A stretch of DNA of 61,503 bases from Candidatus Thorarchaeota archaeon (GTDB lineage Archaea > Asgardarchaeota > Thorarchaeia > Thorarchaeales > Thorarchaeaceae). This document shows positions 1 through 61,503 of this stretch, piece by piece. The DNA is taken from positions 1,459,646 to 1,521,148 of the forward strand of contig CP070761.1 of NCBI GenBank assembly GCA_020348985.1. Reading direction: 5' to 3'. How positions within the stretch are numbered: position 1 is the stretch's first letter; each line of letters opens with the position of its first letter. Made by a program: the position numbers and the translations under genes. The notes below the pieces were generated by a model. It did no database searches, had not been told where the DNA came from, and worked only from the letters and a program-made list of their open reading frames with translations.

Positions 1-936
1 TATGGAGGGTCTTCGGCCGTTATTCCGCCATATGAAATCACACCATTCCGAGGGATCAAAGAAATATGTGGTGATAAGGCGGAGATTGTTAACGATCCTT
101 CCAAGGCAGATTGTGCGATAGTTTTCGCAGGTCTTAATCACAGCAGAGGAATGGACTCTGAGTCCCGTGATAGGTCAACCTTACATCTACCTGAGACACA
201 AGTGGATCAAATAATCCGGACAGCAGAGGAGAATCCAAACACGATTGTTGTTCTAATCTCTGGCAGCCCCGTAGTTATGGACAACTGGATGGAGAATGTT
301 CCTGCCATTCTTGAGGCATGGTACGCTGGTATGCAGGGAGGCCAAGCAATAGCCAACGTCTTGTTCGGAAAGGTCAATCCGTCGGGCAAGCTGCCCATCA
401 CTTTTCCACGTAGATTGGAAGATTCGCCTCCACACTCATCCGGAGACTGCCGAACATATCCTGGTGATGAGCTCAAGAGAGTGTATTATGATGAAGGCAT
501 CTTCGTTGGTTATCGCTGGTTTGAGCACAGGATGGTTGTGCCTCTATTTCCATTTGGATATGGTCTGTCGTACACTGATTTCGAGCTAGAGAATTTGTGT
601 CTCGAAAAGGAGTCAGTTGCGGCCTCCAGTGAAAGCGTGTCTTTGAGTATTGATGTCACAAACACGGGGGAGTATGAGGGTTTCGAGACCGTCCAAGTGT
701 ACTCTCATGATATCGCATCCACTGTCGAGCGGCCCCCCAAGGAATTGGTTGGTTTTGAGAAGGTGTGGTTGAATCCCGGAGAAACAAAGGAAGCCTCAAT
801 AGGAATCAGGATTGCCGATCTTGCCTTCTACGATGTCATTTCAGCGGATTGGCTTGTCGAGAAGGGAGACTTTGAGCTTCTTGTTGGACCTTCCAGCAAT
901 GACATCAAGTGCAAGACTACATTCACGTATGGTTGA
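1..936 (+). CDS. GH3 beta-glucosidase, C-terminal part (5' end outside window)
   Basis: Frame is open from base 1 (YGGSSAV...). Has AILEAWYAGMQGG, NPSGKLPITFP, YDEGIFVGYRWF, PLFPFGYGLSYT and an Fn3-like C-terminal domain (ETVQVY...RPPKELVGFEKV). Confidence 0.93.
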   Translation, partial: YGGSSAVIPPYEITPFRGIKEICGDKAEIVNDPSKADCAIVFAGLNHSRGMDSESRDRSTLHLPETQVDQIIRTAEENPNTIVVLISGSPVVMDNWMENVPAILEAWYAGMQGGQAIANVLFGKVNPSGKLPITFPRRLEDSPPHSSGDCRTYPGDELKRVYYDEGIFVGYRWFEHRMVVPLFPFGYGLSYTDFELENLCLEKESVAASSESVSLSIDVTNTGEYEGFETVQVYSHDIASTVERPPKELVGFEKVWLNPGETKEASIGIRIADLAFYDVISADWLVEKGDFELLVGPSSNDIKCKTTFTYG

Positions 937-1116
937 CTTATAGAAAGAAGTTATGATATCAACCCGGAGCAGTCACAGGATTCACGGCATTCAGGTTTTG
1001 AGAGCTATCGTGCAGCCTGCATTGAGCCAGAAACTTAAGTGTCTGCCGCATCAGTTTCTAGACATGGTGGGAAATAGCTTTCTTCCCAGCGATTGAAAGT
1101 GTGCGATGGTGGATGG

Positions 1117-2019
1117 ATGATACGCTCTTCTAGGACCCTGGCATATGTCATTCCTATTGCAATCCTTTTTGGCTGTACATTGGGTCCCTTGAATTGTCTC
1201 TTCTTTGAAGACGAAATCTGCTCATCATGTGTTGAAAAGAGGACCGACGATCTGAACCTTGCATCGTCACCATCGGAATTCCAGCCGGCTCCTGACATGC
1301 ATAGGTGGATTGAACAGCCAACAAACCAGACTTTGGAGTACGGAGAGCGACTTCACTACAAAGTGAACATTTCTGAGTTTGCATTTGAATGGCGTGTGAG
1401 TGATGAGATTCATTTCAGCATCGGTGATGGATTAATAGTTGACAATTTCGTTTTGCCTATTGGGGAATACCTTCTTGGGATAATGGTGTGGGATATATCC
1501 TACGACCTGCTCCAGGCATGGATCTACATTATCGTGAGGGATTCTGTGATTCCTGTTCTGTCATCTCCGAGTGATGTGGAGATGACTCAAGGGGAACAGG
1601 GGAAAGCGTTATTGTGGACTGCATCGGACTCGAATCCGAGCAATTATCGGATTGTCAAGAACGGCTTTATTATTGAACAGGGCGATTGGACTGAACCCTT
1701 CAGGGAATTCGAGATAAGCCTGAACTACATTTCAGTGGGAACTCACACCTATACTCTGACAGTTGTTGACTTCGGCGGTAATTCTGTGTCTGATACTGCA
1801 AGGGTCTATGTCAATGCGAATGCAAGCTATGTAGAGAATACATCAACCACTGCATCATCAGGAGAGAACATTGGGGATTCCAAAGACGTCATATTCATGA
1901 GAGGGGGGGCGAGGATGGTGATGGAACTATATGCTGTGATTTCGATTAGCGGCCTCATAGTATTGGTCTCCATATCGATATTACTTGGAACACCTCAGGA
2001 ATTCACAGAGCCTGGCTAA
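1117..2019 (+). CDS. Secreted, membrane-anchored protein with Ig-like repeats
   Basis: N-terminal hydrophobic signal, beta-rich repeat (PVLSSPSD...WTASDSNP..Y...YTLTVVDFGGNSVSDT), Ser/Thr linker and C-terminal TM helix. The ATG at 1117 is preferred over the TTG at 1093. Confidence 0.7.
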   Translation: MIRSSRTLAYVIPIAILFGCTLGPLNCLFFEDEICSSCVEKRTDDLNLASSPSEFQPAPDMHRWIEQPTNQTLEYGERLHYKVNISEFAFEWRVSDEIHFSIGDGLIVDNFVLPIGEYLLGIMVWDISYDLLQAWIYIIVRDSVIPVLSSPSDVEMTQGEQGKALLWTASDSNPSNYRIVKNGFIIEQGDWTEPFREFEISLNYISVGTHTYTLTVVDFGGNSVSDTARVYVNANASYVENTSTTASSGENIGDSKDVIFMRGGARMVMELYAVISISGLIVLVSISILLGTPQEFTEPG

Positions 2020-2073
2020 ATAGTACCATAGAGGAACAGCCTTATCACCCAGACAGGCACCGAATATCCAGCG

Positions 2074-2367
2074 ATGCCAGTCAGAATCAAAGCAGTTCTT
2101 AGAGATCAAGCAATTCTCCAAATGCAACCGGGATCTCAGGATAGAATCATCTCTGTCTTTGAAAAGAACAGAGATAGACTAGTGAATCTCTCAAGCCTTT
2201 TGAAAGTAATGGGACTCCCCTTCGAAGACAGACTGAAAATGCTTCAAACCATGTCAGAACGAAATGAGCACATTTGGTTGGGAAACGAATCCGGTCAACA
2301 TGTGGTCTACATAAGCAACGCAGAACTCCCGCCAGAGATTGAACTACCCATGTACAAGTGGCAGTAG
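2074..2367 (+). CDS. Hypothetical protein (97 aa)
   Basis: ATG start, protein-like composition, fills the gap between neighbours; cttat TATA-like element at ~2041. Confidence 0.6.
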   Translation: MPVRIKAVLRDQAILQMQPGSQDRIISVFEKNRDRLVNLSSLLKVMGLPFEDRLKMLQTMSERNEHIWLGNESGQHVVYISNAELPPEIELPMYKWQ

Positions 2368-2387
2368 CTGACAGAGCTGAGTTTCTT

Positions 2388-3152
2388 CTACACTATTTCG
2401 AGTTCCCTGCGTCGTCTCATGCCTTCTTCTACTGCCTCTCGGCATCTCTTGCTAAGCTTCTTCGGAAGCTTCACTCTTGTGCTCTTGGCTCTGTCTAATA
2501 GATGCATTATTTCACCAGTGACTCTCAGCAAGGATTCAGTGACGTCATCGGATTTGGAGGCCTCTTCGGAATCAGCACATCGCTCCTTGTCCAAAAGAAG
2601 GTCGAATTGCAGCAGATGAATTTCGAGAAGACGTCTAAGACTCGATGACTTGTAATTGGAGTCTATGGCGACTTCCTCAATCTCTTCCTCTTTGTGAGAA
2701 AGAACCATCAGAATGGGTTCATATGCCATGTGCTTGGAAGAATGTGTCTCGAGATGATTCTGGGCCACCATTTCTGCATCCTCGATTCGCTCACTCTCCA
2801 ACAATATTCTGCAAAGTTCGTATACAATCAAGTGCCCTGCCGGGTTCCTCTTTAGGTAGAATCTGTATTCACGTTCAGCTTCGGATGAGCGGTCCGAATT
2901 ATCCAGAAGGCGACCAAGGAAGAGCGTGGCCGGCTCGTGAGTAGGATCCGACTGGAGGATTGATCTAAGCAGAGATTCCGATTCGTCCTCCCTGTGAATC
3001 ACAGAAAGACACCTGGCGAGCTGTAGCTTAAGTTCCGAGTTTTTCGGATGTCTGTCAATGGCATCTAACAGTGCCTCAATAGTCTCAAAGATTTGCTCTT
3101 CTTCAAGCAGACAGGCATCTAGCTCAAGAAGATCATCAATGTTATTCTCCAA
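2388..3152 (-). CDS. TPR-repeat protein
   Basis: Helical repeats with TPR-like patterns (HPKNSELKLQLARCL, DPTHEPATLFLGRLL, NPAGHLIVYELCRIL). Confidence 0.7.
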   Translation of the reverse strand: MENNIDDLLELDACLLEEEQIFETIEALLDAIDRHPKNSELKLQLARCLSVIHREDESESLLRSILQSDPTHEPATLFLGRLLDNSDRSSEAEREYRFYLKRNPAGHLIVYELCRILLESERIEDAEMVAQNHLETHSSKHMAYEPILMVLSHKEEEIEEVAIDSNYKSSSLRRLLEIHLLQFDLLLDKERCADSEEASKSDDVTESLLRVTGEIMHLLDRAKSTRVKLPKKLSKRCREAVEEGMRRRRELEIV

Positions 3153-3332
3153 GGCACTTCATCACTCAAGACCCAATGCAGACTTGTGTTTTTCTCGAGG
3201 AATCAGTATATTACAATTTCCAGCGGTAGCATGAAAGTCAGGATTGCCTGTGATGTGCTAGATGAAGGACGTGCGCAAACTTTGCAGACGTCTTTTTATG
3301 CACATCATCAACCAGCTCAATGGGTACAGATT

Positions 3333-4772
3333 ATGTTGAGAGTCTATAACACGCTCTCTCGATCAAAGGAAGCGTTTGTGCCACTTGAAGGAAACACAGT
3401 CCGAATGTACGTATGTGGTCCCACAGTGTACGACTATCCACACATTGGCAATGCAAGGTCCTTTGCAGTCTTTGACACGATTCGACGGTATCTCGAATAC
3501 AAGGGATTCCGAGTATTCTACATTACTAACGTCACTGACATTGACGACAAGATGATCAATCGTGCTGGTGAGGAAGGAGTTTCAGTGGCTGAACTTGCGG
3601 CGAAGTTTATAGCTGAGTATCTCCTGATTGCTGAACAGCTGAACCTTCTGCCAGCAAACATCAATCCAAGAGCTACAGAACACATCGATGGAATTATTGA
3701 GATGGTTGAGCTAATCGTCAAGAACGGAAAGGGATACGTTGTTGATGGCGATGTCTACTTCGATGTCAGTGAATGGTCTGACTACGGCGTTCTGTCCAAG
3801 ATTCCCTTGGAAGAATTGAATGCTCGTGCGAGAGTGGATGTAGACGAGAAGAAACAGGATCCTCGTGACTTCGCGCTCTGGAAGGCTGAGAAGCCCGGAG
3901 AGCCTTCATGGGACAGCCCGTGGGGCAAGGGAAGACCCGGCTGGCATGCTGAATGTTCGGTGATGGGTGCGCACTATCTTGGCATCCCCTTTGACATTCA
4001 CGGAGGGGGACAGGACCTAATATTCCCTCACCATGAGAACGAGATAGCTCAGTCGGCTGCTGCCTATAGTGAGAAGACCCCTGTCAAGTATTGGCTCCAC
4101 AACGGATTCCTAACTATCAACGCGGAGAAAATGTCCAAGTCTGAAGGGAATTTCTTTACCGCCAGAGAGGTGCTCGACAACTATGACCACCAAGCTGTGA
4201 GATTCTATCTTGTCACAGGTCAGTACCGTCAGCCCTTAGACTACAATGCCGATGCATTACAGCAGGCCATTCAGTCCCTCGAGAGAATAAAGAACGCCGC
4301 AGACTTGTTACGCGGCAGAGTGTCGATCCTGGAGAAGCGTGGAAGTAGAGAAACCGATGCTGACAAGAAGTTAGCATCAGCAAAGGGTGTTGTCAAACAA
4401 GAATTCGAGAATGAAATGGATGACGACTTCAACACTCCGGGAGCGCTTGCTGCAATCTTCACATTTGTGAAGGAGATCAATACCTATGCTGGCGAGGTTG
4501 GAGGTGCAGCTGTTCTTCGCGAAGCTCTTGCCATTCTCACTGAGCTTGTCGGGATTCTAGGTGTTGACCTCGACAAGGCGTCTGGAGACCTGTCTGAAGG
4601 TGGTGAAGCGGCAGAAACCCTGAAGGGTGTTGTGAATTTCTTGCTGGAACTCCGAGAGAGTGCACGAGCCTCCAAAGACTATGCTACTTCTGACAAGATC
4701 AGGGATAGGCTTGCTGAACTGGGGATAGAAGTGACTGATACCAAAGATGGCCCCACGTGGAAGATCAGCTAG
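3333..4772 (+). CDS. cysS: Cysteinyl-tRNA synthetase
   Basis: MLRVYNTL start, MYVCGPTVY, HIGN, GRPGWHAECS, DLIFPHHENE, KMSKS and a DALR anticodon domain. Confidence 0.98.
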   Translation: MLRVYNTLSRSKEAFVPLEGNTVRMYVCGPTVYDYPHIGNARSFAVFDTIRRYLEYKGFRVFYITNVTDIDDKMINRAGEEGVSVAELAAKFIAEYLLIAEQLNLLPANINPRATEHIDGIIEMVELIVKNGKGYVVDGDVYFDVSEWSDYGVLSKIPLEELNARARVDVDEKKQDPRDFALWKAEKPGEPSWDSPWGKGRPGWHAECSVMGAHYLGIPFDIHGGGQDLIFPHHENEIAQSAAAYSEKTPVKYWLHNGFLTINAEKMSKSEGNFFTAREVLDNYDHQAVRFYLVTGQYRQPLDYNADALQQAIQSLERIKNAADLLRGRVSILEKRGSRETDADKKLASAKGVVKQEFENEMDDDFNTPGALAAIFTFVKEINTYAGEVGGAAVLREALAILTELVGILGVDLDKASGDLSEGGEAAETLKGVVNFLLELRESARASKDYATSDKIRDRLAELGIEVTDTKDGPTWKIS

Positions 4773-4852
4773 CCATGCAAAACCACGCTAAAAAATCACA
4801 ATTCCAAACGTAGAGGTGGGCAGTCTATCTGCTCCCTCTCTTAAACCTTGGA

Positions 4853-6235
4853 CTATTCTATCTGATTCTTGACATTAACCAGGAGACCTGGGTCGCCCAG
4901 AACGTAGACCTTCGGGTTGGGATTCTCCTCGATGAATCTGTCTACAAGTTCACGAAGGACTCTTTGACTCTCTTCGGGTGAATGTGGATTACATGCCTCC
5001 ATGCGGTAGGTCTCTCTCATCATAGCGGAATCAAGCTCTGTAACGATCTTGATGTTCCCCTCGGCAACGTCCAAGAGAATTCTGAACAAATCTGGAGGTT
5101 TCTGGTTGCCGATCTTGAAGACTTCTTCATTGCAGTACTTCTCGATAACATACCTAAGTGCATCGCTGACTTCTAGATCCTTTGCCGATTCCATGGCTTC
5201 AGCGTATCCATCACTGCCTATGCCCTCTTGACATGGAGCAAGAAGAACAATCCACCCCTTCTTGTCATGACGAATAGCATTCCAGGCGGCATGGATACCC
5301 TTTCCGGCCTGATAGAGGTTCAGACCTAATTCACCTACGGACACAAACACAAGATCAGCCGGCACGTCGACATCCACAACTCTTAGCTTGTATAGAGGTT
5401 CGTGTGCAGCCTTGTGGCATTCGATGAGGTCTCCAGCTTGAAGGTAGACGATCTCCCCGTGATTCACAATGGTGTCTATGCAAAACATTGGAAGGAATTC
5501 TTTCACCTTCGTAGCGATCTCAATCATATCCTGGATTACGGGGTTACCATCGCAATTTCCAAGCCTGCACCCTTCAACGAATCCCTTCTCAAGGTCAAAC
5601 ATACGCGGATGATTGATTCTGATTGTCTCTCTCCCAGCAACTCCTGGACAGAAAAGCTTCACAGTCCCTGCCTGTCCGGCGAAGTAGTGGTATTCAGAGT
5701 CGCTCAGCACTATGAGCATACATGAATCGAGAACACGTTCATCGATGTATATCGGTGATCCCGCAGATGAGTCTCCAACAAAACGATTCCCCGAATCGCA
5801 ATCATGAGTCAACACATTGTCCTTCCACTCATCGAAGAGCTCGGTGTTTAGAATCATATTCCCAACCTGTTCCATGGTTGGTTGCTTATGTGAACCTGTG
5901 GCAATCATGATACCAATGTCTACCTTTGCAACACCACCATCGAGCAAACGCTTCGTTACGTGCGGCAACAAAGCGCGAGTATGATGATTGGGGCGAGTAT
6001 TGTCATCAACAATAATCATTACTCGTTTTCCCGCCACGTAGGATTCCTTGACAAGTTCATCGAACGGTTTTGATCCTAACGGGTCTCGGAGTACCGCATC
6101 TAGCTTAGCTTCAAAGTCTGTGAAGTCTGGAACGTATTTCTCAACGTCCAGAATCGTAACATCAGTCACACTGGAGGGGATGAACTCATCAACAACAACG
6201 TGACCATACTTGAGTGGAGTTTTGTGCCAAGTCAT
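4853..6235 (-). CDS. larA: LarA-family (nickel-pincer-dependent) lactate/2-hydroxyacid racemase or epimerase
   Basis: DDNTRP, ATGSH, HYFAGQAGTVK and NLYQAGKG match LarA motifs. Substrate is not determinable. Start at ATG 6235 is inferred. Confidence 0.8.
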   Translation of the reverse strand: MTWHKTPLKYGHVVVDEFIPSSVTDVTILDVEKYVPDFTDFEAKLDAVLRDPLGSKPFDELVKESYVAGKRVMIIVDDNTRPNHHTRALLPHVTKRLLDGGVAKVDIGIMIATGSHKQPTMEQVGNMILNTELFDEWKDNVLTHDCDSGNRFVGDSSAGSPIYIDERVLDSCMLIVLSDSEYHYFAGQAGTVKLFCPGVAGRETIRINHPRMFDLEKGFVEGCRLGNCDGNPVIQDMIEIATKVKEFLPMFCIDTIVNHGEIVYLQAGDLIECHKAAHEPLYKLRVVDVDVPADLVFVSVGELGLNLYQAGKGIHAAWNAIRHDKKGWIVLLAPCQEGIGSDGYAEAMESAKDLEVSDALRYVIEKYCNEEVFKIGNQKPPDLFRILLDVAEGNIKIVTELDSAMMRETYRMEACNPHSPEESQRVLRELVDRFIEENPNPKVYVLGDPGLLVNVKNQIE

Positions 6236-6332
6236 ACGAAATCCTAACACCGGATGTCGATGAAACTGCTTGTAACGATTGTGGTTCTGGCCCTAGCCCC
6301 GCCTCCAATTCAGATTGTGCTTTTGACAATGC

Positions 6333-6356
6333 TTATAAGTTAGACACGTCTAACTT
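6333..6356 (+). promoter_or_regulatory. TATA box overlapped by a perfect palindromic operator upstream of the feo operon
   Basis: TTATAA at 6333-6338; AAGTTAGAC-AC-GTCTAACTT at 6337-6356 (9-bp perfect inverted repeat), resembling TTAG..CTAA-type DtxR/MntR-family operators. Confidence 0.7.
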
Positions 6357-6431
6357 TGTTTGTTTGAATGTGACGTGGTTTTGGCGTCAGTCACACGCCA
6401 GTCCAACTTCTTCTGAAGAGGCAATATAACG

Positions 6432-6758
6432 ATGGACGATAAAGGGACAGAATCTGAGGAAGTAAGCACATCACACGTGATGCTGTCTTCAGTCCGTCCT
6501 GGAACTACTGTGAAGCTAATTGGGATAGCGACTTGGTATGGTCATGGCCGTAACCGCCACGGTCATCATCACCATGGTCGGTTTGGCCGACACCGTGGCA
6601 TATGGAGAAGGCTGCTGGAGTTGGGTCTAACTAAAGGTTGTACTTTCGAGGTTGTCCAAGCAGGTAGTCATGGCCCAATTCTTGTTCAGGTCAGAGGAAC
6701 CCGGATAGCACTAGGTAGGGGCATCGTCGATCGAATCATCGTAGAGGTTGTGTCCTGA
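6432..6758 (+). CDS. feoA: FeoA ferrous iron transport protein with a His-rich insertion
   Basis: RRLLELGLTKG...GPILVQVRGTRIALGRG; lies directly upstream of feoB. Confidence 0.92.
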   Translation: MDDKGTESEEVSTSHVMLSSVRPGTTVKLIGIATWYGHGRNRHGHHHHGRFGRHRGIWRRLLELGLTKGCTFEVVQAGSHGPILVQVRGTRIALGRGIVDRIIVEVVS

Positions 6759-7555
6759 TGTCATCGTCTATCAAGGTTGCACTGATTGGCAATCCAAATG
6801 TGGGCAAGTCAGTTATCTTCAACAATCTGACTGGGTCAAAGCAGCATACTGGAAATTGGCCTGGAAAGACAGTCGAGAAAAAGGAGGGCTTCTTCGATTT
6901 CGAAGGTTACAAATTCGAAGTTGTGGATCTTCCAGGAGTCTACAGTCTGAGCGCATTATCAGAGGATGAAAGAGTTGCTCGTCAATACCTCATTGACCAT
7001 CGTCCAGACGTTGTCGTAGACATACTGAATGCGTCACAGCTGGAAAGGAATCTGTATCTGACGCTGTTGCTCATAGAGCTCCAAGTGAACCTAGTCATTG
7101 TACTGAATATGCAAGATGTGGTCGAATCCAAAGGAGACAGAATCGACGCTGAGGCGTTGGCACGACGCTTGAAGACGCCCCTTGTGACCACAACAGCGAC
7201 AAAGAAGGAAGGAATGGACGACCTCAAGAGAGCGATTCTCGACGCGATTCCCGAATGCAGACATGATAGAGAACACATGCCTGGAGACCTCAACGGAGGA
7301 GACGACCAGCATTACCATCCTAGATATCATCACCATGGAGAGTATGAACGACTCCGGCCTGCAACAGTGAGATACAGTAGGGAAATAGAGGTTGCACTCG
7401 GCAAGATTGTGAGGATAATCAGTAAAGACCGAGAGCTTTCTGAAAGATACCCCCCTAGATGGATAGCTCTTAGGATTCTCGAGAATGATCCAGAAATCCT
7501 GTCCCTCATCACGGATGAGGAAATGAGGTTCTTAGTCTCGGAGGTCAGGCTATGA
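6758..7555 (+). CDS. feoB: FeoB N-terminal GTPase/helical domain (split FeoB, part 1)
   Basis: GNPNVGKS, GNWPGKTVE, DLPGVYSL, ERNLYL and NMQD motifs. Confidence 0.93.
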   Translation: MSSSIKVALIGNPNVGKSVIFNNLTGSKQHTGNWPGKTVEKKEGFFDFEGYKFEVVDLPGVYSLSALSEDERVARQYLIDHRPDVVVDILNASQLERNLYLTLLLIELQVNLVIVLNMQDVVESKGDRIDAEALARRLKTPLVTTTATKKEGMDDLKRAILDAIPECRHDREHMPGDLNGGDDQHYHPRYHHHGEYERLRPATVRYSREIEVALGKIVRIISKDRELSERYPPRWIALRILENDPEILSLITDEEMRFLVSEVRL

Positions 7556-8853
7556 TTGAGCAGGACCTCTCAATAGAGGATGAGCTGGATGCTGAGATAA
7601 TCTTGGCTGACCAGAGGTACGAAATCATAGGCGACATCCTTTGTGAGGTGTATCAAGAGGGTTCTGAAAAGTGGACACTCAGTGATATGCTTGACAAGGT
7701 ATTCTTGCACAATTACCTCGGGATTCCCGTTTTCCTGGTCATTGTATGGACCATGTTTCATTTCACATTTCAGGTCTCTTTGGTATTCATGGCAATGATT
7801 GAGGCGGCCTTTTCGCTCTTGGGAGGCCTAACAGCGCAGATCCCCGTCCCCTGGCTTGCATCCCTTCTGACTGATGGCATCATAGGAGGCGTCGGATTCA
7901 TTCTCGTCTTCGTTCCACCTATCTTCTTCATGTACTTCGCAATCTCAATCCTTGAAGACAGTGGATACTTGGCCAGAGCCGCGTTTGTGATGGACAGGGT
8001 CATGGTCAAGATGGGGCTACATGGCAGGTCTTTCATACCCTTGCTGATTGGCTTTGGATGTAATGTCCCAGCGGTTATGGCAGCCAGGACAGTGGATGGA
8101 GATGCAAACAGGCTAACCACAATTCTTGTGAGTCCGCTAATGTCCTGCGCAGCGAGGTTGCCGGTTTACGTTCTGATTGCAGGAGTATTCTTCCCGGCAT
8201 ACGCAGGAACTGTCATTTTCCTTCTCTATCTGCTTGGAATAGTCTTTGCAGTCGTAATGGCACTTGTATTCAAGAAGACTCTGTTTAGAGAAGAGTCTGC
8301 GCCCTTTCTAATGGAGCTCCCGATGTATCAGAGACCTACATTCCATGGATCCGTTGTGCACATGTGGGAGCGCGGCGTGTTGTTTCTGAAGAAAGCCGGA
8401 ACATTCCTGATGCTAGGGGCAATCACCTTATGGTTCATGTCGTATGTGGGACCTGGAGGTATCGGTGTCTCGGTGGAGGATTCGTTTGTTTCAATCCTCG
8501 GGAAGGCGGCAGAACCCATCTTTGCGCCGCTTGGATTCGATTGGCAGATCATCACGGGGTTAATCTTTGGGCTGCTCGCCAAGGAGTTTGTCGTGGAGTC
8601 TCTTGGAATCATCTATTCTGTTGAAGGCAACCTGGCTATAGGAGCGGCACTCGCAAGCAGTCTTTCAACTGTTTCAGCTTTTGCCTTACTCGTCTTTGTG
8701 CTATTGTACACGCCTTGCATAGCGACTGTCGGTGTGATAAGACGAGAAACTGGCTCATCCAAGTGGGCACTGTTCTCTGTAGTGTATCAACTAATACTCG
8801 CGTATGCAGTAGCTCTTCTGGTCATCACTGTAGGAGGTCTCGTCTTTGTCTGA
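7552..8853 (+). CDS. feoB: FeoB membrane permease domain (split FeoB, part 2)
   Basis: LEDSGYLARAAF, GFGCNVPA, PLMSCAARLPVY, FLMELP and LYTPC motifs; ATGA overlap with the upstream gene and GGAGGT SD. Confidence 0.93.
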   Translation: MIEQDLSIEDELDAEIILADQRYEIIGDILCEVYQEGSEKWTLSDMLDKVFLHNYLGIPVFLVIVWTMFHFTFQVSLVFMAMIEAAFSLLGGLTAQIPVPWLASLLTDGIIGGVGFILVFVPPIFFMYFAISILEDSGYLARAAFVMDRVMVKMGLHGRSFIPLLIGFGCNVPAVMAARTVDGDANRLTTILVSPLMSCAARLPVYVLIAGVFFPAYAGTVIFLLYLLGIVFAVVMALVFKKTLFREESAPFLMELPMYQRPTFHGSVVHMWERGVLFLKKAGTFLMLGAITLWFMSYVGPGGIGVSVEDSFVSILGKAAEPIFAPLGFDWQIITGLIFGLLAKEFVVESLGIIYSVEGNLAIGAALASSLSTVSAFALLVFVLLYTPCIATVGVIRRETGSSKWALFSVVYQLILAYAVALLVITVGGLVFV

Positions 8854-9307
8854 CGAATACAATGAGAGGGTGCTCGCACTATATGCCATCACAGTAGCAA
8901 TTGCCTACGGTGCTGCGGGTGTACTTCAAATCCTTTCTGGAGTCGGACTTGTGCAAATCAGTTATGTTGGATCCGATATGATTGCAGGGCTAATGGTACT
9001 AGTAGTTGCCCTTGTGTTTTCTGCAGGTGTCAAACCCCTTCTCGCCTCAAACCGGGAAGGAATTGCATTCTTCGTGGTAGGCAGTGTTCTTGCCTCGATT
9101 CTCTTCATCCTTCAAGTCTTGATTGTCGGAACGAATCTCATAGGCTGGGTGCTGAGGTTTGAGGATTGGCTCTCTTGGAGTGTCTTGAATGACCTCACTC
9201 CATCGATCTGGTTGTATCCGATAGCATCGATTGCGCTGGTTGGGGAAAGGACTGGAAAACTGACTATTACGTCCTTAGGGCCTGATTCTAGCGAGGTGAC
9301 AGAATGA
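8846..9307 (+). CDS. Integral membrane protein of the feo operon
   Basis: 3-4 hydrophobic helices; overlaps both neighbours. Confidence 0.65.
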   Translation: MSDEYNERVLALYAITVAIAYGAAGVLQILSGVGLVQISYVGSDMIAGLMVLVVALVFSAGVKPLLASNREGIAFFVVGSVLASILFILQVLIVGTNLIGWVLRFEDWLSWSVLNDLTPSIWLYPIASIALVGERTGKLTITSLGPDSSEVTE

Positions 9308-9573
9308 TAAAGGAGATACTCGCTCTCATAGCTAGCGCCGAGCACACACTTCACCGGGATATCGCCAAAGAGATGGGGATATCAACCGAGACGCTGGAGG
9401 ATATCCTGAAACTGCTGCTCAGGAAAGGATTCCTTGAATCCCCTGACTGTACTCCTAGTGAACGGAGTTCTTGTGTCCACTGTCCATCAGCGGAGAGTTG
9501 TGCATCTCTAGATGATGTTGGCACTGTCTACTACATAACTCCTAAAGGTCTGAGACATGCGGGTTTGAATTGA
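9304..9573 (+). CDS. feoC: FeoC-like winged-helix protein with a Cys cluster
   Basis: HTH (DIAKEMGISTETLEDILKLLLRKG) plus C-x7-C-x2-C-x5-C; last gene of the feo operon. Confidence 0.75.
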   Translation: MIKEILALIASAEHTLHRDIAKEMGISTETLEDILKLLLRKGFLESPDCTPSERSSCVHCPSAESCASLDDVGTVYYITPKGLRHAGLN

Positions 9574-9592
9574 ATCTTGGGCGGCCTCTGAT

Positions 9593-10873
9593 CTAGGTTC
9601 TAGAGCTTATCTTTCTGGAGAAGTAGATTGCTGCAGCGACAATGGGAACTGCAATCACACCTACTAGAACACCAATCATGACCATTGAATCTGTTAACGG
9701 ATTAGGTTCGAATGTTCCTATGGACTCAATGATGTAGTCGAAGTATAGGTCAAACTCAGGATCGTATGCGTTGTCAGGAACAGACGCAGTGAAAACAGTG
9801 ATCATGTCGTGCTCTCTTGACACGATGATCTTCTGACCAGCTCTTCCTAGAGCGGCGAATGTCTCCAAGTCTCTAAGAAGCCACCATTGCCAGCCATATC
9901 CAGTGAAATCTGGTGGAAATGGTAGATTGGTAAAGTGAGGATAAGTGGCATTCTGTACGTAGTCTGCAGGAAGTATCTGCGTATCGTTCCAGGTGCCATT
10001 GTTCAGATAGAGATACCCAAGTTTTGCCATATCTCTGGGCCTGACTCTAAGCGCACCACCGTATGTATTCAACCATCCGCCAGGCATAGCAAACCAGCTC
10101 ACACTATCAATCCCCAGAGGGTCGAACAAGAAGTCGTCAGCAAAGCGCCGTGTTCCACGGTCATAGATTTGCTCTATTATCGCACCCAACAGAAGCGACA
10201 CCCCTCCACTGTAATGCCAATGCTCACCAGGAGTGTAAAGCATGGGCTTGTCCAGAACAAACTGGACTGCATCATCACTTGCAATCATGCCACCAATATC
10301 ATTGACGTTGGGATCGGTGTAAGGAAGAGTTGATTCGTCCCATTCAAATCCCGCACTCATTGTCAGCAGATGTTCAATGGTTATTTCATTCCACCTTGGA
10401 TCTGGATTCTGTTGAGTATACTCGGGAAAGAAGTCAAGCAACAGCTGACTTACGTTATCAAGTAACCCCTGTTGGAGAGCGATGCCTATCAGAGTAGATG
10501 CAAAGCTCTTCGTAACGGAGTGCATTTCATGTCTACTATCTGGACCATAGTAGCCTGTGGGATGCTCTTCGAAAACGACGTAGCCATTCTTGACGATGAA
10601 GACGGAATCAATTGGATAATCCTCGGCATCTATGAAGTCGAGCATGTCGTTCAAAACGCTTGGATTCATACCTTCAGCTTCTGGTGTGCTGTTTCTCCAG
10701 TCGTCAGTTGGCCAATAATCGCCAGTAACATTGTTGCTTGGTAGGAACTTACCTTGGACAGTGACAAAAGGAAGATGCAAGGATGCCGTTTGCTCTGTAA
10801 TGACCACTATCGAAGAAACGAATAGGAGGAGAACAAGAAATGAGCTACTGAATTTCTGAGAACCTGAGTACAT
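9593..10873 (-). CDS. Membrane-anchored serine hydrolase (class C beta-lactamase/esterase family)
   Basis: HSVTKS (SxxK), TIEHLLTMSAG, PGEHWHYS, PRDMAKLGYLYL; N-terminal signal and C-terminal TM helix. Start uncertain. Confidence 0.85.
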   Translation of the reverse strand: MYSGSQKFSSSFLVLLLFVSSIVVITEQTASLHLPFVTVQGKFLPSNNVTGDYWPTDDWRNSTPEAEGMNPSVLNDMLDFIDAEDYPIDSVFIVKNGYVVFEEHPTGYYGPDSRHEMHSVTKSFASTLIGIALQQGLLDNVSQLLLDFFPEYTQQNPDPRWNEITIEHLLTMSAGFEWDESTLPYTDPNVNDIGGMIASDDAVQFVLDKPMLYTPGEHWHYSGGVSLLLGAIIEQIYDRGTRRFADDFLFDPLGIDSVSWFAMPGGWLNTYGGALRVRPRDMAKLGYLYLNNGTWNDTQILPADYVQNATYPHFTNLPFPPDFTGYGWQWWLLRDLETFAALGRAGQKIIVSREHDMITVFTASVPDNAYDPEFDLYFDYIIESIGTFEPNPLTDSMVMIGVLVGVIAVPIVAAAIYFSRKISSRT

Positions 10874-11390
10874 GTGGTGACACCAAGATTGCTGAGCTGA
10901 CTTTGACGCACCTACCTGTACTATAAGGCATAGCAACAGGGCAATGCCGCTTTTGTCGTTTGGTTGCAGGCCGGAAGACGATGTTTCATTCGCTTGGTTC
11001 TCTGACGGATATCCCTGCGATTCCTCCGCATCAATCCTTTCTTCATGGCGCGGTGTTGCGATTGGACTTGGCCGACAAGAGGATTCTCCTAGAGTTGACA
11101 GAGATTGTAGAGCCAGCTATTAGAATCCTGATTCTCGAATGCTTCGCATAGTGAGTCAGCTCTTGTGTTGATTCATCTTGGTGACTCGTATACTATTGAC
11201 CCTCACCAACGTGTACGGTTATGTTCTTTCACGAATGTTTCATGATTCTCCAACGTTTACCACATCACAGATCATCGAAGAATTGTCCCATATTGGACAT
11301 CCAATGCCATGACGATAGCTTTAAATCAAAATGCGGCATAGCATTTGTTGTGTGTTCTAGTAGCTAGAACACCAAATGACTAGTTTTTGC

Positions 11391-11426
11391 GAAAGACTTA
11401 TAAGAAGGTTTGCGTTCTTATATAAA
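11391..11426 (+). promoter_or_regulatory. Putative BRE/TATA elements of tfb
   Basis: GAAAGAC-TTATAA at ~11391-11403 and TTATATAAA at ~11418-11426, upstream of tfb. Confidence 0.5.
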
Positions 11427-11559
11427 TGTAGCGGAATCCGAAGGGGCTTTGGTCAGAGTAGTGTCGAAGTAGCGCCAGCTCGACAGCGATTTTCTAGGCA
11501 AAACTACTCCAGTTAGAGCTATCTGAAGAACCGTCTGCACCGAACGGGAGATGATAAGA

Positions 11560-12519
11560 ATGGCATCAAGATCAGGAACAGGAAGGAAGCAGACGAGAGG
11601 ATCACGTGAAGGGGAGTACACGTGTCCCGACTGTGGAGGTACTGACATCATCCAGGACATTGAGAAAGGGGAGAGCATATGCGCCAACTGTGGTCTTGTT
11701 GTAAGTGACCACAGAATCGACACCGGTCCTGAATGGAGAGCGTTTACCTCCGATGAGAAAGATGCACGCTCAAGAGCAGGGGCTCCCACAAACTACGCAA
11801 TACACGATAAAGGTCTCAGCACGATGATTGACTGGCGAGACCATGACTCACAAGGAAAGAGATTCAGCGCGAAGAAGCGTTCCGAGATCTACAGGCTCCG
11901 AAAATGGCAGATTCGTACCAGAGTCCACAGCTCAGTCGACAGGAATCTAGCCCAGGCGATGTCGGAGCTTGACAGACTCTCATCGCAGCTTGGCCTCACA
12001 AAGGCAATCAAAGAACTTGCCGCCCTGCTTTACAGGAAGCTGATTGTACGAAGACTGGCAAGAAGCAGGTCAATCGATGCTATGGTCGGTGCGTCTATCT
12101 ATGCTGCATGCAGACTAAGAGCGGCACCACGATCACTTGAAGAAATCTCACGCCACTCAAGAGTTAGCAAGAAGAAGATTGGCCAGCATTATAGACTCCT
12201 TGTAGAGAAACTAAAGCTGAAGATGCCAATTTCGGACCCAGCGAACTACGTTCCGAGATTCATCACACAGCTCAAGCTGCCAGGAAAGGTCCAACAGAAG
12301 GTCCTTGAAATCCTTGAGATGGCCAAAGAGCAAAGAAGCCTTGTCACGGGCAGAGACCCGAGAGGCCTCGCAGCTGCGGCAATCTACATAGCCTCAATCC
12401 TGCTTGACCACAGAGTCACTCAGCGTGACATTGCGATTGCTGCAGGAGTGACAGAGGTTACTGTGAGAAACAGGTACAAGGAGCTAGTACAGAAGCTTAA
12501 CATCACTATGGCACCATAG
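11560..12519 (+). CDS. tfb: Transcription initiation factor IIB (TFB)
   Basis: Zn ribbon CPDC..CANC, B-reader GPEWRAF, HDKGLST, two cyclin repeats and GVTEVTVRNRYKEL. Start is 11551 or 11560. Confidence 0.98.
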   Translation: MASRSGTGRKQTRGSREGEYTCPDCGGTDIIQDIEKGESICANCGLVVSDHRIDTGPEWRAFTSDEKDARSRAGAPTNYAIHDKGLSTMIDWRDHDSQGKRFSAKKRSEIYRLRKWQIRTRVHSSVDRNLAQAMSELDRLSSQLGLTKAIKELAALLYRKLIVRRLARSRSIDAMVGASIYAACRLRAAPRSLEEISRHSRVSKKKIGQHYRLLVEKLKLKMPISDPANYVPRFITQLKLPGKVQQKVLEILEMAKEQRSLVTGRDPRGLAAAAIYIASILLDHRVTQRDIAIAAGVTEVTVRNRYKELVQKLNITMAP

Positions 12520-12528
12520 TGAGACGGA

Positions 12529-12561
12529 GCCGCCCTAGAGGCGGCCACTTTCTCTTTTTCT
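12529..12561 (+). terminator. Hairpin plus T-rich terminator-like element after tfb
   Basis: GCCGCC-CTAGA-GGCGGC followed by TTTCTCTTTTTCT, between convergent genes. Confidence 0.55.
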
Positions 12562-12567
12562 GAGTAA

Positions 12568-13161
12568 TTAGAAGAGTTCCAGTCTATCGAGCTCCTCGAA
12601 GAATGAGCGAGTCAAGAATGATCTATATGAGAATCCACCCCATCCAGAGTTCTTCATGAGTTCATCGACGTCACCAAGCAATTCTTCACGAGTCATCAGC
12701 CGGACTTTGTAGACTTCGTGAGTGTCGATCTCTTGCATTTCCCCGCCGATTGTGTCGGCCAGAAAGACCAATGACCTCCAAGGAATAACAGTACCATCAA
12801 GACACTTGACGTCTAGACTAAGATCAAGAATGAATCGCGTCAGTTTGATTTCCAGGCCTGTCTCTTCGTACATCTCGCGAAGGGCGGCTTCCTCAAGGGA
12901 TTCACCAGTATGTGCGCCACCTGATGGAGCTCTAAAAATCCCAGTTTCTGCGTAATTGTGCTTCTGAATCACTACCCACTGATCGTCGCATCGAATGAAA
13001 CAAGTTATGTCGTGATGCCTACCCTTTGCTGTACTCTGCTTGACCAAGTCACACTCATAGTCCAAGAACTCTGCAGCAAAATGCAGGTCTTTCGGCTTGC
13101 CGAACTTCTCGCAAAGCGCGTCTAACTGTCCTGGATCAATGTCGTTCAGGGGTCTCGCCAA
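12568..13161 (-). CDS. NUDIX hydrolase
   Basis: Nudix box GGAHTGESLEEAALREMYEETGL. Confidence 0.9.
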   Translation of the reverse strand: MARPLNDIDPGQLDALCEKFGKPKDLHFAAEFLDYECDLVKQSTAKGRHHDITCFIRCDDQWVVIQKHNYAETGIFRAPSGGAHTGESLEEAALREMYEETGLEIKLTRFILDLSLDVKCLDGTVIPWRSLVFLADTIGGEMQEIDTHEVYKVRLMTREELLGDVDELMKNSGWGGFSYRSFLTRSFFEELDRLELF

Positions 13162-13204
13162 GTTACAGTCACTCTGAGTGAGCCAAAAGTGTTTGGGTAT
13201 AATG

Positions 13205-15259
13205 CTATTCCAAAGGCAGTCCCAAGGTCTCGATGACGAATGAATAGATGAAAGCCCAGTCCTTCATGAAATCATATCGTCCGCTTGACATGCCATGTCC
13301 GCTAGACATCTCAGTCTTCAAAAAGAGCGGGTTCTTGTCAGTTTTGAGGGCTCGTAGTTTGGCGGTCCATTTAGCTGGCTCCCAAAACTGGACACGCGGA
13401 TCGTTAATGCCTGCCGTGATAAGGATTGGGGGGTACTCCTTTGCTTCAACGTTGTCATAGGGCGAATACTCCATAATCCACTCGAACTCCTCCTTGATCT
13501 TGGGGTTCCCCCACTCCTTGAACTCGAATGTTGTCAGTGGAATCGTCTCGTCCAGCATTGTGTTGATTACGTCTACAAAGGGAACTGCTGCAACTGCACA
13601 GCCAAAGAGATTGGGGCGAAGATTGAGTACTGAGCCAATCAATAGCCCGCCTGCGCTTCCTCCGATTGCACACAACTTCCCGTTGGAAGTGTATCCTTCT
13701 CCGATGAGAAACTCGGCACATGCGATGAAGTCCGTGAAAGTGTTCATCTTGTGAGCAAGCTTGCCTGCGTGATACCATGGCTTGCCATATTCGCCACCGC
13801 CACGGATGTGTGCTATTGCGAATATAACACCCCGCTCAATGAGGCTCAATCTCTTGAAGTCAAAGTGTGGATCGGCCGGAGACCCGTATGATCCATAGCC
13901 GTAAAGTAGGAGCGGATTCTTTCCGTCGGGCCTAACGCCCTTCTTGTAAGCAATTGATATCGGAATCCTAGTTCCATCTTCGGAAAGAGCGTACCTCCTC
14001 TCAGTTATGAATTTGGCAGCATCGTGACCTTTGATCTCATCGATCTTCTTCAACTCAAGCTTGCGAGCAGACATATCGTAGTCGTAGACACACTTCGGAG
14101 TGACGGGGGAGCTGAAGGCAAAACGGAGGGTGTTTGTATCATAAACCGGATTCTCAATGGGTTGAAGTCCATAGATCTCTTCAGGGAGCGATATGTCATA
14201 GGTACCGCCAGAGCTAGGGTCATATATCATGATGTTTTCGTATCCACCCTCACGTTTCCAAATCACAATGAAGTTCAGAAACGCGGAGAGCGAAGTCAAT
14301 CGAACGTCAATGTCATGTCCAATTAGCTGTTCCCAATTCTCACGTTCGGTGCTTGACACTTTGGTTCTCATCATCTTGAAGTTGATTGCGTCGTCAACGT
14401 TTGTTATGAAATAGAAGTACCCATCATGATGGTCCAAATAGAATTCAATACCTTCCTTTCTTGTCATAAATAGCTCCACCTGTCGGGGAGTCTTGAGAAG
14501 GTCCATGAAATGGATTTCAGTGGTCTCTTCGCTGGTGAAGATTATGTAGAAGAATATGAACCGCATATCTCTCGATTTCGTGAAGAACGTGATGAACGAC
14601 TTATCTCCTTCTTCAATCAAGCGCTCATCAACTTCTTGATCAGTTCCAATTACATGGCGGGAGACCGCAAATTGTCGATGAATATCATCCAGCTCAGGAT
14701 AGAATACCGCAGTACTATCGACATCCCACTGAACTGAGCTCCATCCTGCTACTTTAGAGATTGTGTCAATTGTGTCTCTTGTGTCTAGGTCTACTACGTG
14801 GATGTCGAATGTTTCTCCGCCTGTAAAATCAACAGAATATGCGACAAGTTTGTGATCAGGACTCACTTTCATGCTACTGACTTTCATATACTCCCTACCT
14901 TCTGCAAGGAGATTCTCGTCAAGTATGATCTCTTCAGGAGCATCCATGGATTCATGTCTACGACAGTGAATCTGGTAGTTCTTCCCTTCTTCCGTTCGAT
15001 GGTAGTAATAGTAATCGTCAATCCTCATGGGGACGCTTTCATCGGTCTCTTTAATCCGGCCCTTCATCTCCTCAAACAGCTTGTGCTGGAAGTCTGCAGT
15101 GTGAGAGGTCATTGAGATTACATATGCGTTCTCGGCCTCCAAATAGCCTACAACTTCCTCAGATTCCTTCTCTCTCAGCCAGAAATAGTCGTCCCGAAAT
15201 TTCACGCCATGAATCTCGAATTCACGTGGCTTCTTCTTGGCAACCGGGGGTTCAGTCAT
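13205..15259 (-). CDS. ptrB: Oligopeptidase B (S9A protease II)
   Basis: DDYFWLR, YGYGSYG, GGSAGG nucleophile, DPRVQFWEPAKW and SGH catalytic His. Confidence 0.93.
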   Translation of the reverse strand: MTEPPVAKKKPREFEIHGVKFRDDYFWLREKESEEVVGYLEAENAYVISMTSHTADFQHKLFEEMKGRIKETDESVPMRIDDYYYYHRTEEGKNYQIHCRRHESMDAPEEIILDENLLAEGREYMKVSSMKVSPDHKLVAYSVDFTGGETFDIHVVDLDTRDTIDTISKVAGWSSVQWDVDSTAVFYPELDDIHRQFAVSRHVIGTDQEVDERLIEEGDKSFITFFTKSRDMRFIFFYIIFTSEETTEIHFMDLLKTPRQVELFMTRKEGIEFYLDHHDGYFYFITNVDDAINFKMMRTKVSSTERENWEQLIGHDIDVRLTSLSAFLNFIVIWKREGGYENIMIYDPSSGGTYDISLPEEIYGLQPIENPVYDTNTLRFAFSSPVTPKCVYDYDMSARKLELKKIDEIKGHDAAKFITERRYALSEDGTRIPISIAYKKGVRPDGKNPLLLYGYGSYGSPADPHFDFKRLSLIERGVIFAIAHIRGGGEYGKPWYHAGKLAHKMNTFTDFIACAEFLIGEGYTSNGKLCAIGGSAGGLLIGSVLNLRPNLFGCAVAAVPFVDVINTMLDETIPLTTFEFKEWGNPKIKEEFEWIMEYSPYDNVEAKEYPPILITAGINDPRVQFWEPAKWTAKLRALKTDKNPLFLKTEMSSGHGMSSGRYDFMKDWAFIYSFVIETLGLPLE

Positions 15260-15325
15260 AAAGCGGTCTCGCTAATGCAGATGATAAACTTTCGGAGGAG
15301 TCAGGAGACTTGGGCGAAGAACTAC

Positions 15326-16678
15326 CTATCTCTTCAGCCTCCGACGAGCAGCATCTGCAGAGGTCACAATTGGATCCCATGTGTCACATATGGCGGGGGC
15401 GTAGCAATTCTCGAAGTCAAAGAGATCTGCTACATCAATGTCATGTTGGATGCCAAGAGTGATTACGTTGATTCTCATGGCCGCGTCTTCTAGACCAATA
15501 ATCTGCCCACCAACCAATTTTGCAGTCGCCTTATCGAAGTATGTTTTGACCTTCAGATCCTTTCCTCCGACATAGTAGGGAGGTTTTGAGCTGCCCTTGA
15601 TGGATCCTTTGGTAACTTCTACTCCATATCCATCAGCTGTTGCTCCGGTAAGGCCAGTGCTGGCTATCTCCATTCCAAATAGCTTGGTGACTTTCGCTCC
15701 GACGATTCCGGGAAAAGTGACATCTCCACCTGCAGCATTCATCCCAGCCACACGAGCCTGGCGAACGGCTATCGTTCCAAGTCCACTGACAGAAGGCATG
15801 CGGGTTATGAACTCTGGATTCTCTGCACAATCACCACAAGCGTAGATATCAGGCACACTAGTCATCATTCGATTATCAGTGACTATTCCACGGGTTCTTC
15901 CTATTTCTGCGCCTGCTTTCTCTGCCAAGTCAGTGACGGGGCGCACTCCAGTTGCGACGACTACGAAGTCTACCGGTATGTCAGTCACGTTGTTGGTCTC
16001 ACGATTCTGGACTCTTACAGCTTCGGGGGAAGAATCTCCTAGAATCTCTTGTGCGGCAGTGTTTGTCACTATCTCCAATCCATGTTCTTTGCAATGCTCT
16101 TCGACCAACGCCGCCATGTCGGGATCTATCATTGCAAGGAGAATGTTAGGCAGAAACTCGACAACGGTCACATCCAGCCCCTTTTCATGGAAGGCTTCGG
16201 CCGCCTCCATACCTATGAGACCTCCACCAATAACGACGGCCTTCTTTGATTTGCCGATCTCTGTCGCCAGAACCTTAGCGTCATCCATTGTACGCAGGCC
16301 ATAGACCCTTTCCTTGTCGAGACCCTTTATCGGCGGGTCTGCATTCTCTGCCCCCGTCGCAATGACTAAGGCATCGTACTCCATGGACTCAGAGTCGGAA
16401 TACGTCACAGTCTTTGCCTTACTGTCAACATCATTCACAGTGGTGGCAAGTTTAGCGTCTATCTTCAGTCCCGCCCAGTTCTCAGGAGGAGTCAGGACCA
16501 AGTCATCGAACTCCCTCACCTTTCCCGATATTGTGTAGGGCAATCCACATCTGGAATACTGTGAATATGGTTCTGTATTGAAGACGGTAATCTCGACCTT
16601 GCGATTAAGTTTCCTTGCTTGCATTGCTGCAGTAGCCCCTGCGGCTCCGCATCCAACTACGACTATCTGTTCAACCAT
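15326..16678 (-). CDS. CoA-disulfide reductase/NADH oxidase family flavoprotein
   Basis: GCGAAG FAD motif, redox Cys in YSRCGLPY, GGGLIG NAD motif, IYACGD and C-terminal CYAP. Confidence 0.88.
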   Translation of the reverse strand: MVEQIVVVGCGAAGATAAMQARKLNRKVEITVFNTEPYSQYSRCGLPYTISGKVREFDDLVLTPPENWAGLKIDAKLATTVNDVDSKAKTVTYSDSESMEYDALVIATGAENADPPIKGLDKERVYGLRTMDDAKVLATEIGKSKKAVVIGGGLIGMEAAEAFHEKGLDVTVVEFLPNILLAMIDPDMAALVEEHCKEHGLEIVTNTAAQEILGDSSPEAVRVQNRETNNVTDIPVDFVVVATGVRPVTDLAEKAGAEIGRTRGIVTDNRMMTSVPDIYACGDCAENPEFITRMPSVSGLGTIAVRQARVAGMNAAGGDVTFPGIVGAKVTKLFGMEIASTGLTGATADGYGVEVTKGSIKGSSKPPYYVGGKDLKVKTYFDKATAKLVGGQIIGLEDAAMRINVITLGIQHDIDVADLFDFENCYAPAICDTWDPIVTSADAARRRLKR

Positions 16679-16858
16679 TCTCACCAACTCGGGAGTACTA
16701 CCTACTCGAGGTGCCTGGTGGGAAAAAACCACAACTTCAATGTTTAGGAACTAATCTGAAACCTGATGCATTTCTTTCGCTAAAGAATTGAGTGAACGGG
16801 AGATGGACTAGGATTCCATCTTCCGTCTCTGTGGTAATCTCAATTCAAGTCGGTCGGA

Positions 16859-18448
16859 CTAGAAGGCTTCGGAATCGTCGAAGTCCTCATCTCCCGATGA
16901 TTCGTCGACGTCAGCGAGTTCGACTTCCTCGTTTTCTTCCGGCTTTTCTACTTCGTCAGCCCATTCAGATGAGAAGTCTGGAGACTCCTCTTCTTCAGTT
17001 TCTTCGTCAACAGCATATCCGACAGTAGGAGCCTCTTTCTCCTCTGAAACAAGAGATTCCATTTTCGCAGGAGGCTCTTCGACCACCTCTGGCTCTTCGG
17101 GAGCTGCAGGAGTGACAGAAATCTGTGCTTCAAGCTTCGCAATCTGGCTCTTTCTTGTGAAGTACAATGCAACTATCACAGCCAGGGATAGAGCAGCACC
17201 GACCACTGTCAATGTAGTCTGCCATTGGCTGTGGGCGCCACCTAGCAATTGCTGCCATGTCAAAACCACAAAGGCAAGACCTCCAATATTCATCACGAAG
17301 CTTTTGAGCGGCGTAGCAATCTTTTGGATCTCAGTCAACTCGGTGTCAACCATGGCGGCGCCAATAACACCTGCGTTGTAGTCAGTGGATTTGGTCTTCT
17401 TTGCCAGTTTCCTAACAGACAAGGATTTGCTCTTGTTGAAGACCCTTAATGCACGTGTCGTCTTGCCAACCAAAAGCTCGGCGTACTGTCTCCTAGCCTC
17501 GGATTCGTCTATGTTACATTTCTTGCACTCATTCCGCTTCTTGTTCCACTTCTTCGTGCACTTGGGACATCTGTCCATAGGCCATGCGTCAGGAGCCGCT
17601 TCTCGGAGCCTCTGGCGAAGCCTATACTCCGTAATCATGTCCGCGTCTTCCTCACTCTCCTCATCCTTCTTCTTCCGTTTTATTTTCGTCATGCCTGCTA
17701 CAAGAGCAAAGAGTGCAGGCAATGCCCCAAGGACAGTGAGATTAGGCAGCGAACGGATTTCGGATGCCTTCTTCTGGATGCTCCTCACCTTGTGCGCGGT
17801 CTGAATGCCATCGAAGAGCTGATAGATGCCAGTTCCAGCACCGTAGACTGCAGTTACTGTAGCCCCTGCAGTGATTATTCCTGTCACTGATGTTATGACC
17901 GATACTGGGTCAGCCGGTATAATCAGGAAGAACTCTTGTCCAAGTGTGTGGTATTCGGTCTCTCCGACAACGTGATATGTGAAATTGAGGGATGCCTGGA
18001 ATTTCCCAGTGAGGAGGTCCACAACCCCAAGAGAAAGAATAGAAGAGAAGTCCAGTGGAGCGACAACTGGCGGGATGTTCACGCCGTCAGGTATTTCCAC
18101 CCAAGTTGAGTTGGATGCCGGGTCTCTAACCTCTATTGGAAAGAGAGCAATCCCCTGATAGTAGAACCAGATGACACCGCTCAGATTCAAGGGCGCCGTG
18201 TGAGTGTTATTGACCTGTAAATAGAGATCCATAGGTTCCTCCATATCAACTATGATTGGATCTCCTTCAGGTGCCTGTGCTACAGTCCGGCCATTAAGCT
18301 CCAACTTGATGGCCAACCGAGTGTCATAAATGAACGTCCCATCATCAAATTGGGCAGACGCAGTGTTTGTTCCAATAAGCAACACAGCAACGAAAAGCGC
18401 GCTGTATGTGTAGAGAAGCATGCGAGACCTAGAGCGTGCCATCTTCAA
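16859..18448 (-). CDS. Multi-domain membrane protein (extracellular domain, TM helices, Zn ribbon, acidic tail)
   Basis: Signal peptide, beta-rich region, several TM helices, CPKC-x10-CKKC and a Glu-rich C-terminus. Confidence 0.7.
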   Translation of the reverse strand: MKMARSRSRMLLYTYSALFVAVLLIGTNTASAQFDDGTFIYDTRLAIKLELNGRTVAQAPEGDPIIVDMEEPMDLYLQVNNTHTAPLNLSGVIWFYYQGIALFPIEVRDPASNSTWVEIPDGVNIPPVVAPLDFSSILSLGVVDLLTGKFQASLNFTYHVVGETEYHTLGQEFFLIIPADPVSVITSVTGIITAGATVTAVYGAGTGIYQLFDGIQTAHKVRSIQKKASEIRSLPNLTVLGALPALFALVAGMTKIKRKKKDEESEEDADMITEYRLRQRLREAAPDAWPMDRCPKCTKKWNKKRNECKKCNIDESEARRQYAELLVGKTTRALRVFNKSKSLSVRKLAKKTKSTDYNAGVIGAAMVDTELTEIQKIATPLKSFVMNIGGLAFVVLTWQQLLGGAHSQWQTTLTVVGAALSLAVIVALYFTRKSQIAKLEAQISVTPAAPEEPEVVEEPPAKMESLVSEEKEAPTVGYAVDEETEEEESPDFSSEWADEVEKPEENEEVELADVDESSGDEDFDDSEAF

Positions 18449-18514
18449 TCATCTCTAAGGGTGAACAAATTCAAGTTGATACTGGACTGAAAAGCATTTT
18501 GTGGGTGAATGAGT

Positions 18515-18922
18515 TCAATCCATGATGTCACTTGTCGGGAGTCTACTTCTTATCATTCCGACAAGCCTCTTGGCAATGGCTTCGTACCCTTCACTCTTCT
18601 TTATGATACCCTTGGCACCTGCGGCCTCGGCTTTTGCAATGAGGTCTGGGTCAACGTGCGCCGTGAGAACATATACCTCATCTATACCCAATTCGATGAG
18701 TTGGCTTGTGCACTCAATTCCATCCATCACAGGCATGAGCAAATCAATCAGTGTAATATCGGGTCGGTTGCCCTGATTCAAAAGGTCCTGTGCCTTTGCG
18801 ATTGCCTCCTTGCCATTTAGTGCGGATATCACTTCGAAATCATCAATGGAGCGTTGCAGAAACGTTGTGAGAATCTGAGATACAGCCGGCTCATCATCGG
18901 CAAGAAGAATCCTTACGACCAT
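18515..18922 (-). CDS. Single-domain response regulator (CheY-like receiver)
   Basis: ILLADDE, phospho-acceptor DLLMPVMDG, VLTA and IIKK. Confidence 0.92.
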   Translation of the reverse strand: MVVRILLADDEPAVSQILTTFLQRSIDDFEVISALNGKEAIAKAQDLLNQGNRPDITLIDLLMPVMDGIECTSQLIELGIDEVYVLTAHVDPDLIAKAEAAGAKGIIKKSEGYEAIAKRLVGMIRSRLPTSDIMD

Positions 18923-19045
18923 TATCCATCGCCCCAGTGCGAGCTTTTTACACGTTACTTCATGACCTTCTGTGCTTTAAGAATGGTGTCGTCTATCTTG
19001 TTCTTGATTGTAGGTGTTCATTAAGCATACAGTGAGGACTAATAT

Positions 19046-19555
19046 GTGAGAGAGTTGCCGCTTCAAAGAAATGACGAGAATTGCCAATCTGAGGAGGTCG
19101 AATTCACAAGCATTGCTCAGTTAAGAACCACCTCTAGAGCTGTGACGACTCGCTTTACTGTATTGAGCGTGGAAGAACCTCGCGTGATTTCCTCCAAGAA
19201 CTCGAGAAGGCAGCATCTGGTGACAAAAGCAATAGTCGCAGACGAATCTGGCCGAATAGACATGATACTCTGGAATAAAGATGTTGATGAGCTACGGCCA
19301 GAGAAGACTTACATCCTTAGAGGAGGTTATGTGAGCGTATACGAAGAGTGCATGCAGCTGAATAAGGGGAGATCTGGTAGTCTTAAGTTGATTCCAAAGA
19401 ATCTTCAGGGTATCAGTCGGACTCCAAACATGAGCAAGCCGTTCATGGGAAGACAAAGACGAACAAAGAAACGCTCCAGATCTAGGTCAGGTAGGACCCT
19501 TGGAGGCATACCGGGTAGAGAGAAGAAGGGATACTGCTCGAGTAAGGGATTCTAG
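19046..19555 (+). CDS. OB-fold single-stranded DNA-binding protein (SSB/RPA-like) with a basic tail
   Basis: AIVADESGRIDMILWN...GGYVSVYEECMQLNKGRSG is typical of archaeal SSB OB folds. Confidence 0.8.
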   Translation: MRELPLQRNDENCQSEEVEFTSIAQLRTTSRAVTTRFTVLSVEEPRVISSKNSRRQHLVTKAIVADESGRIDMILWNKDVDELRPEKTYILRGGYVSVYEECMQLNKGRSGSLKLIPKNLQGISRTPNMSKPFMGRQRRTKKRSRSRSGRTLGGIPGREKKGYCSSKGF

Positions 19556-19665
19556 ATAGACTCCTATCTCAAACCTCTGGAAACGTCATACGCTGACATC
19601 GAGAAAGAGGTCGAACAAGTCTTTTATCAGACCTTGTGAAGAATTCTAGGATAGAGGGTTGGCAA

Positions 19666-20169
19666 ATGCCAGAGAGACTAGAGTGCCTATTCTGTGGATA
19701 CCTCCATGATCTGGATTTAACTGAATGTACCAATTGTGGAGCCAGTCTTTCAGATGCCACAAGGAAGATAGCATGTGACAAATGTGGTAGCCCTTTACTC
19801 GAAGGAGCGGAGAAGGCCGGGGCATGCGTCACTTGTGGCAAGCCAGTACATCTCTGTGAGAAGCACAGAAGGAAAGTCGCAGAGGATGAGATATACTGCA
19901 AAGAGCACGAGTCTGAATGCTTCATAGTTACTGCCGTCTTTGGCACAACGCTTGATCCGCGTCTAGATATCCTACGAAGGTTCAGGGATGAGTGGTTGAG
20001 CAGCAATCTGCTTGGAAGGTCCGCGATCTCAATCTACTATTTTCTTTCTCCGCCTATCGCAAAAAGAACGCGCGGAAATGAAACACTCAGACGAATATTG
20101 AGAGCAACTGTTGTTGAGCCCGGTCTTGGTTTTGCAGAGGTTATGCTTGCAAAGGAAGATGAATCGTGA
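19666..20169 (+). CDS. Cys-rich Zn-ribbon protein with a CFI-box-CTERM domain
   Basis: Multiple CxxC/CxxH pairs followed by CFIVTAVFG...LRRFRDEWL...YYFLSPPIA. Confidence 0.75.
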   Translation: MPERLECLFCGYLHDLDLTECTNCGASLSDATRKIACDKCGSPLLEGAEKAGACVTCGKPVHLCEKHRRKVAEDEIYCKEHESECFIVTAVFGTTLDPRLDILRRFRDEWLSSNLLGRSAISIYYFLSPPIAKRTRGNETLRRILRATVVEPGLGFAEVMLAKEDES

Positions 20170-21085
20170 GAAGGTGGAGTATGAAATGAGAATTGGTCCC
20201 AAGGATTCTGCTATTCCGTATCCTCAAGCCATGATTCGGGGGAAGCTACGGCTGTGTGGTCTAGGTTCTGAAGATGCCAGCCATATATCCCAAGACGTGT
20301 TTTGGCAAGTGACTAGGTCCAACAGTGTTGAACTAGATATACTGAATGAAGCAACGCGAAATGTCATTGAGAGGAGACACACTTCACACGCCGAGGACTT
20401 TGACCTACTGGTTCAATACGATCGGCTTAGAAGAGAGACTGATATTGTCTCACCAGTAGTCCTCGTGCTAGAGGGCGCCTCTGCTACCGGGAAATCGCTG
20501 TTGGCCATGTCGATGATTGTGAATCTTGGAGCAACGAGATTCGTCAGTACTGACACGGTGAGACAAGTTCTTAGAAGTACTCTCAATGAAGACGATTACC
20601 CAGAGTTGTTCTGTCACACATATCAAGCCCATCACTACAAACAAGCAGGCGACAAGAAGCTAAGCCCTGTTGTAAGAGGATTCCTAGCACAAAATGATCT
20701 TATCCAGCCAACCTTGAACAGCACAATCAGCAGAGTCCTCCATGAGGGAGCCGAGGCTGTTATTGAAGGAGTTCACATAATACCAGGAACTCTGCAGCAG
20801 CTGGGACGCGGAGTCATAGAGGTTCTAATCAATCCAAGTGAAGGGGACCACTTTCGAATGTTCAGCACCAAACATGACGCTAGCGGCTTGAAATCCGTGA
20901 GTGCCGACGATAGACAAAGGAAGGACGAGTTTCAAAGCACCAGAATTATCCAGGAGTACTTGCTTGAACAAGCAGAAAGGAACCATGTTCCGGTCGTCCA
21001 CCTTGCCGACTACGAGACTTCAGAAACTGAGATCTGTCGTATTGTGATGGACCGGATTAGTGAACTTGTTGATTCTTTGCGCTGA
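20159..21085 (+). CDS. 2-phosphoglycerate kinase-like P-loop kinase
   Basis: GASATGKS, STDTVRQVLR, VIEGVHIIPG, H..MF and IQEYL motifs; ATP-cone-like N-terminus. Confidence 0.75.
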   Translation: MNREKVEYEMRIGPKDSAIPYPQAMIRGKLRLCGLGSEDASHISQDVFWQVTRSNSVELDILNEATRNVIERRHTSHAEDFDLLVQYDRLRRETDIVSPVVLVLEGASATGKSLLAMSMIVNLGATRFVSTDTVRQVLRSTLNEDDYPELFCHTYQAHHYKQAGDKKLSPVVRGFLAQNDLIQPTLNSTISRVLHEGAEAVIEGVHIIPGTLQQLGRGVIEVLINPSEGDHFRMFSTKHDASGLKSVSADDRQRKDEFQSTRIIQEYLLEQAERNHVPVVHLADYETSETEICRIVMDRISELVDSLR

Positions 21086-21201
21086 AAGGAGGAAGAGCTC
21101 GAAGAACTGCTGGTGACGGTTCCCTTTTGCGCGAAAGGACCTCTGAAATAACCATTAATATGCCGGGGATAAGTGAGAACCCGAGTGAGGCGGTTACATC
21201 C

Positions 21202-21735
21202 ATGAGACCTTATCTGTTCAAGCTCATTGCTCTAGGCGATGGCACTACAGGTAAGACCAGTCTCGTGAAGAGGTATACCGAGGGCACTTTCCAGCATGAC
21301 TACAAGGCCACCATTGGGGCAACATTCGCACTGAAGCACTTGGACTTCGAAATGGATAACGGTTCATCAGCCAAAGCCAAAGTTGTCGTATGGGACATAG
21401 CTGGACAACCATCATTTCGGGAAATGAGATCTAGATATATGGAGGGTGCTTCAATGGCGTTCATAGTCTTTGATGTGACTCGTCCTGATACATTCCTGAA
21501 TGTTGCGAATTGGTATGGAGCGCTTATGAAGAAATCCCCTGACTGTATTGTTGCGGCAGTGGCGAACAAGATTGATCTCACTGAAAGAGCTGTGCCTTCT
21601 GAGGTTGGTGGCGTTCTAGAGAACTGGATTGATGTGATCTATGTGGAGACGTCGGCTCTCACTGGAGAGAATGTCGATCATATGTTCTCTGAACTGGTCA
21701 AGAGAGCCGTCCAGAGATTCGGCCCTGAGAACTGA
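21202..21735 (+). CDS. Rab-like small GTPase (eukaryotic signature protein)
   Basis: G1 GDGTTGKTS, G2 YKATIG, G3 WDIAGQ, G4 NKID and G5 ETSAL; no C-terminal prenylation Cys. Start may be 21160. Confidence 0.92.
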   Translation: MRPYLFKLIALGDGTTGKTSLVKRYTEGTFQHDYKATIGATFALKHLDFEMDNGSSAKAKVVVWDIAGQPSFREMRSRYMEGASMAFIVFDVTRPDTFLNVANWYGALMKKSPDCIVAAVANKIDLTERAVPSEVGGVLENWIDVIYVETSALTGENVDHMFSELVKRAVQRFGPEN

Positions 21736-21786
21736 CACTTGATGTCTTCTCTTTCTGCGCATTCGACCTGTGCATATGTAGGGCGT

Positions 21787-23304
21787 CTATAGTCCCAGCA
21801 GTGCTGCAGCCGCTTCAAATGCGTAGTCGAGAACTGCACCGGGCAGGATGAACAGCGCGATGACTGCTACGACGCAGAAGATCACTGCTAGCAGTGGCAC
21901 ACGAGCCAGCCTTAGCTGCGAGCTGTCAATAGGCTCCACCATATAGCAGTACCTAAGCACTCTCAGATAGTAGCCGAGTGAGAAGACTGAATTTAGGAGG
22001 CCTATGAATGCGAGCCACCACATTCCCACTTCCACAGCGCTCTGAAACAGTATAAGCTTGGACCAGAATCCCGCAGTGAGTGGCATTCCAGCAAGAGCTA
22101 GCATGAGTAGTGAAAGCATCGCCGCAATGGCAGGTGCTCTCTTGGATAGCCCAGCGAGGTCATCATAGGTTATCGACTTGGCAAGCTTTAGCGACATAGC
22201 CCAGATGAGAATGAACGCACCAGTCTTCATCAGAGCGTGAGTGAACGCATGGAACATGGCGGCTGCAGCCCCTAATTGTGTGGCGGCGGCGACGCCGATG
22301 AACAGATACCCCATCATGGCAATCGAGGAGTAAGCGAACATCCTCATGATGTCACGTTGAGCTAGTGCCAGGACGTTTCCGATGATCATTGTCAGGATAG
22401 ACACGACGACAATCATCATCGACCAAACCGGCAGTCCTTCTCCAACCTTCGCTAGGATGAAGCCTACCATCAGTATTCTCACTAGAGCGCTTATGCCTGT
22501 CTTCTTCGTTGCTCCTGCAAGATATGCCACAACACTTCCGTCTGCTGTGGCGTAGGTGTCTGGTACCCACATCCAGCCTGGGAAGATACCAATCTTGAAA
22601 CCAAATGCAATTACAAACAGTATCATGGCCAATGTCAGCGGAAATGCAGCCTCACCAAGAGGAGCGACGTAGACTGTTCCAACAGTGCTTGCTAGTTGAG
22701 CAAGGGAGGTCTCTCCGGTCACTCCGTAGACAAGCGAAATACCAAAGACCATCAACATAGTCGAGAGGAGCCCCATTACGAAGTACTTGACTGCACCATC
22801 GACTGCACCCTTGTGCTTTCCAAGCGCTGCAAGCACGTAAGTTGGCGTTGACATGAGCTCCCACGCTATGAACAGTGCAACAAGGTCTGTTGCCATTACT
22901 ACCCATATTGCGCCTGCAAATGACATCAGGAGCAAGAAGTTGTATGTCCCTTCTGATCCTCCGTAAATCGTCGCCGACATGAGGACTAGGACAGCAACCA
23001 TCAGAATGATGTAGATGAAGAAGTCCGCAAAGGCACCTCTGACGAACAGACCCCCAAACGAGGTCCCATACACAGATGGATCAAATATCAACATCTCAAG
23101 TGTAGCAAGAATAACGCCAATGAAGCTCAGCCCGAGCGGATTGAACCTCAATCCCACAACCACCGCGATTAGTGAGAATACAACAAGTGTGATTGCCGGC
23201 AGGGATGCTATCCATTCCATGGGCACTACTGCAAGTATCAGGTCTCTCAAGGGTGTAAGTAGGAGTCGAAGCGAGTCGAGGATACTACTGAATAGCTGAA
23301 TCAT
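21787..23304 (-). CDS. nuoN: Complex I-like antiporter subunit NuoN
   Basis: DLVALFIAWELMS, GAVKYFVMG, GFKIGIFP..MWVPDTY and RMFAYSSIA; last gene of the operon. Confidence 0.9.
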   Translation of the reverse strand: MIQLFSSILDSLRLLLTPLRDLILAVVPMEWIASLPAITLVVFSLIAVVVGLRFNPLGLSFIGVILATLEMLIFDPSVYGTSFGGLFVRGAFADFFIYIILMVAVLVLMSATIYGGSEGTYNFLLLMSFAGAIWVVMATDLVALFIAWELMSTPTYVLAALGKHKGAVDGAVKYFVMGLLSTMLMVFGISLVYGVTGETSLAQLASTVGTVYVAPLGEAAFPLTLAMILFVIAFGFKIGIFPGWMWVPDTYATADGSVVAYLAGATKKTGISALVRILMVGFILAKVGEGLPVWSMMIVVVSILTMIIGNVLALAQRDIMRMFAYSSIAMMGYLFIGVAAATQLGAAAAMFHAFTHALMKTGAFILIWAMSLKLAKSITYDDLAGLSKRAPAIAAMLSLLMLALAGMPLTAGFWSKLILFQSAVEVGMWWLAFIGLLNSVFSLGYYLRVLRYCYMVEPIDSSQLRLARVPLLAVIFCVVAVIALFILPGAVLDYAFEAAAALLGL

Positions 23305-24848
23305 TATGGAACCACCCCTAGAATGACATTGACGATTGGTTCGATGTAGTCGAGTATCAGATCAGGCCAGAAGCCCAGCAATAGAACTGGAAGCATCATC
23401 AGGATTGGAGCAATCAGGTCACTCCACGGAGCCTCAGTCACTGGCCTTTCTTCCACAGGGTCGCTGAACACGATTCTGTTCAATGTCCATAGAAGGTACC
23501 CTACTGTCAGGAAGACTCCCAGTGCGATTAGAGATGCCCAGATGTATATCCTGACAGAGCCGAACAAGACGAGTGCCTCAGCAATGAAGCCGCTGAAGCC
23601 TGGCAGTCCGAAAGCGGCAAATGACGCAAGTATCAGAACCATTGACATCCTAGGCGCCCCTGCCATGAGACCCTTGACGTCTGGAATCTCTCGAGTTCCA
23701 GCGGCGTACTTGAGCTGGCCGGCCATGATGAACATCACTGATATTATCGTTCCATGTGAGAACATCATGAAGACAGCACCCATGATAGCAAAGCTAGCAA
23801 CACCCGCAAACTCAGGACTGCCGATTGCACCTGCAGCGACTGCAACTCCTAGCAAGACCCAAGCCATGTGGTTTATCGATGTGTACGCCACCATGCTCTT
23901 GAGATCAGTCTGGGCGAGTGCCGTGAATGCTGCGTAGATGCAAGTGAAGATGGCAAGGAGTGCAAATGGAATAGCAAGCCGAGCCATAGCTGCCGGGACA
24001 AGCCAAAGACCGAGTCTTATGAACGTGTAGCCGCCCATCTTCAGCAAGATGCCTGCCAGGATGACAGAGCCGGGGGTTGGTGCCTTCACATGCGCCCACG
24101 GTAGCCAGTTGTGTAGTGGCCAGACGGGGAGTTTGACACCGGCTCCCATGAAGACTGCGAGTGCGAATCCAATCTGGACCAGTGGTGCTAGGCTCAGCCC
24201 CTTCAGAACAACCATGTTGAAGGTGTTGCCTCCTAGGAAGAACAGTGCGAAGAAACCAACGAGCATTGCTGCCGAGCCCAGGTGAGTGTAAATGAAGAAC
24301 TTGACCGCTGCGTGTTCGCAACCTTCCTCACCCCATTGTCCAATTATGAAGAACATGGGTATGAGGACAAGCTCCCAGAACACGAAGAAGCTGATCAAGT
24401 CAAAAGACAGGAAGACTCCAAGGAGTCCGGTCTCCAGTAGAAGGAATAGTGCATAGTACGATCCCTGCTCCTTGTTGATGTGGTTTGAGCTTAGAGCTGC
24501 GATGAACACAACCAGGTTCGACAGGATGGCCATGACGATCGAGAGACCATCGACACCCAACAGGATCTGCAGAACCGGGGCACTCTCTCCGACGCCAAGG
24601 CGCCCCATCTCGAAGCCCCACCCGAAAACACCACCATTGGCGTCAACCTGTGCAGCCGGATCCATGGCCAGGGCAAGGATTATGGAATACAGAAGCTCGA
24701 AACCAGTTACAAGCAACGCGATGATTCTCGCACCTCTGCCCCGCACGATGGCGGCCAAGACTGCGCCTACTAGGGGGAGCACTATCAGTAGGAATAGCGG
24801 ATTGATTCCGAGCGCATCAATGAAATTCACTGCAAAGTCAAGTTGCAC
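23304..24848 (-). CDS. nuoM: Complex I-like antiporter subunit NuoM (M1)
   Basis: GVDGLS, FFVFWELVLIPMFFIIG.WG, KFFIYT, KLPVWPLHNWLP.AH, LLKMGGY, YTSINHM and GLPGFSGFIAE. Confidence 0.93.
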   Translation of the reverse strand: MQLDFAVNFIDALGINPLFLLIVLPLVGAVLAAIVRGRGARIIALLVTGFELLYSIILALAMDPAAQVDANGGVFGWGFEMGRLGVGESAPVLQILLGVDGLSIVMAILSNLVVFIAALSSNHINKEQGSYYALFLLLETGLLGVFLSFDLISFFVFWELVLIPMFFIIGQWGEEGCEHAAVKFFIYTHLGSAAMLVGFFALFFLGGNTFNMVVLKGLSLAPLVQIGFALAVFMGAGVKLPVWPLHNWLPWAHVKAPTPGSVILAGILLKMGGYTFIRLGLWLVPAAMARLAIPFALLAIFTCIYAAFTALAQTDLKSMVAYTSINHMAWVLLGVAVAAGAIGSPEFAGVASFAIMGAVFMMFSHGTIISVMFIMAGQLKYAAGTREIPDVKGLMAGAPRMSMVLILASFAAFGLPGFSGFIAEALVLFGSVRIYIWASLIALGVFLTVGYLLWTLNRIVFSDPVEERPVTEAPWSDLIAPILMMLPVLLLGFWPDLILDYIEPIVNVILGVVP

Positions 24849-24849
24849 T

Positions 24850-27120
24850 TCAGATCACCCCCAAGCTGATAAGAATGACAATGGCCAGCAACCCGATCCC
24901 GAAGATGAGCATCCCGACGTAGTCATTAATCATGCCAGTCTGAGCAGTCTGGCTAGACTCAGAGGCACTAACACTCTGAGTTGAGACACCCTCAGCGAAG
25001 CCGTCAACAACGTTGTCGTCGAACCATCTAACCTTCGTGGATATCGTGATGGCAGCACTTGCTGATCTGAAGTCGATTCCATCAATGATTCTATTGTCTA
25101 TCTTGACTCTATACCATTCTGCGAACCTAAGGAACTTGCCGAGAACCCAGTAGTAGAACTCGTTGATGTACCACCGGTGCTTCAGGAAGCTGTAGAGCTT
25201 GCGCCTGGCTCCTCCCTCTGGAATGACTGTGTTTGGAGCGTCTGCCCCTCTGACATAGATGATGTATCCAGGGATTCCGCCAAGTGCCAGTGCACCAAGT
25301 GTAATCACAAACGGTACTAGGCCAGGCATGGTCAGCTTAACCTCGACCATGTGAGACAACGTGTCAATCCACGCCGCTTCAGTTTGAAGTACAATGTTCT
25401 GAATGAACGGAAAGACGATGAATGCGATGATTGTGAAAGCAGCCAGGATGTACAGTGGAATCATCATCGCCGGACCGGGGTCGTGCGGAGTCGAACCATG
25501 AGAATCCTCAGAGTGGTCGCTCTCATGTTCTTCATTGTGTACGGCTGGTTCGTGGTCGTGATCATCGTGTCCTTCGTGGGGCTTGCCGTAGAACACAATA
25601 CCCATGAGTCTGATGCTGTAGAAGATTGTACAGGCAGCAGCCATCACAGCAAAGAAGAATAACAGTGATCCCATCTGATTGAGAAACACTCCTGCTTCGC
25701 CTGCTGCAGCAAGTTCGTAGGTGTACTCAATTATCGAATCCTTCGACCAGAAACCAGAGAATGGTGGTATGCCAGCCAGAGCCAAGACGCCTATCCACAT
25801 TACAGCGAAAGTCTTGGGCATGTGTTTCTTGAGACCGCCCATCTTTGTCATGTACTTCGTATGGACTGCATGTATGACTCCTCCTGCGGATAAGAACAAG
25901 AGTGCCTTGAATGCACCATGACTCACAACGTGTAAGACGCTCGACAAGTATGCTTCTTCACCCGCATGTAACAGATGAGAATCTGCGCCAATTAGAAGAC
26001 CTCCCACACCGATTGCTAGCATCATATAGCCAAGCTGACTCAGTGTCGAGAAGGCCAGTACCTGCTTCAGCTCATTTGATGTCATTCCCATCGTGGCGGT
26101 CATGAAGGCTGTAATCGCTCCAATGACTGCAATTACCAAGAAGAAGGTCTGTGCATCAGCGAGCGAGATGACTTGCAGTGCAGAGATTCCATGGTCTCCG
26201 TTGCCGCTCTCTGCAGTGGCCTCGACCATTGTTATCAAGAAACGGGCGCTGATGTAGACTCCTGCCTTGACCATTGTCGCGGCATGAATCAGAGCCGACA
26301 CTGAGGTCGGACCTGCCATAGCTTCAGGCAGCCATACCTGCAGCGGAGCCTGTCCGGACTTTCCGATTGCGCCCATGAAGATCAGCAGGAAGGTCGGAAT
26401 GAGCATCCCAGCCCCCACCATTGCCTGCCACCAGTGCTGAGCATTGTGTGCCATGTCGGTGAACGAGAATGTCCCTGTAAACATGAACAGAATGAGTATC
26501 CCTCCCAGCATGAAAGCGTCACCGATTCTGGTAACAACGAATGCCTTAGTTCCACAATGAGTGTTGTACTGGCCCTCAGTCTCGAACTGAAGCAGCGGGT
26601 TCTTGGCCTCGTAGCCCGTGGGATCAATCTCCGGTGGGTTCCTCTTGTCGTTCCAGAAGCCGATTAGACCATAGGAACAGAAGCCCATGATTTCCCAGCC
26701 GATGAATCCGATCAACAGGTTGTCACTCAATACGAGTGTGAGCATTCCGCCTCCGAAAGCAAGCATCAGGAAGAAGAAGCGGTTCCTGTCATCCTCATGC
26801 GCCATGTACTCGGTCGAGTAGACGTAGATGAGGAAACAGAGTGTGCTCGCAAGAACAGCCATCACAACTGACAGCGGGTCGAGAAGAACGCCGAACTCTA
26901 GATTCAGTGCCTCAACCCAGACCCAGCTTGTCTGTTGGGCAGTACTGCCTATGTCTGATAGCAGCGACCAACAAAGTATCATTGCGATACCCATGAAGAT
27001 TGCAGGAGTCCAATCCCTCACCTTCTCACTGTATCTACCAACCAACGGTACTAGTAGCGAACCTCCAAGGGGGAGCACAAGGATGAGCCAATAGGGTAGT
27101 CCGAACAGCATCTGATTCAC
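24850..27120 (-). CDS. nuoL: Complex I-like antiporter subunit NuoL (756 aa, extended)
   Basis: GWEIMGFCSY, TRIGD, GKSGQAPLQVWLPEAMAGPTSVSALIHAATMVKAGVY, STLSQLG, FKALLFL, GFWSKD and a C-terminal lateral helix ending QTG..DY. Confidence 0.95.
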   Translation of the reverse strand: MNQMLFGLPYWLILVLPLGGSLLVPLVGRYSEKVRDWTPAIFMGIAMILCWSLLSDIGSTAQQTSWVWVEALNLEFGVLLDPLSVVMAVLASTLCFLIYVYSTEYMAHEDDRNRFFFLMLAFGGGMLTLVLSDNLLIGFIGWEIMGFCSYGLIGFWNDKRNPPEIDPTGYEAKNPLLQFETEGQYNTHCGTKAFVVTRIGDAFMLGGILILFMFTGTFSFTDMAHNAQHWWQAMVGAGMLIPTFLLIFMGAIGKSGQAPLQVWLPEAMAGPTSVSALIHAATMVKAGVYISARFLITMVEATAESGNGDHGISALQVISLADAQTFFLVIAVIGAITAFMTATMGMTSNELKQVLAFSTLSQLGYMMLAIGVGGLLIGADSHLLHAGEEAYLSSVLHVVSHGAFKALLFLSAGGVIHAVHTKYMTKMGGLKKHMPKTFAVMWIGVLALAGIPPFSGFWSKDSIIEYTYELAAAGEAGVFLNQMGSLLFFFAVMAAACTIFYSIRLMGIVFYGKPHEGHDDHDHEPAVHNEEHESDHSEDSHGSTPHDPGPAMMIPLYILAAFTIIAFIVFPFIQNIVLQTEAAWIDTLSHMVEVKLTMPGLVPFVITLGALALGGIPGYIIYVRGADAPNTVIPEGGARRKLYSFLKHRWYINEFYYWVLGKFLRFAEWYRVKIDNRIIDGIDFRSASAAITISTKVRWFDDNVVDGFAEGVSTQSVSASESSQTAQTGMINDYVGMLIFGIGLLAIVILISLGVI

Positions 27121-27121
27121 C

Positions 27122-28657
27122 TCATGGAGTTGGAATTATGTTAGTCACTGCCTCCACTGCTGGCATGATTATGTCGACTGCCAGACCTGGGAAGATTCCG
27201 AAGATTACGATTAGTACACCCAGAATGATCTGGGGGATTGTCATAGAATTCGGACCCTCCTTCGCGTCCTCCAGGGAGTCTGGATGAGGGCCAAGGAACA
27301 CCTTCCAAAGATAACGCAGCATGTATCCTGCACTGACAATCGAGCTTGATACGGCAAGCACGGTCAGGATCAGGAATGGAAGGTCGCCTGTAGCCTGCCA
27401 TGTCTGGAATCCTCCTAGGAACATCATCCATTCGCTGGCGAAACCAGACAATGGAGGACTCCCAGCAATGCTCATTGCACCTATTGCAGCAGCAAAAGCT
27501 GTAATCGGCATCTTGTTTGAGAGACCTCCCATCAGGTTGATGTCCCTCAGGCCGGTTTGATGTATAACCGTTCCAGCCGTCATGAACAACAGGCCCTTTG
27601 AGAAGGCGTGATTGATGAGATGGAACATACCTCCTGCGGCGCCGTAGGTTGAGAAAACGCCTAGCGCAAACAGGACATAGCCCATCTGTGAAACTGATGA
27701 GTAAGCGAGAAGTCGCTTTATGTCAATCTGAGCAAGCGCCATGAAGCCACCATAGAACATGGTGATTACTCCCAGCGCGCTAATCAGGAAAGCGAGGTCT
27801 CTGGCTGCAGAGAAAAGCATGATATTGCCAAACCGCATCAAGGCGTAGGCACCGGTCTCAATCATTGCGCCTGAAAGGAGTACTGAGATTGGTGTTGGGG
27901 CTTCAGCGTGAACTGGTGGGAGCCACCAATGAATCGGGAAAACGGCCATCTTGACCAAGAAGCCTGCGGCCATCAGAATGAAGATGACTTTGATGAGTCC
28001 TGATGCTATGAGCTCCTGAATGAGAGGCCCTCCAGCAAACAGAATTGATTGAATGTCCGCGATAACGAAGCTCCCGGTGTAGAAGAACAGAAGACCGAAT
28101 CCAACCAGAATGGCTAGAGCTCCCGATTGTGTGTAGAGCCAGAACTTCATCGCCGTACGTCTCTTGGTCTCAGGCAATCCCCAGAATAGAATCAGGAAGT
28201 AGCTGGGTACAAGCATGAGCTCCCATGCGATGAAGAATTCGATGAGGTTCGTTGCCAACGTTACCCATTGCATGCCCATCAGGAAGAACAGCGTGTTGGC
28301 GAAGAACGTGGGCTTGTTGTGAGCGTGATCGGTATACCCTACCGCATAGACCACCGACAGAAATCCCAGAACAACAACAGCAAATGTGATCGGAAACGCT
28401 ATTCCGTCTAGGAAAAGACCAAACCCACCAAGAACCTCAGACCATTCTGCTTCTTCCAGGGCAACTCCACCTTCAACCATAACACGGTAGAATGGAGGCG
28501 CCATAAGCAGGGCTGCAAACCCAGAGATTCCCACTGAAATCTTTCCAGCACTGTTTCCCTCGGCAAATCGTCCTCTAAGAACATAGATGGCAAGTCCACC
28601 TAGGAATAGCACTGCCAGTGACAGGGTCATGAATGGGAACTCGAAAGTCTGCATCAT
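27122..28657 (-). CDS. nuoM: Additional NuoM-like antiporter subunit (M2)
   Basis: FFIAWELMLVPSYFLILFWG, MKFWLYT, VKMAVFPIHWWLP.VH.EAP, LAYSSVSQMG and GSPPLSGFASE; ATGA overlap with nuoI. Confidence 0.85.
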   Translation of the reverse strand: MMQTFEFPFMTLSLAVLFLGGLAIYVLRGRFAEGNSAGKISVGISGFAALLMAPPFYRVMVEGGVALEEAEWSEVLGGFGLFLDGIAFPITFAVVVLGFLSVVYAVGYTDHAHNKPTFFANTLFFLMGMQWVTLATNLIEFFIAWELMLVPSYFLILFWGLPETKRRTAMKFWLYTQSGALAILVGFGLLFFYTGSFVIADIQSILFAGGPLIQELIASGLIKVIFILMAAGFLVKMAVFPIHWWLPPVHAEAPTPISVLLSGAMIETGAYALMRFGNIMLFSAARDLAFLISALGVITMFYGGFMALAQIDIKRLLAYSSVSQMGYVLFALGVFSTYGAAGGMFHLINHAFSKGLLFMTAGTVIHQTGLRDINLMGGLSNKMPITAFAAAIGAMSIAGSPPLSGFASEWMMFLGGFQTWQATGDLPFLILTVLAVSSSIVSAGYMLRYLWKVFLGPHPDSLEDAKEGPNSMTIPQIILGVLIVIFGIFPGLAVDIIMPAVEAVTNIIPTP

Positions 28658-29085
28658 CGGAATCTTCTCCCTCGCCACTCAAGTGGGTCACGTTCAAGAG
28701 TCTCAATTTTGTCGGGGCCATAGAGGAGGTCGTCTCTTTCACCCTCGCTGAGGTCGACTATCGGTGTGTGGAATAGTGAATCGAAGCGACATGCTTCGAC
28801 ACATAGACCGCAGAAAATGCACCTTGAGTAGTCGAAGTATAGCGCTGCGTCCTTCTCGTACATCTTGTCCTCTTTGTCGATTCGAATTGCCACTACTGGA
28901 CAAGCACGTACACACTGTGAGCAAGCTGTACACTTCTCACGAATGTGGATGTGCCGACCCCTGGTTCGCTCAGGATAGTACCTGTCCTCGAAGGGGTAGA
29001 GGCTAGTGAAGGGTCTCACGAACACTTGTCTGAAGACATGTTTGAAGATTCTGAACATGTCGCCTAGTACGCTAAAGAACCCCAT
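28654..29085 (-). CDS. nuoI: NuoI, 2x[4Fe-4S] subunit
   Basis: T.LYP.E...RTRGRH, CTACSQCVRACP and CIFCGLCVEAC. Confidence 0.93.
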   Translation of the reverse strand: MGFFSVLGDMFRIFKHVFRQVFVRPFTSLYPFEDRYYPERTRGRHIHIREKCTACSQCVRACPVVAIRIDKEDKMYEKDAALYFDYSRCIFCGLCVEACRFDSLFHTPIVDLSEGERDDLLYGPDKIETLERDPLEWRGRRFR

Positions 29086-29089
29086 CTTT

Positions 29090-30226
29090 CTATCCTCCTA
29101 TGACAAGAAGCGCCAGTCCTGGGAAGTAGGCAATCGCCAGGAGGGCAACGACGACGTTCAACACTGACAGTGGAAGTAAGTACTTCCAGCAGTAGCGCAC
29201 AATTTGATCCTGCCTGAGTCTGTAGAACGATGATGTCACTATTACAAAGAAGAAGAACACAACCAGGAACTTGATAATGAAATTGACAACTGCGGGAATG
29301 AACGGTAGTCCCCAGAAGCCTCCAAAGAATAGTGTCACCAGTAGTGCGCTGTAAAGCAACTGCTCGGCAAATTCAGCGAAGTAGGTCATTGTGAAGTAAA
29401 TGCCTGAGAACTCAGTCCTCCACCCGAAGATGATCTCCGAGTCTGCCACCGGTGCGTCGAACGGAAATGTTCCAACCGAGGCAATCGCAGCCACCAAGAA
29501 TGTGACCATGTTCACTGGCAGAAGAACCACGTACCAGATGCCTGCTTGAGCCTGTGCGATTCCCATCACACTCAACGATCCAGCTAGTAGTGCTGGGCCC
29601 ACCGATGAGATAATCATCGGAATCTCGCATGCAAACTGATTGTTTGCTGCTCTGAATCCGCCTATCAATGAGTACTTCGAACCAGAAATCCATCCCGATA
29701 GAAGCGCTATCACGGGCACTGCTGTTAGGAAGGCAAAGACAAGGACTAGGCTGACTGAAAGGTCTGCAATGAACCAAGAGCTATCCCAGGGGATGAAGGC
29801 GAAAGGCAATAGAACTATGATAAGCAAGAATGATGGTAGGAACCTGTACATCCAGCGTCTGGCTTTCTCTGGGATGATGGTCTCCTTTGAGATGAGCTTT
29901 ATAGCGTCCGCAAACAATTGGAGTCCGCCGTACTTCCCAATGTGAAAAGGCCCTCTTCGCGCTTGTATTCGTCCCCACAACTTCCGCGTAGACCATACTG
30001 CAAATATAATCCCCATCACGATGAAGATTAGCCCAGGAAATATGACCGCCTTGAACAAGAAGCCGATGTTGTAGACAACAACACTCCAGACGTAAACGAA
30101 GATTGCCCAGATGCTGCTGAGCCACCAGAAGATGGCTCGGACCCACCACGAAATGACATCGTGAAGCCAGGTCGGTATTCCAAAGAGCCAGTCGACAATT
30201 CCATCAATCCATGTCTGCATTGTCAT
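29090..30226 (-). CDS. nuoH: NuoH membrane subunit
   Basis: RIQARRGP, GGLQLFADAIKLISKE, SKYSLIGGFRA, PFDAPVADSEI..G..TEFSG and RLRQDQ. ATG 30226 follows a GGAGGTGA SD. Confidence 0.93.
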   Translation of the reverse strand: MTMQTWIDGIVDWLFGIPTWLHDVISWWVRAIFWWLSSIWAIFVYVWSVVVYNIGFLFKAVIFPGLIFIVMGIIFAVWSTRKLWGRIQARRGPFHIGKYGGLQLFADAIKLISKETIIPEKARRWMYRFLPSFLLIIVLLPFAFIPWDSSWFIADLSVSLVLVFAFLTAVPVIALLSGWISGSKYSLIGGFRAANNQFACEIPMIISSVGPALLAGSLSVMGIAQAQAGIWYVVLLPVNMVTFLVAAIASVGTFPFDAPVADSEIIFGWRTEFSGIYFTMTYFAEFAEQLLYSALLVTLFFGGFWGLPFIPAVVNFIIKFLVVFFFFVIVTSSFYRLRQDQIVRYCWKYLLPLSVLNVVVALLAIAYFPGLALLVIGG

Positions 30227-30234
30227 GTCACCTC

Positions 30235-31371
30235 CTAGCGATCCCACCATCCCGGATACGGGTCCAAGCTGCCGAATATTACGATGAAGTCCGCGAACTT
30301 CGAGCTGGGAACGAGATGTTTCAGAGAGTAGTATGAGGAGAAGCAAGGGCCCCGTATCTTGGCCCGCCAAGGAGTCTGCGCCTTGTCCTGTGTCTTCAGC
30401 CATAGTGTGGTAACTCCTCTTGTACCTTCTACTCGGCCGTAGGCTTCTCCTTCTGGAAGTCTGTTGGCCTTGGCTCTGTGCTTCGGGTCGATGATTGGGC
30501 CATCTGGAACCTGAGGCAAGAGCTGCTTGATAATGCCCAATGAGGTCTCGACTTCGAGAAACCTCTGAACCATTCTGTCATACGCGTCGCTTTCCCCAGG
30601 GTGGTCTTCATTGTGAACAGTCGGAACTTCCCAATCACACATATCATATGCAAGACTGGGATCTGGATCATCTTTGCGCAGGTCCATGGGGACACCACAA
30701 GCTTTGATGTTTGGACCTGAGAGACCCCACTTGAGACCCTGCTCTGCTGTAAACTGACCGATGCCCTGTGTTCTAACCCTGAATGTTGGCCCCCTTAGTA
30801 GCATATCTTTGAACTTGGGTAGACGATCCTCGATACGGTCCATTGCTCTCTCGAGCTTCGCGATAACACCTTCATTGAAGTCATACTTGACGCCGCCTGG
30901 GGTGTTGTAAGATACTGCATGACGAGAACCTGAAAGCTCTTCAAAAGCGTCAAGGAAGAATTCTCTATCAACCCATGGCCACAAGAGCATTGTGAAGAGA
31001 CCTAGCTCTGCGGCAAACTGACCCCACCAGAACTGCAAGCTGTGAATCCTACTTGCTTCCATCATTATTGTGCGCATGACCTTGGCACGCTCAGGAACTT
31101 CGAGTCCGGCAATCTTCTCAACTGCAGTCACGTACGGATATTCTGCCAAGAATGCCTCTAGCATGCAGAGCCGCTCCATTATGAGCGCGCCCTGTCTGAA
31201 GTTTCTGAACTCCATGACCTTCTCCGCAGACCTGTGGAAGTAGCCTGCGTTGGGATCACATTCCACGATGTAGTCGCCGACCAGAGTCAGTTTCGTCGCC
31301 CATCCGTGAGCGGAAACGTGCTGTGGACCGAACCAGATCTCGATTGCATCATCAACAATGTCGGTTTTCAT
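30235..31371 (-). CDS. nuoD: NuoD-like subunit without NiFe ligands
   Basis: FGPQH..AHG, GYFHRSAEK, VPERA, GGV..D, GEAYGRVE..RG and C-terminal SLDP....DR; no CxxC pairs. Confidence 0.9.
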   Translation of the reverse strand: MKTDIVDDAIEIWFGPQHVSAHGWATKLTLVGDYIVECDPNAGYFHRSAEKVMEFRNFRQGALIMERLCMLEAFLAEYPYVTAVEKIAGLEVPERAKVMRTIMMEASRIHSLQFWWGQFAAELGLFTMLLWPWVDREFFLDAFEELSGSRHAVSYNTPGGVKYDFNEGVIAKLERAMDRIEDRLPKFKDMLLRGPTFRVRTQGIGQFTAEQGLKWGLSGPNIKACGVPMDLRKDDPDPSLAYDMCDWEVPTVHNEDHPGESDAYDRMVQRFLEVETSLGIIKQLLPQVPDGPIIDPKHRAKANRLPEGEAYGRVEGTRGVTTLWLKTQDKAQTPWRAKIRGPCFSSYYSLKHLVPSSKFADFIVIFGSLDPYPGWWDR

Positions 31372-31937
31372 TCTGGCGACTCTCCTCCTTCCTTGGGCGT
31401 CGTCGATGGCGTAGGCCGCGCAGGCCTCTCTGCCGCTGGGGGTTTTGGTTTCGGTTGTGGGAGACCGGACTCCTCAAGTCGACTTCTATCGGTCTGGAAA
31501 CTCTTCCTTAGAGGATATTTGCCTTCGAGCTCTTCGGGCAGCAGCAGCAGTCTCAAGTCTGGATGTCCGCTGAACCCGATTCCAAACATCTCATGAGTCT
31601 CACGTTCGTGCCACTCGAATCCCGGATAGATGTCTGATACCGATTCTACTTCGGGTGCTTCACCTTCTATTGGAACTCTTAGCTGACATAGAAGCTTGTT
31701 CGAATGCGACCAGAATATGTAGATCAACTCGTACTGGTCATTCTCAAGATCAACAGCAAACATTGACTCGGGAAGAAAGTCGGAGACTGACTCATCAAGC
31801 AATGCGACGATGGCCCGTATCTTGTCGGCAGGCATGACAAGCTCGATTCTGTTTCCCTCTAGTGGATTGGCTTGAACCTCTGGGAACTTGTTCACAATAT
31901 CGCGCCCCAGAGTAGATGCCGAACCAGATGATTTCAT
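31368..31937 (-). CDS. nuoC: NuoC subunit
   Basis: SVSDIYPGFEWHERETHEMFGIGFSGHPDLR...YPLRKSF. Confidence 0.93.
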   Translation of the reverse strand: MKSSGSASTLGRDIVNKFPEVQANPLEGNRIELVMPADKIRAIVALLDESVSDFLPESMFAVDLENDQYELIYIFWSHSNKLLCQLRVPIEGEAPEVESVSDIYPGFEWHERETHEMFGIGFSGHPDLRLLLLPEELEGKYPLRKSFQTDRSRLEESGLPQPKPKPPAAERPARPTPSTTPKEGGESPE

Positions 31938-31941
31938 GTGC

Positions 31942-32262
31942 TCACTCACTCTGCATCTCCTCCTGGATACCGGGGCGTCCAAGATCGACAGTGCCGTATC
32001 TGCTATTGTACATGAGCATCAAAACCATCGCGAGAGCTGTGTGAGCTGCCGCGACTGAAATCACTAGAATCACGAGAGCCTGCCCTGTAAACGTGAAAGT
32101 CTCCATGTAGAGGGAGAGGGCGACAAGCGCGACCGTTACACCATTGGCCATGATCTCTGCGCCAATTAGGACTCGAATCAGGTTACGTTTGACAGCCATG
32201 CCATATGCGCCGAGACCAATCATCATGAAGGAGAATGTTAGATACCAAGACAGGGGGATCAT
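31942..32262 (-). CDS. nuoK: NuoK subunit
   Basis: GAYG...KRNLIRVLIGAEIMANG, GQ.L....SVAAA; 3 TM helices. Confidence 0.9.
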   Translation of the reverse strand: MIPLSWYLTFSFMMIGLGAYGMAVKRNLIRVLIGAEIMANGVTVALVALSLYMETFTFTGQALVILVISVAAAHTALAMVLMLMYNSRYGTVDLGRPGIQEEMQSE

Positions 32263-32930
32263 TCTGCCACCTCCTCCTGCTCATCTTCAGGTTCCTCTGG
32301 ACCATCTACCACCGGTGTTTCGTCCCCACCATCATTCGAGGAACCGATTCCATAGTCCTTGCTCTCTGGGTTCATCCGCTCCGCTTTCTCCATCTTCAGA
32401 ACGGCTATCGCTCCGACTAGCGCTGTAACCATAACAAGAGCAATCATCTGGACGTATATCCCGTGTTCACCCCAAAGCCACACTGCGAGTTGCTCTAGAC
32501 TTTGAGCAAGGTCCACTCGCTGTTGAGGAATACCGGTGTCCCAACCTGCTGGGGCAGGCCATTCATATAGAAGGGCCAGAGCGGCTGCAAATACAACTGC
32601 GAAGATTGAGACAAGAAGTCCCACCCTCCGTTTTGATGGCCCCTCAAATGCCTCCAAGGTCGTATCTTGCGCTCGTGGTAGCAATAGAACGCCGAATATG
32701 ATGAGAACGCTAATACCTCCCGTGTAGACCGCGATTTGCATACCGGCGATAAAGGGAGCTTCCAACAACAAGAAGAAGCCAGCTACAAGGGATGCCATGA
32801 TTCCAAAGGAGAACACTGCATAAACGATGTCCCTGTGTTCCAAAGCCAGATAGGCCAGGAAGAGGACTATGGCGGCAATCGCAATGAACTCAACTGGTTC
32901 GAGAAGATCTACTAGTTCGTTCCCTTGCAT
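32259..32930 (-). CDS. nuoJ: NuoJ subunit
   Basis: LLEAPFIAGMQIAVYTGGISVLIIF and LVGAIAV; ATG 32930 follows a GGAGGT SD. Confidence 0.9.
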   Translation of the reverse strand: MQGNELVDLLEPVEFIAIAAIVLFLAYLALEHRDIVYAVFSFGIMASLVAGFFLLLEAPFIAGMQIAVYTGGISVLIIFGVLLLPRAQDTTLEAFEGPSKRRVGLLVSIFAVVFAAALALLYEWPAPAGWDTGIPQQRVDLAQSLEQLAVWLWGEHGIYVQMIALVMVTALVGAIAVLKMEKAERMNPESKDYGIGSSNDGGDETPVVDGPEEPEDEQEEVAE

Positions 32931-32931
32931 C

Positions 32932-33363
32932 TCAGTGACCTCCAGAATGTCCTGTGCTATGGGCACGGGCTTCCTTTCGCTCCTGGTAGAGTTCAAGGGT
33001 CTCCTTGCCATCCAATGTTGTTTGAGGCAGTGTCCTCATCACGAAGTTGATTCCAAGCATGATAATGACGACGAAAATCAGAGTCTGCCAGACAACAGGG
33101 ATGTCGAGCCTGAGTGACGATGACGCAAGCAGCCATAGGAATGCGCCCATGACGTCGACGACAACGAAGAGTATCGTGTAAATGAAGTAGTTGTACGGGT
33201 AGGCAATTCGAGCGGGACCGATAGGCTCCTCACCACATTCATACGAACTCAGTTTCTCACTGTTCTGCAAAACATGGGGGCGCAATACCCATGATGCAAG
33301 CAACATCACAACAACGAGGACAACACCAAGTAACGCCCAGATCAAGACTGGGATAAAGTCCAT
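32932..33363 (-). CDS. nuoA: NuoA subunit
   Basis: K.SSYECGEEP.G.A and Y.IYTILFVVVDV; 3 TM helices. Start is 33363 or 33375. Confidence 0.92.
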   Translation of the reverse strand: MDFIPVLIWALLGVVLVVVMLLASWVLRPHVLQNSEKLSSYECGEEPIGPARIAYPYNYFIYTILFVVVDVMGAFLWLLASSSLRLDIPVVWQTLIFVVIIMLGINFVMRTLPQTTLDGKETLELYQERKEARAHSTGHSGGH

Positions 33364-33554
33364 GAATAGTCTCATCTTCGGGAACCGTCCCAATGTTTTG
33401 CCAATGGTTGAGCCCTAGGTGGGCGGTCTACCCACTAGGGTTGAGAGGGCCGCGTACAAACAGCCTAGATAAAAACGCTTCGCCATTTTTCACAAAGGAG
33501 TTATATAGAGCATCGAAATGAGAACGCCGCAGTACTGAGCTGGACTCAGGCTAG

Positions 33555-33914
33555 GTGATTATATTGGGATATAGAGAAGAGGGTTCATTCTTCTACTATC
33601 TTGCCCTCCTGATCGGCATGACTCTTGTAGGGGCATACTTCTGGTACATCTTGGACACCCCACTCACGAATACAGTATCTCATTTGATGTTGTTCTTGTC
33701 AGGAGTCCTTCTTGTCGTTTCGACGATGGGCCTTGGATACGCCAATACACGCTCTGGTCGAATAGGATTGACTGCCATGTCCGGCATTTTTGCCGGGGTC
33801 CATGGCTACCTTGACATAACCGTCTTCCCACTCCTTACAGGAATCATACTCTTTGCTTGGATTGCATTTGGCCTAATGTTGGCTTTTGCCGCCTTTGCCT
33901 GGCTAAAAGAGTAA
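33555..33914 (+). CDS. Small 4-TM membrane protein
   Basis: Four hydrophobic helices; own TATA (TTATAT at ~33501); divergent from nuoA. Confidence 0.65.
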   Translation: MIILGYREEGSFFYYLALLIGMTLVGAYFWYILDTPLTNTVSHLMLFLSGVLLVVSTMGLGYANTRSGRIGLTAMSGIFAGVHGYLDITVFPLLTGIILFAWIAFGLMLAFAAFAWLKE

Positions 33915-33926
33915 CTTCCGAGAAGT

Positions 33927-34541
33927 TCAGTCGCCTGAGGAAGGTTCCTCTTCTTCCTTAGGCTCTTCTTTCGTTTCTGGCATATCGACTTCTTCAGGCT
34001 CAATCTTCGACGGCTCACCCTGAACAGTTGCTGGTTCTTCTGGAGTACCCTCTTCTGAGACTTCCTCTTCGCCCTCTTCGGGTTCCTCTGGCTCTTCTGG
34101 CTCAGGGATGTACTTGGCCTGAATCGCCGCCACATCCATAATCCCTGGTGTGACTCTTTCCTCAGGGGAATGCTGGAGTGCAAAGCCACCAGCAAGAAGT
34201 AACGGAGCACCGACTCCCCAAGTCGCAAGGAACACTCCTCCACCAACTTGGAACGAGATCATGACGTAGATCAGAGCAGCGAAAACACTCAATCCCAGAG
34301 CCGGAGCCTTTCTCCTGCCCCGAGCTGGTCTTAGATAGCCCAAGAAGAAGAACGCCATGACTAATGGCAGAAGCAGAATAAGGGAAGTACCAGCAAAGGC
34401 CCCTGCTTCGGCGAGAATAGCGTTCACGTACGCTGGGTCCGTTATTGGCAGGTATAGCATGAAATGGAAGTAGTAGGCAGCGAGGAGCATGAAGCCTAGC
34501 CATGGCACGCAATACTGGTCTGTGTCTTCACGAAGAGTCAT
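33927..34541 (-). CDS. 4-TM membrane protein with an acidic Glu/Pro tail, downstream of the FAD-NuoB fusion
   Basis: ATG 34541 after a GGAGG SD; 4 TM helices, then a PEEPEEPEEGEEE tail. Confidence 0.7.
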   Translation of the reverse strand: MTLREDTDQYCVPWLGFMLLAAYYFHFMLYLPITDPAYVNAILAEAGAFAGTSLILLLPLVMAFFFLGYLRPARGRRKAPALGLSVFAALIYVMISFQVGGGVFLATWGVGAPLLLAGGFALQHSPEERVTPGIMDVAAIQAKYIPEPEEPEEPEEGEEEVSEEGTPEEPATVQGEPSKIEPEEVDMPETKEEPKEEEEPSSGD

Positions 34542-34552
34542 CGCATTTCCTC

Positions 34553-36547
34553 CTACTGCATCATCCCCATGGCATCCTGGTTCTCGTACTTCATCTGCCA
34601 ATGTGTCGTGCCTGCACGAATCTTGTTCTGCAAGATGATATGTGCCCGCACAAAGTCAACTGGCTTGGGCGGACAACCGGGCAGGTAGACGTCAACCGGT
34701 ACAACCTTGTCAGGCGGCGTCATGAGCGAGTAGCCGTCCCAGAAGAGACCCCCACTTGCAGCACACTGACCGAACGACATGACGTACTTCGGCTCGGGCA
34801 TCTGCTCGTAGATTCGTCGAAGCCTTGGCGCCATCTTCTTCGTAAGAGATCCTGAGATCCACAGTACGTCGCATTGCCGAGGTCCGAATAGAGGCAGCAT
34901 TCCGAATCGCTCAATATCCCATCTTGACGCCACTGCGGCCGCACCGTCAACCATGCAACAGCCAAGTCCGTACTGGACCGGCCATGGGCTGTGAGCTCTC
35001 CCCCATCTAAGCATCCACTTCAGTGGCGGGACATTCTGCAGCCACTTGAGCAATATCGGTGCAATGCGGCCGAATCCGTTCCTGAAGAAGTCATAGAATA
35101 TCCAGAGGAAGTACTTGCCGATTCTGAGAATGAATGGAAGCCAATAGGCAAACACCTTGCCTGGGTTCGAGATTTCCTTCGGGTCCCACTTCAGCTTGGC
35201 GGCGCGGATCTTCGCAAGCCGTCGCTTACCAAAGTAGGTCGATGCGTAGTTGGCGAACCATATTCCCGTAGAGTGAGGATGTCCACCGTGACGCTGTGCA
35301 ATCTTGAAGATGACGAAGCTCTGTGCCCAGCTGAACATGAAGAAACGTCGACGCTCGTCTTCGAGGAAGTATCCCATCATCGTAACGCCGTTCTTGGACG
35401 TGACATAGCCATCGATTCCAGCGCGAGCTGAAGCCTGCTCAAACTGGAAATCACTTAGGATTGGTTCAAGGTTTTCAAGCGGAGCAAACGCCTGTCCTAC
35501 AACCAAAGTTGGGCCGCCTTTCTTAACACGCATAGGATAGTAGCGGTCATGCCATTCGTGTTCGGCTACATGCTTGTCATATACAACACCTTGGAACTCC
35601 TCTGCCACGTGCCGAACTAGGGCGTGGCCCTCTTCGACTTCTTCATCAGTTCCGTCATAGGCAACCAAGACCATCCCGTGATGAACAGGGAATGGGAACT
35701 TCTCTTCACTTTCCCAGTTTGCCTTCTTGAGGTCAGTGTACTTGCTCTCTTCGAACTTGATTGTATGAGGCGTCGGTCCTTCCTCAACGATCTTCTCAAT
35801 GGCGAAGACCATCAAGTAGTTCTCGGGAAAACTAGCCACAATCGGTTTTATCGGCGTCAACGGCTTAATCTTGAGTTTGACTTTGGTTATAATCCCAAGA
35901 ATCCCCTCGGTGTCGCACCAGAGGTCAGTATCCTTGCTTCTGATGATTCTACCTTTTGGCAGTACAGCCTCGACTTCAATCACGTTGTCGTTGATTGTGC
36001 CATACTTGAGTGAGCCGATACCGTCTCCGCCTTGTGAAACCCATCCGCCGACCGTGGCAGATAATCCAGATGATGGATAGGCTCTCAGATCCAAGTCGTG
36101 TCGGTTCAACTCGAACTGAAGATTGGCCCAAGAGATGCCAGGCTCAACAGTAACGGTCAGATTTTCTTTGTCGATTTCAACAACAGAGTCCATCCTGCGC
36201 ATGTCAACAACAATGCCGCCCTTTCTCGGAATTGCACCGCCATAACCCGAGGTCCCTGCGCCTCTTGGCACAAGCGGGATTTTGTGTTTGTTTGCGAATT
36301 CGTAGAGGGTCTTGATCTCCTGAGGGGTCTCTGGCTGAACGATAGCATCGGGGTTCGGGTTCATCAGCCACCCGACTTGCTTGGGCAACGACCCGACATC
36401 CATCCCTTGAATAACGAGTTCATGCTTCTCAGTGAGAAGCCGGTCACCGAAGGTCTCGGCGAGTTTAGAGGCAAGTTTCTTTTTCAGCGTCACGCAGGGA
36501 CTCTCCATACTGTCTGCTGATGGTCGGGGGGTGGATTCCTCCGACAT
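34553..36547 (-). CDS. nuoB: Fusion of a VAO/GlcD-type FAD-binding oxidoreductase (N-terminal ~470 aa) and NuoB (C-terminal ~160 aa)
   Basis: FAD domain: PRGAGTSGYGG, VEPG, ATVGG, GILGIITKV, NPGK. NuoB domain: SPWP..YGLGCC, DIERFG, PRQCD, RIYEQMPEPKYV.SFGQCA.SGG, VPVDVYLPGCPP. One continuous ORF. Confidence 0.92.
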   Translation of the reverse strand: MSEESTPRPSADSMESPCVTLKKKLASKLAETFGDRLLTEKHELVIQGMDVGSLPKQVGWLMNPNPDAIVQPETPQEIKTLYEFANKHKIPLVPRGAGTSGYGGAIPRKGGIVVDMRRMDSVVEIDKENLTVTVEPGISWANLQFELNRHDLDLRAYPSSGLSATVGGWVSQGGDGIGSLKYGTINDNVIEVEAVLPKGRIIRSKDTDLWCDTEGILGIITKVKLKIKPLTPIKPIVASFPENYLMVFAIEKIVEEGPTPHTIKFEESKYTDLKKANWESEEKFPFPVHHGMVLVAYDGTDEEVEEGHALVRHVAEEFQGVVYDKHVAEHEWHDRYYPMRVKKGGPTLVVGQAFAPLENLEPILSDFQFEQASARAGIDGYVTSKNGVTMMGYFLEDERRRFFMFSWAQSFVIFKIAQRHGGHPHSTGIWFANYASTYFGKRRLAKIRAAKLKWDPKEISNPGKVFAYWLPFILRIGKYFLWIFYDFFRNGFGRIAPILLKWLQNVPPLKWMLRWGRAHSPWPVQYGLGCCMVDGAAAVASRWDIERFGMLPLFGPRQCDVLWISGSLTKKMAPRLRRIYEQMPEPKYVMSFGQCAASGGLFWDGYSLMTPPDKVVPVDVYLPGCPPKPVDFVRAHIILQNKIRAGTTHWQMKYENQDAMGMMQ

Positions 36548-36685
36548 AAAAACCTAGCGAGATTCAGGCACCGGGTCGGACCACTCGACAGCGATTTTGG
36601 ACGTTTGTCATAGAGAAAAAGTATTAGTGCAGGTTTGTGGGGAACCCGACGACGGAAAGAAGTATGCTTCTGAGGTCTTGAAACA

Positions 36686-37912
36686 ATGAAGTTCCCTCTG
36701 CTTGAACAGTACGGTCTCCAGGACCAGCCTTTTACTTGTGCCCAATGCAGCTTCTGTCAAGTAGGAAATGGTGCATGCCCGACATACAAGGTCAAGCGTC
36801 GTGACAGTTATTCTGGAAAGGGCAAGATGATTTTGGCTAGGACACTCATCCAAGGCAGAATCAAACCCTCTGAAGGGCTCGAGGGTTTGAGAGATGCAAT
36901 CTTTGGGTGCACTCTTTGCGGAGGCTGTGAGGAAATCTGTCAGGTCGACATTCCTTTCGTCAAGATCTATCAGCTTCTTCGAGCAGACTTCCTCAGGAGA
37001 GGAATGTGGCCGGAAGAGCTTGTTCCAATGAAAGAGACCCTTGTCGATGACTTCAACGTTCAGGGTCAGGATAATGATGATAGAGTTGAAGGATGGTCAT
37101 ATTGGCATCCAGATGAAGATGCGCTTCTTGAGAAGGTTGGACAGAACGCGAAGACTGCCTTCTTCTTTGGGTGCAACTCATCATTTAGAGGAGTACCCAT
37201 CCAAGGAACAATTGCGACACTCCTAATAATGGACAAGATTGGCGAGGACTACACAGTTCTCGGAGATGAAGAGTGGTGTTGTGGTGCCCCGTTGATAATG
37301 ACAGGTGACTTCGATTCGGCGCGCAAGTTCGCTGAGCACAACATCAAGCAATACAAGGAGCTTGGTGTACAACGGATAGTAACCAATTGTCCTGGTTGTT
37401 ACAAGATGTGGGCACATGAGTATCATGAATTCCTAGACATTGACCATCCATTCGAGGTTGTCTATGGTGCTCAGTATTTCTCACGCCTCATTGATGAAGG
37501 AAAGCTCGCTGAATTCACCAACCCTCTTGATGTGACTGTTACATTCCACGATGGTTGTGACGCGGGTCGAAACTCAGGCATCTATGAGGAACCACGGAAA
37601 GTCCTCGAGCATCTGCCAGGTGTTACACTCGAAGAGCTACCTCACAACAAAGCCAACTGCTATTGTTGTGGATCCGGTGGAGTACTAAGGCCAGTTGACG
37701 CCGACTTTGCGCTGGAGATTAACAAGCTCAAAGTCGAAGACATCGAGCAGACAAGCGCAGACTGGGTTATTGCCGCTTGTCCATCGTGTGTTGACTTCAT
37801 GAATGATCAACTGCCCCAGACGGGGTCTCAGAAACGAGTAAAGGACCTCTCAGTGCTCGTTGCTGAAGCTTTGGGCCTAACGTGGGATGGGCTTGACGAG
37901 ATCTACGGCTAA
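36686..37912 (+). CDS. HdrD/GlcF-like Fe-S protein (2x[4Fe-4S] plus two CCG domains), copy 1
   Basis: CAQCSFC..CP, CTLCGGCEEIC, FGC..WCCG..CPGC and HDGC..CCG..CPSC. Confidence 0.9.
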   Translation: MKFPLLEQYGLQDQPFTCAQCSFCQVGNGACPTYKVKRRDSYSGKGKMILARTLIQGRIKPSEGLEGLRDAIFGCTLCGGCEEICQVDIPFVKIYQLLRADFLRRGMWPEELVPMKETLVDDFNVQGQDNDDRVEGWSYWHPDEDALLEKVGQNAKTAFFFGCNSSFRGVPIQGTIATLLIMDKIGEDYTVLGDEEWCCGAPLIMTGDFDSARKFAEHNIKQYKELGVQRIVTNCPGCYKMWAHEYHEFLDIDHPFEVVYGAQYFSRLIDEGKLAEFTNPLDVTVTFHDGCDAGRNSGIYEEPRKVLEHLPGVTLEELPHNKANCYCCGSGGVLRPVDADFALEINKLKVEDIEQTSADWVIAACPSCVDFMNDQLPQTGSQKRVKDLSVLVAEALGLTWDGLDEIYG

Positions 37913-37965
37913 GAATCGATGCGCTTTCGACATGTAAATATGTAGCCGTTTACGGTTACAGTCTA

Positions 37966-39228
37966 ATGAGCGAGCTGTCAATCAGAGACCGTATCAAGAA
38001 GAAGAAATGGGTCTACGAAGAGATCGTCGAAAGAGTCCCGCCATTCAGATGGTTACCGCCAACTCTAGACGTCGTCGCTCAACTTCTACTTGTTGAGGCA
38101 GTGGGGATAATCGCATTCATCTACTTTCAGATGCCCCTTGAAGCTGTCATATTCGGTTCGCTCGCAATTGTCTACACAGTTGTCTGGTCTGCAGGATGCT
38201 TGAACATCATTCCTTGGGTCAGACGCCTGAGGGACCCAACAAATGAACAAGAATTGCGAGTTCTGCAAGCCTACAAGGAACGACTTCTTCTTAGTCGCCC
38301 AATCGAGCTAGCTGGAGGTCTCCTTTGTTTTGCCGGAGTGATTACGATTCTCTTCCTCAATCAGGATGTCTTGAGAGACTTCCTTGGTAGTGGCTTCGGG
38401 AATCCTTTACTGTTTGTTCTGGTGGGCGTGCTGGCATGGGATATCAGCTACAGACTGGGGCTTTCATTCGTCACAACTATGCTTGCGGCAAACAGATCCA
38501 TCCGACTGAGTAACGCTGCAAACAGAAGAAGAGGATTAGAATACACTGCCTATACCGAAGTCCAGACTTTGAAATCACTTGATCTGGTGAACCTATACTG
38601 GGGGGCATCAGCGGTTCTGCTCCTCCCAATAGCAAGCAGACTCCCTCTTCTGTTCTATGGCCTCCTCGCCTTTTTAGGAGCGATTCTGGGATTCTCGGTC
38701 CTAAGCTTGATGATGATGGAGACCGTTCCATGGCTTCCTCCTGATGTAGAGAGCATCCTGCATCACGAACGGTTTGCCTATGTTGCTTTGTGTTCCAAGA
38801 AGCAGACACACGTGACGCCAGTAGTGTTTGTCTATGATGGGAAGCACCTCTACTTCGCCATATCTGTGGCTTCCGCCAAGTACAGGATTCTCAAGAAGAA
38901 TGACAAGATAGCCGCGCTTGTGGATCTTCGAGACCGAAGGAATCCCATGAACAACCGGGCCGTTATGCTGCGAGGAAAAGGCATGATTCTCGGAGAGCTA
39001 ACGCCGCTGGGTACATTGAGACTCTTTATCTATGGATTGTGGATGCTCTGGGTACGATCTCTCTTCTGGAGGAAGTACCCACTCTACATGAACTACTATG
39101 AAGAACGTACTCATGAACTGCCCCTTGCTTGGCAGAACAAACCGTTCCTGTCAAGACTTATGGTTCGTATAGCGGTTGAGAAGATAACTTACTGGAGGGC
39201 GGCGAAACCGTTGCCACTCAGGGTGTGA
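37966..39228 (+). CDS. Multi-TM membrane protein with a C-terminal pyridoxamine 5'-phosphate oxidase-like split barrel
   Basis: ~6 TM helices, then FAYVAL..HVTPVVFVYDG..LYF....SAKYRILKKNDKIAALVD..AVMLRGKG. Confidence 0.75.
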   Translation: MSELSIRDRIKKKKWVYEEIVERVPPFRWLPPTLDVVAQLLLVEAVGIIAFIYFQMPLEAVIFGSLAIVYTVVWSAGCLNIIPWVRRLRDPTNEQELRVLQAYKERLLLSRPIELAGGLLCFAGVITILFLNQDVLRDFLGSGFGNPLLFVLVGVLAWDISYRLGLSFVTTMLAANRSIRLSNAANRRRGLEYTAYTEVQTLKSLDLVNLYWGASAVLLLPIASRLPLLFYGLLAFLGAILGFSVLSLMMMETVPWLPPDVESILHHERFAYVALCSKKQTHVTPVVFVYDGKHLYFAISVASAKYRILKKNDKIAALVDLRDRRNPMNNRAVMLRGKGMILGELTPLGTLRLFIYGLWMLWVRSLFWRKYPLYMNYYEERTHELPLAWQNKPFLSRLMVRIAVEKITYWRAAKPLPLRV

Positions 39229-39232
39229 TCGC

Positions 39233-39718
39233 ATGTTTCAGGCCAAACCAGCAAGGACCCAGTTGCGAAAGACCAGGAGCATTCCATTAGAGGCACTTCA
39301 TGTCCTCAAAGATGGATTCTTTGCATATCTTGCCACAGCCAAGATGGATTGCAACCCGCACCTTACGGCGATGTTCTACATATGGGACGAAGATTCTAGA
39401 TCCATCTACATGATTGCTTCGAAGAGAAGCCGCAAGCTGTATAACATCAGGAATAACACAAAGGTCTGCGTCACCATTGACGAGCGCGATCCATTTTCAC
39501 CTGGAAGAAACTGCGGTGTTATGATTAGGGGCAACGCCCACCTCGTTGAGATGGAAATCGCACCTCAAGACATCATGCTAAACTTTCTTGAGAAGTATAT
39601 GGATTTCCTCGGAGTCGGATATCCGCTCGGTACGAGAATCGCGATTCGTGTCGATCCAAAGTATCTCTCCTATTGGAAAGGAACCAACTTCTATCGTTGG
39701 AAGAACCCAGACATATAG
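39233..39718 (+). CDS. Pyridoxamine 5'-phosphate oxidase-like (FMN/F420/heme split barrel) protein
   Basis: AYLATA....PHLT...SRKLYNIRNNTKVCVTID...GVMIRG.A. Confidence 0.85.
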   Translation: MFQAKPARTQLRKTRSIPLEALHVLKDGFFAYLATAKMDCNPHLTAMFYIWDEDSRSIYMIASKRSRKLYNIRNNTKVCVTIDERDPFSPGRNCGVMIRGNAHLVEMEIAPQDIMLNFLEKYMDFLGVGYPLGTRIAIRVDPKYLSYWKGTNFYRWKNPDI

Positions 39719-39934
39719 AAGAAGGCTTGAATCACTCAATGGTCCATGGTGTGAATTCGTTCGTCAATAATATGAAATGGTTACGAGATGTAAAATAGCG
39801 CCCACAGATATCTGGATACCGTAACCATTCTGAAAACATTCGATAGCAGAATCTTGGAATTTCGGAAAGAGTTTAAAAGTCGCCCATTGTGGGACCGACC
39901 TCGACTAGCGACGAGATGCACACCATATCTCTCG

Positions 39935-41155
39935 ATGGTGACTGATGTGAAGAAGCAGGTTCGTGTTGGTTTGGTTCTCGCGGCCGTGGGATTCGTAATA
40001 ATCTTGGCCGCAGGAAGTGTTGTTGGTTTCCCCAGTCAAAGTGGAAACTGTGCTTCGAGCGGCTGTCATGATGATCCTTCTGGGATAACAATCACGACTG
40101 ACACGACTGTCAATACAGAACCAGGAGCGACATTCGAGCTCACGGTAGATGTAGTTGGACGGTCAGGTCAGAATTCGTTGCTGCTCAAGTTTCCAAGTAA
40201 TCTTGAAGACAACAGCCTCTTCACCTATGTTGGCTTGAGCGCGGAAGGCGAGGTCAGCGATGGAGATCCAGCAGATTTGGATCCCGACACAGATGAGGTC
40301 AGTGTGCAGTACAGCATTACAGCTCCCGGGGGTGCTGGTTCCTATACTCTAACTCTTTTTGCAGCCCAACATACACCAAATGGAAACAGCATTGACATAC
40401 TAGTGAGCGTTGTTCCAACGGGCCCTGGACCACTAATCACGGATGTAAATCGTACACCGTCCATTCCGGAGGCGGAAGAAACCATCACTATTACTGCGAA
40501 TATCTCTTCGCAGTACGCTATAACTGAGGCTACACTTCAGTATAGCACTGATAACGGCACAAACTGGGCGAATGTATCGATGTTTCTTGTCGGAGACTTA
40601 TACGAGGCAGAGATACCTGGTTTTGCTGATGACACATATGTCACTTACCGTATAGTGGCGGTAGATGAGAATGGGATAGAGAGCATTTCGGAGGCTGCAG
40701 AGTATGCTTACAGGGTTGGTGACTTCCCGATACCTCCCCAAGAACCGCCGCCACAGTTACACTACGGCTATTATCTCGGCGCGCCTGCCATCTTTCTGGC
40801 ATATCTAGGGACTGCACTTGAGTACTATGACGAGGAGAAGTTCACAAGGCTACACGGATTGATGCTTACTGCCGCTTACATTCTTACCTCCATCAACATT
40901 CTTCTATTGTTCCAAGAAAGCCCCTCCGCATGGACCGCTTTGAACCCGATGTACATGCTTGACATGTCGAATATATTGCTCTTCGTTCACTCTTGGCATA
41001 TCTGGATTGGCATACTCAGCATGATTCTCGGTACTCTCGCTCTAATTACGCATCTCGCAGGTTGGAAGACCTGCAATCTTGGACTACCTGCAGTTCTGCT
41101 TTGGACGATACTTGGAATATCAGGAATCTATCTCAACATCGCTTTCAGGATGTGA
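39935..41155 (+). CDS. Secreted protein with a CX4CH putative heme c motif and Ig-like domains, fused to a His-containing 4-TM cytochrome b-like domain
   Basis: Signal peptide, NCASSGCH, beta-sandwich domains, Pro linker, and TM helices with LHG and VHSWH. Confidence 0.7.
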   Translation: MVTDVKKQVRVGLVLAAVGFVIILAAGSVVGFPSQSGNCASSGCHDDPSGITITTDTTVNTEPGATFELTVDVVGRSGQNSLLLKFPSNLEDNSLFTYVGLSAEGEVSDGDPADLDPDTDEVSVQYSITAPGGAGSYTLTLFAAQHTPNGNSIDILVSVVPTGPGPLITDVNRTPSIPEAEETITITANISSQYAITEATLQYSTDNGTNWANVSMFLVGDLYEAEIPGFADDTYVTYRIVAVDENGIESISEAAEYAYRVGDFPIPPQEPPPQLHYGYYLGAPAIFLAYLGTALEYYDEEKFTRLHGLMLTAAYILTSINILLLFQESPSAWTALNPMYMLDMSNILLFVHSWHIWIGILSMILGTLALITHLAGWKTCNLGLPAVLLWTILGISGIYLNIAFRM

Positions 41156-41159
41156 TAAA

Positions 41160-42623
41160 ATGGCTGACGAACAAGAAACAGTAGTAGAGACTCTGACATC
41201 CGATGATCCAATCGTGGCCAAGATTGCCAGGATCGTTGGAGCAGAAAACGTGTCAGACACTGAGCTTGAGAGAATCGTCTACAGCGGTGACCCTTCATCA
41301 CTGCCTCAGTTCCACTATCGCTGGAAGTACAAGTATCTAGTTGATTATGTTGTAAGAGTCAAATCGATTGACCAAGTCCAGGCCATAGTCAAGATTGCTG
41401 GCGATGAGAATATTCCGATAATCCCGAGAGGCGGTGCGTCAAGCTGCCTTGGATCTTCAAGTCCAACACGCGGCGGGATTTCACTCGACACGAAACCAAT
41501 GAATCAGGTAATAGAAATCAACTCCTCGGAGATGTACGTTCGTGTGGAGGCAGGTGTCACGTTCAATCAACTTGAAAGAGAGTTATTCAAACATGGTGTG
41601 ACTCTGGGAATCCGACCAACAAGTGCGAGGTCTGCGGTAATCGGAGGCTGGATTGGGTGTGGGGGCGAGGCGGGCATAGGTACTCCCCTTCACGGATCGC
41701 TAGTCAGCAACATCCTCGAGCTGAAAGTAGTCAAGCCAAACGGCGAGTCTGTGAACGTAACTGGTGATGATATTGGTCTCTTCTGTGGCTCCTATGGAAT
41801 CTTAGGCGTCATCTGTGAGGCCAAGCTTCGCGTTGTCAAGTACCCCAGTGGACATACTACCTTCAGCTATGCGTTCGATCTTCTTGAACACACCTGCAAT
41901 GCAATGAGGCATCTGTCAATGCTGGAGCCACAGCCAGTGTATCTCAAGATTGCAGACAAGCAGTTTCAGTCATACAGCAATCCTCTGGAAAAGGGGAACT
42001 ATGTCTTGACGGCAACCTATCAGAACGAACCCGACCCCTGTCCTACGGACAAGATCGAGGCGATAATGGCAGATAATGGTGGCGAATATCTCGGTGCAGA
42101 CTATTCCCTCAAAGACTGGTATTTGGTTGAGGATTGTGAGTTCAATCCTAAGGAGCACTGCCAGACTCTAATGTTCCAGGAAATGCTTGTACAAGTTGAC
42201 AAGCTCTATGATCTGCTTAAGTCATACGAATCCTACAAGAAGTCACACAAGACACCAGCGATTTGGTTTGCGATGCTTGGGCATGATGGTTGGATTCGAG
42301 CAGAACTTATGGCGATGCTAGATCCTGAGAAGTATCTGAAGTTTATTGGTTCGAAGGGAATCTTGCACAAAATGGTGGGCAAGTCAGTCAAGCTGGGTGG
42401 GGGACCATATACGATTGGCCTTCAGAACTCAGTCTACATGAAACGGGCATTTCCAAATAGACAAGAGAAGATGATTGTTGCTAAGGACAAATGGGATCCT
42501 GGTGGTATCATGAATCCAGATAGAGTGACATCATGCTTAACATCGTACCTTAGAATGAATGTGTTGTTCCAGCTCGCTGCTGGGATAAGGCGCCTGTCTA
42601 AGATAATTGACCGAGGTGAATGA
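41160..42623 (+). CDS. VAO/GlcD-type FAD-binding oxidoreductase (subtype B)
   Basis: PRGGASSCLG, VEAG, AVIGGW, GSYGILGVI and WDP.GIMNP; no EHG motif. Confidence 0.88.
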   Translation: MADEQETVVETLTSDDPIVAKIARIVGAENVSDTELERIVYSGDPSSLPQFHYRWKYKYLVDYVVRVKSIDQVQAIVKIAGDENIPIIPRGGASSCLGSSSPTRGGISLDTKPMNQVIEINSSEMYVRVEAGVTFNQLERELFKHGVTLGIRPTSARSAVIGGWIGCGGEAGIGTPLHGSLVSNILELKVVKPNGESVNVTGDDIGLFCGSYGILGVICEAKLRVVKYPSGHTTFSYAFDLLEHTCNAMRHLSMLEPQPVYLKIADKQFQSYSNPLEKGNYVLTATYQNEPDPCPTDKIEAIMADNGGEYLGADYSLKDWYLVEDCEFNPKEHCQTLMFQEMLVQVDKLYDLLKSYESYKKSHKTPAIWFAMLGHDGWIRAELMAMLDPEKYLKFIGSKGILHKMVGKSVKLGGGPYTIGLQNSVYMKRAFPNRQEKMIVAKDKWDPGGIMNPDRVTSCLTSYLRMNVLFQLAAGIRRLSKIIDRGE

Positions 42624-42627
42624 AACG

Positions 42628-43749
42628 ATGAGAGTTGATCTACAAAAGAAGATAATGCGTCATTGTGGTTCATGCAACTTCTGTCGTGATTTTTGCCCCA
42701 TGTATCAGCAACTTGGATCAGAACTGGATAGCCCCGGAGGGAAGTTGAGAGCCCTTAGGGCCTATGCTGAGAAGATGAGGAAACCACCCCAGGAGCTGCT
42801 TGACAGGCTATATTGTGCTGACTGCAGGAGATGTGAAGCAATCTGTCCGGCTGGCGTTCCTGTCACTACCATTTGGCATGATGCAAAGGCATCACTACTG
42901 GCGACAGGCGGTGAAATGTCCGAGAACCTGATGAAGGTTCTGGAATGGATTGACCAGGAGGGTACGGCTTTCATAGGTTACGAGGCAGACGACAGGACAG
43001 AATGGGCAGAAGACCTTGAGCTGCCGCCTGAGTCAAACACAGCCATATTCTCTGGTTGCATGGGTTCATACTACTATCCGGACCAACCTGAGATTGTCGT
43101 TGACATGCTTGACAAACTCAAGATATCTGCTGGCTATGTTCCGAGTGAGCAATGCTGCGGTCTCTTCAACTACTGGGCAGGCGACGATAAGGGATTCGAA
43201 GCCGTTGCCAGAAAGAACTATGAGATGTTCAAGAAGGCAGGAGTGGACCACATAGTAACTGGCTGTGGAGGTTGCTTCGGAACTCTTGCTGAACACTATC
43301 CGCACTTCATCCCAGAGTTCGACATCAAAATCCATCATACTGTAGAAGTGCTCGCCGATAGCGTGAGAAACGGTGTTCTCACATTCAGCGGAAAGGAGGG
43401 AACGTACACATTTCATGACAGCTGCCATCTAGGCCGCGCTCTCGGAATCTTCGAACCGCCTCGTGAGATAATCCGAGCTGTCCCAGGGCTTGAACTAGTC
43501 GAAATGGCCAATCACCATGAAGACTCCGCGTGCTGTGGAGGTTTTCTCACGGTGCTTGACCCGGATCTCGCTGACATGGTAGGCAAGTCTAGAGTGCAGG
43601 AAGCAGTGGACATCGGAGTAGATGGGATTATCACTGAATGTGTATCTTGTTACAAGAGCCTCGGATACAGTGCAAGAGAGACAAACTTGGAAGTGATTCA
43701 GCTTGACGAGCTGATTCTTGACCTTGCGATGTCATCAGTGAGGGAGTAA
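42628..43749 (+). CDS. HdrD/GlcF-like CCG-domain Fe-S protein, copy 2
   Basis: CGSCNFCRDFCP, CADCRRCEAICP, QCCG..CGGC and HDSC..ACCGG..CVSC. Start approximate. Confidence 0.9.
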   Translation: MRVDLQKKIMRHCGSCNFCRDFCPMYQQLGSELDSPGGKLRALRAYAEKMRKPPQELLDRLYCADCRRCEAICPAGVPVTTIWHDAKASLLATGGEMSENLMKVLEWIDQEGTAFIGYEADDRTEWAEDLELPPESNTAIFSGCMGSYYYPDQPEIVVDMLDKLKISAGYVPSEQCCGLFNYWAGDDKGFEAVARKNYEMFKKAGVDHIVTGCGGCFGTLAEHYPHFIPEFDIKIHHTVEVLADSVRNGVLTFSGKEGTYTFHDSCHLGRALGIFEPPREIIRAVPGLELVEMANHHEDSACCGGFLTVLDPDLADMVGKSRVQEAVDIGVDGIITECVSCYKSLGYSARETNLEVIQLDELILDLAMSSVRE

Positions 43750-43794
43750 AGACAACCCACAGAAATAAATGAGAGTAAATTTGGAAGTGTAACC

Positions 43795-45123
43795 ATGAGC
43801 AGTCCACGAGGTACGAAGGTAGTTATTGTTGGTGCTGGAATAGCTGGATTTAGTTGCGCTTTGGAACTAAAAGGCCTGAAGGCACGCTGCACAATTCTTG
43901 AGAAAGAGAGCACTGTTGGCGGACGTACCAGGTCCTATACAGAATCTGGTTATGTCTTCGACCAAGGTCTTCACTTCTTTGTCGGTGGTTTCAAGTCGCT
44001 CATTCCGATTCTAGAGAGAAGCGGCGTGAGGATGACTACTGTTGGAGAAGGTGCAGTCTGGATCAAGGACGGTGAGAAGCACATTGTCCGGAAGTCAGCA
44101 GTTGATCTTGCGAGATTCGGTCTGCTCCCAGTTCCGGACAGGGCGAGGCTTGGCTTGCTCGTGCAAGAGAACATAGGCAGAGAAGACAATGAATTCCTTG
44201 ACATTGACAATATGACCTTCACGCAATACGCAGAGGAGAAGGGTATTCCTGAGTCTATTCAGAATGATTTCTATGACCCACTCATTCGCACAGTCACATT
44301 CATGACTCCGGATGAGGTGTCTGCTGGTCAGTATCTGTACTCTGAGAAGCTCCGCTTTGCCTACGAAGAAGGCTTCAGGGCTATGTACCCAGAGAGAGGC
44401 GGTCTCGGTAGCGTGCCATATACACTCATGCTCCAGGCACGCAACTTCGCTGTCGAACCTCGGGTGAATTGTGCCGTGAAGCAGGTTGTGATTGAGGACG
44501 ATAAGGTTCAGGGTGTAGAGTATGAGACTGAAGGCAAAGCTGAATACCTAGAGGCTGACGCTGCAGTCATTACGACTCCTATTGATTTGCTCCCGAATCT
44601 CGTGAAAATGAACAAGCTTCCAAGCGATTTTGCAAAAGCAGTCGGCAAGTTCTCCTACACTCCGTCAACTGTTGCCTACTTTGGCCTTTCATCTCGAGTC
44701 CTTGATTTCAACGTCGGCGCGTTCGTCCCTGGAAGGAAGATAAACATCATTGCAGAAGCCAAGAGAGTCTCTGGTGTGCTTGCACCAATCGGAGAATCAC
44801 TTCTCACGGTTACTAGCATAGACAAAGATCTTCTGAAGATGAGCAATGGTGAAGCGACCGAAGCAATCCTGGATGAGCTTAAGGAGCTAATACCGGGCGT
44901 CGAGAAGAAGGTGACTTGGAAGAAGAGCTGGAAGATTTGGAGATCTGTTCTTGCTCAGCCCCCAGGAATCTTCGAGGACCGGCTAAAGACGAACCGCACC
45001 GGAGTGGAAGGGCTCTATGTCGCAGGGTCCCATGCCAATTGCGGGATGTACTATGCCTCAATGGAAGCTGCATCCAGGTCGGGCATAGCCTGTGCAGGCG
45101 AGATGGTCGCAGACCTCACGTGA
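43795..45123 (+). CDS. Flavin amine-oxidase superfamily oxidoreductase (HemY/HpnE/phytoene desaturase-like)
   Basis: VGAGIAG, LEKESTVGGR, DQGLHFF and GLYVAG...SMEAASRSG. Confidence 0.8.
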   Translation: MSSPRGTKVVIVGAGIAGFSCALELKGLKARCTILEKESTVGGRTRSYTESGYVFDQGLHFFVGGFKSLIPILERSGVRMTTVGEGAVWIKDGEKHIVRKSAVDLARFGLLPVPDRARLGLLVQENIGREDNEFLDIDNMTFTQYAEEKGIPESIQNDFYDPLIRTVTFMTPDEVSAGQYLYSEKLRFAYEEGFRAMYPERGGLGSVPYTLMLQARNFAVEPRVNCAVKQVVIEDDKVQGVEYETEGKAEYLEADAAVITTPIDLLPNLVKMNKLPSDFAKAVGKFSYTPSTVAYFGLSSRVLDFNVGAFVPGRKINIIAEAKRVSGVLAPIGESLLTVTSIDKDLLKMSNGEATEAILDELKELIPGVEKKVTWKKSWKIWRSVLAQPPGIFEDRLKTNRTGVEGLYVAGSHANCGMYYASMEAASRSGIACAGEMVADLT

Positions 45124-45227
45124 GAGTCAATCAGAAAGAATAGGTGTGTCCTGCAAAAAAGGACACGTGCCATTCTTTATACGCTCGTTTCGTACCGGCT
45201 GAACATGACTTCCACGGGTGTGCCATC

Positions 45228-46421
45228 TTGACAAAGTTTGATGTGTCAAAGCAAGGAGCTCTCAGCACCGAACCGTATGTCTGTGCATCCTGTGGAAACT
45301 GTACTCTAGTATGTCCAGTGTTCAGGCAGATGAAATGGGAACCGTACGGATCAAGGGGAAAACTGCACGTCATCAAATCCATTGTTGAAGGAAGGGAAGA
45401 GTTCGATGAAGACATCGTGCAGAAGATTTTCATGTGTGCGCTCTGTGAGCATTGCACAGAGGTCTGCACAACAAGCATCAATCTTGATAGGTTCTGGGAA
45501 GCAGCTAGAAGGTATGCACTCGAAGAAGGTCTCCTACCTCCTCCTGCGGCGTATGCTAGGGAGTCAGTTTTGTCCTTCGGGGATCCCTTTTCAATGGGGC
45601 CCTCCAACAGAATGATCTGGAGTGAAGGTTTGGAAGAAATCATTCAAGATAGAATAAACAAACCTGCTGAAGTTGCATACTTCCTGGGGTGTCATGTTGG
45701 CCTCAATGCGCAGGTGCATGATATTGCACGCTCAATGGTTAGGATACTCGATTATGCTGGAGTTGATTTCACTCTCCTCGGGGACCTCGAAACATGCTGT
45801 GGTGCTCCTCTGGTCTGGGCAGGGGATCCTGACAGTGCACCACCGGTCAACGGGAAGAATATCGAAGCAATGCGGAAGCTTGGTGTGCGCAAGATTATCT
45901 TCAGTTGTCCTTCCTGTATAACTGCATGGCAGAGCACTTACTATCAGATTCACGGAAAACCCGTGCGTGATGAATTCGAACTTCTGACCCCATCACAGTT
46001 CATTGCACGACTCAACGACAAGGGCCTATTGGATTATGAAGAGCAGCCGATGGTAACAGTGACTTTCCACGACCCATGCATATCGGCACGAAGACTAAAG
46101 ACAACAAAAGAGCCACGTGATGTCATTGAAAGGATACCTGGTGTATACAAAGTTGAAACAGTGCCTTCGGAGCAAGAAACTAGATGCTGTGGATCACATG
46201 CACTGCTTAACAGGATCGACCCGCTGCTCGCGTCCCAAATTGCTGAAATGCGCCTTCGAGATGTCTCTGTTACTCCAGCAACAATGGTAATTACCGAGTG
46301 CCCGAGATGTATTAGAGCCTTTGACCTTGCTAGAATGACGTTGGGGTACAATGTAGAATTGAAGGACATCACACAGATTGTCGCTGGCTCTCTGAAACCA
46401 AAAGACTCTGGAGGTCAGTGA
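45228..46421 (+). CDS. HdrD/GlcF-like CCG-domain Fe-S protein, copy 3
   Basis: CASCGNCTLVCP, CALCEHCTEVC, TCCG..CPSC and HDPC..RCCG..CPRC. TTG start inferred from TTTATA at ~45177. Confidence 0.9.
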   Translation: MTKFDVSKQGALSTEPYVCASCGNCTLVCPVFRQMKWEPYGSRGKLHVIKSIVEGREEFDEDIVQKIFMCALCEHCTEVCTTSINLDRFWEAARRYALEEGLLPPPAAYARESVLSFGDPFSMGPSNRMIWSEGLEEIIQDRINKPAEVAYFLGCHVGLNAQVHDIARSMVRILDYAGVDFTLLGDLETCCGAPLVWAGDPDSAPPVNGKNIEAMRKLGVRKIIFSCPSCITAWQSTYYQIHGKPVRDEFELLTPSQFIARLNDKGLLDYEEQPMVTVTFHDPCISARRLKTTKEPRDVIERIPGVYKVETVPSEQETRCCGSHALLNRIDPLLASQIAEMRLRDVSVTPATMVITECPRCIRAFDLARMTLGYNVELKDITQIVAGSLKPKDSGGQ

Positions 46422-46425
46422 TGCC

Positions 46426-48144
46426 GTGGAAATCAATATCCAACACCTCGAAGACATTGTAGGTGCGGATAATGTTACTGACGATAGCGAGACGTGCAAG
46501 GCCTACTCCAGGGATGTGTCAAGCCTACCGAAGCTGGCCGGCCAGATTCTTGACGATCAATTTGATGCCGTAGCTCAGCCAGTGACCGTCGAATCATTAC
46601 AGAAACTTGTGACGTATTCAGGTAGGCGGAAGATTCCCTTGACGATCCGCGGAAACGGGACTTCAGGGTGGGGAGGGTCCATTCCGACACGAGGCGGAAT
46701 ATGTGTAAGTCTCACACACATGTCGAGAGTACTGAATCTCGATGACTTTGGCCTGACCGTTACCGTAGAGGCGGGAATAACTTGGCGTGAGCTGTTGATA
46801 TTCCTGAATCGTCTGGGATCAACTCTTCCGGTCTACCCATCAAGTGCGACAGCAGCTACTGTTGGAGGATTTGTTGCCAGCGGCGGCTTTGGCATTGGTT
46901 CCGCTCGATATGGAGACATAAGCTCTCAGATTGTTGGTGTCGAAGCTGTACTGTTGAATGGTAAGCTCGTACGCGTGGGCAACATGGTTTTGACTGAGCC
47001 AGATCAAGATGCCGCTCGAGCAAAGTCTGGTACAAAGTGGTTCATGAATTGGCTTGAGAGACGTGGGGGGACTGAGGAACCGGACCCTATGTCATATCTC
47101 ATTGGCACTTACGGCGTGTTTGGCATAATAACCAAAGTTACAATGAAGATAATCCCGAGACTACAGTTGCTGCCGTTTGCGGTCTCGTTCGAAACGATAG
47201 ACGATCTTGTGAGAGCTTCGATCCAGATTATCTCGGAGGCTGAGCCCTATCATCTTAGGTTTCTCGCTGACAACTACACCTCAAAACTTCGTGCTCTCAC
47301 TGGCCTCATTTTCGAGGACGGGAAGTTCATCCTATCAGGGGCGTTACTCGACACTATCTTCCAGAACGAGGAGAGTATCGAGACAATCAAGGGAATCACA
47401 GAAACCAACGGCGGAGTGGTTCTTGACATTGAGCGGGCGCAATACCACTGGGATGAACGATTGTTCCCATTGAGAATCAAACGTTTGGGACCCAGTCTTG
47501 TACCCGCAGAAGTGTTAGTACCTACTGCAGAGATTCCGTCCTTGTTGCACGATGTCCGAAGGAAGCTTGGAAGCTCTAGGTTTGCCGTGGAAGGTACAAT
47601 GGATAAATCAGGATTGTCATCTTTCTTGGTTTGGATTCTCGATGATGAGCGCAAGACCGTGTCATATACGATAGGATGGCACAGGTCGTTTGATATCGCG
47701 GCCCTCGCTAAGAAGCATGGAGGCAGTCCGTACGCAATTGCGCTTTGGAACTCAATGCACGCGAAGGAGTTCTATGGGGAACAGCTCTATGAGGAGTTCC
47801 GAGCACTGAAGAAAGAAATCGACCCTCAGAACCTTACGAACACTATGAAAGTGTTTGGAGGCCGAGTCGCTGCGGCGTGGCCATCTCTGATACTCGGGTT
47901 TCTCGGAGGGTTTATTGGACTTTCTCTCGCTTTGTGGATAGGACCCGAGATTCTGGGAGCCTCGTGGCTTAGGGACGCCTTGTTAGCACAGCCGGTTCCG
48001 TTCATGCCATTGCCACTGATAATCTTCATTGCACTCCTAGGGGGCTTGCTGGGATTCTCTGTGATCAAATTCATGTCTCTGAAGCAGGCCATGACACTTG
48101 TGTTGCCGTTGCTCAAAACGCTTGGAAGAGTGATTGGCAAGTAG
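46426..48144 (+). CDS. VAO/GlcD-type FAD oxidoreductase (subtype A) with a C-terminal TM anchor
   Basis: RGNGTSGWGG, VEAG, PSSA..ATVGG, GTYGVFGIITKV, RIKRLGPSL and LDDERK; 2 C-terminal TM helices. Confidence 0.88.
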   Translation: MEINIQHLEDIVGADNVTDDSETCKAYSRDVSSLPKLAGQILDDQFDAVAQPVTVESLQKLVTYSGRRKIPLTIRGNGTSGWGGSIPTRGGICVSLTHMSRVLNLDDFGLTVTVEAGITWRELLIFLNRLGSTLPVYPSSATAATVGGFVASGGFGIGSARYGDISSQIVGVEAVLLNGKLVRVGNMVLTEPDQDAARAKSGTKWFMNWLERRGGTEEPDPMSYLIGTYGVFGIITKVTMKIIPRLQLLPFAVSFETIDDLVRASIQIISEAEPYHLRFLADNYTSKLRALTGLIFEDGKFILSGALLDTIFQNEESIETIKGITETNGGVVLDIERAQYHWDERLFPLRIKRLGPSLVPAEVLVPTAEIPSLLHDVRRKLGSSRFAVEGTMDKSGLSSFLVWILDDERKTVSYTIGWHRSFDIAALAKKHGGSPYAIALWNSMHAKEFYGEQLYEEFRALKKEIDPQNLTNTMKVFGGRVAAAWPSLILGFLGGFIGLSLALWIGPEILGASWLRDALLAQPVPFMPLPLIIFIALLGGLLGFSVIKFMSLKQAMTLVLPLLKTLGRVIGK

Positions 48145-48406
48145 ATTCTTATTGAAGTCGATTTCTTGGCTTTTCGATTCGCAGATTCCTGCATTTGTCT
48201 CCAAGCAAGGCGGATGAGTCTGTTGTGATACAATCCGTAACCATCATCCATAATGGATTATGCGATTGTAAAAATCAGAGTCGTCGTACTTACAATGAAG
48301 ATTCCGATACCCTCAAATACCCGTCACTAAGTTTCAGAGGGAAACTCCGTAGACGATTACTCAAAGAGGAGTTTGGCGAAACGAGCCCTCAGGTCAGGAG
48401 ATCACC

Positions 48407-49018
48407 ATGAAGAGGAAACAAAGAGCCAATCTCATTGGCGTATTCCTGTTTGTTGGAATTGTCATGGGTCTTGTACCCTTTGCTTTTACGTTCCCTGGAA
48501 ATACCAACGAGTGTAACCAATGCCACACGGATTTGGCATCACTCGGTCTATCTACAAATGCTACAGAGACGGTAGATATCGAAGTTGGTGTTCCCTTTGT
48601 TGTGGAGTTTACAGCAGATAACGGAGCAGAGGCGTTGGCAATAGGCACGGATTGGGAGGACAATGAGCAGTTCCTCATCTCAGACAACTTGGTTGAAGAC
48701 GGAGATGGAGAAGATACGGATGCAACTGAGGGAGTGATTACTACATCAGTGACCTTCACTCCAATTGCCGTGGGCGAGTTTACTATCAGGGCTTGGGCGG
48801 CTGCGAACTTGGGCAGGGCAGTTTCAATTGATGTGACAGTCAATGTCACCGAGGGAGCCACGACATTCACAACACCGCCACCGACCACAACAACCACACC
48901 TCCACCCGATCCCCTGATTGAAATATGGACAATGATGATGTACACACTGATTCCGGCCACGGCAGTAATCTTGGTCATCCTCAGTGTGATAATGTTGAGG
49001 AAAGCCCCCAAGGACTAG
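48407..49018 (+). CDS. Membrane-anchored monoheme c-type cytochrome candidate
   Basis: Signal peptide, CNQCH, beta domain, TTPPPTTTTTPPP linker and C-terminal TM helix. Confidence 0.75.
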   Translation: MKRKQRANLIGVFLFVGIVMGLVPFAFTFPGNTNECNQCHTDLASLGLSTNATETVDIEVGVPFVVEFTADNGAEALAIGTDWEDNEQFLISDNLVEDGDGEDTDATEGVITTSVTFTPIAVGEFTIRAWAAANLGRAVSIDVTVNVTEGATTFTTPPPTTTTTPPPDPLIEIWTMMMYTLIPATAVILVILSVIMLRKAPKD

Positions 49019-49027
49019 GTGATGACT

Positions 49028-49525
49028 ATGGCTATACATCCAGTTTTCGTACACTTCCATACAGGAATCCTAACAGCGAATGCAGCAATTGCGCTTCTCA
49101 ACCTCATAATGAGGACCGTTTTCAGAGACAGAATCCGCACTCCCGGGACAACAATGGCGAGGTTATTTCACGAGTTCGACACATTCATACTCTGGGGGAA
49201 CATCATAGGATTACTGGGTTTGGTGGCTGGAGTAGTCACTGGATTCATGGATTGGCCGATGCAGGCACTTATTGATGACCCATATATGAGATTCAAGATA
49301 CTCTGGTCCGCAATTGCTCTAGAGATCTTTGTATTCCTCGTTGTCATGCGCCTCAAGCTCGGCGACAGGGTCTGGGCCAGCACATCTAGTTACCTCATCT
49401 ACGGAATTCTCGTCGTGGTGGGCGGAGTTCTGATGATAATTCTGGGTGCTATGGGAGGCATTGCGGTGTATAGCGACTCAATTCTGAAGCCGGTCCTTGA
49501 TTGGCTTGGTCTACCATGGCCGTGA
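49028..49525 (+). CDS. DUF2231-like 4-TM membrane protein (possible heme b)
   Basis: N-terminal HPVFVHF (HPxxVHF), ..TG in TM2 and GG..VY at the end; start approximate. Confidence 0.7.
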   Translation: MAIHPVFVHFHTGILTANAAIALLNLIMRTVFRDRIRTPGTTMARLFHEFDTFILWGNIIGLLGLVAGVVTGFMDWPMQALIDDPYMRFKILWSAIALEIFVFLVVMRLKLGDRVWASTSSYLIYGILVVVGGVLMIILGAMGGIAVYSDSILKPVLDWLGLPWP

Positions 49526-49538
49526 GGTGCTGAAGCAG

Positions 49539-50723
49539 ATGGTATCAGAACTCTTCAAGGGGCTTAGAGAAGAGGAGCTGGATATCGAACCCACGATATG
49601 TGCTAGATGCGGGTTCTGTACTTTCGTCTGCCCCGCATATCTTGACACGCTGTGGGACTCTCAGTCGCCAAGGGGCAAGCTTTTCCAGCTGAAAGATCTC
49701 ATCACAAAGAACAAGGCAATTCCTGCCGACTTTGCAGAGCGTATTTTCAAGTGCACTCTATGCGGAGCATGTGAAGAAATCTGTCAAGTCAACATCCCTC
49801 TTCTGAGATTCTGGCAACTAGCCCGAGGCGAGATTGCCACACTCGGTGAATGGCCGGAGATAATCAACTTCATCGACAACGCGATTCAGAACAGTCAGAA
49901 TATCATGGACATTGACCAAGATGACCGTTTGATTTGGACGGACATGGTCGATGATCTGGTGGAAGGCAGAGTACAGAAACAAGCTGAAGTGGCATATTTC
50001 GCAGGCTGCAACATATCCTATAAAGGAACTCTCGCTCACATGGGCGAGAACACAGTGAAGCTGTTCTCTCATTTGGGAATAGACTTCACGCTGCTTGGCG
50101 AGAATGAGTTCTGCTGTGGGAATCCTTACTTCGTCGCAGGAGACTTTGAGAGCGGAACGAAGCTGGCTGACCACAACTTGTCAGAGCTCAAACGGCTGGG
50201 AGTGAAGACAGTTGTTTTCAACTGCCCGGGGTGCCATCGAGCATTCTCGCATGAGTACCCACATCTTCTTGGCAAAGAGGCAATCGAAGGATTGGAGTTT
50301 CTGAGCTTCTCACAGTTTGTGTTGCGAATGATCAAAGAGGGGAAGCTTTCTTTCACGAATCAGTACCCGCACGTTGTAACATGGCACGACCCATGTGAAC
50401 TCGGCAGACACCAAGACATCTACGAGCCCGCCCGTGAAGTACTCCGTGCGATTCCCGGTCTTGAGCTTCGTGAGATGAAGCACAACAGAAACAGAGCACG
50501 ATGTTGCGGCGGTGGAGGCATTCTCAAAGGCACGAACCCAGTAATGTCCGTGCGAGTATCTGGTCGTAGAATTGAGATGGCGGAAGCGACTGGCGCAGAA
50601 ATCATGGCAAGCGAATGTCCGTCGTGCACAATGTCATTCAACGATGGAATGGAGGGCAGGGAGACGAGCATCGTCTTCAAGGATCTCTCACAGATTGTTG
50701 TGGAGGCCCTGGACATAGAGTAG
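49539..50723 (+). CDS. HdrD/GlcF-like CCG-domain Fe-S protein, copy 4
   Basis: CARCGFCTFVCP, CTLCGACEEIC, FCCG..CPGC and HDPC..RCCGGGG..CPSC. Confidence 0.9.
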   Translation: MVSELFKGLREEELDIEPTICARCGFCTFVCPAYLDTLWDSQSPRGKLFQLKDLITKNKAIPADFAERIFKCTLCGACEEICQVNIPLLRFWQLARGEIATLGEWPEIINFIDNAIQNSQNIMDIDQDDRLIWTDMVDDLVEGRVQKQAEVAYFAGCNISYKGTLAHMGENTVKLFSHLGIDFTLLGENEFCCGNPYFVAGDFESGTKLADHNLSELKRLGVKTVVFNCPGCHRAFSHEYPHLLGKEAIEGLEFLSFSQFVLRMIKEGKLSFTNQYPHVVTWHDPCELGRHQDIYEPAREVLRAIPGLELREMKHNRNRARCCGGGGILKGTNPVMSVRVSGRRIEMAEATGAEIMASECPSCTMSFNDGMEGRETSIVFKDLSQIVVEALDIE

Positions 50724-50732
50724 GTGATCATC

Positions 50733-52469
50733 ATGTTGAAGGAAAGACAGTTGACCGAACTTGCAGACATAGTGGGTGAAGACTACTTTTCCTCAGAAGA
50801 GTACATGAGAAAGCTCTACTCACAGGACATTGCTGCGCTACCGGGTCTTGTACATGATCTGCTAGACACGAGCGTAAGTGCTGTTGCTCAGCCGACGACA
50901 AGTGAGGTAGTAGCGAACCTCCTCCAGTATTGCCTCAAGGAGCGTATCCCTGTTGTCCCAAGAGGACATGGGACCAGCGGATATGGAGGTGTGCTCGCGA
51001 CCAAGGGTGGCATCGTTGTTGAAATGACAAGGATGAATGAGATCTACAACATTGATAGAGAGAACATGACCGTTGAAGTTGGGGCCGGGATAATTTGGGG
51101 CAAGCTGATTGAGGAGCTAGAGGATGAAGGACTAACAGTTGCTGCCTATCCGTCAAGTGCGCCTTCAAGCACTGTCGGAGGATGGGTGGCGGCAGGTGGA
51201 ACAGGAATCGGAAGCACCAAATACGGAGGCATTAGAGAGCAAGTTGTTGACCTTGAGGTGGTACTGCCCGATGGTCAAATCATCAAGACTACAAAGGCGG
51301 GTATTGGCCTCTTTCAGGGATACAAGGGGCTCGACTATATGTATCACCCAGGTACTGACAAGTACCAGTGGGGACCTTCCGGACATGACAAACCGGGAGA
51401 CGATGTCACAGGATTATTTGTGGATAGCAATGGCACTCTCGGTATTATCACGAAAGTAAAGCTCAAGATAATCCCACTTAGAACGATTCAACCTATGGTG
51501 GCCTCGTTCCGAAGTAGGAAGCTAATGATTGGAGCATTGAAGGATATTCTTGAAGCAACGCGTCCATTCTATCTGCACTTCATTACGAACGACTTCTACC
51601 GAATGCTAGGTGAAGTTGACAAAGCTCCCGAAACAATAGGAGAATGGATAGTCCTTAGCACGTATGAAGGTTCAGATGCTGAGGTAGCAGGAGAGGTGGA
51701 GAAGTTCCATCACTTCGTGAGCAGATATGGTGGTACTGTGGAATCCGACGAAATTGCAAATCATGAGTGGGCCGAACGGTTCTATCCATTGAGGATAAAG
51801 AGACTTGGTCCTAGTCTGGCGCCTTCAGAAGTCTATGTTCCACTCGAACACCTTGAGGAGTATCTGGAGCATCTTGACAGACACTTCAAAGGAGAGAAGT
51901 ATGCGGTTGAGGGTGCGATTGATGACCTCGGAGAAGTAGCCGCGCTTGCGTGGTTCCTTGATGATGAAAGAAGGAAGATATCGTTCCTCATGGGATGGTA
52001 CAGGTCGCTCGATTTCATAAAGTTAGGACTTCAGCACGGTGGCCGAGCATACTCCATTGGAATGTGGAATGCGGGACACTCACTCTCGTTCTTTGGACGA
52101 AAGAACTACGGACTGATGGAGAGAATGAAGAGCCAGACTGATCCGAAGAATCGTCTCAATCCAGGGAAGGTCTTTCCAGCGTCATTGAATTTGTCGATAC
52201 GATTCAATCTCTTGATCCTGCTAGTCGCGACGATTGCGGTTCCAGTCGTTTTATGGTTCGCTGGACTTCTAGTACCAGACTTGATCATGGCGTATGTTCC
52301 TTGGCTGATGCTCCAAGACGTGATGTCTGTGTTCATTGCAATGGTCATCGGATTACTCATAGGCGTAGTGGTTGTTGAGATAGCCAATATTGTGCCTATC
52401 ACATTCCTCCTCGCCATCGGCGCCCATTTCATGCGGCTTGGAAGGAGAATCTTCAAGGGTTCCAAGTAG
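50733..52469 (+). CDS. VAO/GlcD-type FAD oxidoreductase (subtype A) with a C-terminal TM anchor
   Basis: PRGHGTSGYGG, PSSAPSSTVGGW, GTLGIITKV, RIKRLGPSL, LDDERR and NPGK; 2 C-terminal TM helices. Confidence 0.88.
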   Translation: MLKERQLTELADIVGEDYFSSEEYMRKLYSQDIAALPGLVHDLLDTSVSAVAQPTTSEVVANLLQYCLKERIPVVPRGHGTSGYGGVLATKGGIVVEMTRMNEIYNIDRENMTVEVGAGIIWGKLIEELEDEGLTVAAYPSSAPSSTVGGWVAAGGTGIGSTKYGGIREQVVDLEVVLPDGQIIKTTKAGIGLFQGYKGLDYMYHPGTDKYQWGPSGHDKPGDDVTGLFVDSNGTLGIITKVKLKIIPLRTIQPMVASFRSRKLMIGALKDILEATRPFYLHFITNDFYRMLGEVDKAPETIGEWIVLSTYEGSDAEVAGEVEKFHHFVSRYGGTVESDEIANHEWAERFYPLRIKRLGPSLAPSEVYVPLEHLEEYLEHLDRHFKGEKYAVEGAIDDLGEVAALAWFLDDERRKISFLMGWYRSLDFIKLGLQHGGRAYSIGMWNAGHSLSFFGRKNYGLMERMKSQTDPKNRLNPGKVFPASLNLSIRFNLLILLVATIAVPVVLWFAGLLVPDLIMAYVPWLMLQDVMSVFIAMVIGLLIGVVVVEIANIVPITFLLAIGAHFMRLGRRIFKGSK

Positions 52470-52610
52470 AATCTGACATGGGCCCTCCTTCAGTGGGAAG
52501 GGGCGCCCTGCATTTTTGCCAGCACAACACGATGTTACTTTGTGAAAGAAAATCGGTGGTTTCAATTTCGTTTCAAAACAACCCTTATATGCCACAAGGG
52601 ATTGGCCTGT

Positions 52611-52681
52611 CGCTAGCACAGAGCCATTCACATCCCGTCGGTACGCTCTCGGGATGTGGCAGGAGCTCGTTTGTGCTAGCG
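52611..52681. ncRNA. Candidate structured RNA (long interrupted hairpin)
   Basis: CGCTAGCACA/TGTGCTAGCG (10 bp), GAGC/GCTC and CACATCCCG/CGGGATGTG (9 bp) in an intergenic region, ~20 nt downstream of TTATAT. Confidence 0.45.
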
Positions 52682-52763
52682 GACCCGATGAGTATGGCAT
52701 CTCATGAGAATGGTTCACACGGAAAGACGCGACTCTTGATTCATGCAGTAGAGGGTTTGTAAG

Positions 52764-53171
52764 ATGAACGAAGTTGTGAGTATGCTGACGCCGCAACAGG
52801 CGGGTTCCAATTTACATATGACGATAATCCTGGGCTTGCCGGCAATAGTTCTGCTTGGCGTGGGTACGCTTCTCTATTTCATCTCACATGAGAAGTATAC
52901 GTTTGCTCACGGAGTCTTGGCAGGTCTGTCATTGCTTTTGACAACGATTAACATTCTGACAATCCTTCCCATGACTAGTGTTGTACTCAGTGTTCCGGGG
53001 ATTGACCTATTCCACCTCATCCACATAATTGTAGGGGCGGTGGGGTACATCTTTGGGTTGGCGGCTTTCGTCACAGGTATCTCTGGTGTTAGAACAAAAG
53101 TACCCGGTCTGATTGCGTTTGTGTGCTGGACTACAGTCTTTGTCATGGGATATGTCCAGTTCTTGATGTGA
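52764..53171 (+). CDS. Small His-containing 4-TM protein, putative cytochrome b; paralog of the C-terminal domain of 39935..41155
   Basis: LGLPAI..EKY..AHG..TINIL..FHLIHI.VG..G....CWT aligns by eye with LGAPAI..EKF..LHG..SINIL..VHSWHIWIG..G....LWT. Confidence 0.7.
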   Translation: MNEVVSMLTPQQAGSNLHMTIILGLPAIVLLGVGTLLYFISHEKYTFAHGVLAGLSLLLTTINILTILPMTSVVLSVPGIDLFHLIHIIVGAVGYIFGLAAFVTGISGVRTKVPGLIAFVCWTTVFVMGYVQFLM

Positions 53172-53182
53172 GGGAAGTAGAC

Positions 53183-54667
53183 ATGGAGAATCCTACACAG
53201 CTTGTTGAAGAAATCCAAGATCTATCCGAACTGCCATGGGCGAGCTCGAGCATGGTGGAGCGTCTGTCAGCGAGCGGAGACACCACAGGAATTCCTTACT
53301 ACCACTTCCGATGGAAGAAGAAATGGCTTGCTGATTATGTCACGTGGCCCACCTCAAATGAACAAGTAGCCATGGTCCTAAAGTACGCATCAAGGCAAAA
53401 TATCCCAGTTATTCCCAGAGGCGGAGGCAGCTGTTACTATGGATCTGCCAGTCCGACCAGAGGAGGAATAATCATCGACACAAAGAGAATGGACAAGATC
53501 GTTGAAGTCAACAAAGAGGAGAAATGGATTCGAGTACAGGCGGGCGCGGTCTGGGAGATACTTGGCAGGGAGCTGGCCAAACAGGGTCTTGCGCTCACGG
53601 TCTCTCCGCAGAGTGCTACAGCTTCGACGCTTGCAGGTTGGTTGGCGATAGGTGGTAAGGTCGGAATAGGAACTCCGAAGTTTGGCTCGATGCTAGACAA
53701 CGTATACGAAATGACAGTTGTAAGGCCAAGTGGACAGGTCGAGAATGTCTCCGGCGATGAGATGAAGATCTTCTTTGGCACTTCGGGGATTGCTGGTGTA
53801 GTGACGGAGATCAAGATGAAGATCCGAGATCTCCCAGAAGTAGTCGACGGGGCGATGTTTGGATTTGATGAATTGGACAACGCCATTACTGCTGTTAGGC
53901 GTTTGGCCCAACGGGACATAAGGCCAGTCTACCTTAGGCTTACTGACTTGGAGTACGAATGGCGAGTACAGGGAGGACTTCCGTACGGTGTGACCAGTCG
54001 CTTCTTCGTTATGGTGACCTACGACGGCGACGCCTCAGATGTTGCAGATGGTGTTCGTTCCGCAAGAGGCATCCTTGAAGTCTCTGGAGGTAGGGATGTC
54101 GGAAGAGACTACTATGAACTGAACTGGCGTGATCGATTCATCGCTGAAATGAAGATTAAGCTCGAAGTTCCGACCCTTTCTATGCAGAACTTCTGGATTC
54201 CAGTCGAAAACATAGATCCTCTTGTCAGAAGGATGTACAAAATCGCTAATAGTTACCGAATCAATTCCTGCTTCTATTTGGTCATGGGTGAGAGAACCAT
54301 GACCCGCTTCTGTATATTTGCTCCTTCAGATCACAGACATTGGATGCACTTCATGGCAGGAAAGTCAATGCTTCACAGAATGGTGAAGTGGGTCTACAAG
54401 TATGGAGGAGAGCTCTACACATTGGGACTCCAGAACACGGTGTATCTGAAGAAGTTCCAACCCAAGGATTACGAGTATTTCCAAGAAATCAGGAGTAGAT
54501 GGGACGAGAAAGGAATCATGAATCCTGACAAGTTGACGCACTCAAACATCACCTATTCCAGAATGAACATGATGTTCACAATGAATGGACATCTCAGAAG
54601 GCTGCAGGCACTGCTTGGAAGGGCGAAAAGAATCCTGGAAACTCCGGTTTCCTTGAGGGAGGGATAG
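53183..54667 (+). CDS. VAO/GlcD-type FAD-binding oxidoreductase (subtype B)
   Basis: YHFRWK..LADYV, PRGGGSCYYG, GTSGIAGVV, GLQN.VY and WD.KGIMNP. Confidence 0.88.
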   Translation: MENPTQLVEEIQDLSELPWASSSMVERLSASGDTTGIPYYHFRWKKKWLADYVTWPTSNEQVAMVLKYASRQNIPVIPRGGGSCYYGSASPTRGGIIIDTKRMDKIVEVNKEEKWIRVQAGAVWEILGRELAKQGLALTVSPQSATASTLAGWLAIGGKVGIGTPKFGSMLDNVYEMTVVRPSGQVENVSGDEMKIFFGTSGIAGVVTEIKMKIRDLPEVVDGAMFGFDELDNAITAVRRLAQRDIRPVYLRLTDLEYEWRVQGGLPYGVTSRFFVMVTYDGDASDVADGVRSARGILEVSGGRDVGRDYYELNWRDRFIAEMKIKLEVPTLSMQNFWIPVENIDPLVRRMYKIANSYRINSCFYLVMGERTMTRFCIFAPSDHRHWMHFMAGKSMLHRMVKWVYKYGGELYTLGLQNTVYLKKFQPKDYEYFQEIRSRWDEKGIMNPDKLTHSNITYSRMNMMFTMNGHLRRLQALLGRAKRILETPVSLREG

Positions 54668-54672
54668 AGGAA

Positions 54673-55899
54673 ATGAGACGATTCTTCACTAAGGAATTCG
54701 ACTTCGACCCTGACAAGATCGTTCTATGCAGCAATTGCTCCACATGTAGATGGACTTGTACAAGCTATGAGGAGTTTGGCAGCGAGGCCTATTTTGCTGG
54801 AGGAAGACTCCGTCTACTTCGATCATATGTGGAGAGGAATCTTCCTGTTGATGACGACTTCGTGCGAGCTGTCTATGCGTGTTCCACTTGCGAGCAATGT
54901 GTTGAAAGATGTCCAATCAAGGTCCCCTATGTCGATATTGTGGAGGATATTCGTCACAAACTCGTCGAATCTGGCAAGGGCCCTTACGGCCGTCTTCATC
55001 TAATGGGTGATATGGTCTTGAAGCGCCACAATCCATACGGTGAGAAGCCAGAGGAGAGGGCTGACTGGGTTAAGAGTGATACTCGAGTTTCGAACGACTC
55101 AGAGTGGGGATACTTTGTTGGCTGCACGGCCTCTTTCAAGAGAAAAGAGATTGGGGATGCAACACTTCGAATGTTGAACTACTTCGGAATTGAGCCACAG
55201 ATACTTGGTGAAGAAGAATTTTGTTGTTGCAGCCCGTTGATAAGAACCGGACAGATTGAACGAGACGTCTATGATGAGGCAGAAGATGGGACCAAGACAT
55301 ATGTTGGAAGGCTCAATGTGGGCGAGAAGATCAACCACAACATGGAGAAAATCATAGAGAGAGGGATCAAGCACATCATCTTTTCATGTTCAGGTTGCTT
55401 CAGAACTGTCACACTCGACTGGCCTAACTACTACAGGGCAAGAGGAGGAATCCTGCCATTCACAACACAACACCTTAGCCAATTCCTGGCACTCAAAATC
55501 AAACAAGGAGAGCTTGAGTGGAAATCATCGTATCCTGAAAGAGTAACCTATCACGACCCATGCCATCTTGGCCGCCATGTTGGCATCTTTGATGCGCCAA
55601 GGGTAGTCTTGGAGAGCATTCCTGGGATTGAGTTCATTGAGATGGATCGCGCGAGAGAAGATGCGAAGTGTTGTGGTGCAGGAGGAGGTTTCAAAGCCGG
55701 ATTCGGCGATAATGCTATCAACACTGCAGAGAGGAGACTTGAGATGGCTATCGATACTGGAGCATCTACACTCGTGTCATCGTGCGTGTTCTGCAAACTG
55801 AACTTCATGGACGCAATCAAGAAGAGAGGCGTTGAAATGAAGGTGCTCAATCTTGAAGATCTCTTCATTGACTTGATGGGTCTCCAAGGGCCAGGCTAG
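54673..55899 (+). CDS. HdrD/GlcF-like CCG-domain Fe-S protein, copy 5
   Basis: CSNCSTCRWTC, CSTCEQCVERCP, FCCC..CSGC and HDPCHLGRH..KCCGAGGG..CVFC. Confidence 0.9.
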   Translation: MRRFFTKEFDFDPDKIVLCSNCSTCRWTCTSYEEFGSEAYFAGGRLRLLRSYVERNLPVDDDFVRAVYACSTCEQCVERCPIKVPYVDIVEDIRHKLVESGKGPYGRLHLMGDMVLKRHNPYGEKPEERADWVKSDTRVSNDSEWGYFVGCTASFKRKEIGDATLRMLNYFGIEPQILGEEEFCCCSPLIRTGQIERDVYDEAEDGTKTYVGRLNVGEKINHNMEKIIERGIKHIIFSCSGCFRTVTLDWPNYYRARGGILPFTTQHLSQFLALKIKQGELEWKSSYPERVTYHDPCHLGRHVGIFDAPRVVLESIPGIEFIEMDRAREDAKCCGAGGGFKAGFGDNAINTAERRLEMAIDTGASTLVSSCVFCKLNFMDAIKKRGVEMKVLNLEDLFIDLMGLQGPG

Positions 55900-55900
55900 A

Positions 55901-56983
55901 TCACATATTTTGGCCGCCTGTTTCAGGCGGCGGAGCTGTGACATTCCTATAGGCAAGCCAAACCAGGACGAAACACAGCACCGTAACGATGAGCACGTAT
56001 TCAAGTGGTACCGAGAAGCCGTACAAGACGTAAGAAATGATCTGGAATATACCTGTCAACAAGTGAATCATGATAGTAGCTGCATTGGCTGGGACCAGCT
56101 CGAAAGGACGATCAAACACCTTTAATGTGTGCCTCACTGAGAATGCACTGAGTGGCAGGGTTGCGAAAACGATGAAATTCATCCACCTAATCAAGTCGAA
56201 GAAGACCCCAAAACCAATCACTATATAGACGGCCGCAATGAAGAGTGCGTATCCGTAAGATGCTCTTCTAAGACCTAGCCGGACGACGAGTGTGCGCTTT
56301 CCGGCTGCTTCATCAGCCCGTAGATCTGGAAACTCGTTGATGTACAGAATCGCGGAAATGAGCAATGCTAATGGCAATGATGCCACAAGCGATTCCAGAT
56401 CGAAAGCTTGGACTTGGACGAAATATGCGCCCATAACTAATAGAACTCCGAAGTTCAGCCCGATGAAGAACTCGCCAATACCTCGATGCACAAACCTGAA
56501 TGGAGGCGCAGTATAGAAGAATCCAGAGAAAGCTCCGATGATTCCAAGAACAAGAAGAATGAGTCCTCGGCTTAGGGCCAAGTACAGTCCGATGATACCA
56601 GCGATACCGAAGAAGACGAAGGACCCAAACAGAACCTCTCTCGGTGAAAGATACCCAAGCTGTATCATCCTGCTTCCGCCGCTGAAAGGTCTGATGAATT
56701 CAATATTGATGTCATCTGAACCAGTATCATCACTAGCATGGTCAAAGTAATCGTTCGACACGTTGGCACCAAGATGTAGACAACATCCAGCAATTACCGT
56801 AAGTAGAAACATATCCCACAGGATAACCCCGTGCAAGCCCCAAGCCATTGCAGTACCGAGAATGACTGGAACTATGGACCCTGTCAGAAACGGAAGCCTA
56901 AGCTCTATGAGCCAGGCGCGAGCTTTGCTCGGTTTTCTGGGGAGTTGGCTTTCTTCGAACTCCACGCTATCCGTTGGGACCAT
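55901..56983 (-). CDS. menA: 1,4-dihydroxy-2-naphthoate polyprenyltransferase (UbiA family)
   Basis: WLIELRLPFL, NDYFD...GSD, GGSR, YTAPP, GIGE and NEFPD..AD..AGKRTLVVRLG. Confidence 0.88.
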   Translation of the reverse strand: MVPTDSVEFEESQLPRKPSKARAWLIELRLPFLTGSIVPVILGTAMAWGLHGVILWDMFLLTVIAGCCLHLGANVSNDYFDHASDDTGSDDINIEFIRPFSGGSRMIQLGYLSPREVLFGSFVFFGIAGIIGLYLALSRGLILLVLGIIGAFSGFFYTAPPFRFVHRGIGEFFIGLNFGVLLVMGAYFVQVQAFDLESLVASLPLALLISAILYINEFPDLRADEAAGKRTLVVRLGLRRASYGYALFIAAVYIVIGFGVFFDLIRWMNFIVFATLPLSAFSVRHTLKVFDRPFELVPANAATIMIHLLTGIFQIISYVLYGFSVPLEYVLIVTVLCFVLVWLAYRNVTAPPPETGGQNM

Positions 56984-57127
56984 CTTGATTCGATGCGAGA
57001 AATCCGACTTCGATTCAAAAGGGTTTCTCCAGTTCCGCAATTAGCTCTTCTCGAAACGTTTAAGGAAGGCGTTTGTACGGTTGAGATGTACGGCGAACAG
57101 CCAGGTAATATCTTGGAGACTCATTTA

Positions 57128-58222
57128 ATGACTGGAAGGGACTCTGCAACCCAAGGTTCAAGGCCTCAAACGGATGAGTCCCCTATTGAAGAGAAGAATG
57201 ATTCAAGCAAGGTTGAATCAGACACTCCCGAAATACAGATACGTTCTTCACTCATTGAACTTCTTGACAACGATGAGCTAAAGACGCGAATGAAAAGCAT
57301 CGATAATGCAATTATGAGCTGCCTCATGGAAGAAGAAGGTAAACCGGCACAGCTCTATGAGACTGCAGCATACCTGATACGTGCCGGAGGAAAGCGATTG
57401 CGGTCATTGCTTGTAGTATTAAGCTGTGAGGCTGTAGAAGGGAAGATAGAGGATGCACTGCCATTCGCCATTGCGACAGAATTCGTTCAGACTGCAAGCC
57501 TCATCCACGATGACATTATCGATGATGATGCAGTTCGACGAGGAGTTGAAAGCGTTCACAGGCGCTTTGGACTTAGGTTCGCAATCCTTGCTGGAGACTT
57601 GTTGGTAGCCCAAGCACTCAAGCTTGTTGGTGGAAACGCCACTCCGGACTTGATGGTTCACATAGCCAACGGCGGTATCAGAATGTGCGAGGGACAAGCG
57701 GCAGACATTCTCATGACCGTTGATGACGGAGATACACTCAGTGAAGAAGACTACCTCCATATGATTGAAAGGAAGACTGTCTCGTTCATGAGAGAAGCTG
57801 CAAGAATGGGAGCGGCTGTTGGAGAAGCTTCAGACGAGAAGCGAGATGCTCTCATTCGATACGCAGAGAATCTCGGCTATGGGTTCCAGATAAGAGACGA
57901 CATTCTTGACATTCTAGGTACGCAGAGAACAACTGGCAAATCGGTTCAAACAGACATTAAACTGAAGAGATACAACTTCCCACTTGTTCATGCGCTCAAG
58001 ACCTGTTCAAATCTGGAACGTGAATTGTGCCTTCGCGGGATTGCAGATGGAGACTTTGATCGCACACTAAAAATGATCGAAGACACCGGCGCAGTCGGAT
58101 ACGCCATCGATATTGCCCAACACTACATAGAGAAGGCGAAAGCCGCATTAATTGGTCATGACTTCAAAAACCAAAATCTGCTTCAGGCCCTTGCTGATTT
58201 CGTTCTATCTCGAATTCACTGA
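57128..58222 (+). CDS. Trans-polyprenyl diphosphate synthase (probably medium or long chain)
   Basis: GGKRLR, FARM ASLIHDDIIDD..RRG, GQAAD, KT and SARM FQIRDDILD. Start approximate. Confidence 0.92.
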   Translation: MTGRDSATQGSRPQTDESPIEEKNDSSKVESDTPEIQIRSSLIELLDNDELKTRMKSIDNAIMSCLMEEEGKPAQLYETAAYLIRAGGKRLRSLLVVLSCEAVEGKIEDALPFAIATEFVQTASLIHDDIIDDDAVRRGVESVHRRFGLRFAILAGDLLVAQALKLVGGNATPDLMVHIANGGIRMCEGQAADILMTVDDGDTLSEEDYLHMIERKTVSFMREAARMGAAVGEASDEKRDALIRYAENLGYGFQIRDDILDILGTQRTTGKSVQTDIKLKRYNFPLVHALKTCSNLERELCLRGIADGDFDRTLKMIEDTGAVGYAIDIAQHYIEKAKAALIGHDFKNQNLLQALADFVLSRIH

Positions 58223-58289
58223 GTTTTCCGCCTGTCCGTCAGACTAAAAAGAAGGACAGAGATGATTCGCAAAATCCTGTTGTGACGCG

Positions 58290-58970
58290 ATGCCATTGAA
58301 TGCTGTCGAAGTCAATGACCTGACAAGAAGATACGGATACCGAACTGCCCTAAGGAAGATATCGTTTAGTCTGGAAGAGGGCGGCATTCATGGACTCTTC
58401 GGGGCCAATGGAGCGGGCAAGACAACTCTGATGCGAATTCTCTCAACAATACTTCGGCCGCATAAGGGTGAGGTAAGAGTTCTAGGCCTAGATCCTGAAG
58501 AGGACACGCTCGAGCTTAGGGCACGCTTGGGTATCGTGGGAGATAAACCCCTTCTCTATGCAGAGCTCACAGGAAGGGAGAATCTTCGATTCTATGGCAG
58601 ACTATATGGAATGGAAAAAGAGTCAATAGAGAAGAGAATCGAAGATCTATCACAAAGATTCGATGTGTTCGAGTGGCTTGATGAGCCGACGAAGATCTTG
58701 TCGACTGGATTGAGAAAGAGATTCGATGTTGCCAGAAGCCTTATACATGACCCTGAGCTCTACTTGCTTGACGAGCCGTTTTCCGGATTGGACCAAGATT
58801 CTTCGGCGGTATTTCTTGAGTATCTAGACGACCACCGGAATGATCGAACTGTGCTGCTAACAACACACAATCTGGCTCTGGGAGCTAGGATTTGCGATGA
58901 CTACCTGACCTTGAAGAAGGGAGAAGTCACTGGCCAGGGCCCGATATCTGAATTCGAAGGGAAGTTGTGA
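58290..58970 (+). CDS. ccmA: Heme exporter ATPase CcmA
   Basis: GANGAGKTT, LSTG signature and LLDEPFSGLD; precedes ccmB and ccmC. Confidence 0.85.
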   Translation: MPLNAVEVNDLTRRYGYRTALRKISFSLEEGGIHGLFGANGAGKTTLMRILSTILRPHKGEVRVLGLDPEEDTLELRARLGIVGDKPLLYAELTGRENLRFYGRLYGMEKESIEKRIEDLSQRFDVFEWLDEPTKILSTGLRKRFDVARSLIHDPELYLLDEPFSGLDQDSSAVFLEYLDDHRNDRTVLLTTHNLALGARICDDYLTLKKGEVTGQGPISEFEGKL

Positions 58971-58979
58971 GGTGAAGTA

Positions 58980-59654
58980 GTGTCGTCGGGTGCCAGAGCC
59001 GCAGCAGCAATAGCAAGGAAAGACATTGTCAGTCAAGCAAGGAAGCGGTTCGAAGTCTTCTCTATGTTCCTTTTTGCACTAATATCAGTGCTGGCATTCT
59101 CTTTTGCAGTGGCAGGTCAGGTTGAGGCAGACACTGCGAGCGCACTTGTGTGGGTCATAATCTTTCTCACCGGCATGTTTGGCTTTGCACCTGTTTTCAT
59201 TTCAGAGGCTGAAACCGGTACTCTCCGAGGACTTTCGGTAGCACCAGTCCCATCTTGGTCTGTTTACATCGGCAAGGTGGTCTACGGTTTTGTTATCATG
59301 GGAATAGTTGAAGTCTTCCTCATTCCCATATGCATGGCAATGCTGAACTTCTCTTTCACAGCAGACCCGACTTTCGTTCTCTTCACTTTCGCAATTGGGA
59401 CACTTGACCTCGCAGCTGTGGGTGCGATGGCCTCAGCTCTGACGATGCCGGCTGAATCAAAATCGACCGTCTATCCCCTCGTTTACTTCCCTACTGCGAC
59501 ATCAGCTTTGATTCTTCTTGTGGAGATAACGAGAATCCTTGTTTCAGGGCCAGGACTTATACCAGTTGCTCTCCTTCTGCAGTTTCTCGTTGCACATCTC
59601 TTGGCAATGACGAGCCTTTCAGGTGCTGTATTTCACTTCACACTGACGGGATGA
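58980..59654 (+). CDS. ccmB: Heme exporter permease CcmB
   Basis: KD.....RK, F.SEAETGTL..L, GK and 6 TM helices. Confidence 0.88.
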   Translation: MSSGARAAAAIARKDIVSQARKRFEVFSMFLFALISVLAFSFAVAGQVEADTASALVWVIIFLTGMFGFAPVFISEAETGTLRGLSVAPVPSWSVYIGKVVYGFVIMGIVEVFLIPICMAMLNFSFTADPTFVLFTFAIGTLDLAAVGAMASALTMPAESKSTVYPLVYFPTATSALILLVEITRILVSGPGLIPVALLLQFLVAHLLAMTSLSGAVFHFTLTG

Positions 59655-59719
59655 ATGGACCCTCTATATCGTAATGTTCATATCGAACGTTGTTGGCGGA
59701 ACCAGCCTAGCAAGGACGT

Positions 59720-60394
59720 GTGCTCTTGAATATACTACGTATGGTTCTCTACTTGGTTACTGCAGTGATTACCTTTGTTTACGTCTGGATGACTTGGCTG
59801 TTTGCACCCCCCGAGGCAACTCTTGGAGAGCTCATCCGGATTCTCTTCCAACACACATCTCCAGCCCTTGTTGCATACTTGGCCTTTGGAACCACTCTTG
59901 TAGGCTCAGTTCTCTACATCTGGAAGCAAGACCTGAAATTCGATGTTATCGGGGCGGCTTCAATCAAGATTGGTCTTCTGTTTACTAAAATTACTCTGAT
60001 TAGCGGAATGATTTGGGCTAATGCATATTGGGGAGTTGCATGGAACTGGGATCCTCGGGAGACCACGACACTTGTTCTTTGGATAGCCTATGCATGTATT
60101 CTGGGCTATCGAGCGTCAGTGAATGACCGAGACGTGAGAGCTCAATTCGGTTCAATCTTCGGAATAATATCCTTCCCCGCGGTTTTTCTCAGCTACATTT
60201 CGATTCACATCTGGAACACTCTTCATCCAATAGTCATCACTCCCGGAGGGCTCAATATGGGTGTGGAGCATGGGATGACACTGATGATGAGTCTGATAGC
60301 AATAGGTTTGGTCTACGCTGTGTTGCTGGACCTCACGTACAGGATAGATTCAGCCTCAGAGCGATTGATGGAGATAAGAATGTCAAGGAGTTGA
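59720..60394 (+). CDS. ccmC: Cytochrome c biogenesis protein CcmC
   Basis: RILFQH.S.A, WWD motif GMIWANAYWGVAWNWDPRET and WNTLHP. Confidence 0.93.
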   Translation: MLLNILRMVLYLVTAVITFVYVWMTWLFAPPEATLGELIRILFQHTSPALVAYLAFGTTLVGSVLYIWKQDLKFDVIGAASIKIGLLFTKITLISGMIWANAYWGVAWNWDPRETTTLVLWIAYACILGYRASVNDRDVRAQFGSIFGIISFPAVFLSYISIHIWNTLHPIVITPGGLNMGVEHGMTLMMSLIAIGLVYAVLLDLTYRIDSASERLMEIRMSRS

Positions 60395-60398
60395 TTTG

Positions 60399-60752
60399 AT
60401 GCAGTTTGCTGAACTATTCTCGGTTGCAGGGCTTCTTTGGGGCGGCATCTTCGTCTTCCTCTTATGGCTCTTCTGGCGTGTGTTGAGCTTGGGCAGACTT
60501 TCGCAGAGATATGTTGATGCTCCTGATGACGGCCGAGCCAATCCGATCTTGCTCTTCATCGCGGTCATATTGGAAGCCAGTGGTTTTGGATTTGCGGCTA
60601 TTTCGTGGGCAACCCTTGACCTGTACTCACTCTTCATCATGGCTTGCCTTCTCCTCTCTGGAGTACTGGTATTCGTTCTTTGGCTCATGTTGTCAATGAC
60701 CAAGATTGAAAAGCCCTTGAATGCATATGACACAAGTTCGGGATCGGTGTAG
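60399..60752 (+). CDS. Small 3-TM membrane protein at the CcmD position
   Basis: Lies between ccmC and ccmE; hydrophobic. Identity inferred from position only. Confidence 0.5.
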   Translation: MQFAELFSVAGLLWGGIFVFLLWLFWRVLSLGRLSQRYVDAPDDGRANPILLFIAVILEASGFGFAAISWATLDLYSLFIMACLLLSGVLVFVLWLMLSMTKIEKPLNAYDTSSGSV

Positions 60753-60757
60753 CTCGA

Positions 60758-61153
60758 ATGGCGAAAAAGAAGACCAAGGTTTTAGTAATCGCGGCGATTC
60801 TCCTAGTCACTGTTAGCTTTGTCGCATATGGCATGCTTACGCTATTTGTGGACCCGTACCTCGGTGTGGATTTGGTGGTTGAGAATCCGGAGAATTACAT
60901 GGGAAGGACCATTCAGGTTAAAGGAAAGCTTCAGGCTGGCTCCATTAACATTGGGGCTGAGAACACAACCCTGGTGATGTATGGCGACACGCACACAATC
61001 ACAGTCCTAGTAGAGGGACAGCTACCTAACTTGGTAGACGACCAGGATATGGTTGCTGTTGGTGTTTTGGAGGTCGGGAACATAATTCGGGCATCCCAGC
61101 TACTTGCTCAGTGTCCAAGCAAGTATGAGGCAACCACTACGACTACTCCCTAG
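60758..61153 (+). CDS. ccmE: Heme chaperone CcmE (CxxxY type)
   Basis: N-terminal TM, OB fold (IQVKG...G.LP....VAVG) and AQCPSKY. Confidence 0.92.
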   Translation: MAKKKTKVLVIAAILLVTVSFVAYGMLTLFVDPYLGVDLVVENPENYMGRTIQVKGKLQAGSINIGAENTTLVMYGDTHTITVLVEGQLPNLVDDQDMVAVGVLEVGNIIRASQLLAQCPSKYEATTTTTP

Positions 61154-61188
61154 AGTTACAAAAGGGAATTGGGATGAGTGACAGACAG

Positions 61189-61503
61189 CTACTCTGGCTG
61201 CTTCCACTCATCTCCAAATCTAGACTTCCTGTCCCCAGGACGCTGCGCATCCTTCCATGAGACTGGTTTCTCCGCCAGAGTGACTGCTAGTTCTGCAACA
61301 CGTTGTCCCATTTGACGCGCAACGTCAAGACCCTCTGCGTCGGACCTAACATCTCCAACATTCATGGCATAGGCCATTGGCCAGGAGATGCCACCAGGTA
61401 CAATCATCTCTTTCACTAGCATGAAGAAAAGCATGTGAGAGATTGTCAAATCGAGCCCAGACCTACGTCCAACTGTCAGACTGCAGCCAACTTTCCCTTC
61501 CAA
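61189..61503 (-). CDS. Flavodoxin/iron-sulfur flavoprotein family protein, C-terminal part (5' end outside window)
   Basis: KVG....GRRSG...MIVPG...GDV.SD.EGL..AR.MG.RVA. Confidence 0.7.
   Translation of the reverse strand: MEGKVGCSLTVGRRSGLDLTISHMLFFMLVKEMIVPGGISWPMAYAMNVGDVRSDAEGLDVARQMGQRVAELAVTLAEKPVSWKDAQRPGDRKSRFGDEWKQPE

Follow-up and report, generated by a model that had tools for sequence, protein, structure and literature searches.

Does this thorarchaeal locus encode a complex I-like enzyme with four ion pumps in its membrane arm, and is the lateral helix of its NuoL subunit long enough to hold the additional pump? An arm of this kind is known as 2M complex I, which is said to have been set out by Chadwick et al. 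in 2018 (ISME J 12:2668), reportedly with five published clades. In the available excerpts of the papers that describe it, its marks are that the cluster has a further antiporter-like gene of the M type and that the NuoL lateral helix is ~26 residues longer (PMC9040806, PMC6606698, PMC7117926, PMC7300363). We have analysed a stretch of 61,503 nucleotides of a Candidatus Thorarchaeota genome, referred to here as the window, for which an earlier note had claimed four Mrp-like subunits, M2-L-M1-N, in one operon. The reading that we favour, with a probability of about three in four, is a complex I-like enzyme of the 2M type, with an in-line four-pump arm (N, M1, M2, L) and a longer helix spanning M2, M1 and N.

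The operon is as the note had described it. A Pfam search of the window matched Proton_antipo_M (PF00361) to four adjoining minus-strand ORFs in the order M2-L-M1-N (Table 1), which together make up ~2,300 residues. The operon is tightly packed, with each junction among the four pump genes being either a 1-nt gap or an overlap of start and stop codons. The order of the cluster is A-J-K-C-D-H-I-M2-L-M1-N, and each of the core subunits A, B, C, D, H, I, J and K has a Pfam match, that of NuoB lying inside a 664-residue fusion. Relatives often have an additional, second three-pump cluster. The whole single-contig 3.16-Mb genome holds four PF00361 genes, all of them in M2-L-M1-N, which rules out that M2 serves a second complex in this genome. 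The datasets listed as containing the M2-L stretch are sediment metagenomes recorded as DNA, with no RNA dataset among them.

Table 1 Features of the complex I-like locus, in window coordinates
Feature	Coordinates	Strand	Evidence
nuoN (505 aa), proximal antiporter-like subunit	21787..23304	(-)	PF00361 8.5e-61
nuoM1 (514 aa), canonical NuoM type	23304..24848	(-)	PF00361; TIGR01972 405 bits
nuoL (756 aa)	24850..27120	(-)	PF00662 + PF00361; TIGR01974 454.8 bits
TM16 anchor helix of NuoL, residues 731-752	24865..24930	(-)	AF2 secondary structure
Lateral (strap) helix HL of NuoL, residues 638-727	24940..25209	(-)	AF2 model
HL unit 2, residues 699-724, WFDDNVVDG...	24949..25026	(-)	HMMER alignment
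HL unit 1, residues 673-698, KIDNRIIDG...	25027..25104	(-)	HMMER alignment
M2 (511 aa), second M-type antiporter-like subunit	27122..28657	(-)	PF00361 1.5e-71
nuoI, two 4Fe-4S motifs	28654..29085	(-)	Fer4 families
nuoH	29090..30403	(-)	PF00146 6.5e-85
nuoD-like, without NiFe ligands and quinone-binding Tyr	30235..31371	(-)	PF00346
nuoC	31368..31982	(-)	PF00329
nuoK	31942..32262	(-)	PF00420
nuoJ	32259..33011	(-)	PF00499
nuoA	32932..33393	(-)	PF00507
GlcD-like FAD-linked oxidase fused to NuoB (664 aa)	34553..36547	(-)	PF01565 + PF02913 + PF01058

NuoL scores above the TIGR01974 cut-off, and the best fold matches of its AF2 model (pLDDT 88) are NuoL/NdhF chains; an alternative start, ATG at 27111, gives the 753-residue form found in the database. 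In the model, ~90 helical residues (638–727) precede TM16, as helices at residues 638–647, 649–705 and 713–727, the second unit being of low confidence (pLDDT 43–48 over residues 700–730). The D-x4-DG unit had been claimed to occur twice, 78 nt apart, and both copies are found where they had been placed: KIDNRIIDG at residues 673–681 (window 25078–25104) and FDDNVVDG at residues 700–707 (window 25000–25023), with unit starts 26 residues (78 nt) apart. This spacing is kept in ~113 of 119 Thorarchaeota NuoL homologues. When the two 28-residue segments are compared with an offset of 26 residues, the score is 14, above the chance level given by shuffling (mean −21, SD 10.7, p ~0.002); most of this self-similarity signal is supplied by the D...DG motif itself. 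T. elongatus NdhF and M. smegmatis NuoL have a single motif each, and HMMER aligns that of the former with unit 1, by way of the upstream context, and that of the latter with unit 2, by way of the downstream QTG/TM16 context.

The length of the lateral helix was measured as the number of residues between the WYxxxxY and QTG anchors. E. coli has a spacing of 48 residues and the sister three-pump loci one of 51, whereas here it is 77; in an alignment of ~150 diverse NuoL sequences the spacing is stepwise, at ~25, 51–53, 76–82 and 102–105. The alignment thus bears out the proposed insertion of ~26 residues, as a net gain of one unit over both E. coli-type NuoL and the nearest archaeal relatives with three pumps. 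The lateral helix would then be built of ~26-residue units, each with an fD..vvDG motif and one more in number than in three-pump enzymes, and the extra unit would add ~39 Å, about the width of one antiporter-like subunit. Since the two dimensions match, we infer from the sequence and the single-chain model that the helix and its TM16 anchor would be able to span M2, M1 and N.

Within the Asgard archaea the L clade with spacing 77 has the arrangement M2-L-M1-N in all seven loci examined (the window, L003, L006, L009, L010, L020 and L021), versus three antiporter genes in five of five sister loci with spacing 51, an association of helix and pump number that probably reflects a single evolutionary event. 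A strict rule by which helix units count pumps is ruled out in general by L018 (spacing 77, three antiporter genes in a split cluster), L015 (spacing 79, three antiporter genes), L014 (spacing 104, gene order L-M-N) and L016. Elsewhere the helix is commonly longer with no added pump, and on its own it therefore proves little. That L018, L015 and L014 combine spacings of 77–104 with no more than three antiporter genes lends some weight to another view, in which M2 does belong to the complex and the gain in helix is unrelated to it: the inherited unit would lie over some other part or form a loop, and M2 would be placed elsewhere, for example distal to L. We consider this unlikely, given that the helix unit and the fourth gene coincide in all seven loci examined of the clade of this NuoL and in none of the five sister loci. 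A distal position of M2 has the added difficulty that we know of no relative of complex I with a pump beyond L that lacks a helix to hold that pump.

That M2 is a true in-line subunit, as the earlier note had supposed, agrees with its predicted structure. The AF2 model (pLDDT 92) is that of a complete M-type subunit, its best match being 8e9g_M (Z 52.4, rmsd 1.7 Å, 491 residues), and the top 14 structural matches are all M-position subunits. The start of M2 is best set at ATG 28657, overlapping the nuoI stop codon as ATGA and agreeing with the end coordinate given in the earlier note; the alternative GTG at 28678 gives 518 residues (ORF 27122–28678). M2 is 68–94% identical across 120 Thorarchaeota clusters, and the identity between same-genus orthologues is 82%, versus 71% for M1 and 65% for N. 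At the key positions in TM5, TM7, TM8 and TM12, M2 has Glu, Lys, Glu, Glu, where canonical NuoM has Glu, Lys, Lys, Glu; that is, the M-specific TM12 Glu is kept and the TM8 Lys is replaced by Glu. A point against the favoured reading is that the position of Lys265, essential in E. coli NuoM, is Glu in M2. Relatives of M2 invariably share its Glu in TM5, its Lys in TM7 and, as the M signature, its Glu in TM12; TM11 of M2 has an L-like HxxxHxxxK.

Against NCBIfam, M2 scores 292.5 bits with TIGR01972 (cut-off 263.8), followed by MrpA (277), HyfB (253) and NuoL (245). The MrpA and HyfB models thus score nearly as high as NuoM, and the best plasmid matches of M2 are MrpA genes (~35% identity), as would suit a cation/proton antiporter acting on its own, with no more than the operon in common with the complex. 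Such a role is nevertheless hardly credible. In the phylogeny of M1 and M2 with NuoM, MrpD and HyfB, which the earlier note had proposed, a branch with 100/99 support parts M2 from MrpD, HyfB and HyfF, with MrpD joining HyfB/HyfF, so that M2 does not fall with the stand-alone proteins; its nearest relatives are subunits of multi-subunit complexes; and the MrpE and MrpG families (PF01899, PF03334) were not found in a search of the genome. The complete M-type model, an ionisable residue at every key position of the channel and the search that found no Mrp small subunits together make M2 most likely the fourth in-line pump. The M-type TM12 Glu is present in both M1 and M2, which could also mean that the two alternate at a single M position, giving two three-pump isoforms and no four-pump enzyme. 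This is very improbable, because both genes lie in one operon with the close junctions described above and are jointly conserved in loci of Thor, Heimdall and other Asgard archaea, and because alternation gives no reason for the gain in helix.

The two M subunits of the four-pump arm differ in ancestry, to judge from their sequences. M1 scores 405 bits with TIGR01972, versus the cut-off of 263.8, has the same key residues (E, K, K, E) as E. coli NuoM and falls with it in a 10-row canonical NuoM clade (support 100/100), with M2 outside. M2 groups with archaeal M-type subunits, among them the sole M of Nitrosopumilus. The identity between M2 and M1 is 30%, and this together with their different clades rules out M2 as a recent nuoM duplicate or copy of M1. 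As M2 is of the archaeal M type and M1 of the canonical NuoM type, the arm joins two old M lineages, and M1 may, in evolutionary terms, be the added subunit. The best NCBIfam match of NuoN is TIGR01770 at 284.7 bits, under the cut-off of 332.6; it groups with its E. coli counterpart in the NuoN clade and has Glu in TM5 and Lys in both TM7 and TM12.

The three-pump relatives among Asgard and TACK archaea, namely the J-K-L-X1-X2 cluster of other Thorarchaeia, the NiFe-type L011 and the K-M-L-N complex I of Nitrosopumilus, have NuoL subunits that share an archaeal L clade with that of the window (support 98/97), and M2 groups with their M/X1 subunit. They differ in having a helix spacing of 50–53 and three antiporter genes, and L011, unlike the locus described here, retains the NiFe cysteines in its large subunit.

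The nuoB_fam model TIGR01957 matches residues 511–645 of the 664-residue fusion with 170 bits, making NuoB the C-terminal domain, and a GlcD-like/NuoB fusion is present too in Thorarchaeota SMTZ1-45 (L024). NuoD scores under the NuoD equivalog cut-offs; in alignment it has ERLCMLE where E. coli has DRIEY, with Met at the position of the quinone-binding Tyr, and its C-terminus reads LDPYPGWWDR versus DPCxxC in hydrogenases. A group 4 membrane-bound [NiFe] hydrogenase is ruled out, as NuoD is without both CxxC nickel-iron ligand motifs; RxCGxC and DPCxxC are present in the large subunits of L011, L015 and HyfG. Neither is this a canonical 14-subunit NADH:quinone oxidoreductase, given the Met in NuoD and the lack of NuoEFG in the cluster, Pfam having found no homologue of NuoE, NuoF or NuoG between 21.8 and 37.9 kb of the window. 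MqnA, MqnC and MenD were looked for and not found; a gene for a MenA-like prenyltransferase lies within the window, and on that account we have toned down the view that there is no quinone at all. The suggestion that electrons pass from a low-potential donor to menaquinone is shaky in the light of the fusion of NuoB to a flavoprotein, the NuoD without the Tyr and the missing MqnA, MqnC and MenD.

We picture the enzyme as a module of NuoA, J, K and H, a peripheral part of NuoC, D and I with the flavoprotein-fused NuoB, and an arm of N, M1, M2 and L. All four arm subunits retain ionisable residues at ion-path positions, and for this reason each redox cycle would most likely move one ion more than in canonical complex I; running in reverse, the enzyme would alternatively need less force per ion. 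Bacterial 2M variants have been proposed to translocate an extra proton. By analogy with this published proposal, we offer a higher ion yield, or an easier reverse run, as a hypothesis, and the energetic reading is speculative.

The locus is a clear new example of the known 2M design and leaves the concept unchanged. The second M-type gene and the helix longer by ~26 residues are shared with 2M complex I, as is, for the Nitrospira clade 3 and thaumarchaeal clade 2 enzymes in the excerpts that describe them, the lack of NuoEFG in the cluster. It is unlike 2M complex I in its gene order A-J-K-C-D-H-I-M2-L-M1-N, in M subunits that come from different old lineages (30% identity), in the fusion of NuoB to a flavoprotein and in a NuoD without the quinone-binding Tyr. 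Complex_I_3 of Ca. Manganitrophaceae is alike in that extra pumps accompany a 26-residue helix insertion, but has five pumps, with MrpD-like subunits replacing NuoL, whereas here there are four and a true NuoL (PMC9040806). Archaeal 2M complex I has been published for marine heterotrophic Thaumarchaeota (PMC7300363) and for Angelarchaeales (10.1101/2021.05.03.442362), so that its presence in an archaeon is not in itself new. A literature search for Asgard archaea with nuoM or 2M found no paper on an Asgard four-pump complex I, and a survey of Asgard archaea describes complex I-like enzymes of Heimdallarchaeia with shorter arms (10.1101/2024.07.04.601786).

Four-pump complex I is conserved in Thorarchaeia and is found also in Heimdall-type and other Asgard genomes, providing a clean natural comparison inside one clade between three pumps with spacing 51 and four pumps with spacing 77. 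One tentative and rather doubtful extension is that an old four-pump enzyme is common to several Asgard classes, having arisen when a canonical, bacterial-type NuoM (M1) was added to an archaeal M-L-N arm, and that in Thorarchaeia it has the flavoprotein-fused NuoB and the NuoD without the quinone-binding Tyr. If this is true, close relatives of the eukaryotic host lineage would respire with an enzyme whose redox chemistry is its own and whose ion yield is higher.

The complex I-like operon of the window is a genuine and well-conserved example of an already known design, 2M complex I, in which a second NuoM-type pump accompanies an insertion of ~26 residues in the lateral helix of NuoL. The operon runs on the minus strand from ~36.5 to 21.8 kb and its genes were assigned with Pfam. 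The nuoI stop codon and the M2 start codon overlap as ATGA, single bases separate M2 from L and L from M1, and M1 and N overlap by one base. No homologues of NuoE, F or G are present in the cluster. The nearest homologues of NuoL and M2 are all from Candidatus Thorarchaeota (63–94% identity), which marks the organism as an Asgard archaeon. The genome, a single contig of 3.16 Mb, holds no fifth PF00361 gene, and MrpE and MrpG were not found in it; M2 therefore has no other complex to join. Directly downstream of nuoN, on the opposite strand, lies a gene for a Ras-family small GTPase, a typical Asgard eukaryote-like protein.

Positions in the window of the operon genes and other features discussed in the text
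Feature	Position	Strand	Assignment or detail
GlcD-like FAD-linked oxidase + NuoB fusion	34553-36547	-	Pfam; 664 aa
NuoA	32932-33393	-	Pfam
NuoJ	32259-33011	-	Pfam
NuoK	31942-32262	-	Pfam
NuoC	31368-31982	-	Pfam
NuoD	30235-31371	-	Pfam
NuoH	29090-30403	-	Pfam
NuoI	28654-29085	-	Pfam
M2	27122-28657	-	PF00361
L (NuoL)	24850-27120	-	PF00361
M1	23304-24848	-	PF00361
N (NuoN)	21787-23304	-	PF00361
NuoL TM13–TM14 loop	25477-25554	-	residues 523-548
NuoL D...DG unit, copy 1	25078-25104		residues 673-681
NuoL D...DG unit, copy 2	25000-25023		residues 700-707
Ras-family small GTPase	21127-21735	+	
HdrD/GlcF-like protein	36686-37912	+	
MenA-like prenyltransferase	55901-57040	-	

The earlier note had placed two D...DG units 26 residues apart in the NuoL helix, and both the positions and the distance proved exact; the distance is preserved in ~113 of 119 Thorarchaeota NuoL homologues. 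A full HMMER search supplied ~150 NuoL representatives, whose C-terminal tails we aligned together with E. coli NuoL; the number of residues lying between the WY anchor (W650 in the window NuoL) and the QTG anchor (Q727) is called the spacing here. The values are stepwise, at about 25 (n = 7), 48–53 (n = 64, with E. coli at 48), 76–82 (n = 69, with the window at 77) and 102–105 (n = 10), in a sample skewed to long forms by the long query. The helix lengthening claimed in that note is thus a net one, 77 as against 48 in E. coli. In HMMER alignments T. elongatus NdhF, which has one motif, matches copy 1 with it through the upstream WY..E.Y context, and the one motif of M. smegmatis NuoL matches copy 2 through the downstream QTG/TM16 context; a tandem gain of one unit would be expected to leave this pattern. 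The self-similarity seen when NuoL is shifted by 26 residues is modest, yet exceeds that of shuffled sequences (p ~0.002), and the two units are much more alike in many bacterial NuoL of the sample than in that of the window. The AF2 model of NuoL (pLDDT 88, pTM 0.87) has helices at 638–647, 649–705 and 713–727 followed by TM16 at 731–752, giving ~90 helical residues before TM16; confidence is low at 700–730, as is usual for an exposed helix whose partners are absent from the model. A His/Asp/Glu-rich loop between TM13 and TM14, also of low model confidence, has similar His-rich counterparts at this site in the NdhF of cyanobacteria and the NuoL of Paracoccus.

M2 is most likely a fourth pump in line with the others. 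The TM5 Glu and TM7 Lys are kept in all four subunits, and in TM12 both M1 and M2 have the Glu characteristic of the M position, where L and N have Lys. M2 has Glu at the position of E. coli NuoM Lys265 (TM8) and an L-like HxxxHxxxK in TM11; these distinctive residues, all ionisable, show little or no variation among M2 relatives. The Glu at the central TM8 site is shared with a hydrogenase-type relative (Hyd51_X1), the residue being Lys in NuoM and in L and N of the operon. The M2 model (pLDDT 92) fits the M-position chain 8e9g_M of a solved complex I with Z 52.4 and rmsd 1.7 Å over 491 residues, and the top 14 structural matches are all M/ND4/NdhD chains, with MrpD at Z 48 and NuoL cores at Z 47. 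In identity to the orthologues of a congener, M2 ranks second among the four subunits (L 85%, M2 82%, M1 71%, N 65%).

A tree of L alone, computed without the helix columns, groups the window NuoL with Thor, Heimdall and 'Asgardarchaeia' sequences in an 11-member clade (SH-aLRT 97) that has a spacing of 77 throughout. The order M2-L-M1-N is found in all seven clade loci with readable context: the window, L003 (same genus), L006 (another family, with unfused NuoB), L009 (Heimdall), L010, L020 and L021. The sister-group clusters have a spacing of 50–51 and three antiporter genes each. One of them, L011, is of NiFe type; the others (L002, L004, L005, L007) represent a second cluster of many other Thorarchaeia, J-K-L-X1-X2, which is absent from the window's genome and beside which no NuoB, C, D, H or I homologues were seen with the queries used. 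The L of this cluster has ~675 aa and a spacing of 51. Within the lineage of the window, therefore, the fourth pump gene is present in 7/7 spacing-77 loci versus 0/5 sister loci, an association that probably reflects a single evolutionary event.

As a general rule, that a long helix implies an extra pump fails outside this lineage. L018 has a spacing of 77, yet three antiporter genes in a split cluster; L015 (spacing 79) has three genes and adjoins hyp genes; L016 (78) is Mrp-like; and a Hodarchaeota locus (L014:5719-11156) with a spacing of 104 has the order L-M-N, with only one NuoM-type and one NuoN-type gene after NuoL. Taken by itself, the helix thus carries little weight as evidence, and it is the combination with the genes that counts. 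Two archaeal loci, one from Geothermarchaeales, have NuoL with three extra-length helix units and a spacing of 104–105: L013:7090-14271 has five PF00361 genes, two before and two after L, and L012:6912-13976 has four, followed by a gene truncated by the contig end. A five-pump complex I has been called unique to Manganitrophaceae (PMC9040806).

The two M subunits share only 30% identity. M1 is a plain NuoM (TIGR01972, 405 bits; 100/100 clade with E. coli NuoM). M2 also scores above the NuoM cut-off (292.5 versus 263.8), with the MrpA, HyfB and NuoL models nearly as high. Trees built from 52 to 89 antiporter-like proteins place it inside an M-type superclade (100/99), set apart from bacterial MrpD, HyfB and HyfF by a branch with 100/99 support, yet outside the canonical NuoM clade. 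Its loosely resolved archaeal group includes X1 of three-pump Asgard, Bathyarchaeota and Odin clusters and the sole M subunit of Nitrosopumilus and Cenarchaeum, whose loci (L089:8920-14063, L058:8650-14007) have the order K-M-L-N, one M of M2 type and a spacing of 53. These loci are not 2M, contrary to the general statement on ammonia oxidisers in 10.1101/2021.05.03.442362. From the K-M-L-N order and the tree position, the Asgard order M2-L-M1-N resembles the M-L-N arm of archaea with an additional, canonical NuoM in front of N, the internal support being weak (60/77).

The redox side is unusual and does not support the proposal, made in the earlier note, of for example a low-potential donor to menaquinone. 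NuoB has no separate gene here and forms the C-terminal domain of a GlcD-like FAD-linked oxidase, adjoined by a divergent gene for an HdrD/GlcF-like CCG iron-sulfur protein; the same pair is found in Thorarchaeota SMTZ1-45 (L024), and NuoB is plain in L006, L010 and L021, which are other Asgard 2M loci. NuoD lacks the NiFe cysteine pairs and keeps the loop His, and Met replaces the quinone-binding Tyr; this position is Met or Phe in other Asgard 2M loci and Tyr in a Hodarchaeota locus. The genome yielded no MqnA, MqnC or MenD. A MenA-like prenyltransferase (106.8 bits with TIGR00751, whose cut-off is 102.15) is encoded 27 kb from the operon and a UbiE-like methyltransferase outside the window; judged from these genes, a quinone-like carrier is possible in this organism. 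The four-pump reading, the most likely one, draws on the gene, helix and M2 evidence and on the published 2M hypothesis; its energetic interpretation is hypothetical.

The 2M design, helix insertion of 26 residues included, reportedly goes back to a publication of 2018. Later papers cite it for Nitrospira, Chloroflexi, marine heterotrophic Thaumarchaeota (PMC7300363) and Angelarchaeales (10.1101/2021.05.03.442362). An Asgard survey gives shorter arms for the complex I-like enzymes of Heimdallarchaeia (10.1101/2024.07.04.601786), and the literature searched yielded no description of the 2M design in Asgard archaea. What the window locus newly adds is the mixed ancestry of its two M subunits and the clean comparison with a sister group.

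Follow-up and report, generated by a model that had tools for sequence, protein, structure and literature searches.

Head-less, 11-subunit relatives of complex I occur widely among both archaea and bacteria; their electron partners are a long-standing question. We know of no structural or genetic proof for the idea that in Methanomassiliicoccales such a complex directly carries an HdrD-type protein. For these archaea, a head-less Fpo-like complex together with HdrD has been proposed to form a ferredoxin:heterodisulfide oxidoreductase of the energy-converting type, in which the interaction is assumed and not encoded (PMC7374477). Multi-copy Dld/HdrD pairs have been reported in Asgard lineages related to the one described here (PMC9723677). 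In a 61,503-nucleotide stretch of a Candidatus Thorarchaeota genome (contig CP070761.1; hereafter the window), we identified a gene that joins a flavoprotein to NuoB:

34553..36547, minus strand: fused gene for a VAO/GlcD-fold flavoprotein, an amphipathic linker and NuoB (open reading frame, Pfam and NCBIfam profiles)
35153..36352, minus strand: FAD domain and cap domain, FAD_binding_4 and FAD-oxidase_C, residues 66-465 (Pfam, alignment, AF2)
35018..35152, minus strand: linker, residues 466-510 (hydrophobic moment, conservation, AF2)
34553..35017, minus strand: complex-I-type NuoB domain, residues 511-664 (Pfam, NdhK/Nqo6 matches, NCBIfam, Cys ligands)

The gene is a single uninterrupted frame of 664 aa from the first ATG, or 646 aa from the GTG at 36493 chosen by database gene callers. 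Pfam analysis identified FAD_binding_4 at residues 66-203 (E 4.8e-41), FAD-oxidase_C at 237-465 (E 3e-11) and Oxidored_q6 at 531-635 (E 1.6e-23), bearing out the original prediction of an FAD domain and NuoB in one frame. A 2707-nt contig from an independent assembly spans 34930-36700, including the junction, with no indels, and the fused frame was observed in ~46 clusters at 90% identity from NCBI, JGI, ENA and Logan assemblies; a misassembled junction, on which the prediction could have failed, was thus not seen, and the fusion recurs in related genomes. In the AF2 monomer the flavodomain has a pLDDT mostly above 90 and the NuoB domain a low pLDDT, for which reason the modelled domain orientation and FAD-N2 distance were left out of use. 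One metatranscriptome run contained an exact 136-nt piece in the FAD domain together with pieces of 32 nt (34668-34699) and 34 nt (34779-34812), too little to speak for expression or a full-length transcript; the last falls in a conserved NuoB motif that contigs of other organisms cover too.

The fusion, a divergent CCG/HdrD-like gene and a nuoAJKCDHIMLMN operon occur together in at least 55 genomes from 12 genera of one Thorarchaeota family. An exhaustive architecture search among 1.84 billion representative proteins returned GlcD-NuoB in one 50%-identity cluster only, so distant fusions elsewhere were rejected and the architecture is conserved within, and restricted to, one Thor clade. NuoB-containing frames of ~668 aa in other Asgard families proved to be NuoI-NuoB-NuoD fusions, and these single chains suggest that the N-terminus of NuoB adjoins NuoI. 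In keeping with the original prediction, we found no paper describing a flavoenzyme-NuoB fusion in a Thor-type Asgard clade or any other GlcD-NuoB fusion, in a full-text literature search with many subscription papers beyond its reach.

The NuoB domain aligns with NdhK/Nqo6 (E ~1e-43), scores 83.2 bits with PF01058 (cut-off 27) and, over residues 511-648, exceeds the cut-offs of the NCBIfam NuoB models NF005012 (178.3 against 116) and TIGR01957 (170.1 against 142.7). The N2 ligands C530/C531 (GCC), C595 (GQC) and C625 (PGCPP) align with those of NdhK and are kept in all fusions. At 646-664 aa the chain far exceeds stand-alone NuoB (~150-250 aa). What had been predicted for the window, that its only nuoB lies in the fused frame, extends to the whole 3.16-Mb single-contig genome, in which the other Oxidored_q6 matches are two [NiFe]-hydrogenase small subunits. 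As the genome also encodes a single NuoD and the fusion lies ~1.2 kb upstream of nuoA, the fused NuoB appears to serve the operon; judged from these sequence features, it is the sole small subunit of the NuoCDHI-containing complex. The pump genes and their neighbours are as follows:

21787..33393, minus strand: nuoA-J-K-C-D-H-I-M-L-M-N operon of the 11-subunit type (Pfam, NCBIfam)
30235-31371, minus strand: NuoD, with H22 (=His38), C69 and M70 (=Tyr87)
33927..34541, minus strand: small membrane protein with ~3-4 TM segments and an acidic Glu/Pro-rich tail (open reading frame, TM prediction, synteny)
36686..37912, plus strand: divergent HdrD/GlcF-like Fe-S protein (Pfam, synteny, NCBIfam, Cys motifs)
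55901-57040, minus strand: MenA-like prenyltransferase (profiles)
56831-58222, plus strand: polyprenyl synthase (profiles)

The operon itself has no nuoB, the fusion lying outside the nuoA-N run. The encoded pump has four antiporter-like subunits (NuoL is 756 aa), and its NuoI keeps both clusters. None of the other large frames scanned in the window contains a NuoE/F/G or FpoF domain, and NuoE and NuoF gave no match in a search of the whole genome; the predicted lack of NuoE/F/G and FpoF holds to this extent, but beyond the window, ~35 kb away from the operon, there is one isolated FrhB/FpoF-like gene. In NuoD (sites in T. thermophilus numbering) His38 is kept as H22. All ~60 Thor NuoD clusters have Met (M70) where Tyr87 would stand; DRxDY or DRxEY is found in each ordinary NuoD with which they were compared. 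C69 is a relic hydrogenase Cys. The site next to N2, originally described as the quinone site, is thus not a canonical one, and the loss of Tyr87 in all Thor clusters suggests that the pump may not use quinone at all. The small membrane protein matched no known family in a profile scan; in every related locus its gene separates the fusion from nuoA, a constant position that makes it a candidate clade-specific subunit.

The flavodomain has LctD (7qh2_C, 1.7e-30) as its closest solved structure. In an alignment to mouse LDHD, the metal ligands known from D-lactate and D-2-HG dehydrogenases are all three replaced (H398 by Y, H405 by V and E442 by P), the His/His/Glu triad motifs GH.GDGN.H and EHG reading GYVTSKNGV and GGHPHSTG in the fusion, and the triad is missing across the whole subfamily. 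The YdiJ model gave 81.6 against a cut-off of 1350. The original designation as GlcD-type therefore stands for the fold, given by FAD_binding_4 and FAD-oxidase_C; it does not extend to the metal triad or to the glcD equivalog TIGR00387 (144 bits, cut-off 567.9). These features point to a reaction other than a canonical metal-dependent 2-hydroxyacid conversion, and we found no subfamily member with a tested substrate. The best matches outside Thorarchaeota (32-38% identity) are single chains with FAD, 2x[4Fe-4S] and CCG domains.

These single chains support a partnership between the flavodomain and the protein at 36686..37912, which combines two 4-Cys ferredoxin motifs with two complete 5-Cys CCG motifs of the HdrB/HdrD type, all with invariant cysteines, matches TfrB/HdrD-type models in NCBIfam and occurs without HdrE. 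Its synteny with the fusion is retained at loci L008 and L009 and its orthologs form a set matching the set of fusion orthologs, in line with the predicted pairing, and it is probably the partner of the flavodomain.

The conserved 45-aa linker is rich in aromatic residues and forms two amphipathic helices (469-490 and 492-504), with a hydrophobic moment of 0.59-0.63 against a background of 0.20 and a conservation of 0.878, above the 0.82 of the flavodomain. Hydrophobicity analysis found no TM-grade or strongly hydrophobic segment in it. The two closest paralogs (46426 and 50724; 33-36% identity) each end in two strongly hydrophobic segments, as originally noted, and the paralogous pairs in the window have true TM anchors. 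The further proposal that such an anchor was swapped for NuoB does not agree with an unfused ortholog from genus g14 (58% identity), in which the same amphipathic tail is already present as far as PPLKW, where a stop follows. This ortholog keeps the CCG partner and has UbiA/MenA-like, polyprenyl-synthase and GGR-like genes as neighbours. Since its genome encodes an Mbh/Mbx-like complex only and not the fusion-type pump, the flavoprotein/CCG module can evidently work without the pump. A GlcD gene beside nuo genes in genome G003 was rejected as a second unfused ortholog, being a paralog-level relative (35% identity).

In the fused lineages, the CCG/flavoprotein pair likewise adjoins polyprenyl synthase and GGR-like reductase genes, and in the window Ccm genes share an island with the MenA-like gene and the polyprenyl synthase. 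Of the menaquinone head-group pathway, MqnA/D, MqnC and a true MenB were not found in a genome search; six matches to the MenB model fell below the cut-off in frames of enoyl-CoA-hydratase size. This makes any membrane carrier hypothetical.

Tentatively, and at somewhat less than even confidence, we favour the explanation that a flavoenzyme/HdrD-like module working on a membrane pool is tethered next to the substrate chamber of the pump. The flavoprotein would lie at the membrane surface, permanently joined through an amphipathic helical hairpin to the N-terminus of NuoB, the putative last Fe-S subunit of a complex I-like pump that lacks a head and has four antiporter-like subunits. Together with the HdrD-like protein (2x[4Fe-4S] and two CCG clusters), the flavodomain would form a two-subunit oxidoreductase whose electron exchange, we think, is with a prenylated carrier in the membrane. 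Through the fusion this enzyme would come to lie where the Q-module meets the membrane, beside the substrate chamber and near NuoI. Flavoenzyme and pump, the latter either driven by ferredoxin at NuoI or driving it, could then work as a single supercomplex sharing a local pool of carrier. What we infer here is the coupling to a membrane carrier, the direction in which electrons flow and the substrate. Such an arrangement is consistent with the fusion and synteny kept across the 12 genera, with a single NuoB and NuoD in a one-contig genome, and with a strongly conserved, amphipathic linker where paralogous pairs have TM anchors. It also agrees with the g14 ortholog, which has tail, partner and prenyl-gene neighbours without this pump, with the MenA-like, polyprenyl synthase and Ccm genes of the island, with the single-chain relatives, and with the location of the NuoB N-terminus by NuoI. 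Against it, the missing head-group pathway leaves the carrier hypothetical, the lost NuoD Tyr makes quinone use doubtful, and tethering two enzymes that both reduce a carrier gains little unless one runs in reverse.

The first two of these points favour a possible, though rather unlikely, alternative in which the module is an output as proposed for Fpo-like/HdrD systems, electrons entering from ferredoxin at NuoI and leaving the Fe-S chain by way of the HdrD-like protein and the flavin for a disulfide or organic acceptor. Such a quinone-free ferredoxin:acceptor pump would suit a NuoD lacking Tyr87, a genome in which no Men/Mqn head-group pathway was found, and a partner with both complete HdrB/HdrD-type CCG motifs and TfrB/HdrD-type matches. 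The genome encodes ~18 CCG-domain proteins and, from open reading frames only, an MvhD/MvhG/MvhA-like cluster with an adjoining HdrA-like Fe-S frame, and a direct interaction of an Fpo-like complex with HdrD has already been hypothesised (PMC7374477). However, ComA (PF02679, CoM synthesis) was not found in the genome and Mcr is not expected, leaving no known heterodisulfide, and the unfused ortholog works without this pump. In complex I, N2 is buried at the NuoB/NuoD interface, and an exit route from there to an external cluster is not obvious. That flavoprotein and partner are wired into the NuoI/NuoB Fe-S chain at all, as a new class of complex I-type pump with a built-in flavin/CCG head, seems to us doubtful to a similar degree.

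Unlikely, and slightly more so, is a function named in the original prediction, an input module in which FAD oxidises a substrate and passes electrons over the CCG clusters to NuoI/N2 and the acceptor of the pump, replacing NuoEFG or FpoF. The lack of NuoE/F matches genome-wide and of FpoF in the operon, the only NuoB being the fused one, the position of its N-terminus near NuoI as judged from the NuoI-NuoB-NuoD fusions, and the ferredoxin-like 2x[4Fe-4S] domain of the partner would all fit. Yet NuoI has both clusters, and if it accepts ferredoxin, as its counterparts in other 11-subunit enzymes do, no extra input is needed. The metal site for 2-hydroxyacids is missing from the flavodomain, a donor at the level of lactate would supply little driving force to a pump that has four antiporter-like subunits, and the unfused ortholog again functions without this pump.

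Quite improbable is a fusion with no meaning for electron transfer, either as a device for co-assembly or membrane targeting or as a polyprotein that is cleaved, or internally initiated, to free the flavoprotein and a normal NuoB. An RNA record limited, the two short pieces aside, to the 136-nt piece inside the FAD domain would be compatible with this, and subunit fusions without new chemistry (NuoCD, NuoBCD) are common, with NCBIfam models for both; but constraint is stronger on the linker than on the flavodomain, no internal Met is conserved where the two parts join (variants among the fusions include PPLKWM, PPMKWL and PPLKWI), and the fusion has been maintained over 12 genera. An artefact of assembly or frameshift uniting two separate genes was rejected as exceedingly improbable, given the identical frame in ~46 independent clusters, the at least 55 genomes and the contig bridging the junction.

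In the course of evolution the flavoprotein that partners an HdrD-like protein has thus become covalently linked to NuoB, the join being retained over 12 genera, and this conserved join offers a concrete, purifiable target for studying how redox modules using neither NADH nor F420 couple to the pump. Should the wired reading be true, a substrate-specific flavin/CCG head would replace NuoEFG or FpoF, and with the fusion the direct docking of HdrD-type modules on head-less complex I homologues would for the first time have a genetically encoded proof. In addition, a NuoD with His38 kept, Tyr87 lost and a relic Cys, combined with four antiporter-like subunits and no menaquinone pathway found, is relevant to how complex I evolved step by step from MBH/MBS-type enzymes, in an archaeal lineage related to eukaryotes.

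Compared with the Fpo-like complex and HdrD, the Thor system is likewise of the 11-subunit type without FpoF/NuoEFG, has an HdrD-type protein with 2x[4Fe-4S] and two CCG motifs but no cytochrome-b anchor, and would involve direct physical association, as proposed for both. It differs in that the association is covalent through the flavoprotein-NuoB join, in the added VAO-fold FAD domain, in its Asgard host and in the missing ComA, so that the CoM-S-S-CoB acceptor does not carry over to this genome. MbsL of the Pyrococcus MBS is the best solved-structure match to Thor NuoD (8e-58); both have an R-x-C-x-x-E motif, with C69 corresponding to MbsL C85, and lack an equivalent of Tyr87 (PMC7684303), whereas Thor keeps His38, a complex-I-type tandem-Cys NuoB and a NuoL/M/N membrane arm that is not Mrp-type. 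The C-terminal 154 aa resemble canonical NuoB/Nqo6/PSST/NdhK (E ~1e-43), including the four N2 cysteines with the tandem CC, but follow a flavoprotein and linker of ~510 aa, are encoded outside the nuoA-N run and pair with a NuoD without Tyr87. GlcDF/Dld-II, the ~1000-aa FAD and Fe-S proteins and YdiJ have the same domain set, here split over two genes, while the Thor subfamily lacks the His/His/Glu triad and its C-terminus runs into NuoB. NuoCD, NuoBCD and the Asgard NuoI-NuoB-NuoD chains also join a core Q-module subunit in-frame to another polypeptide; those fuse core subunits together, whereas in the Thor gene the partner fused to the core subunit is a flavoenzyme, unrelated to it and of the substrate type.

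The flavodomain and NuoB are encoded as a single protein, in which an amphipathic linker joins the two parts.

34553-36547, minus strand: fusion ORF, a single uninterrupted frame of 664 aa
Residues 466-510 of the fusion: linker, two helices in the AF2 model

Public-database gene callers start the protein at a GTG at 36493, giving 646 aa, and label it only as 'NuoB'. Pfam searches identified FAD_binding_4 at residues 66-203 (E 4.8e-41), FAD-oxidase_C at 237-465 and Oxidored_q6 at 531-635 (E 1.6e-23). Residues 511-648 pass the cut-offs of the NCBIfam NuoB models, and among solved structures this domain matches NdhK and Nqo6 (E ~1e-43) ahead of MbsJ or MbhJ. All four N2 ligands are present (C530, C531, C595, and C625). 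The original prediction of a nuoB with intact N2 cysteines, sharing one ORF with an FAD domain without a stop, was thus borne out.

In total, all three domains occur together in about 46 clusters (90% identity), whose 646-aa proteins are 72-100% identical; they were drawn from NCBI, JGI, ENA, and Logan assemblies and are mostly labelled Thorarchaeota. At least 55 of 400 genomes from the phylum contain the fused frame, and every one of these is from a genus (g1-g12) of the family to which the window belongs. An exhaustive HMMER search of 1.84 billion representatives at 50% identity found the full architecture in a single cluster; a second, distant family of GlcD-NuoB fusions was not seen among them. 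A 74%-identical relative has the same neighbourhood (divergent CCG gene, fusion, small ORF, and nuoAJKCDHIML...). In addition, an independent per-run assembly yielded a 2707-nt contig spanning 34930-36700 without indels and running from the flavodomain through the linker into the beginning of NuoB. The fear that the fusion might be misassembled or absent from relatives is thereby removed, and misassembly is excluded by the clusters, the genomes, and the junction-bridging contig.

Downstream of the fusion, on the same strand, follow a small membrane ORF and nuoA-J-K-C-D-H-I-M-L-M-N. Pfam analysis of the window ORFs agreed with the earlier reading that this operon lacks nuoB, and no NuoE/F/G or FpoF domains were detected in the other large window ORFs scanned, also as anticipated. 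The genome that contains the window is one 3.16-Mb contig, with a marker-gene completeness of 86%. Throughout this genome there is one NuoD copy, NuoF and NuoE gave no match, and Oxidored_q6 otherwise matches only two cytoplasmic [NiFe]-hydrogenases, in their small subunits. The proposed genome-wide check therefore revealed no second nuoB and no NuoE or NuoF, but did reveal one solitary FrhB/FpoF-like gene (G000:C1 about 1531100-1532170 in the window's genome; locus L004:958-2028, plus strand), about 10 kb past the window's right end. Its 356-aa product (Fer4, FrhB_FdhB_N, and FrhB_FdhB_C) is the only one of its kind in the genome; the gene is not operonic, lying ~35 kb from the nuo operon, and the protein could conceivably serve as an input subunit of the pump. 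The small ORF (33927-34541, minus strand) encodes about 3-4 TM segments and an acidic Glu/Pro-rich C-terminal tail. It matches no Pfam or NCBIfam family, is invariably placed between nuoA and the fusion, with 29-38% identity among the loci, and may be a clade-specific accessory subunit. NuoI (28654-29085, minus strand) retains both clusters and 8/8 cysteines, its second cluster motif terminating in C-R (CIFCGLCVEACR) where C-P is usual. The four antiporter-like subunits (M-L-M-N; 21787-28678, minus strand), with a long NuoL of 756 aa, make up a '2M'-type membrane arm, which is shared with sister clade G397 (locus L036).

The divergently encoded CCG partner has two 4-Cys ferredoxin motifs, both invariant, as well as two complete CCG motifs, and resembles TfrB, GlpC, TmcB, and HdrD. 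Its orthologs are 64-100% identical within Thorarchaeota, the next matches reaching only 36%, and its ortholog set and that of the fusion mirror each other. Four further flavoprotein/CCG pairs lie at 41079-55899, and genome-wide 36 CCG-domain hits correspond to about 18 CCG proteins, a large HdrB/HdrD-like expansion. The CCG gene is immediately followed (37966-39718, plus strand) by a pair of genes: the first joins a DUF7530 membrane domain to a PNPOx-like flavin domain, and the second encodes another PNPOx-like protein. Locus L008 does not have this pair at the corresponding position.

The flavodomain is confidently modelled by AF2, and among solved structures LctD and D-lactate dehydrogenase come closest to it. 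The predicted VAO/GlcD fold thus holds, but a 2-hydroxyacid metal site does not: in the alignment, the three metal-ligand positions of LDHD-type enzymes are Tyr, Val, and Pro. The whole subfamily, to which single-chain FAD+Fe-S+CCG proteins of ~1000 aa from bacteria and Methanosarcina also belong, has its own shared motifs (W..R.YP.R.K..GPS, L.DER, and GG.xYSxG). Judged from these alignments, the flavodomain is a VAO/GlcD-fold enzyme and not a demonstrated 2-hydroxyacid dehydrogenase. At 4853-6250 (minus strand), 28 kb from the fusion and not operon-linked, is a gene for a LarA-family (lactate racemase-like) protein, which may hint at 2-hydroxyacid metabolism. The linker helices have hydrophobic moments of 0.59-0.63 against a background of 0.20, none of the linker segments scanned is TM-grade, and conservation among fusions is higher in the linker (0.878) than in the flavodomain (0.82). 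In the window, the C-termini of the two closest paralogs are each formed by two true TM segments, consistent with the membrane anchors originally ascribed to them.

The J-K-C-D-H-I-M-L-M-N order recurs in sister clade G397 (39-54% identity, tblastn), where NuoB (64% identical, 186 aa) is stand-alone and encoded away from the operon. In genome G003, of another family, NuoB is 61% identical and follows nuoA; at this locus (L017, G003:C175), nuoA and the stand-alone nuoB are divergent from nuoJ-K-N, and 1.7 kb past nuoN comes a GlcD/CCG pair of paralog-level similarity. Other genera of the window's family have different complexes with free small subunits. Genus g14, whose genome has an Mbh/Mbx-like complex only, encodes an unfused flavoprotein ortholog (58% identity, 499 aa) retaining the entire amphipathic tail to PPLKW, followed by a stop, and adjoining its CCG partner and UbiA/MenA-like, polyprenyl-synthase, and GGR-like genes. 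The flavoprotein/CCG pair can therefore exist without this pump, and the distribution of fused and free NuoB, together with the g14 ortholog, points to a fusion that arose once, within one family. Single chains of ~668 aa in other Asgard families (L018:2576-4582, minus; L019:960-2960, minus; L021:3443-5455, plus) appear to unite three Q-module subunits in the order I-B-D; Pfam finds Fer4 (NuoI-like), Oxidored_q6 (NuoB), and Complex1_49kDa (NuoD) in the first two, and L021 is assigned from its size and NuoI-like N-terminus. Given this order, the NuoB N-terminus must be close to NuoI, and the tethered module would then lie in the vicinity of NuoI and of the membrane surface.

Compared with Thermus thermophilus Nqo4, NuoD (30235-31371, minus strand) keeps His38 (H22), while Cys69-Met70 replace Asp86-Tyr87. 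All ~60 Thorarchaeota NuoD clusters read ER(L/M/I)C(M/L)xE, relatives at 50% identity ERxS(M/L)xE, and every ordinary NuoD in the comparison set DRx(D/E)Y. C69 aligns with MbsL C85, one of two relic NiFe cysteines retained in the sulfane-sulfur reductase MBS (PMC7684303). By these signatures, the pump's catalytic site is non-canonical. Candidate genes for a prenyl carrier lie in the same island.

55901-58222: MenA-like prenyltransferase and polyprenyl synthase

The MenA-like protein scores barely over the TIGR00751 cut-off, and searches of the whole genome turned up neither MqnA/D nor MqnC nor a true MenB. Cytochrome c maturation genes (58290-60394, plus strand; CcmA-like ABC ATPase, CcmB, and CcmC-like protein) imply that this Asgard archaeon makes c-type cytochromes.

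The autonomous unfused ortholog, the TM-anchored paralogs, and the constant prenyl-carrier gene neighbourhood suggest that the flavoprotein/HdrD-like pair acts on a prenylated carrier as a monotopic oxidoreductase. We tentatively favour a tethered membrane-pool enzyme, in which the fusion would fix this pair where the Q-module meets the membrane, and pump and flavoenzyme would share a local carrier pool. Rather less probable is an output by direct Fe-S wiring, from ferredoxin through NuoI to the HdrD-like protein and the flavin, as proposed for Fpo-like/HdrD of Methanomassiliicoccales (PMC7374477); a NuoD without Tyr87 and the missing quinone pathway speak for it, and its heterodisulfide version is weakened by the absence of ComA (CoM synthesis) from the genome. 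The reverse direction, an input by direct Fe-S wiring as first envisaged, seems unlikely, and a pure assembly device or cleaved polyprotein is improbable given the strong constraint on the linker.

No description of a GlcD-NuoB fusion was found in the literature searched, nor is one mentioned in the parts consulted of a 2024 survey covering complex I-like clusters of Asgard archaea (10.1101/2024.07.04.601786). Sif- and Jordarchaeia have multi-copy Dld/HdrD pairs and a NuoEFG-less complex I (PMC9723677), and in Korarchaeia, Bathyarchaeia, and Methanomethylicia, HdrD/GlcD gene neighbourhoods are associated with Fpo (PMC10667645); the fusion would represent a complex I-like pump with a flavoenzyme/HdrD-type module covalently attached.

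Follow-up and report, generated by a model that had tools for sequence, protein, structure and literature searches.

The closest solved analogue of the proteins described here is mycobacterial EtfD. In the Mycobacterium smegmatis enzyme (PDB 9ojn, Courbon et al. 2026), electrons pass from a flavoprotein to CCG clusters, then to cubane clusters and haem b, and finally to menaquinone (PMC13083937). A second likeness, one of architecture, is to archaeal Dld/GlcD-HdrD pairs, in which an FAD_binding_4 gene stands beside an HdrD-like gene, in multiple copies per genome, and for which an association with an Fpo or complex I-like enzyme has been proposed. Sif- and Jordarchaeia carry 9 to 13 Dld copies (PMC9723677), and Dld/GlcD-HdrD pairs also occur in Korarchaeia, Bathyarchaeia, and Methanomethylicia (PMC10667645, PMC6783470).

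Other systems share parts of this design. Methanosarcina HdrDE, DsrMK, and the Tmc and Hmc complexes of sulfate reducers all combine a cytoplasmic protein having two cubane and two CCG clusters with a membrane haem protein. GlcDEF, Dld-II/GlpC-type enzymes, and YdiJ have a flavin to Fe-S/CCG architecture, and Escherichia coli YdiJ, a D-2-hydroxyglutarate dehydrogenase, holds the same FAD, Fe-S, and CCG domains fused in one chain. Head-less relatives of the Fpo/FpoF type are 11-subunit-type pumps that lack an NADH module, have partner modules that can be exchanged, and presumably cooperate with HdrD-like proteins; an Fpo-like enzyme with HdrD has been proposed for Methanomassiliicoccales (cited in PMC10667645). 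Such gene pairs are familiar, yet we know of no description of a form that is wired to the membrane and lacks the usual active site of lactate dehydrogenases. The array analysed here lies in a window of 61,503 nucleotides, to which all coordinates refer, within a Thorarchaeaceae genome that is a single contig.

Results

Five gene pairs adjoin a complex I-like operon

Pfam and whole-genome family searches placed exactly five FAD_binding_4 flavoproteins (F1 to F5, E values from 1e-33 to 5e-41) and exactly five 2x[4Fe-4S]+2xCCG proteins (C1 to C5, each with a Fer4 dicluster and two CCG domains) in the window, and the family searches found no further FAD_binding_4 or CCG gene inside it. The original prediction of five VAO-type flavoproteins and five CCG proteins, all in adjacent pairs, agrees with this count. 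Each F gene lies within 0 to 138 bp of its C gene. F1, which is fused to NuoB (34553..36547, minus strand), and the HdrD/EtfD-like C1 (36686..37912, plus strand) are divergent and 138 bp apart, and the other pairs run along the plus strand, where F2 (41160..42623) precedes C2 (42628..43749) by 4 bp, C3 (45228..46421) precedes F3 (46426..48144) by 4 bp, C4 (49539..50723) precedes F4 (50733..52469) by 0 to 9 bp, and F5 (53183..54667) precedes C5 (54673..55899) by 5 bp. These starts are the first in-frame Met or the gene caller's choice and agree with those predicted originally; the reading frames themselves open at 41079 (F2), 50724 (F4), 53123 (F5), 42607 (C2), 45144 (C3), and 49497 (C4). With 11 FAD_binding_4 genes in 3.16 Mb, chance would place 0.07 F genes in 21 kb, against the five seen. 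The whole genome also encodes about 18 CCG proteins, and four additional F-C pairs lie outside the window.

The array is directly adjoined, as had been predicted, by a complex I-like operon, nuoA-J-K-C-D-H-I-M-L-M-N (21787..33393, minus strand), which Pfam shows to hold four Proton_antipo_M subunits and which has an orthologous operon in relatives. Beyond C5 stand a menA-like prenyltransferase (minus strand) and a polyprenyl synthase (plus strand), head to head at 55901..58222, and the cytochrome c maturation genes ccmA, ccmB, ccmC, and ccmE (58290..61153, plus strand). Other flavoproteins are interspersed on the plus strand: the C1 operon continues with a protein in which DUF7530 (5 TM) is fused to PNPOx, and then with another PNPOx-like flavoprotein (37966..39718), and an amine-oxidase, HpnE, or phytoene-desaturase-like flavoprotein, AmOx (43795..45123), follows C2.

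Pairing and phylogeny

Both sets are old paralogs, with 23 to 37% identity. The flavoproteins fall into subtype A (F1, F3, and F4) and subtype B (F2 and F5). In the F tree, F3 and F4 group together (SH-aLRT 96) with F1 joining them, and in the C tree, C3 and C4 group together (93) with C1 joining at 92, so that the (3,4)+1 branching is congruent and the co-phylogeny proposed as a check on the pairs holds for subtype A.

Synteny, another of the proposed checks, gave the same answer: F-C pairings were unchanged in all relatives examined, and entire blocks were preserved across five genera, although these relatives are kin and not independent samples. As far as each locus reaches, the F2 operon kept the order membrane protein (cIg4TM)-F2-C2-AmOx in 10 of 10 genomes, and the F5 operon kept the order 4TM-F5-C5 in 6 of 6. 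C1 adjoins F1 in 8 of 11 loci, AmOx invariably lies between C2 and C3 in the relatives' loci, C1-DUF7530-PNPOx is conserved in relatives G004, G007, and G009, and the cSurf/DUF2231-like-C4-F4 order is conserved in these three and in G016. The idea of an expanded bank of five modules stands for this window, but the number is not fixed: subtype B was found in only 10 of the 31 genomes of the family, F5 was found in only 6, and this genome has its four pairs elsewhere.

The closest relatives outside the Thorarchaeota are single chains of about 1,000 amino acids with FAD, Fer4, and CCG domains, whose halves share 30 to 37% identity with the C proteins of the island and 26 to 37% with its F proteins. 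Because strict gene pairing and matching phylogeny are joined by these single-chain fusions, each F-C pair is very probably one enzyme, in keeping with the paralogous functional units originally predicted.

Intact cluster motifs and an altered flavoprotein active site

Every Cys motif (two of the ferredoxin [4Fe-4S] type and two C..CC..CxxC motifs of the CCG type) is present in C1 to C5 and their orthologs, with a variant CX2CX2CX6C as the first ferredoxin motif of C1; in C5, the first CCG domain has a CCC and also contains an insertion. Both CCG motifs retain the CC pair in the Thorarchaeaceae proteins, whereas the first motif of EtfD is CT and holds a linear 3Fe-4S cluster (PMC13083937). EtfD is the best solved relative of C4 (9ojn_A, E 3.4e-33, residues 68-377 against 408-726). 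The alignments of C4 with TmcB (110.7 bits, cut-off 735) and HmcF (82.8 bits, cut-off 750) are full length and the best of the C set, and the DsrK model scored 70 against a cut-off of 400. No TM helix is predicted in any of the five.

Pfam reported the FAD-oxidase_C cap domain at threshold in F1, F3, F4, and F5, with no report for F2. Although the best solved match to F4 is mouse LDHD, the residues that we take, from structures, to be the cap-domain metal ligands of LDHD and D2HGDH (a His...His pair and a Glu-His dyad) are replaced at the alignment columns of F1 to F5 and all their orthologs, and just an HxH is retained in F1. The H-to-A difference between 8jdc and 8jdb is consistent with this ligand assignment. 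In F4, GAIDDLGEVA and GRAYSIG stand at the sites of GHxGDGNxH and GEHGIG. Scores against TIGR00387 (glcD) were 102 to 162 bits, with a cut-off of 567.9, and none of F1 to F5 reached an NCBIfam equivalog cut-off. Because the metal-ligand residues are missing in all five, we do not regard them as canonical D-lactate, glycolate, or 2-hydroxyglutarate dehydrogenases, and the proposal that they are substrate-specific dehydrogenases of the GlcD/LdhD type is doubtful.

Two other identities were considered and rejected. Scores against the YdiJ model NF049975 (cut-off 1350) were far too low both for F1 to F5 (57 to 90 bits, FAD domain only) and for the fused relatives P0055, P0059, and P0109 (44 to 80 bits). 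The best solved match to the FAD domain of F5 is alkyl-DHAP synthase, to which F5 aligns well in the FAD-binding domain only; the catalytic HHH is absent, with LYTLGLQ opposite SHHHGVG.

Membrane partners and putative quinone genes

Every module is linked to the membrane, whether through NuoB, through TM helices of its own, or through a His-rich 4-TM protein that comes with an exported CxxCH domain. TM prediction found two C-terminal helices in F3 and three in F4. The F2 operon begins with cIg4TM (39935..41155, plus strand), which consists of a signal anchor, a CX4CH motif, two Ig/FN3-like domains that an AF2 model and Foldseek show as tandem folds, and a His-rich 4-TM domain; it stands upstream of F2 in 10 of the 10 genomes whose locus extends there, and CX2CH and CX4CH alternate at one site. 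The F5-C5 operon begins with 4TM, a membrane protein of 135 amino acids (52764..53171, plus strand). The 4-TM domain, whose family comprises just 58 clusters, has four invariant His residues. Two genes head the C4-F4 operon (48407..49525, plus strand): one encodes cSurf, an exported CxxCH protein anchored at its C terminus, and the other a 4-TM protein that resembles DUF2231. These membrane partners have no Pfam match or only a weak match to DUF2231. The His-rich 4-TM proteins of F2 and F5 probably bind haem b. The haem-type partners, both 4-TM His proteins and exported CxxCH proteins, had no place in the original prediction; they also indicate a path that crosses the membrane.

The menA-like gene scored 106.8 against a cut-off of 102.15 (TIGR00751), and its neighbour matched polyprenyl_synt with an E value of 6e-62. 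In G004 both genes lie within the array, and in G003, G007, G009, and G016 they lie beside C1/F1, in G003 even though an orthologous NuoL was not found. The islands of G007, G009, and G016 likewise include the ccm genes. This gene neighbourhood, in which menA and the prenyl synthase accompany the island, makes a quinone link of the modules plausible and is what speaks for the shared quinone pool originally proposed; against it, MenB and MqnA/D were not found in the single-contig genome, where no known naphthoquinone head-group pathway was detected. A geranylgeranyl-reductase-like gene is also a neighbour in G003 and probably in G007.

A flavoprotein fused to NuoB

The subtype-A, VAO/GlcD-like part of F1 is followed by a conserved amphipathic linker and by the N2 subunit NuoB (Oxidored_q6, residues 531-635), which exceeded the cut-offs of NF005012 (178.3 bits against 116) and TIGR01957 (170 against 142.7) and carries the N2 Cys motifs GCC, GQC, and PGCPP; the AF2 model of the fusion is poor in the NuoB part. 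The complex I-like operon contains neither nuoEFG nor a free-standing nuoB. Between F1-nuoB and nuoA lies TMx (33927..34601, minus strand), predicted to have two TM helices and an acidic tail, which has no Pfam match and follows F1 in 11 of 11 relatives' loci. Fused F1-NuoB proteins form 46 clusters, nearly all from Thorarchaeota where named. The fusion was present in 18 of 18 cases with an orthologous NuoL and in none of 7 without one, bearing out the claim that one pair is hard-wired to the complex. We found no published account of a flavoprotein-NuoB fusion.

NuoI is intact with its two clusters. NuoD has RLCM where the quinone-binding Tyr motif RxDY is expected, and among solved proteins it is most like MbsL, from the sulfane reductase MBS. 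Quinone reduction may therefore be no part of what the pump does.

Discussion

Domains, motifs, pairing, conservation, and the NuoB fusion are direct observations. Weighing them together, we lean toward reading the array as five membrane-attached flavo-iron-sulfur oxidoreductases with an EtfD-like route; complex formation, haem binding, flow direction, acceptor, and substrate are the parts that we infer. F would be a VAO/PCMH-fold flavoprotein, a GlcD/LDHD relative without the metal site, acting as one enzyme with an HdrD/EtfD-like C that carries two cubane and two CCG-type clusters. The tether would be NuoB of the four-pump complex I-like enzyme for F1, two or three C-terminal TM helices for F3 and F4, and a His-rich 4-TM protein with putative haem b for F2 and F5; F2 and also the C4-F4 operon would add an exported monohaem-c/Ig-like part. 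An organic substrate other than a classical D-2-hydroxyacid would be oxidised at FAD, and electrons would pass along the four Fe-S clusters in C before reaching an acceptor in the membrane, either prenylquinone (as the neighbouring menA and prenyl synthase suggest) or haem b or both, possibly continuing to exported cytochromes c. Since its tether is NuoB, the F1/C1 module would be placed close to the membrane, at the pump's N2/quinone end.

The soluble part of EtfD likewise has two cubane [4Fe-4S] clusters and two CCG domains and receives electrons from a flavoprotein, but EtfD is a single chain with a fused N-terminal 5-TM haem-b domain and takes its electrons from ETF, whereas the Thorarchaeaceae modules have a VAO-type flavoprotein, and their membrane parts are TM tails of F or separate small proteins of other families. 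Compared with Dld/GlcD-HdrD pairs, they lack the D-2-hydroxyacid metal site and have membrane tethers, haem-type partners, and a covalent NuoB link. HdrDE, DsrMK, Tmc, and Hmc lack a flavoprotein subunit, and their membrane subunits are of the NarI/HdrE type, where the modules have a 4-TM family that is rare and a protein resembling DUF2231, although Tmc and Hmc share an exported cytochrome c with the F2 and C4-F4 operons. Unlike GlcDEF, the modules have no GlcE-like second flavoprotein, in addition to absent metal ligands and scores below the equivalog cut-off, and unlike head-less Fpo types, the pump has four antiporter-type subunits and a flavoprotein covalently attached to the NuoB N terminus.

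VAO-family flavoproteins characteristically oxidise substrates, and the F subunit is without counterpart in HdrDE, DsrMK, and Tmc. Both points speak against running the modules in the opposite direction, as terminal reductases like HdrDE, DsrMK, Tmc/Hmc, or head-less Fpo with HdrD, and we consider that direction rather unlikely. Electrons would then come from quinol, exported cytochromes c, or ferredoxin via the pump and exit at the CCG clusters (to a disulfide or sulfane) or at FAD (to an organic acceptor), making F1/C1 the output module of a ferredoxin-oxidising pump. The CC pair kept in both CCG motifs, as in catalytic HdrB, would suit disulfide chemistry no less than simple electron conduction; C4 aligns along its full length with the TmcB and HmcF models, albeit far under their cut-offs; and an exported cytochrome c with a membrane His-protein and a cytoplasmic CCG protein mirrors Tmc/Hmc. 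The two intact clusters of NuoI would allow ferredoxin entry, NuoD resembles MbsL and lacks the quinone Tyr, and Fpo-associated HdrD/GlcD units have been proposed (PMC10667645, PMC6783470). The adjacency of menA is equally consistent with both directions. A search of the single-contig genome for ComA (PF02679), which serves to make coenzyme M, found none, one more point against this direction, and we know of no thiol cofactor here.

The same negative result weighs on the classical reading, proposed for Sif-, Jord-, Bathy-, Kor-, and Verstraete-archaea on the same domain pair (PMC9723677, PMC10667645, PMC6783470), in which a D-lactate or glycolate dehydrogenase feeds an HdrD that reduces a CoM-S-S-CoB-type heterodisulfide. 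The LDHD match of F4 and the weak GlcD matches favour it, but the His pair and Glu-His dyad are replaced throughout, the GlcD scores are far below 568 bits, and every module has a membrane part that a soluble lactate:heterodisulfide enzyme would not need, and we regard it as improbable. More improbable still is a biosynthetic role without respiration, in which F and its Fe-S partner would act on the precursor of a lipid, a quinone, or haem, be it in head-group or side-chain chemistry of the island's prenylquinone or in chemistry of the ether-lipid type. The alkyl-DHAP synthase match of F5 invites this idea, as do neighbours such as menA, prenyl synthase, and the HpnE/phytoene-desaturase-, PNPOx-, and geranylgeranyl-reductase-like genes and the missing naphthoquinone head-group pathway. 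Five paralogous modules with haem-type membrane partners and exported CxxCH proteins fit it poorly, one module is fused to NuoB, and the catalytic motif of alkyl-DHAP synthase is absent.

Returning to membrane-attached oxidoreductases with an EtfD-like route, we add a wider proposal that is possible but doubtful: Thorarchaeaceae may have respiratory-type membrane electron transfer of a new design, in which up to five modules link the cytoplasm, prenylquinone, two undescribed His-rich 4-TM (haem b) families, and exported monohaem cytochromes into a route to an outside acceptor or syntrophic partner. Through the NuoB fusion, one module would replace the NADH head, as input or as terminal acceptor, on a four-pump enzyme in which the NuoD site resembles neither that of hydrogenases nor the quinone type. 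The usual view of Thorarchaeaceae is that they ferment or are acetogens. Should the haem parts prove real, a supposedly fermenting Asgard lineage would have a way to pass electrons across its membrane, with a bearing on models of Asgard syntrophy.

With the metal site missing and the modules apparently wired to the membrane, routine annotation of the Thorarchaeaceae pairs as D-lactate:heterodisulfide oxidoreductase is probably wrong, and the role of many "Dld-HdrD" pairs in archaeal metagenomes becomes testable. So does the question of what feeds or drains NuoEFG-less relatives of complex I: in this case the partner is part of the NuoB chain itself and can therefore be purified and imaged with the pump.

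A bank of paired flavoproteins and iron-sulfur proteins

The five flavoproteins (F1 to F5) and five iron-sulfur proteins (C1 to C5) of the original prediction were recovered in Pfam searches, as FAD_binding_4 domains in five ORFs (at 34553, 41160, 46426, 50733, and 53183 in the window) and as a Fer4 dicluster with two CCG domains in five other ORFs (at 36686, 42628, 45228, 49539, and 54673), and every flavoprotein gene does adjoin one partner, 0 to 138 bp away. The claim of exactly five of each was also right for the window, where family searches of the whole one-contig, 3.16-Mb genome placed no further FAD_binding_4 or CCG gene. Those searches returned 11 FAD_binding_4 genes and about 18 CCG proteins across the genome, with four additional adjacent pairs outside the island (the array plus its menA-like, prenyl synthase, and ccm genes), so the count holds for the island and not for the genome.

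The plus-strand genes form four tight units, with gaps of 0 to 13 bp within unit cores and 135 to 294 bp between units. The first consists of C1, a DUF7530-PNPOx fusion, and a second PNPOx-like gene. The second runs cIg4TM, F2, C2, AmOx, C3, F3, with gaps of 45 bp and up to 104 bp around AmOx, the third cSurf, DUF2231-like, C4, F4, and the fourth 4TM, F5, C5; cIg4TM, cSurf, DUF2231-like, and 4TM are candidate membrane or exported partners. F1, which ends in a NuoB domain, is encoded by a minus-strand ORF of 664 aa, divergent from C1, as the first gene of the nuo operon. A Ras-family GTPase is also encoded in the window, consistent with an Asgard genome.

Conservation and descent of the modules

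Homologs at 72 to 85% identity bear Thorarchaeota names, and the expectation that the pairings would be conserved was borne out among kin: in five genera of the family, contigs carry all four units intact, in varying order. As far as each locus extends, 10 of 10 genomes preserve the arrangement cIg4TM-F2-C2-AmOx, and 6 of 6 have 4TM-F5-C5; C1 adjoins F1 in 8 of 11 loci. The number of modules is not constant: of 31 family genomes, 10 were found to have subtype B (modules 2 and 5) and only 6 to have F5. One relative, G009, carries an extra F4-type copy directly before 4TM-F5-C5 (G009:C62, about 34113 to 35837); the 1.3 kb ahead of it contains neither a CCG gene nor a long ORF. An in-frame TGA, possibly encoding selenocysteine, was flagged in F2 orthologs when F5 served as the query, and proved to be an artefact: re-alignment based on F2 contained no internal stop.

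The island paralogs are old, sharing 23 to 37% identity. The flavoprotein tree drew on orthologs from five relatives, this genome's remaining pairs, and ten fused proteins from outside the group. F3 and F4 grouped with an SH-aLRT of 96, their clade joined F1 plus the fused proteins at 98, and F2 grouped with F5 at 89; among the partners, C3 and C4 grouped at 93 and C1 joined them at 92. The predicted co-phylogeny thus stands for subtype A (modules 1, 3, and 4), where the two trees agree, whereas in subtype B the grouping of F2 with F5 was not mirrored by C2 and C5, which were not sisters, with a forced C2+C5 clade not rejected (AU p 0.125). Gene order is C to F in subtype A, including C1 to F1 at the unfused locus of the relative G003, and F to C in subtype B. 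Because shared order and tree pattern coincide, subtype A looks like the product of duplication of entire C-F units.

What the pairs may do

F4 found its best solved match in mouse LDHD, over the full length, and carries unrelated residues at both LDHD metal-ligand motifs. By alignment, the metal-ligand columns are without ligands in F1 to F5, all orthologs, and the fused outside relatives, with F1 retaining only HxH. F5 best matched the FAD domain of alkyl-DHAP synthase, an identity rejected for subtype B since the HHH motif is absent, and none of the five reached an NCBIfam equivalog cutoff. A word-seeded search found no close relative of subtype B outside Thorarchaeota, identity falling from 31 to 37% (paralog) to 25 to 28% (generic GlcD-like proteins). 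The nearest relatives of subtype A outside Thorarchaeota are single chains of ~1,000 aa that join FAD, Fer4, and CCG domains, from bacteria and Methanosarcina, with 34 to 37% identity to F1, F3, and F4 and 30 to 37% to the C proteins; their assignment as YdiJ was rejected. As Rosetta-stone evidence, these fusions indicate that F and C together would form one enzyme.

Each of the five C proteins has a pair of ferredoxin-type motifs and two complete CCG motifs, and the best solved relative is Mycobacterium smegmatis EtfD (9ojn; E 3e-33 for C4). In that structure a flavoprotein donates to a wire that runs through two CCG clusters, two cubane clusters, and haem b to menaquinone (PMC13083937). The first CCG motif of EtfD reads CT and holds a non-catalytic linear 3Fe-4S cluster (PMC13083937), whereas the Thorarchaeota proteins have CC in both motifs, like catalytic HdrB, and these motifs would be compatible with a plain wire and with disulfide chemistry alike.

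We lean toward reading the modules as membrane-attached, EtfD-like flavo-Fe-S oxidoreductases, with the F1/C1 module docked on NuoB. A substrate would be oxidized at the FAD of F, and the C protein would relay the electrons to quinone, haem b, or both, from where they would move on to exported cytochromes. The same parts could run in the opposite direction, as a terminal reductase, which we regard as possible but rather unlikely. A classical Dld-HdrD reading seems improbable, and a biosynthetic role very improbable. The literature already describes GlcD/Dld-HdrD pairs and their expansion in archaea, Asgard lineages among them (PMC9723677, PMC10667645, PMC6783470); a limited search found no publication dealing with the fusion to NuoB, the absent metal site, the separate tethers of the modules to the membrane, or the haem-type partners.

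Membrane tethers and putative haem partners

Transmembrane (TM) prediction gave every module a membrane link. Helices lie at the C-terminal end of F3 (two) and F4 (three), a position at which F1 has a conserved amphipathic linker, present also in unfused orthologs, followed by NuoB. F2 and F5 are without TM helices, and each is preceded by a protein with a common 4-TM domain; in C1 to C5 no TM helix was predicted.

Four invariant His are common to the 135-aa 4TM and the C-terminal domain of cIg4TM, the exported parts carry a Cys-His motif in which CX2CH and CX4CH alternate at one position among orthologs, and ccm genes are present in the island. We infer from these features that the exported and 4-TM parts would bind haem. 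In the AF2 model of cIg4TM, two beta-sandwich domains are predicted with confidence, alongside a four-helix bundle. Foldseek matched this model only to generic tandem Ig/FN3 folds, without any match to the 4-TM part, and the ESM Atlas gave only weak leads, to DUF2231, CtaA, and Cytochrom_C_asm four-helix bundles. A profile of the 4-TM domain found only 58 clusters among 1.84 billion representatives, mostly proteins of ~290 aa with an N-terminal exported domain, the few named ones coming from Asgard archaea or marine sediment. Several such outside relatives (P0298, P0302, and P0308) have a single Cys-His (xxxCH) replacing CX2CH/CX4CH, which may point to haem attached through a single thioether, or to the absence of haem.

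The 5-TM DUF7530 domain fused to a PNPOx-like flavin domain and the second PNPOx-like protein (window 37966 to 39718, plus strand) are co-operonic with C1 and conserved alongside it in three relatives (G004, G007, and G009); they could be its membrane partner. Elsewhere in the genome, 650 kb from the island, lies a multihaem cytochrome c gene with seven CxxCH and two CX4CH motifs (G000:C1:2167407-2168960, plus strand). Homologs lie within the island in G016 (C8, about 40926 to 42305; 42% identity) and G007 (C27, about 31153 to 32568), in both followed by two large genes.

The NuoB fusion and the complex I-like operon

The C-terminal Oxidored_q6 domain of F1 scores above curated NuoB cutoffs and has the N2 cysteine motifs in translation. 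Elsewhere in the whole genome, only proteins of 260 and 311 aa carry this domain, which by their length look like hydrogenase small subunits, and a counterpart of 257 aa in G003 is encoded in the operon of a group 3 hydrogenase. That leaves the fused copy as the sole NuoB candidate for the adjoining nuoAJKCDHIMLMN operon. The FAD-NuoB fusion forms 46 clusters, nearly all from Thorarchaeota where named, and the architecture was not found in any other long NuoB-containing protein of the database. Among genomes G000 (this one) to G024, the fusion occurs in all 18 that have a NuoL ortholog (66% identity or more), with a scaffold gap interrupting one copy and a contig end another, and in 0 of the 7 without that NuoL; G003 and G018 have an unfused F1 ortholog (58% identity). 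An apparently truncated, NuoB-less F1 in G007 was rejected as a true loss, because a 100-N scaffold gap (G007:C29, about 40270 to 40390; L026, about 15270 to 15390) breaks the gene, which explains why Oxidored_q6 was found nowhere in that genome. The AF2 model of F1-NuoB, from a 33-row alignment, has pLDDT below 50 over NuoB, and domain packing is not readable from it.

Among solved structures, NuoD (window 30235 to 31371, minus strand) best matches MbsL, from the sulfane reductase MBS of Pyrococcus (6u8y_L, full length), with NdhH and Nqo4 ranking behind. At the position of the RxDY of quinone-type enzymes, which is R-I-C-V-P-E in MBS, NuoD reads R-L-C-M-L-E, and it lacks the hydrogenase C-terminal Cys motif. 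With no RxDY and MbsL as best match, quinone reduction by the complex I-like pump is not assured.

Between F1-nuoB and nuoA lies TMx (window 33927 to 34601, minus strand), a conserved protein that has two TM helices, a long acidic tail, and no Pfam family; it follows F1 in 11 of 11 relatives' loci (29 to 44% identity) and may add a further subunit to the complex I-like enzyme. Many family members (G001, G005, G006, G010, G011, G017, G020, G021, and others) carry another NuoL-like gene that differs from the first (about 675 aa, 43 to 45% identity), with only one NuoL in G000. The fusion-less genomes checked (G003, G005, G013, and G018) carry free-standing NuoB-like genes of 148 to 217 aa.

Quinone-related genes

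The UbiA-family gene of the island scores narrowly above the menA cutoff, and it and the prenyl synthase stay beside C1/F1 in all five genera examined. These include G003, which yielded no orthologous NuoL and whose locus reads geranylgeranyl-reductase-like reductase, prenyl synthase, menA, C1, F1. After the unfused F1 there (G003:C3, about 111444 to 126346; L021/L022) come a subunit gene of an ADP-forming acyl-CoA synthetase and an operon for a group 3 [NiFe]-hydrogenase. Neither MqnA/D (PF02621) nor a MenB above the cutoff was found in the whole one-contig genome; the quinone head group would be either scavenged or of another kind. The prenyl synthase ORF (window 56831 to 58222, plus strand) and the 5' end of menA share about 210 bp. 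Within this ORF the Pfam domain begins only at residue 174 and ortholog alignments at about residue 114 to 144, so the true start probably lies further downstream.
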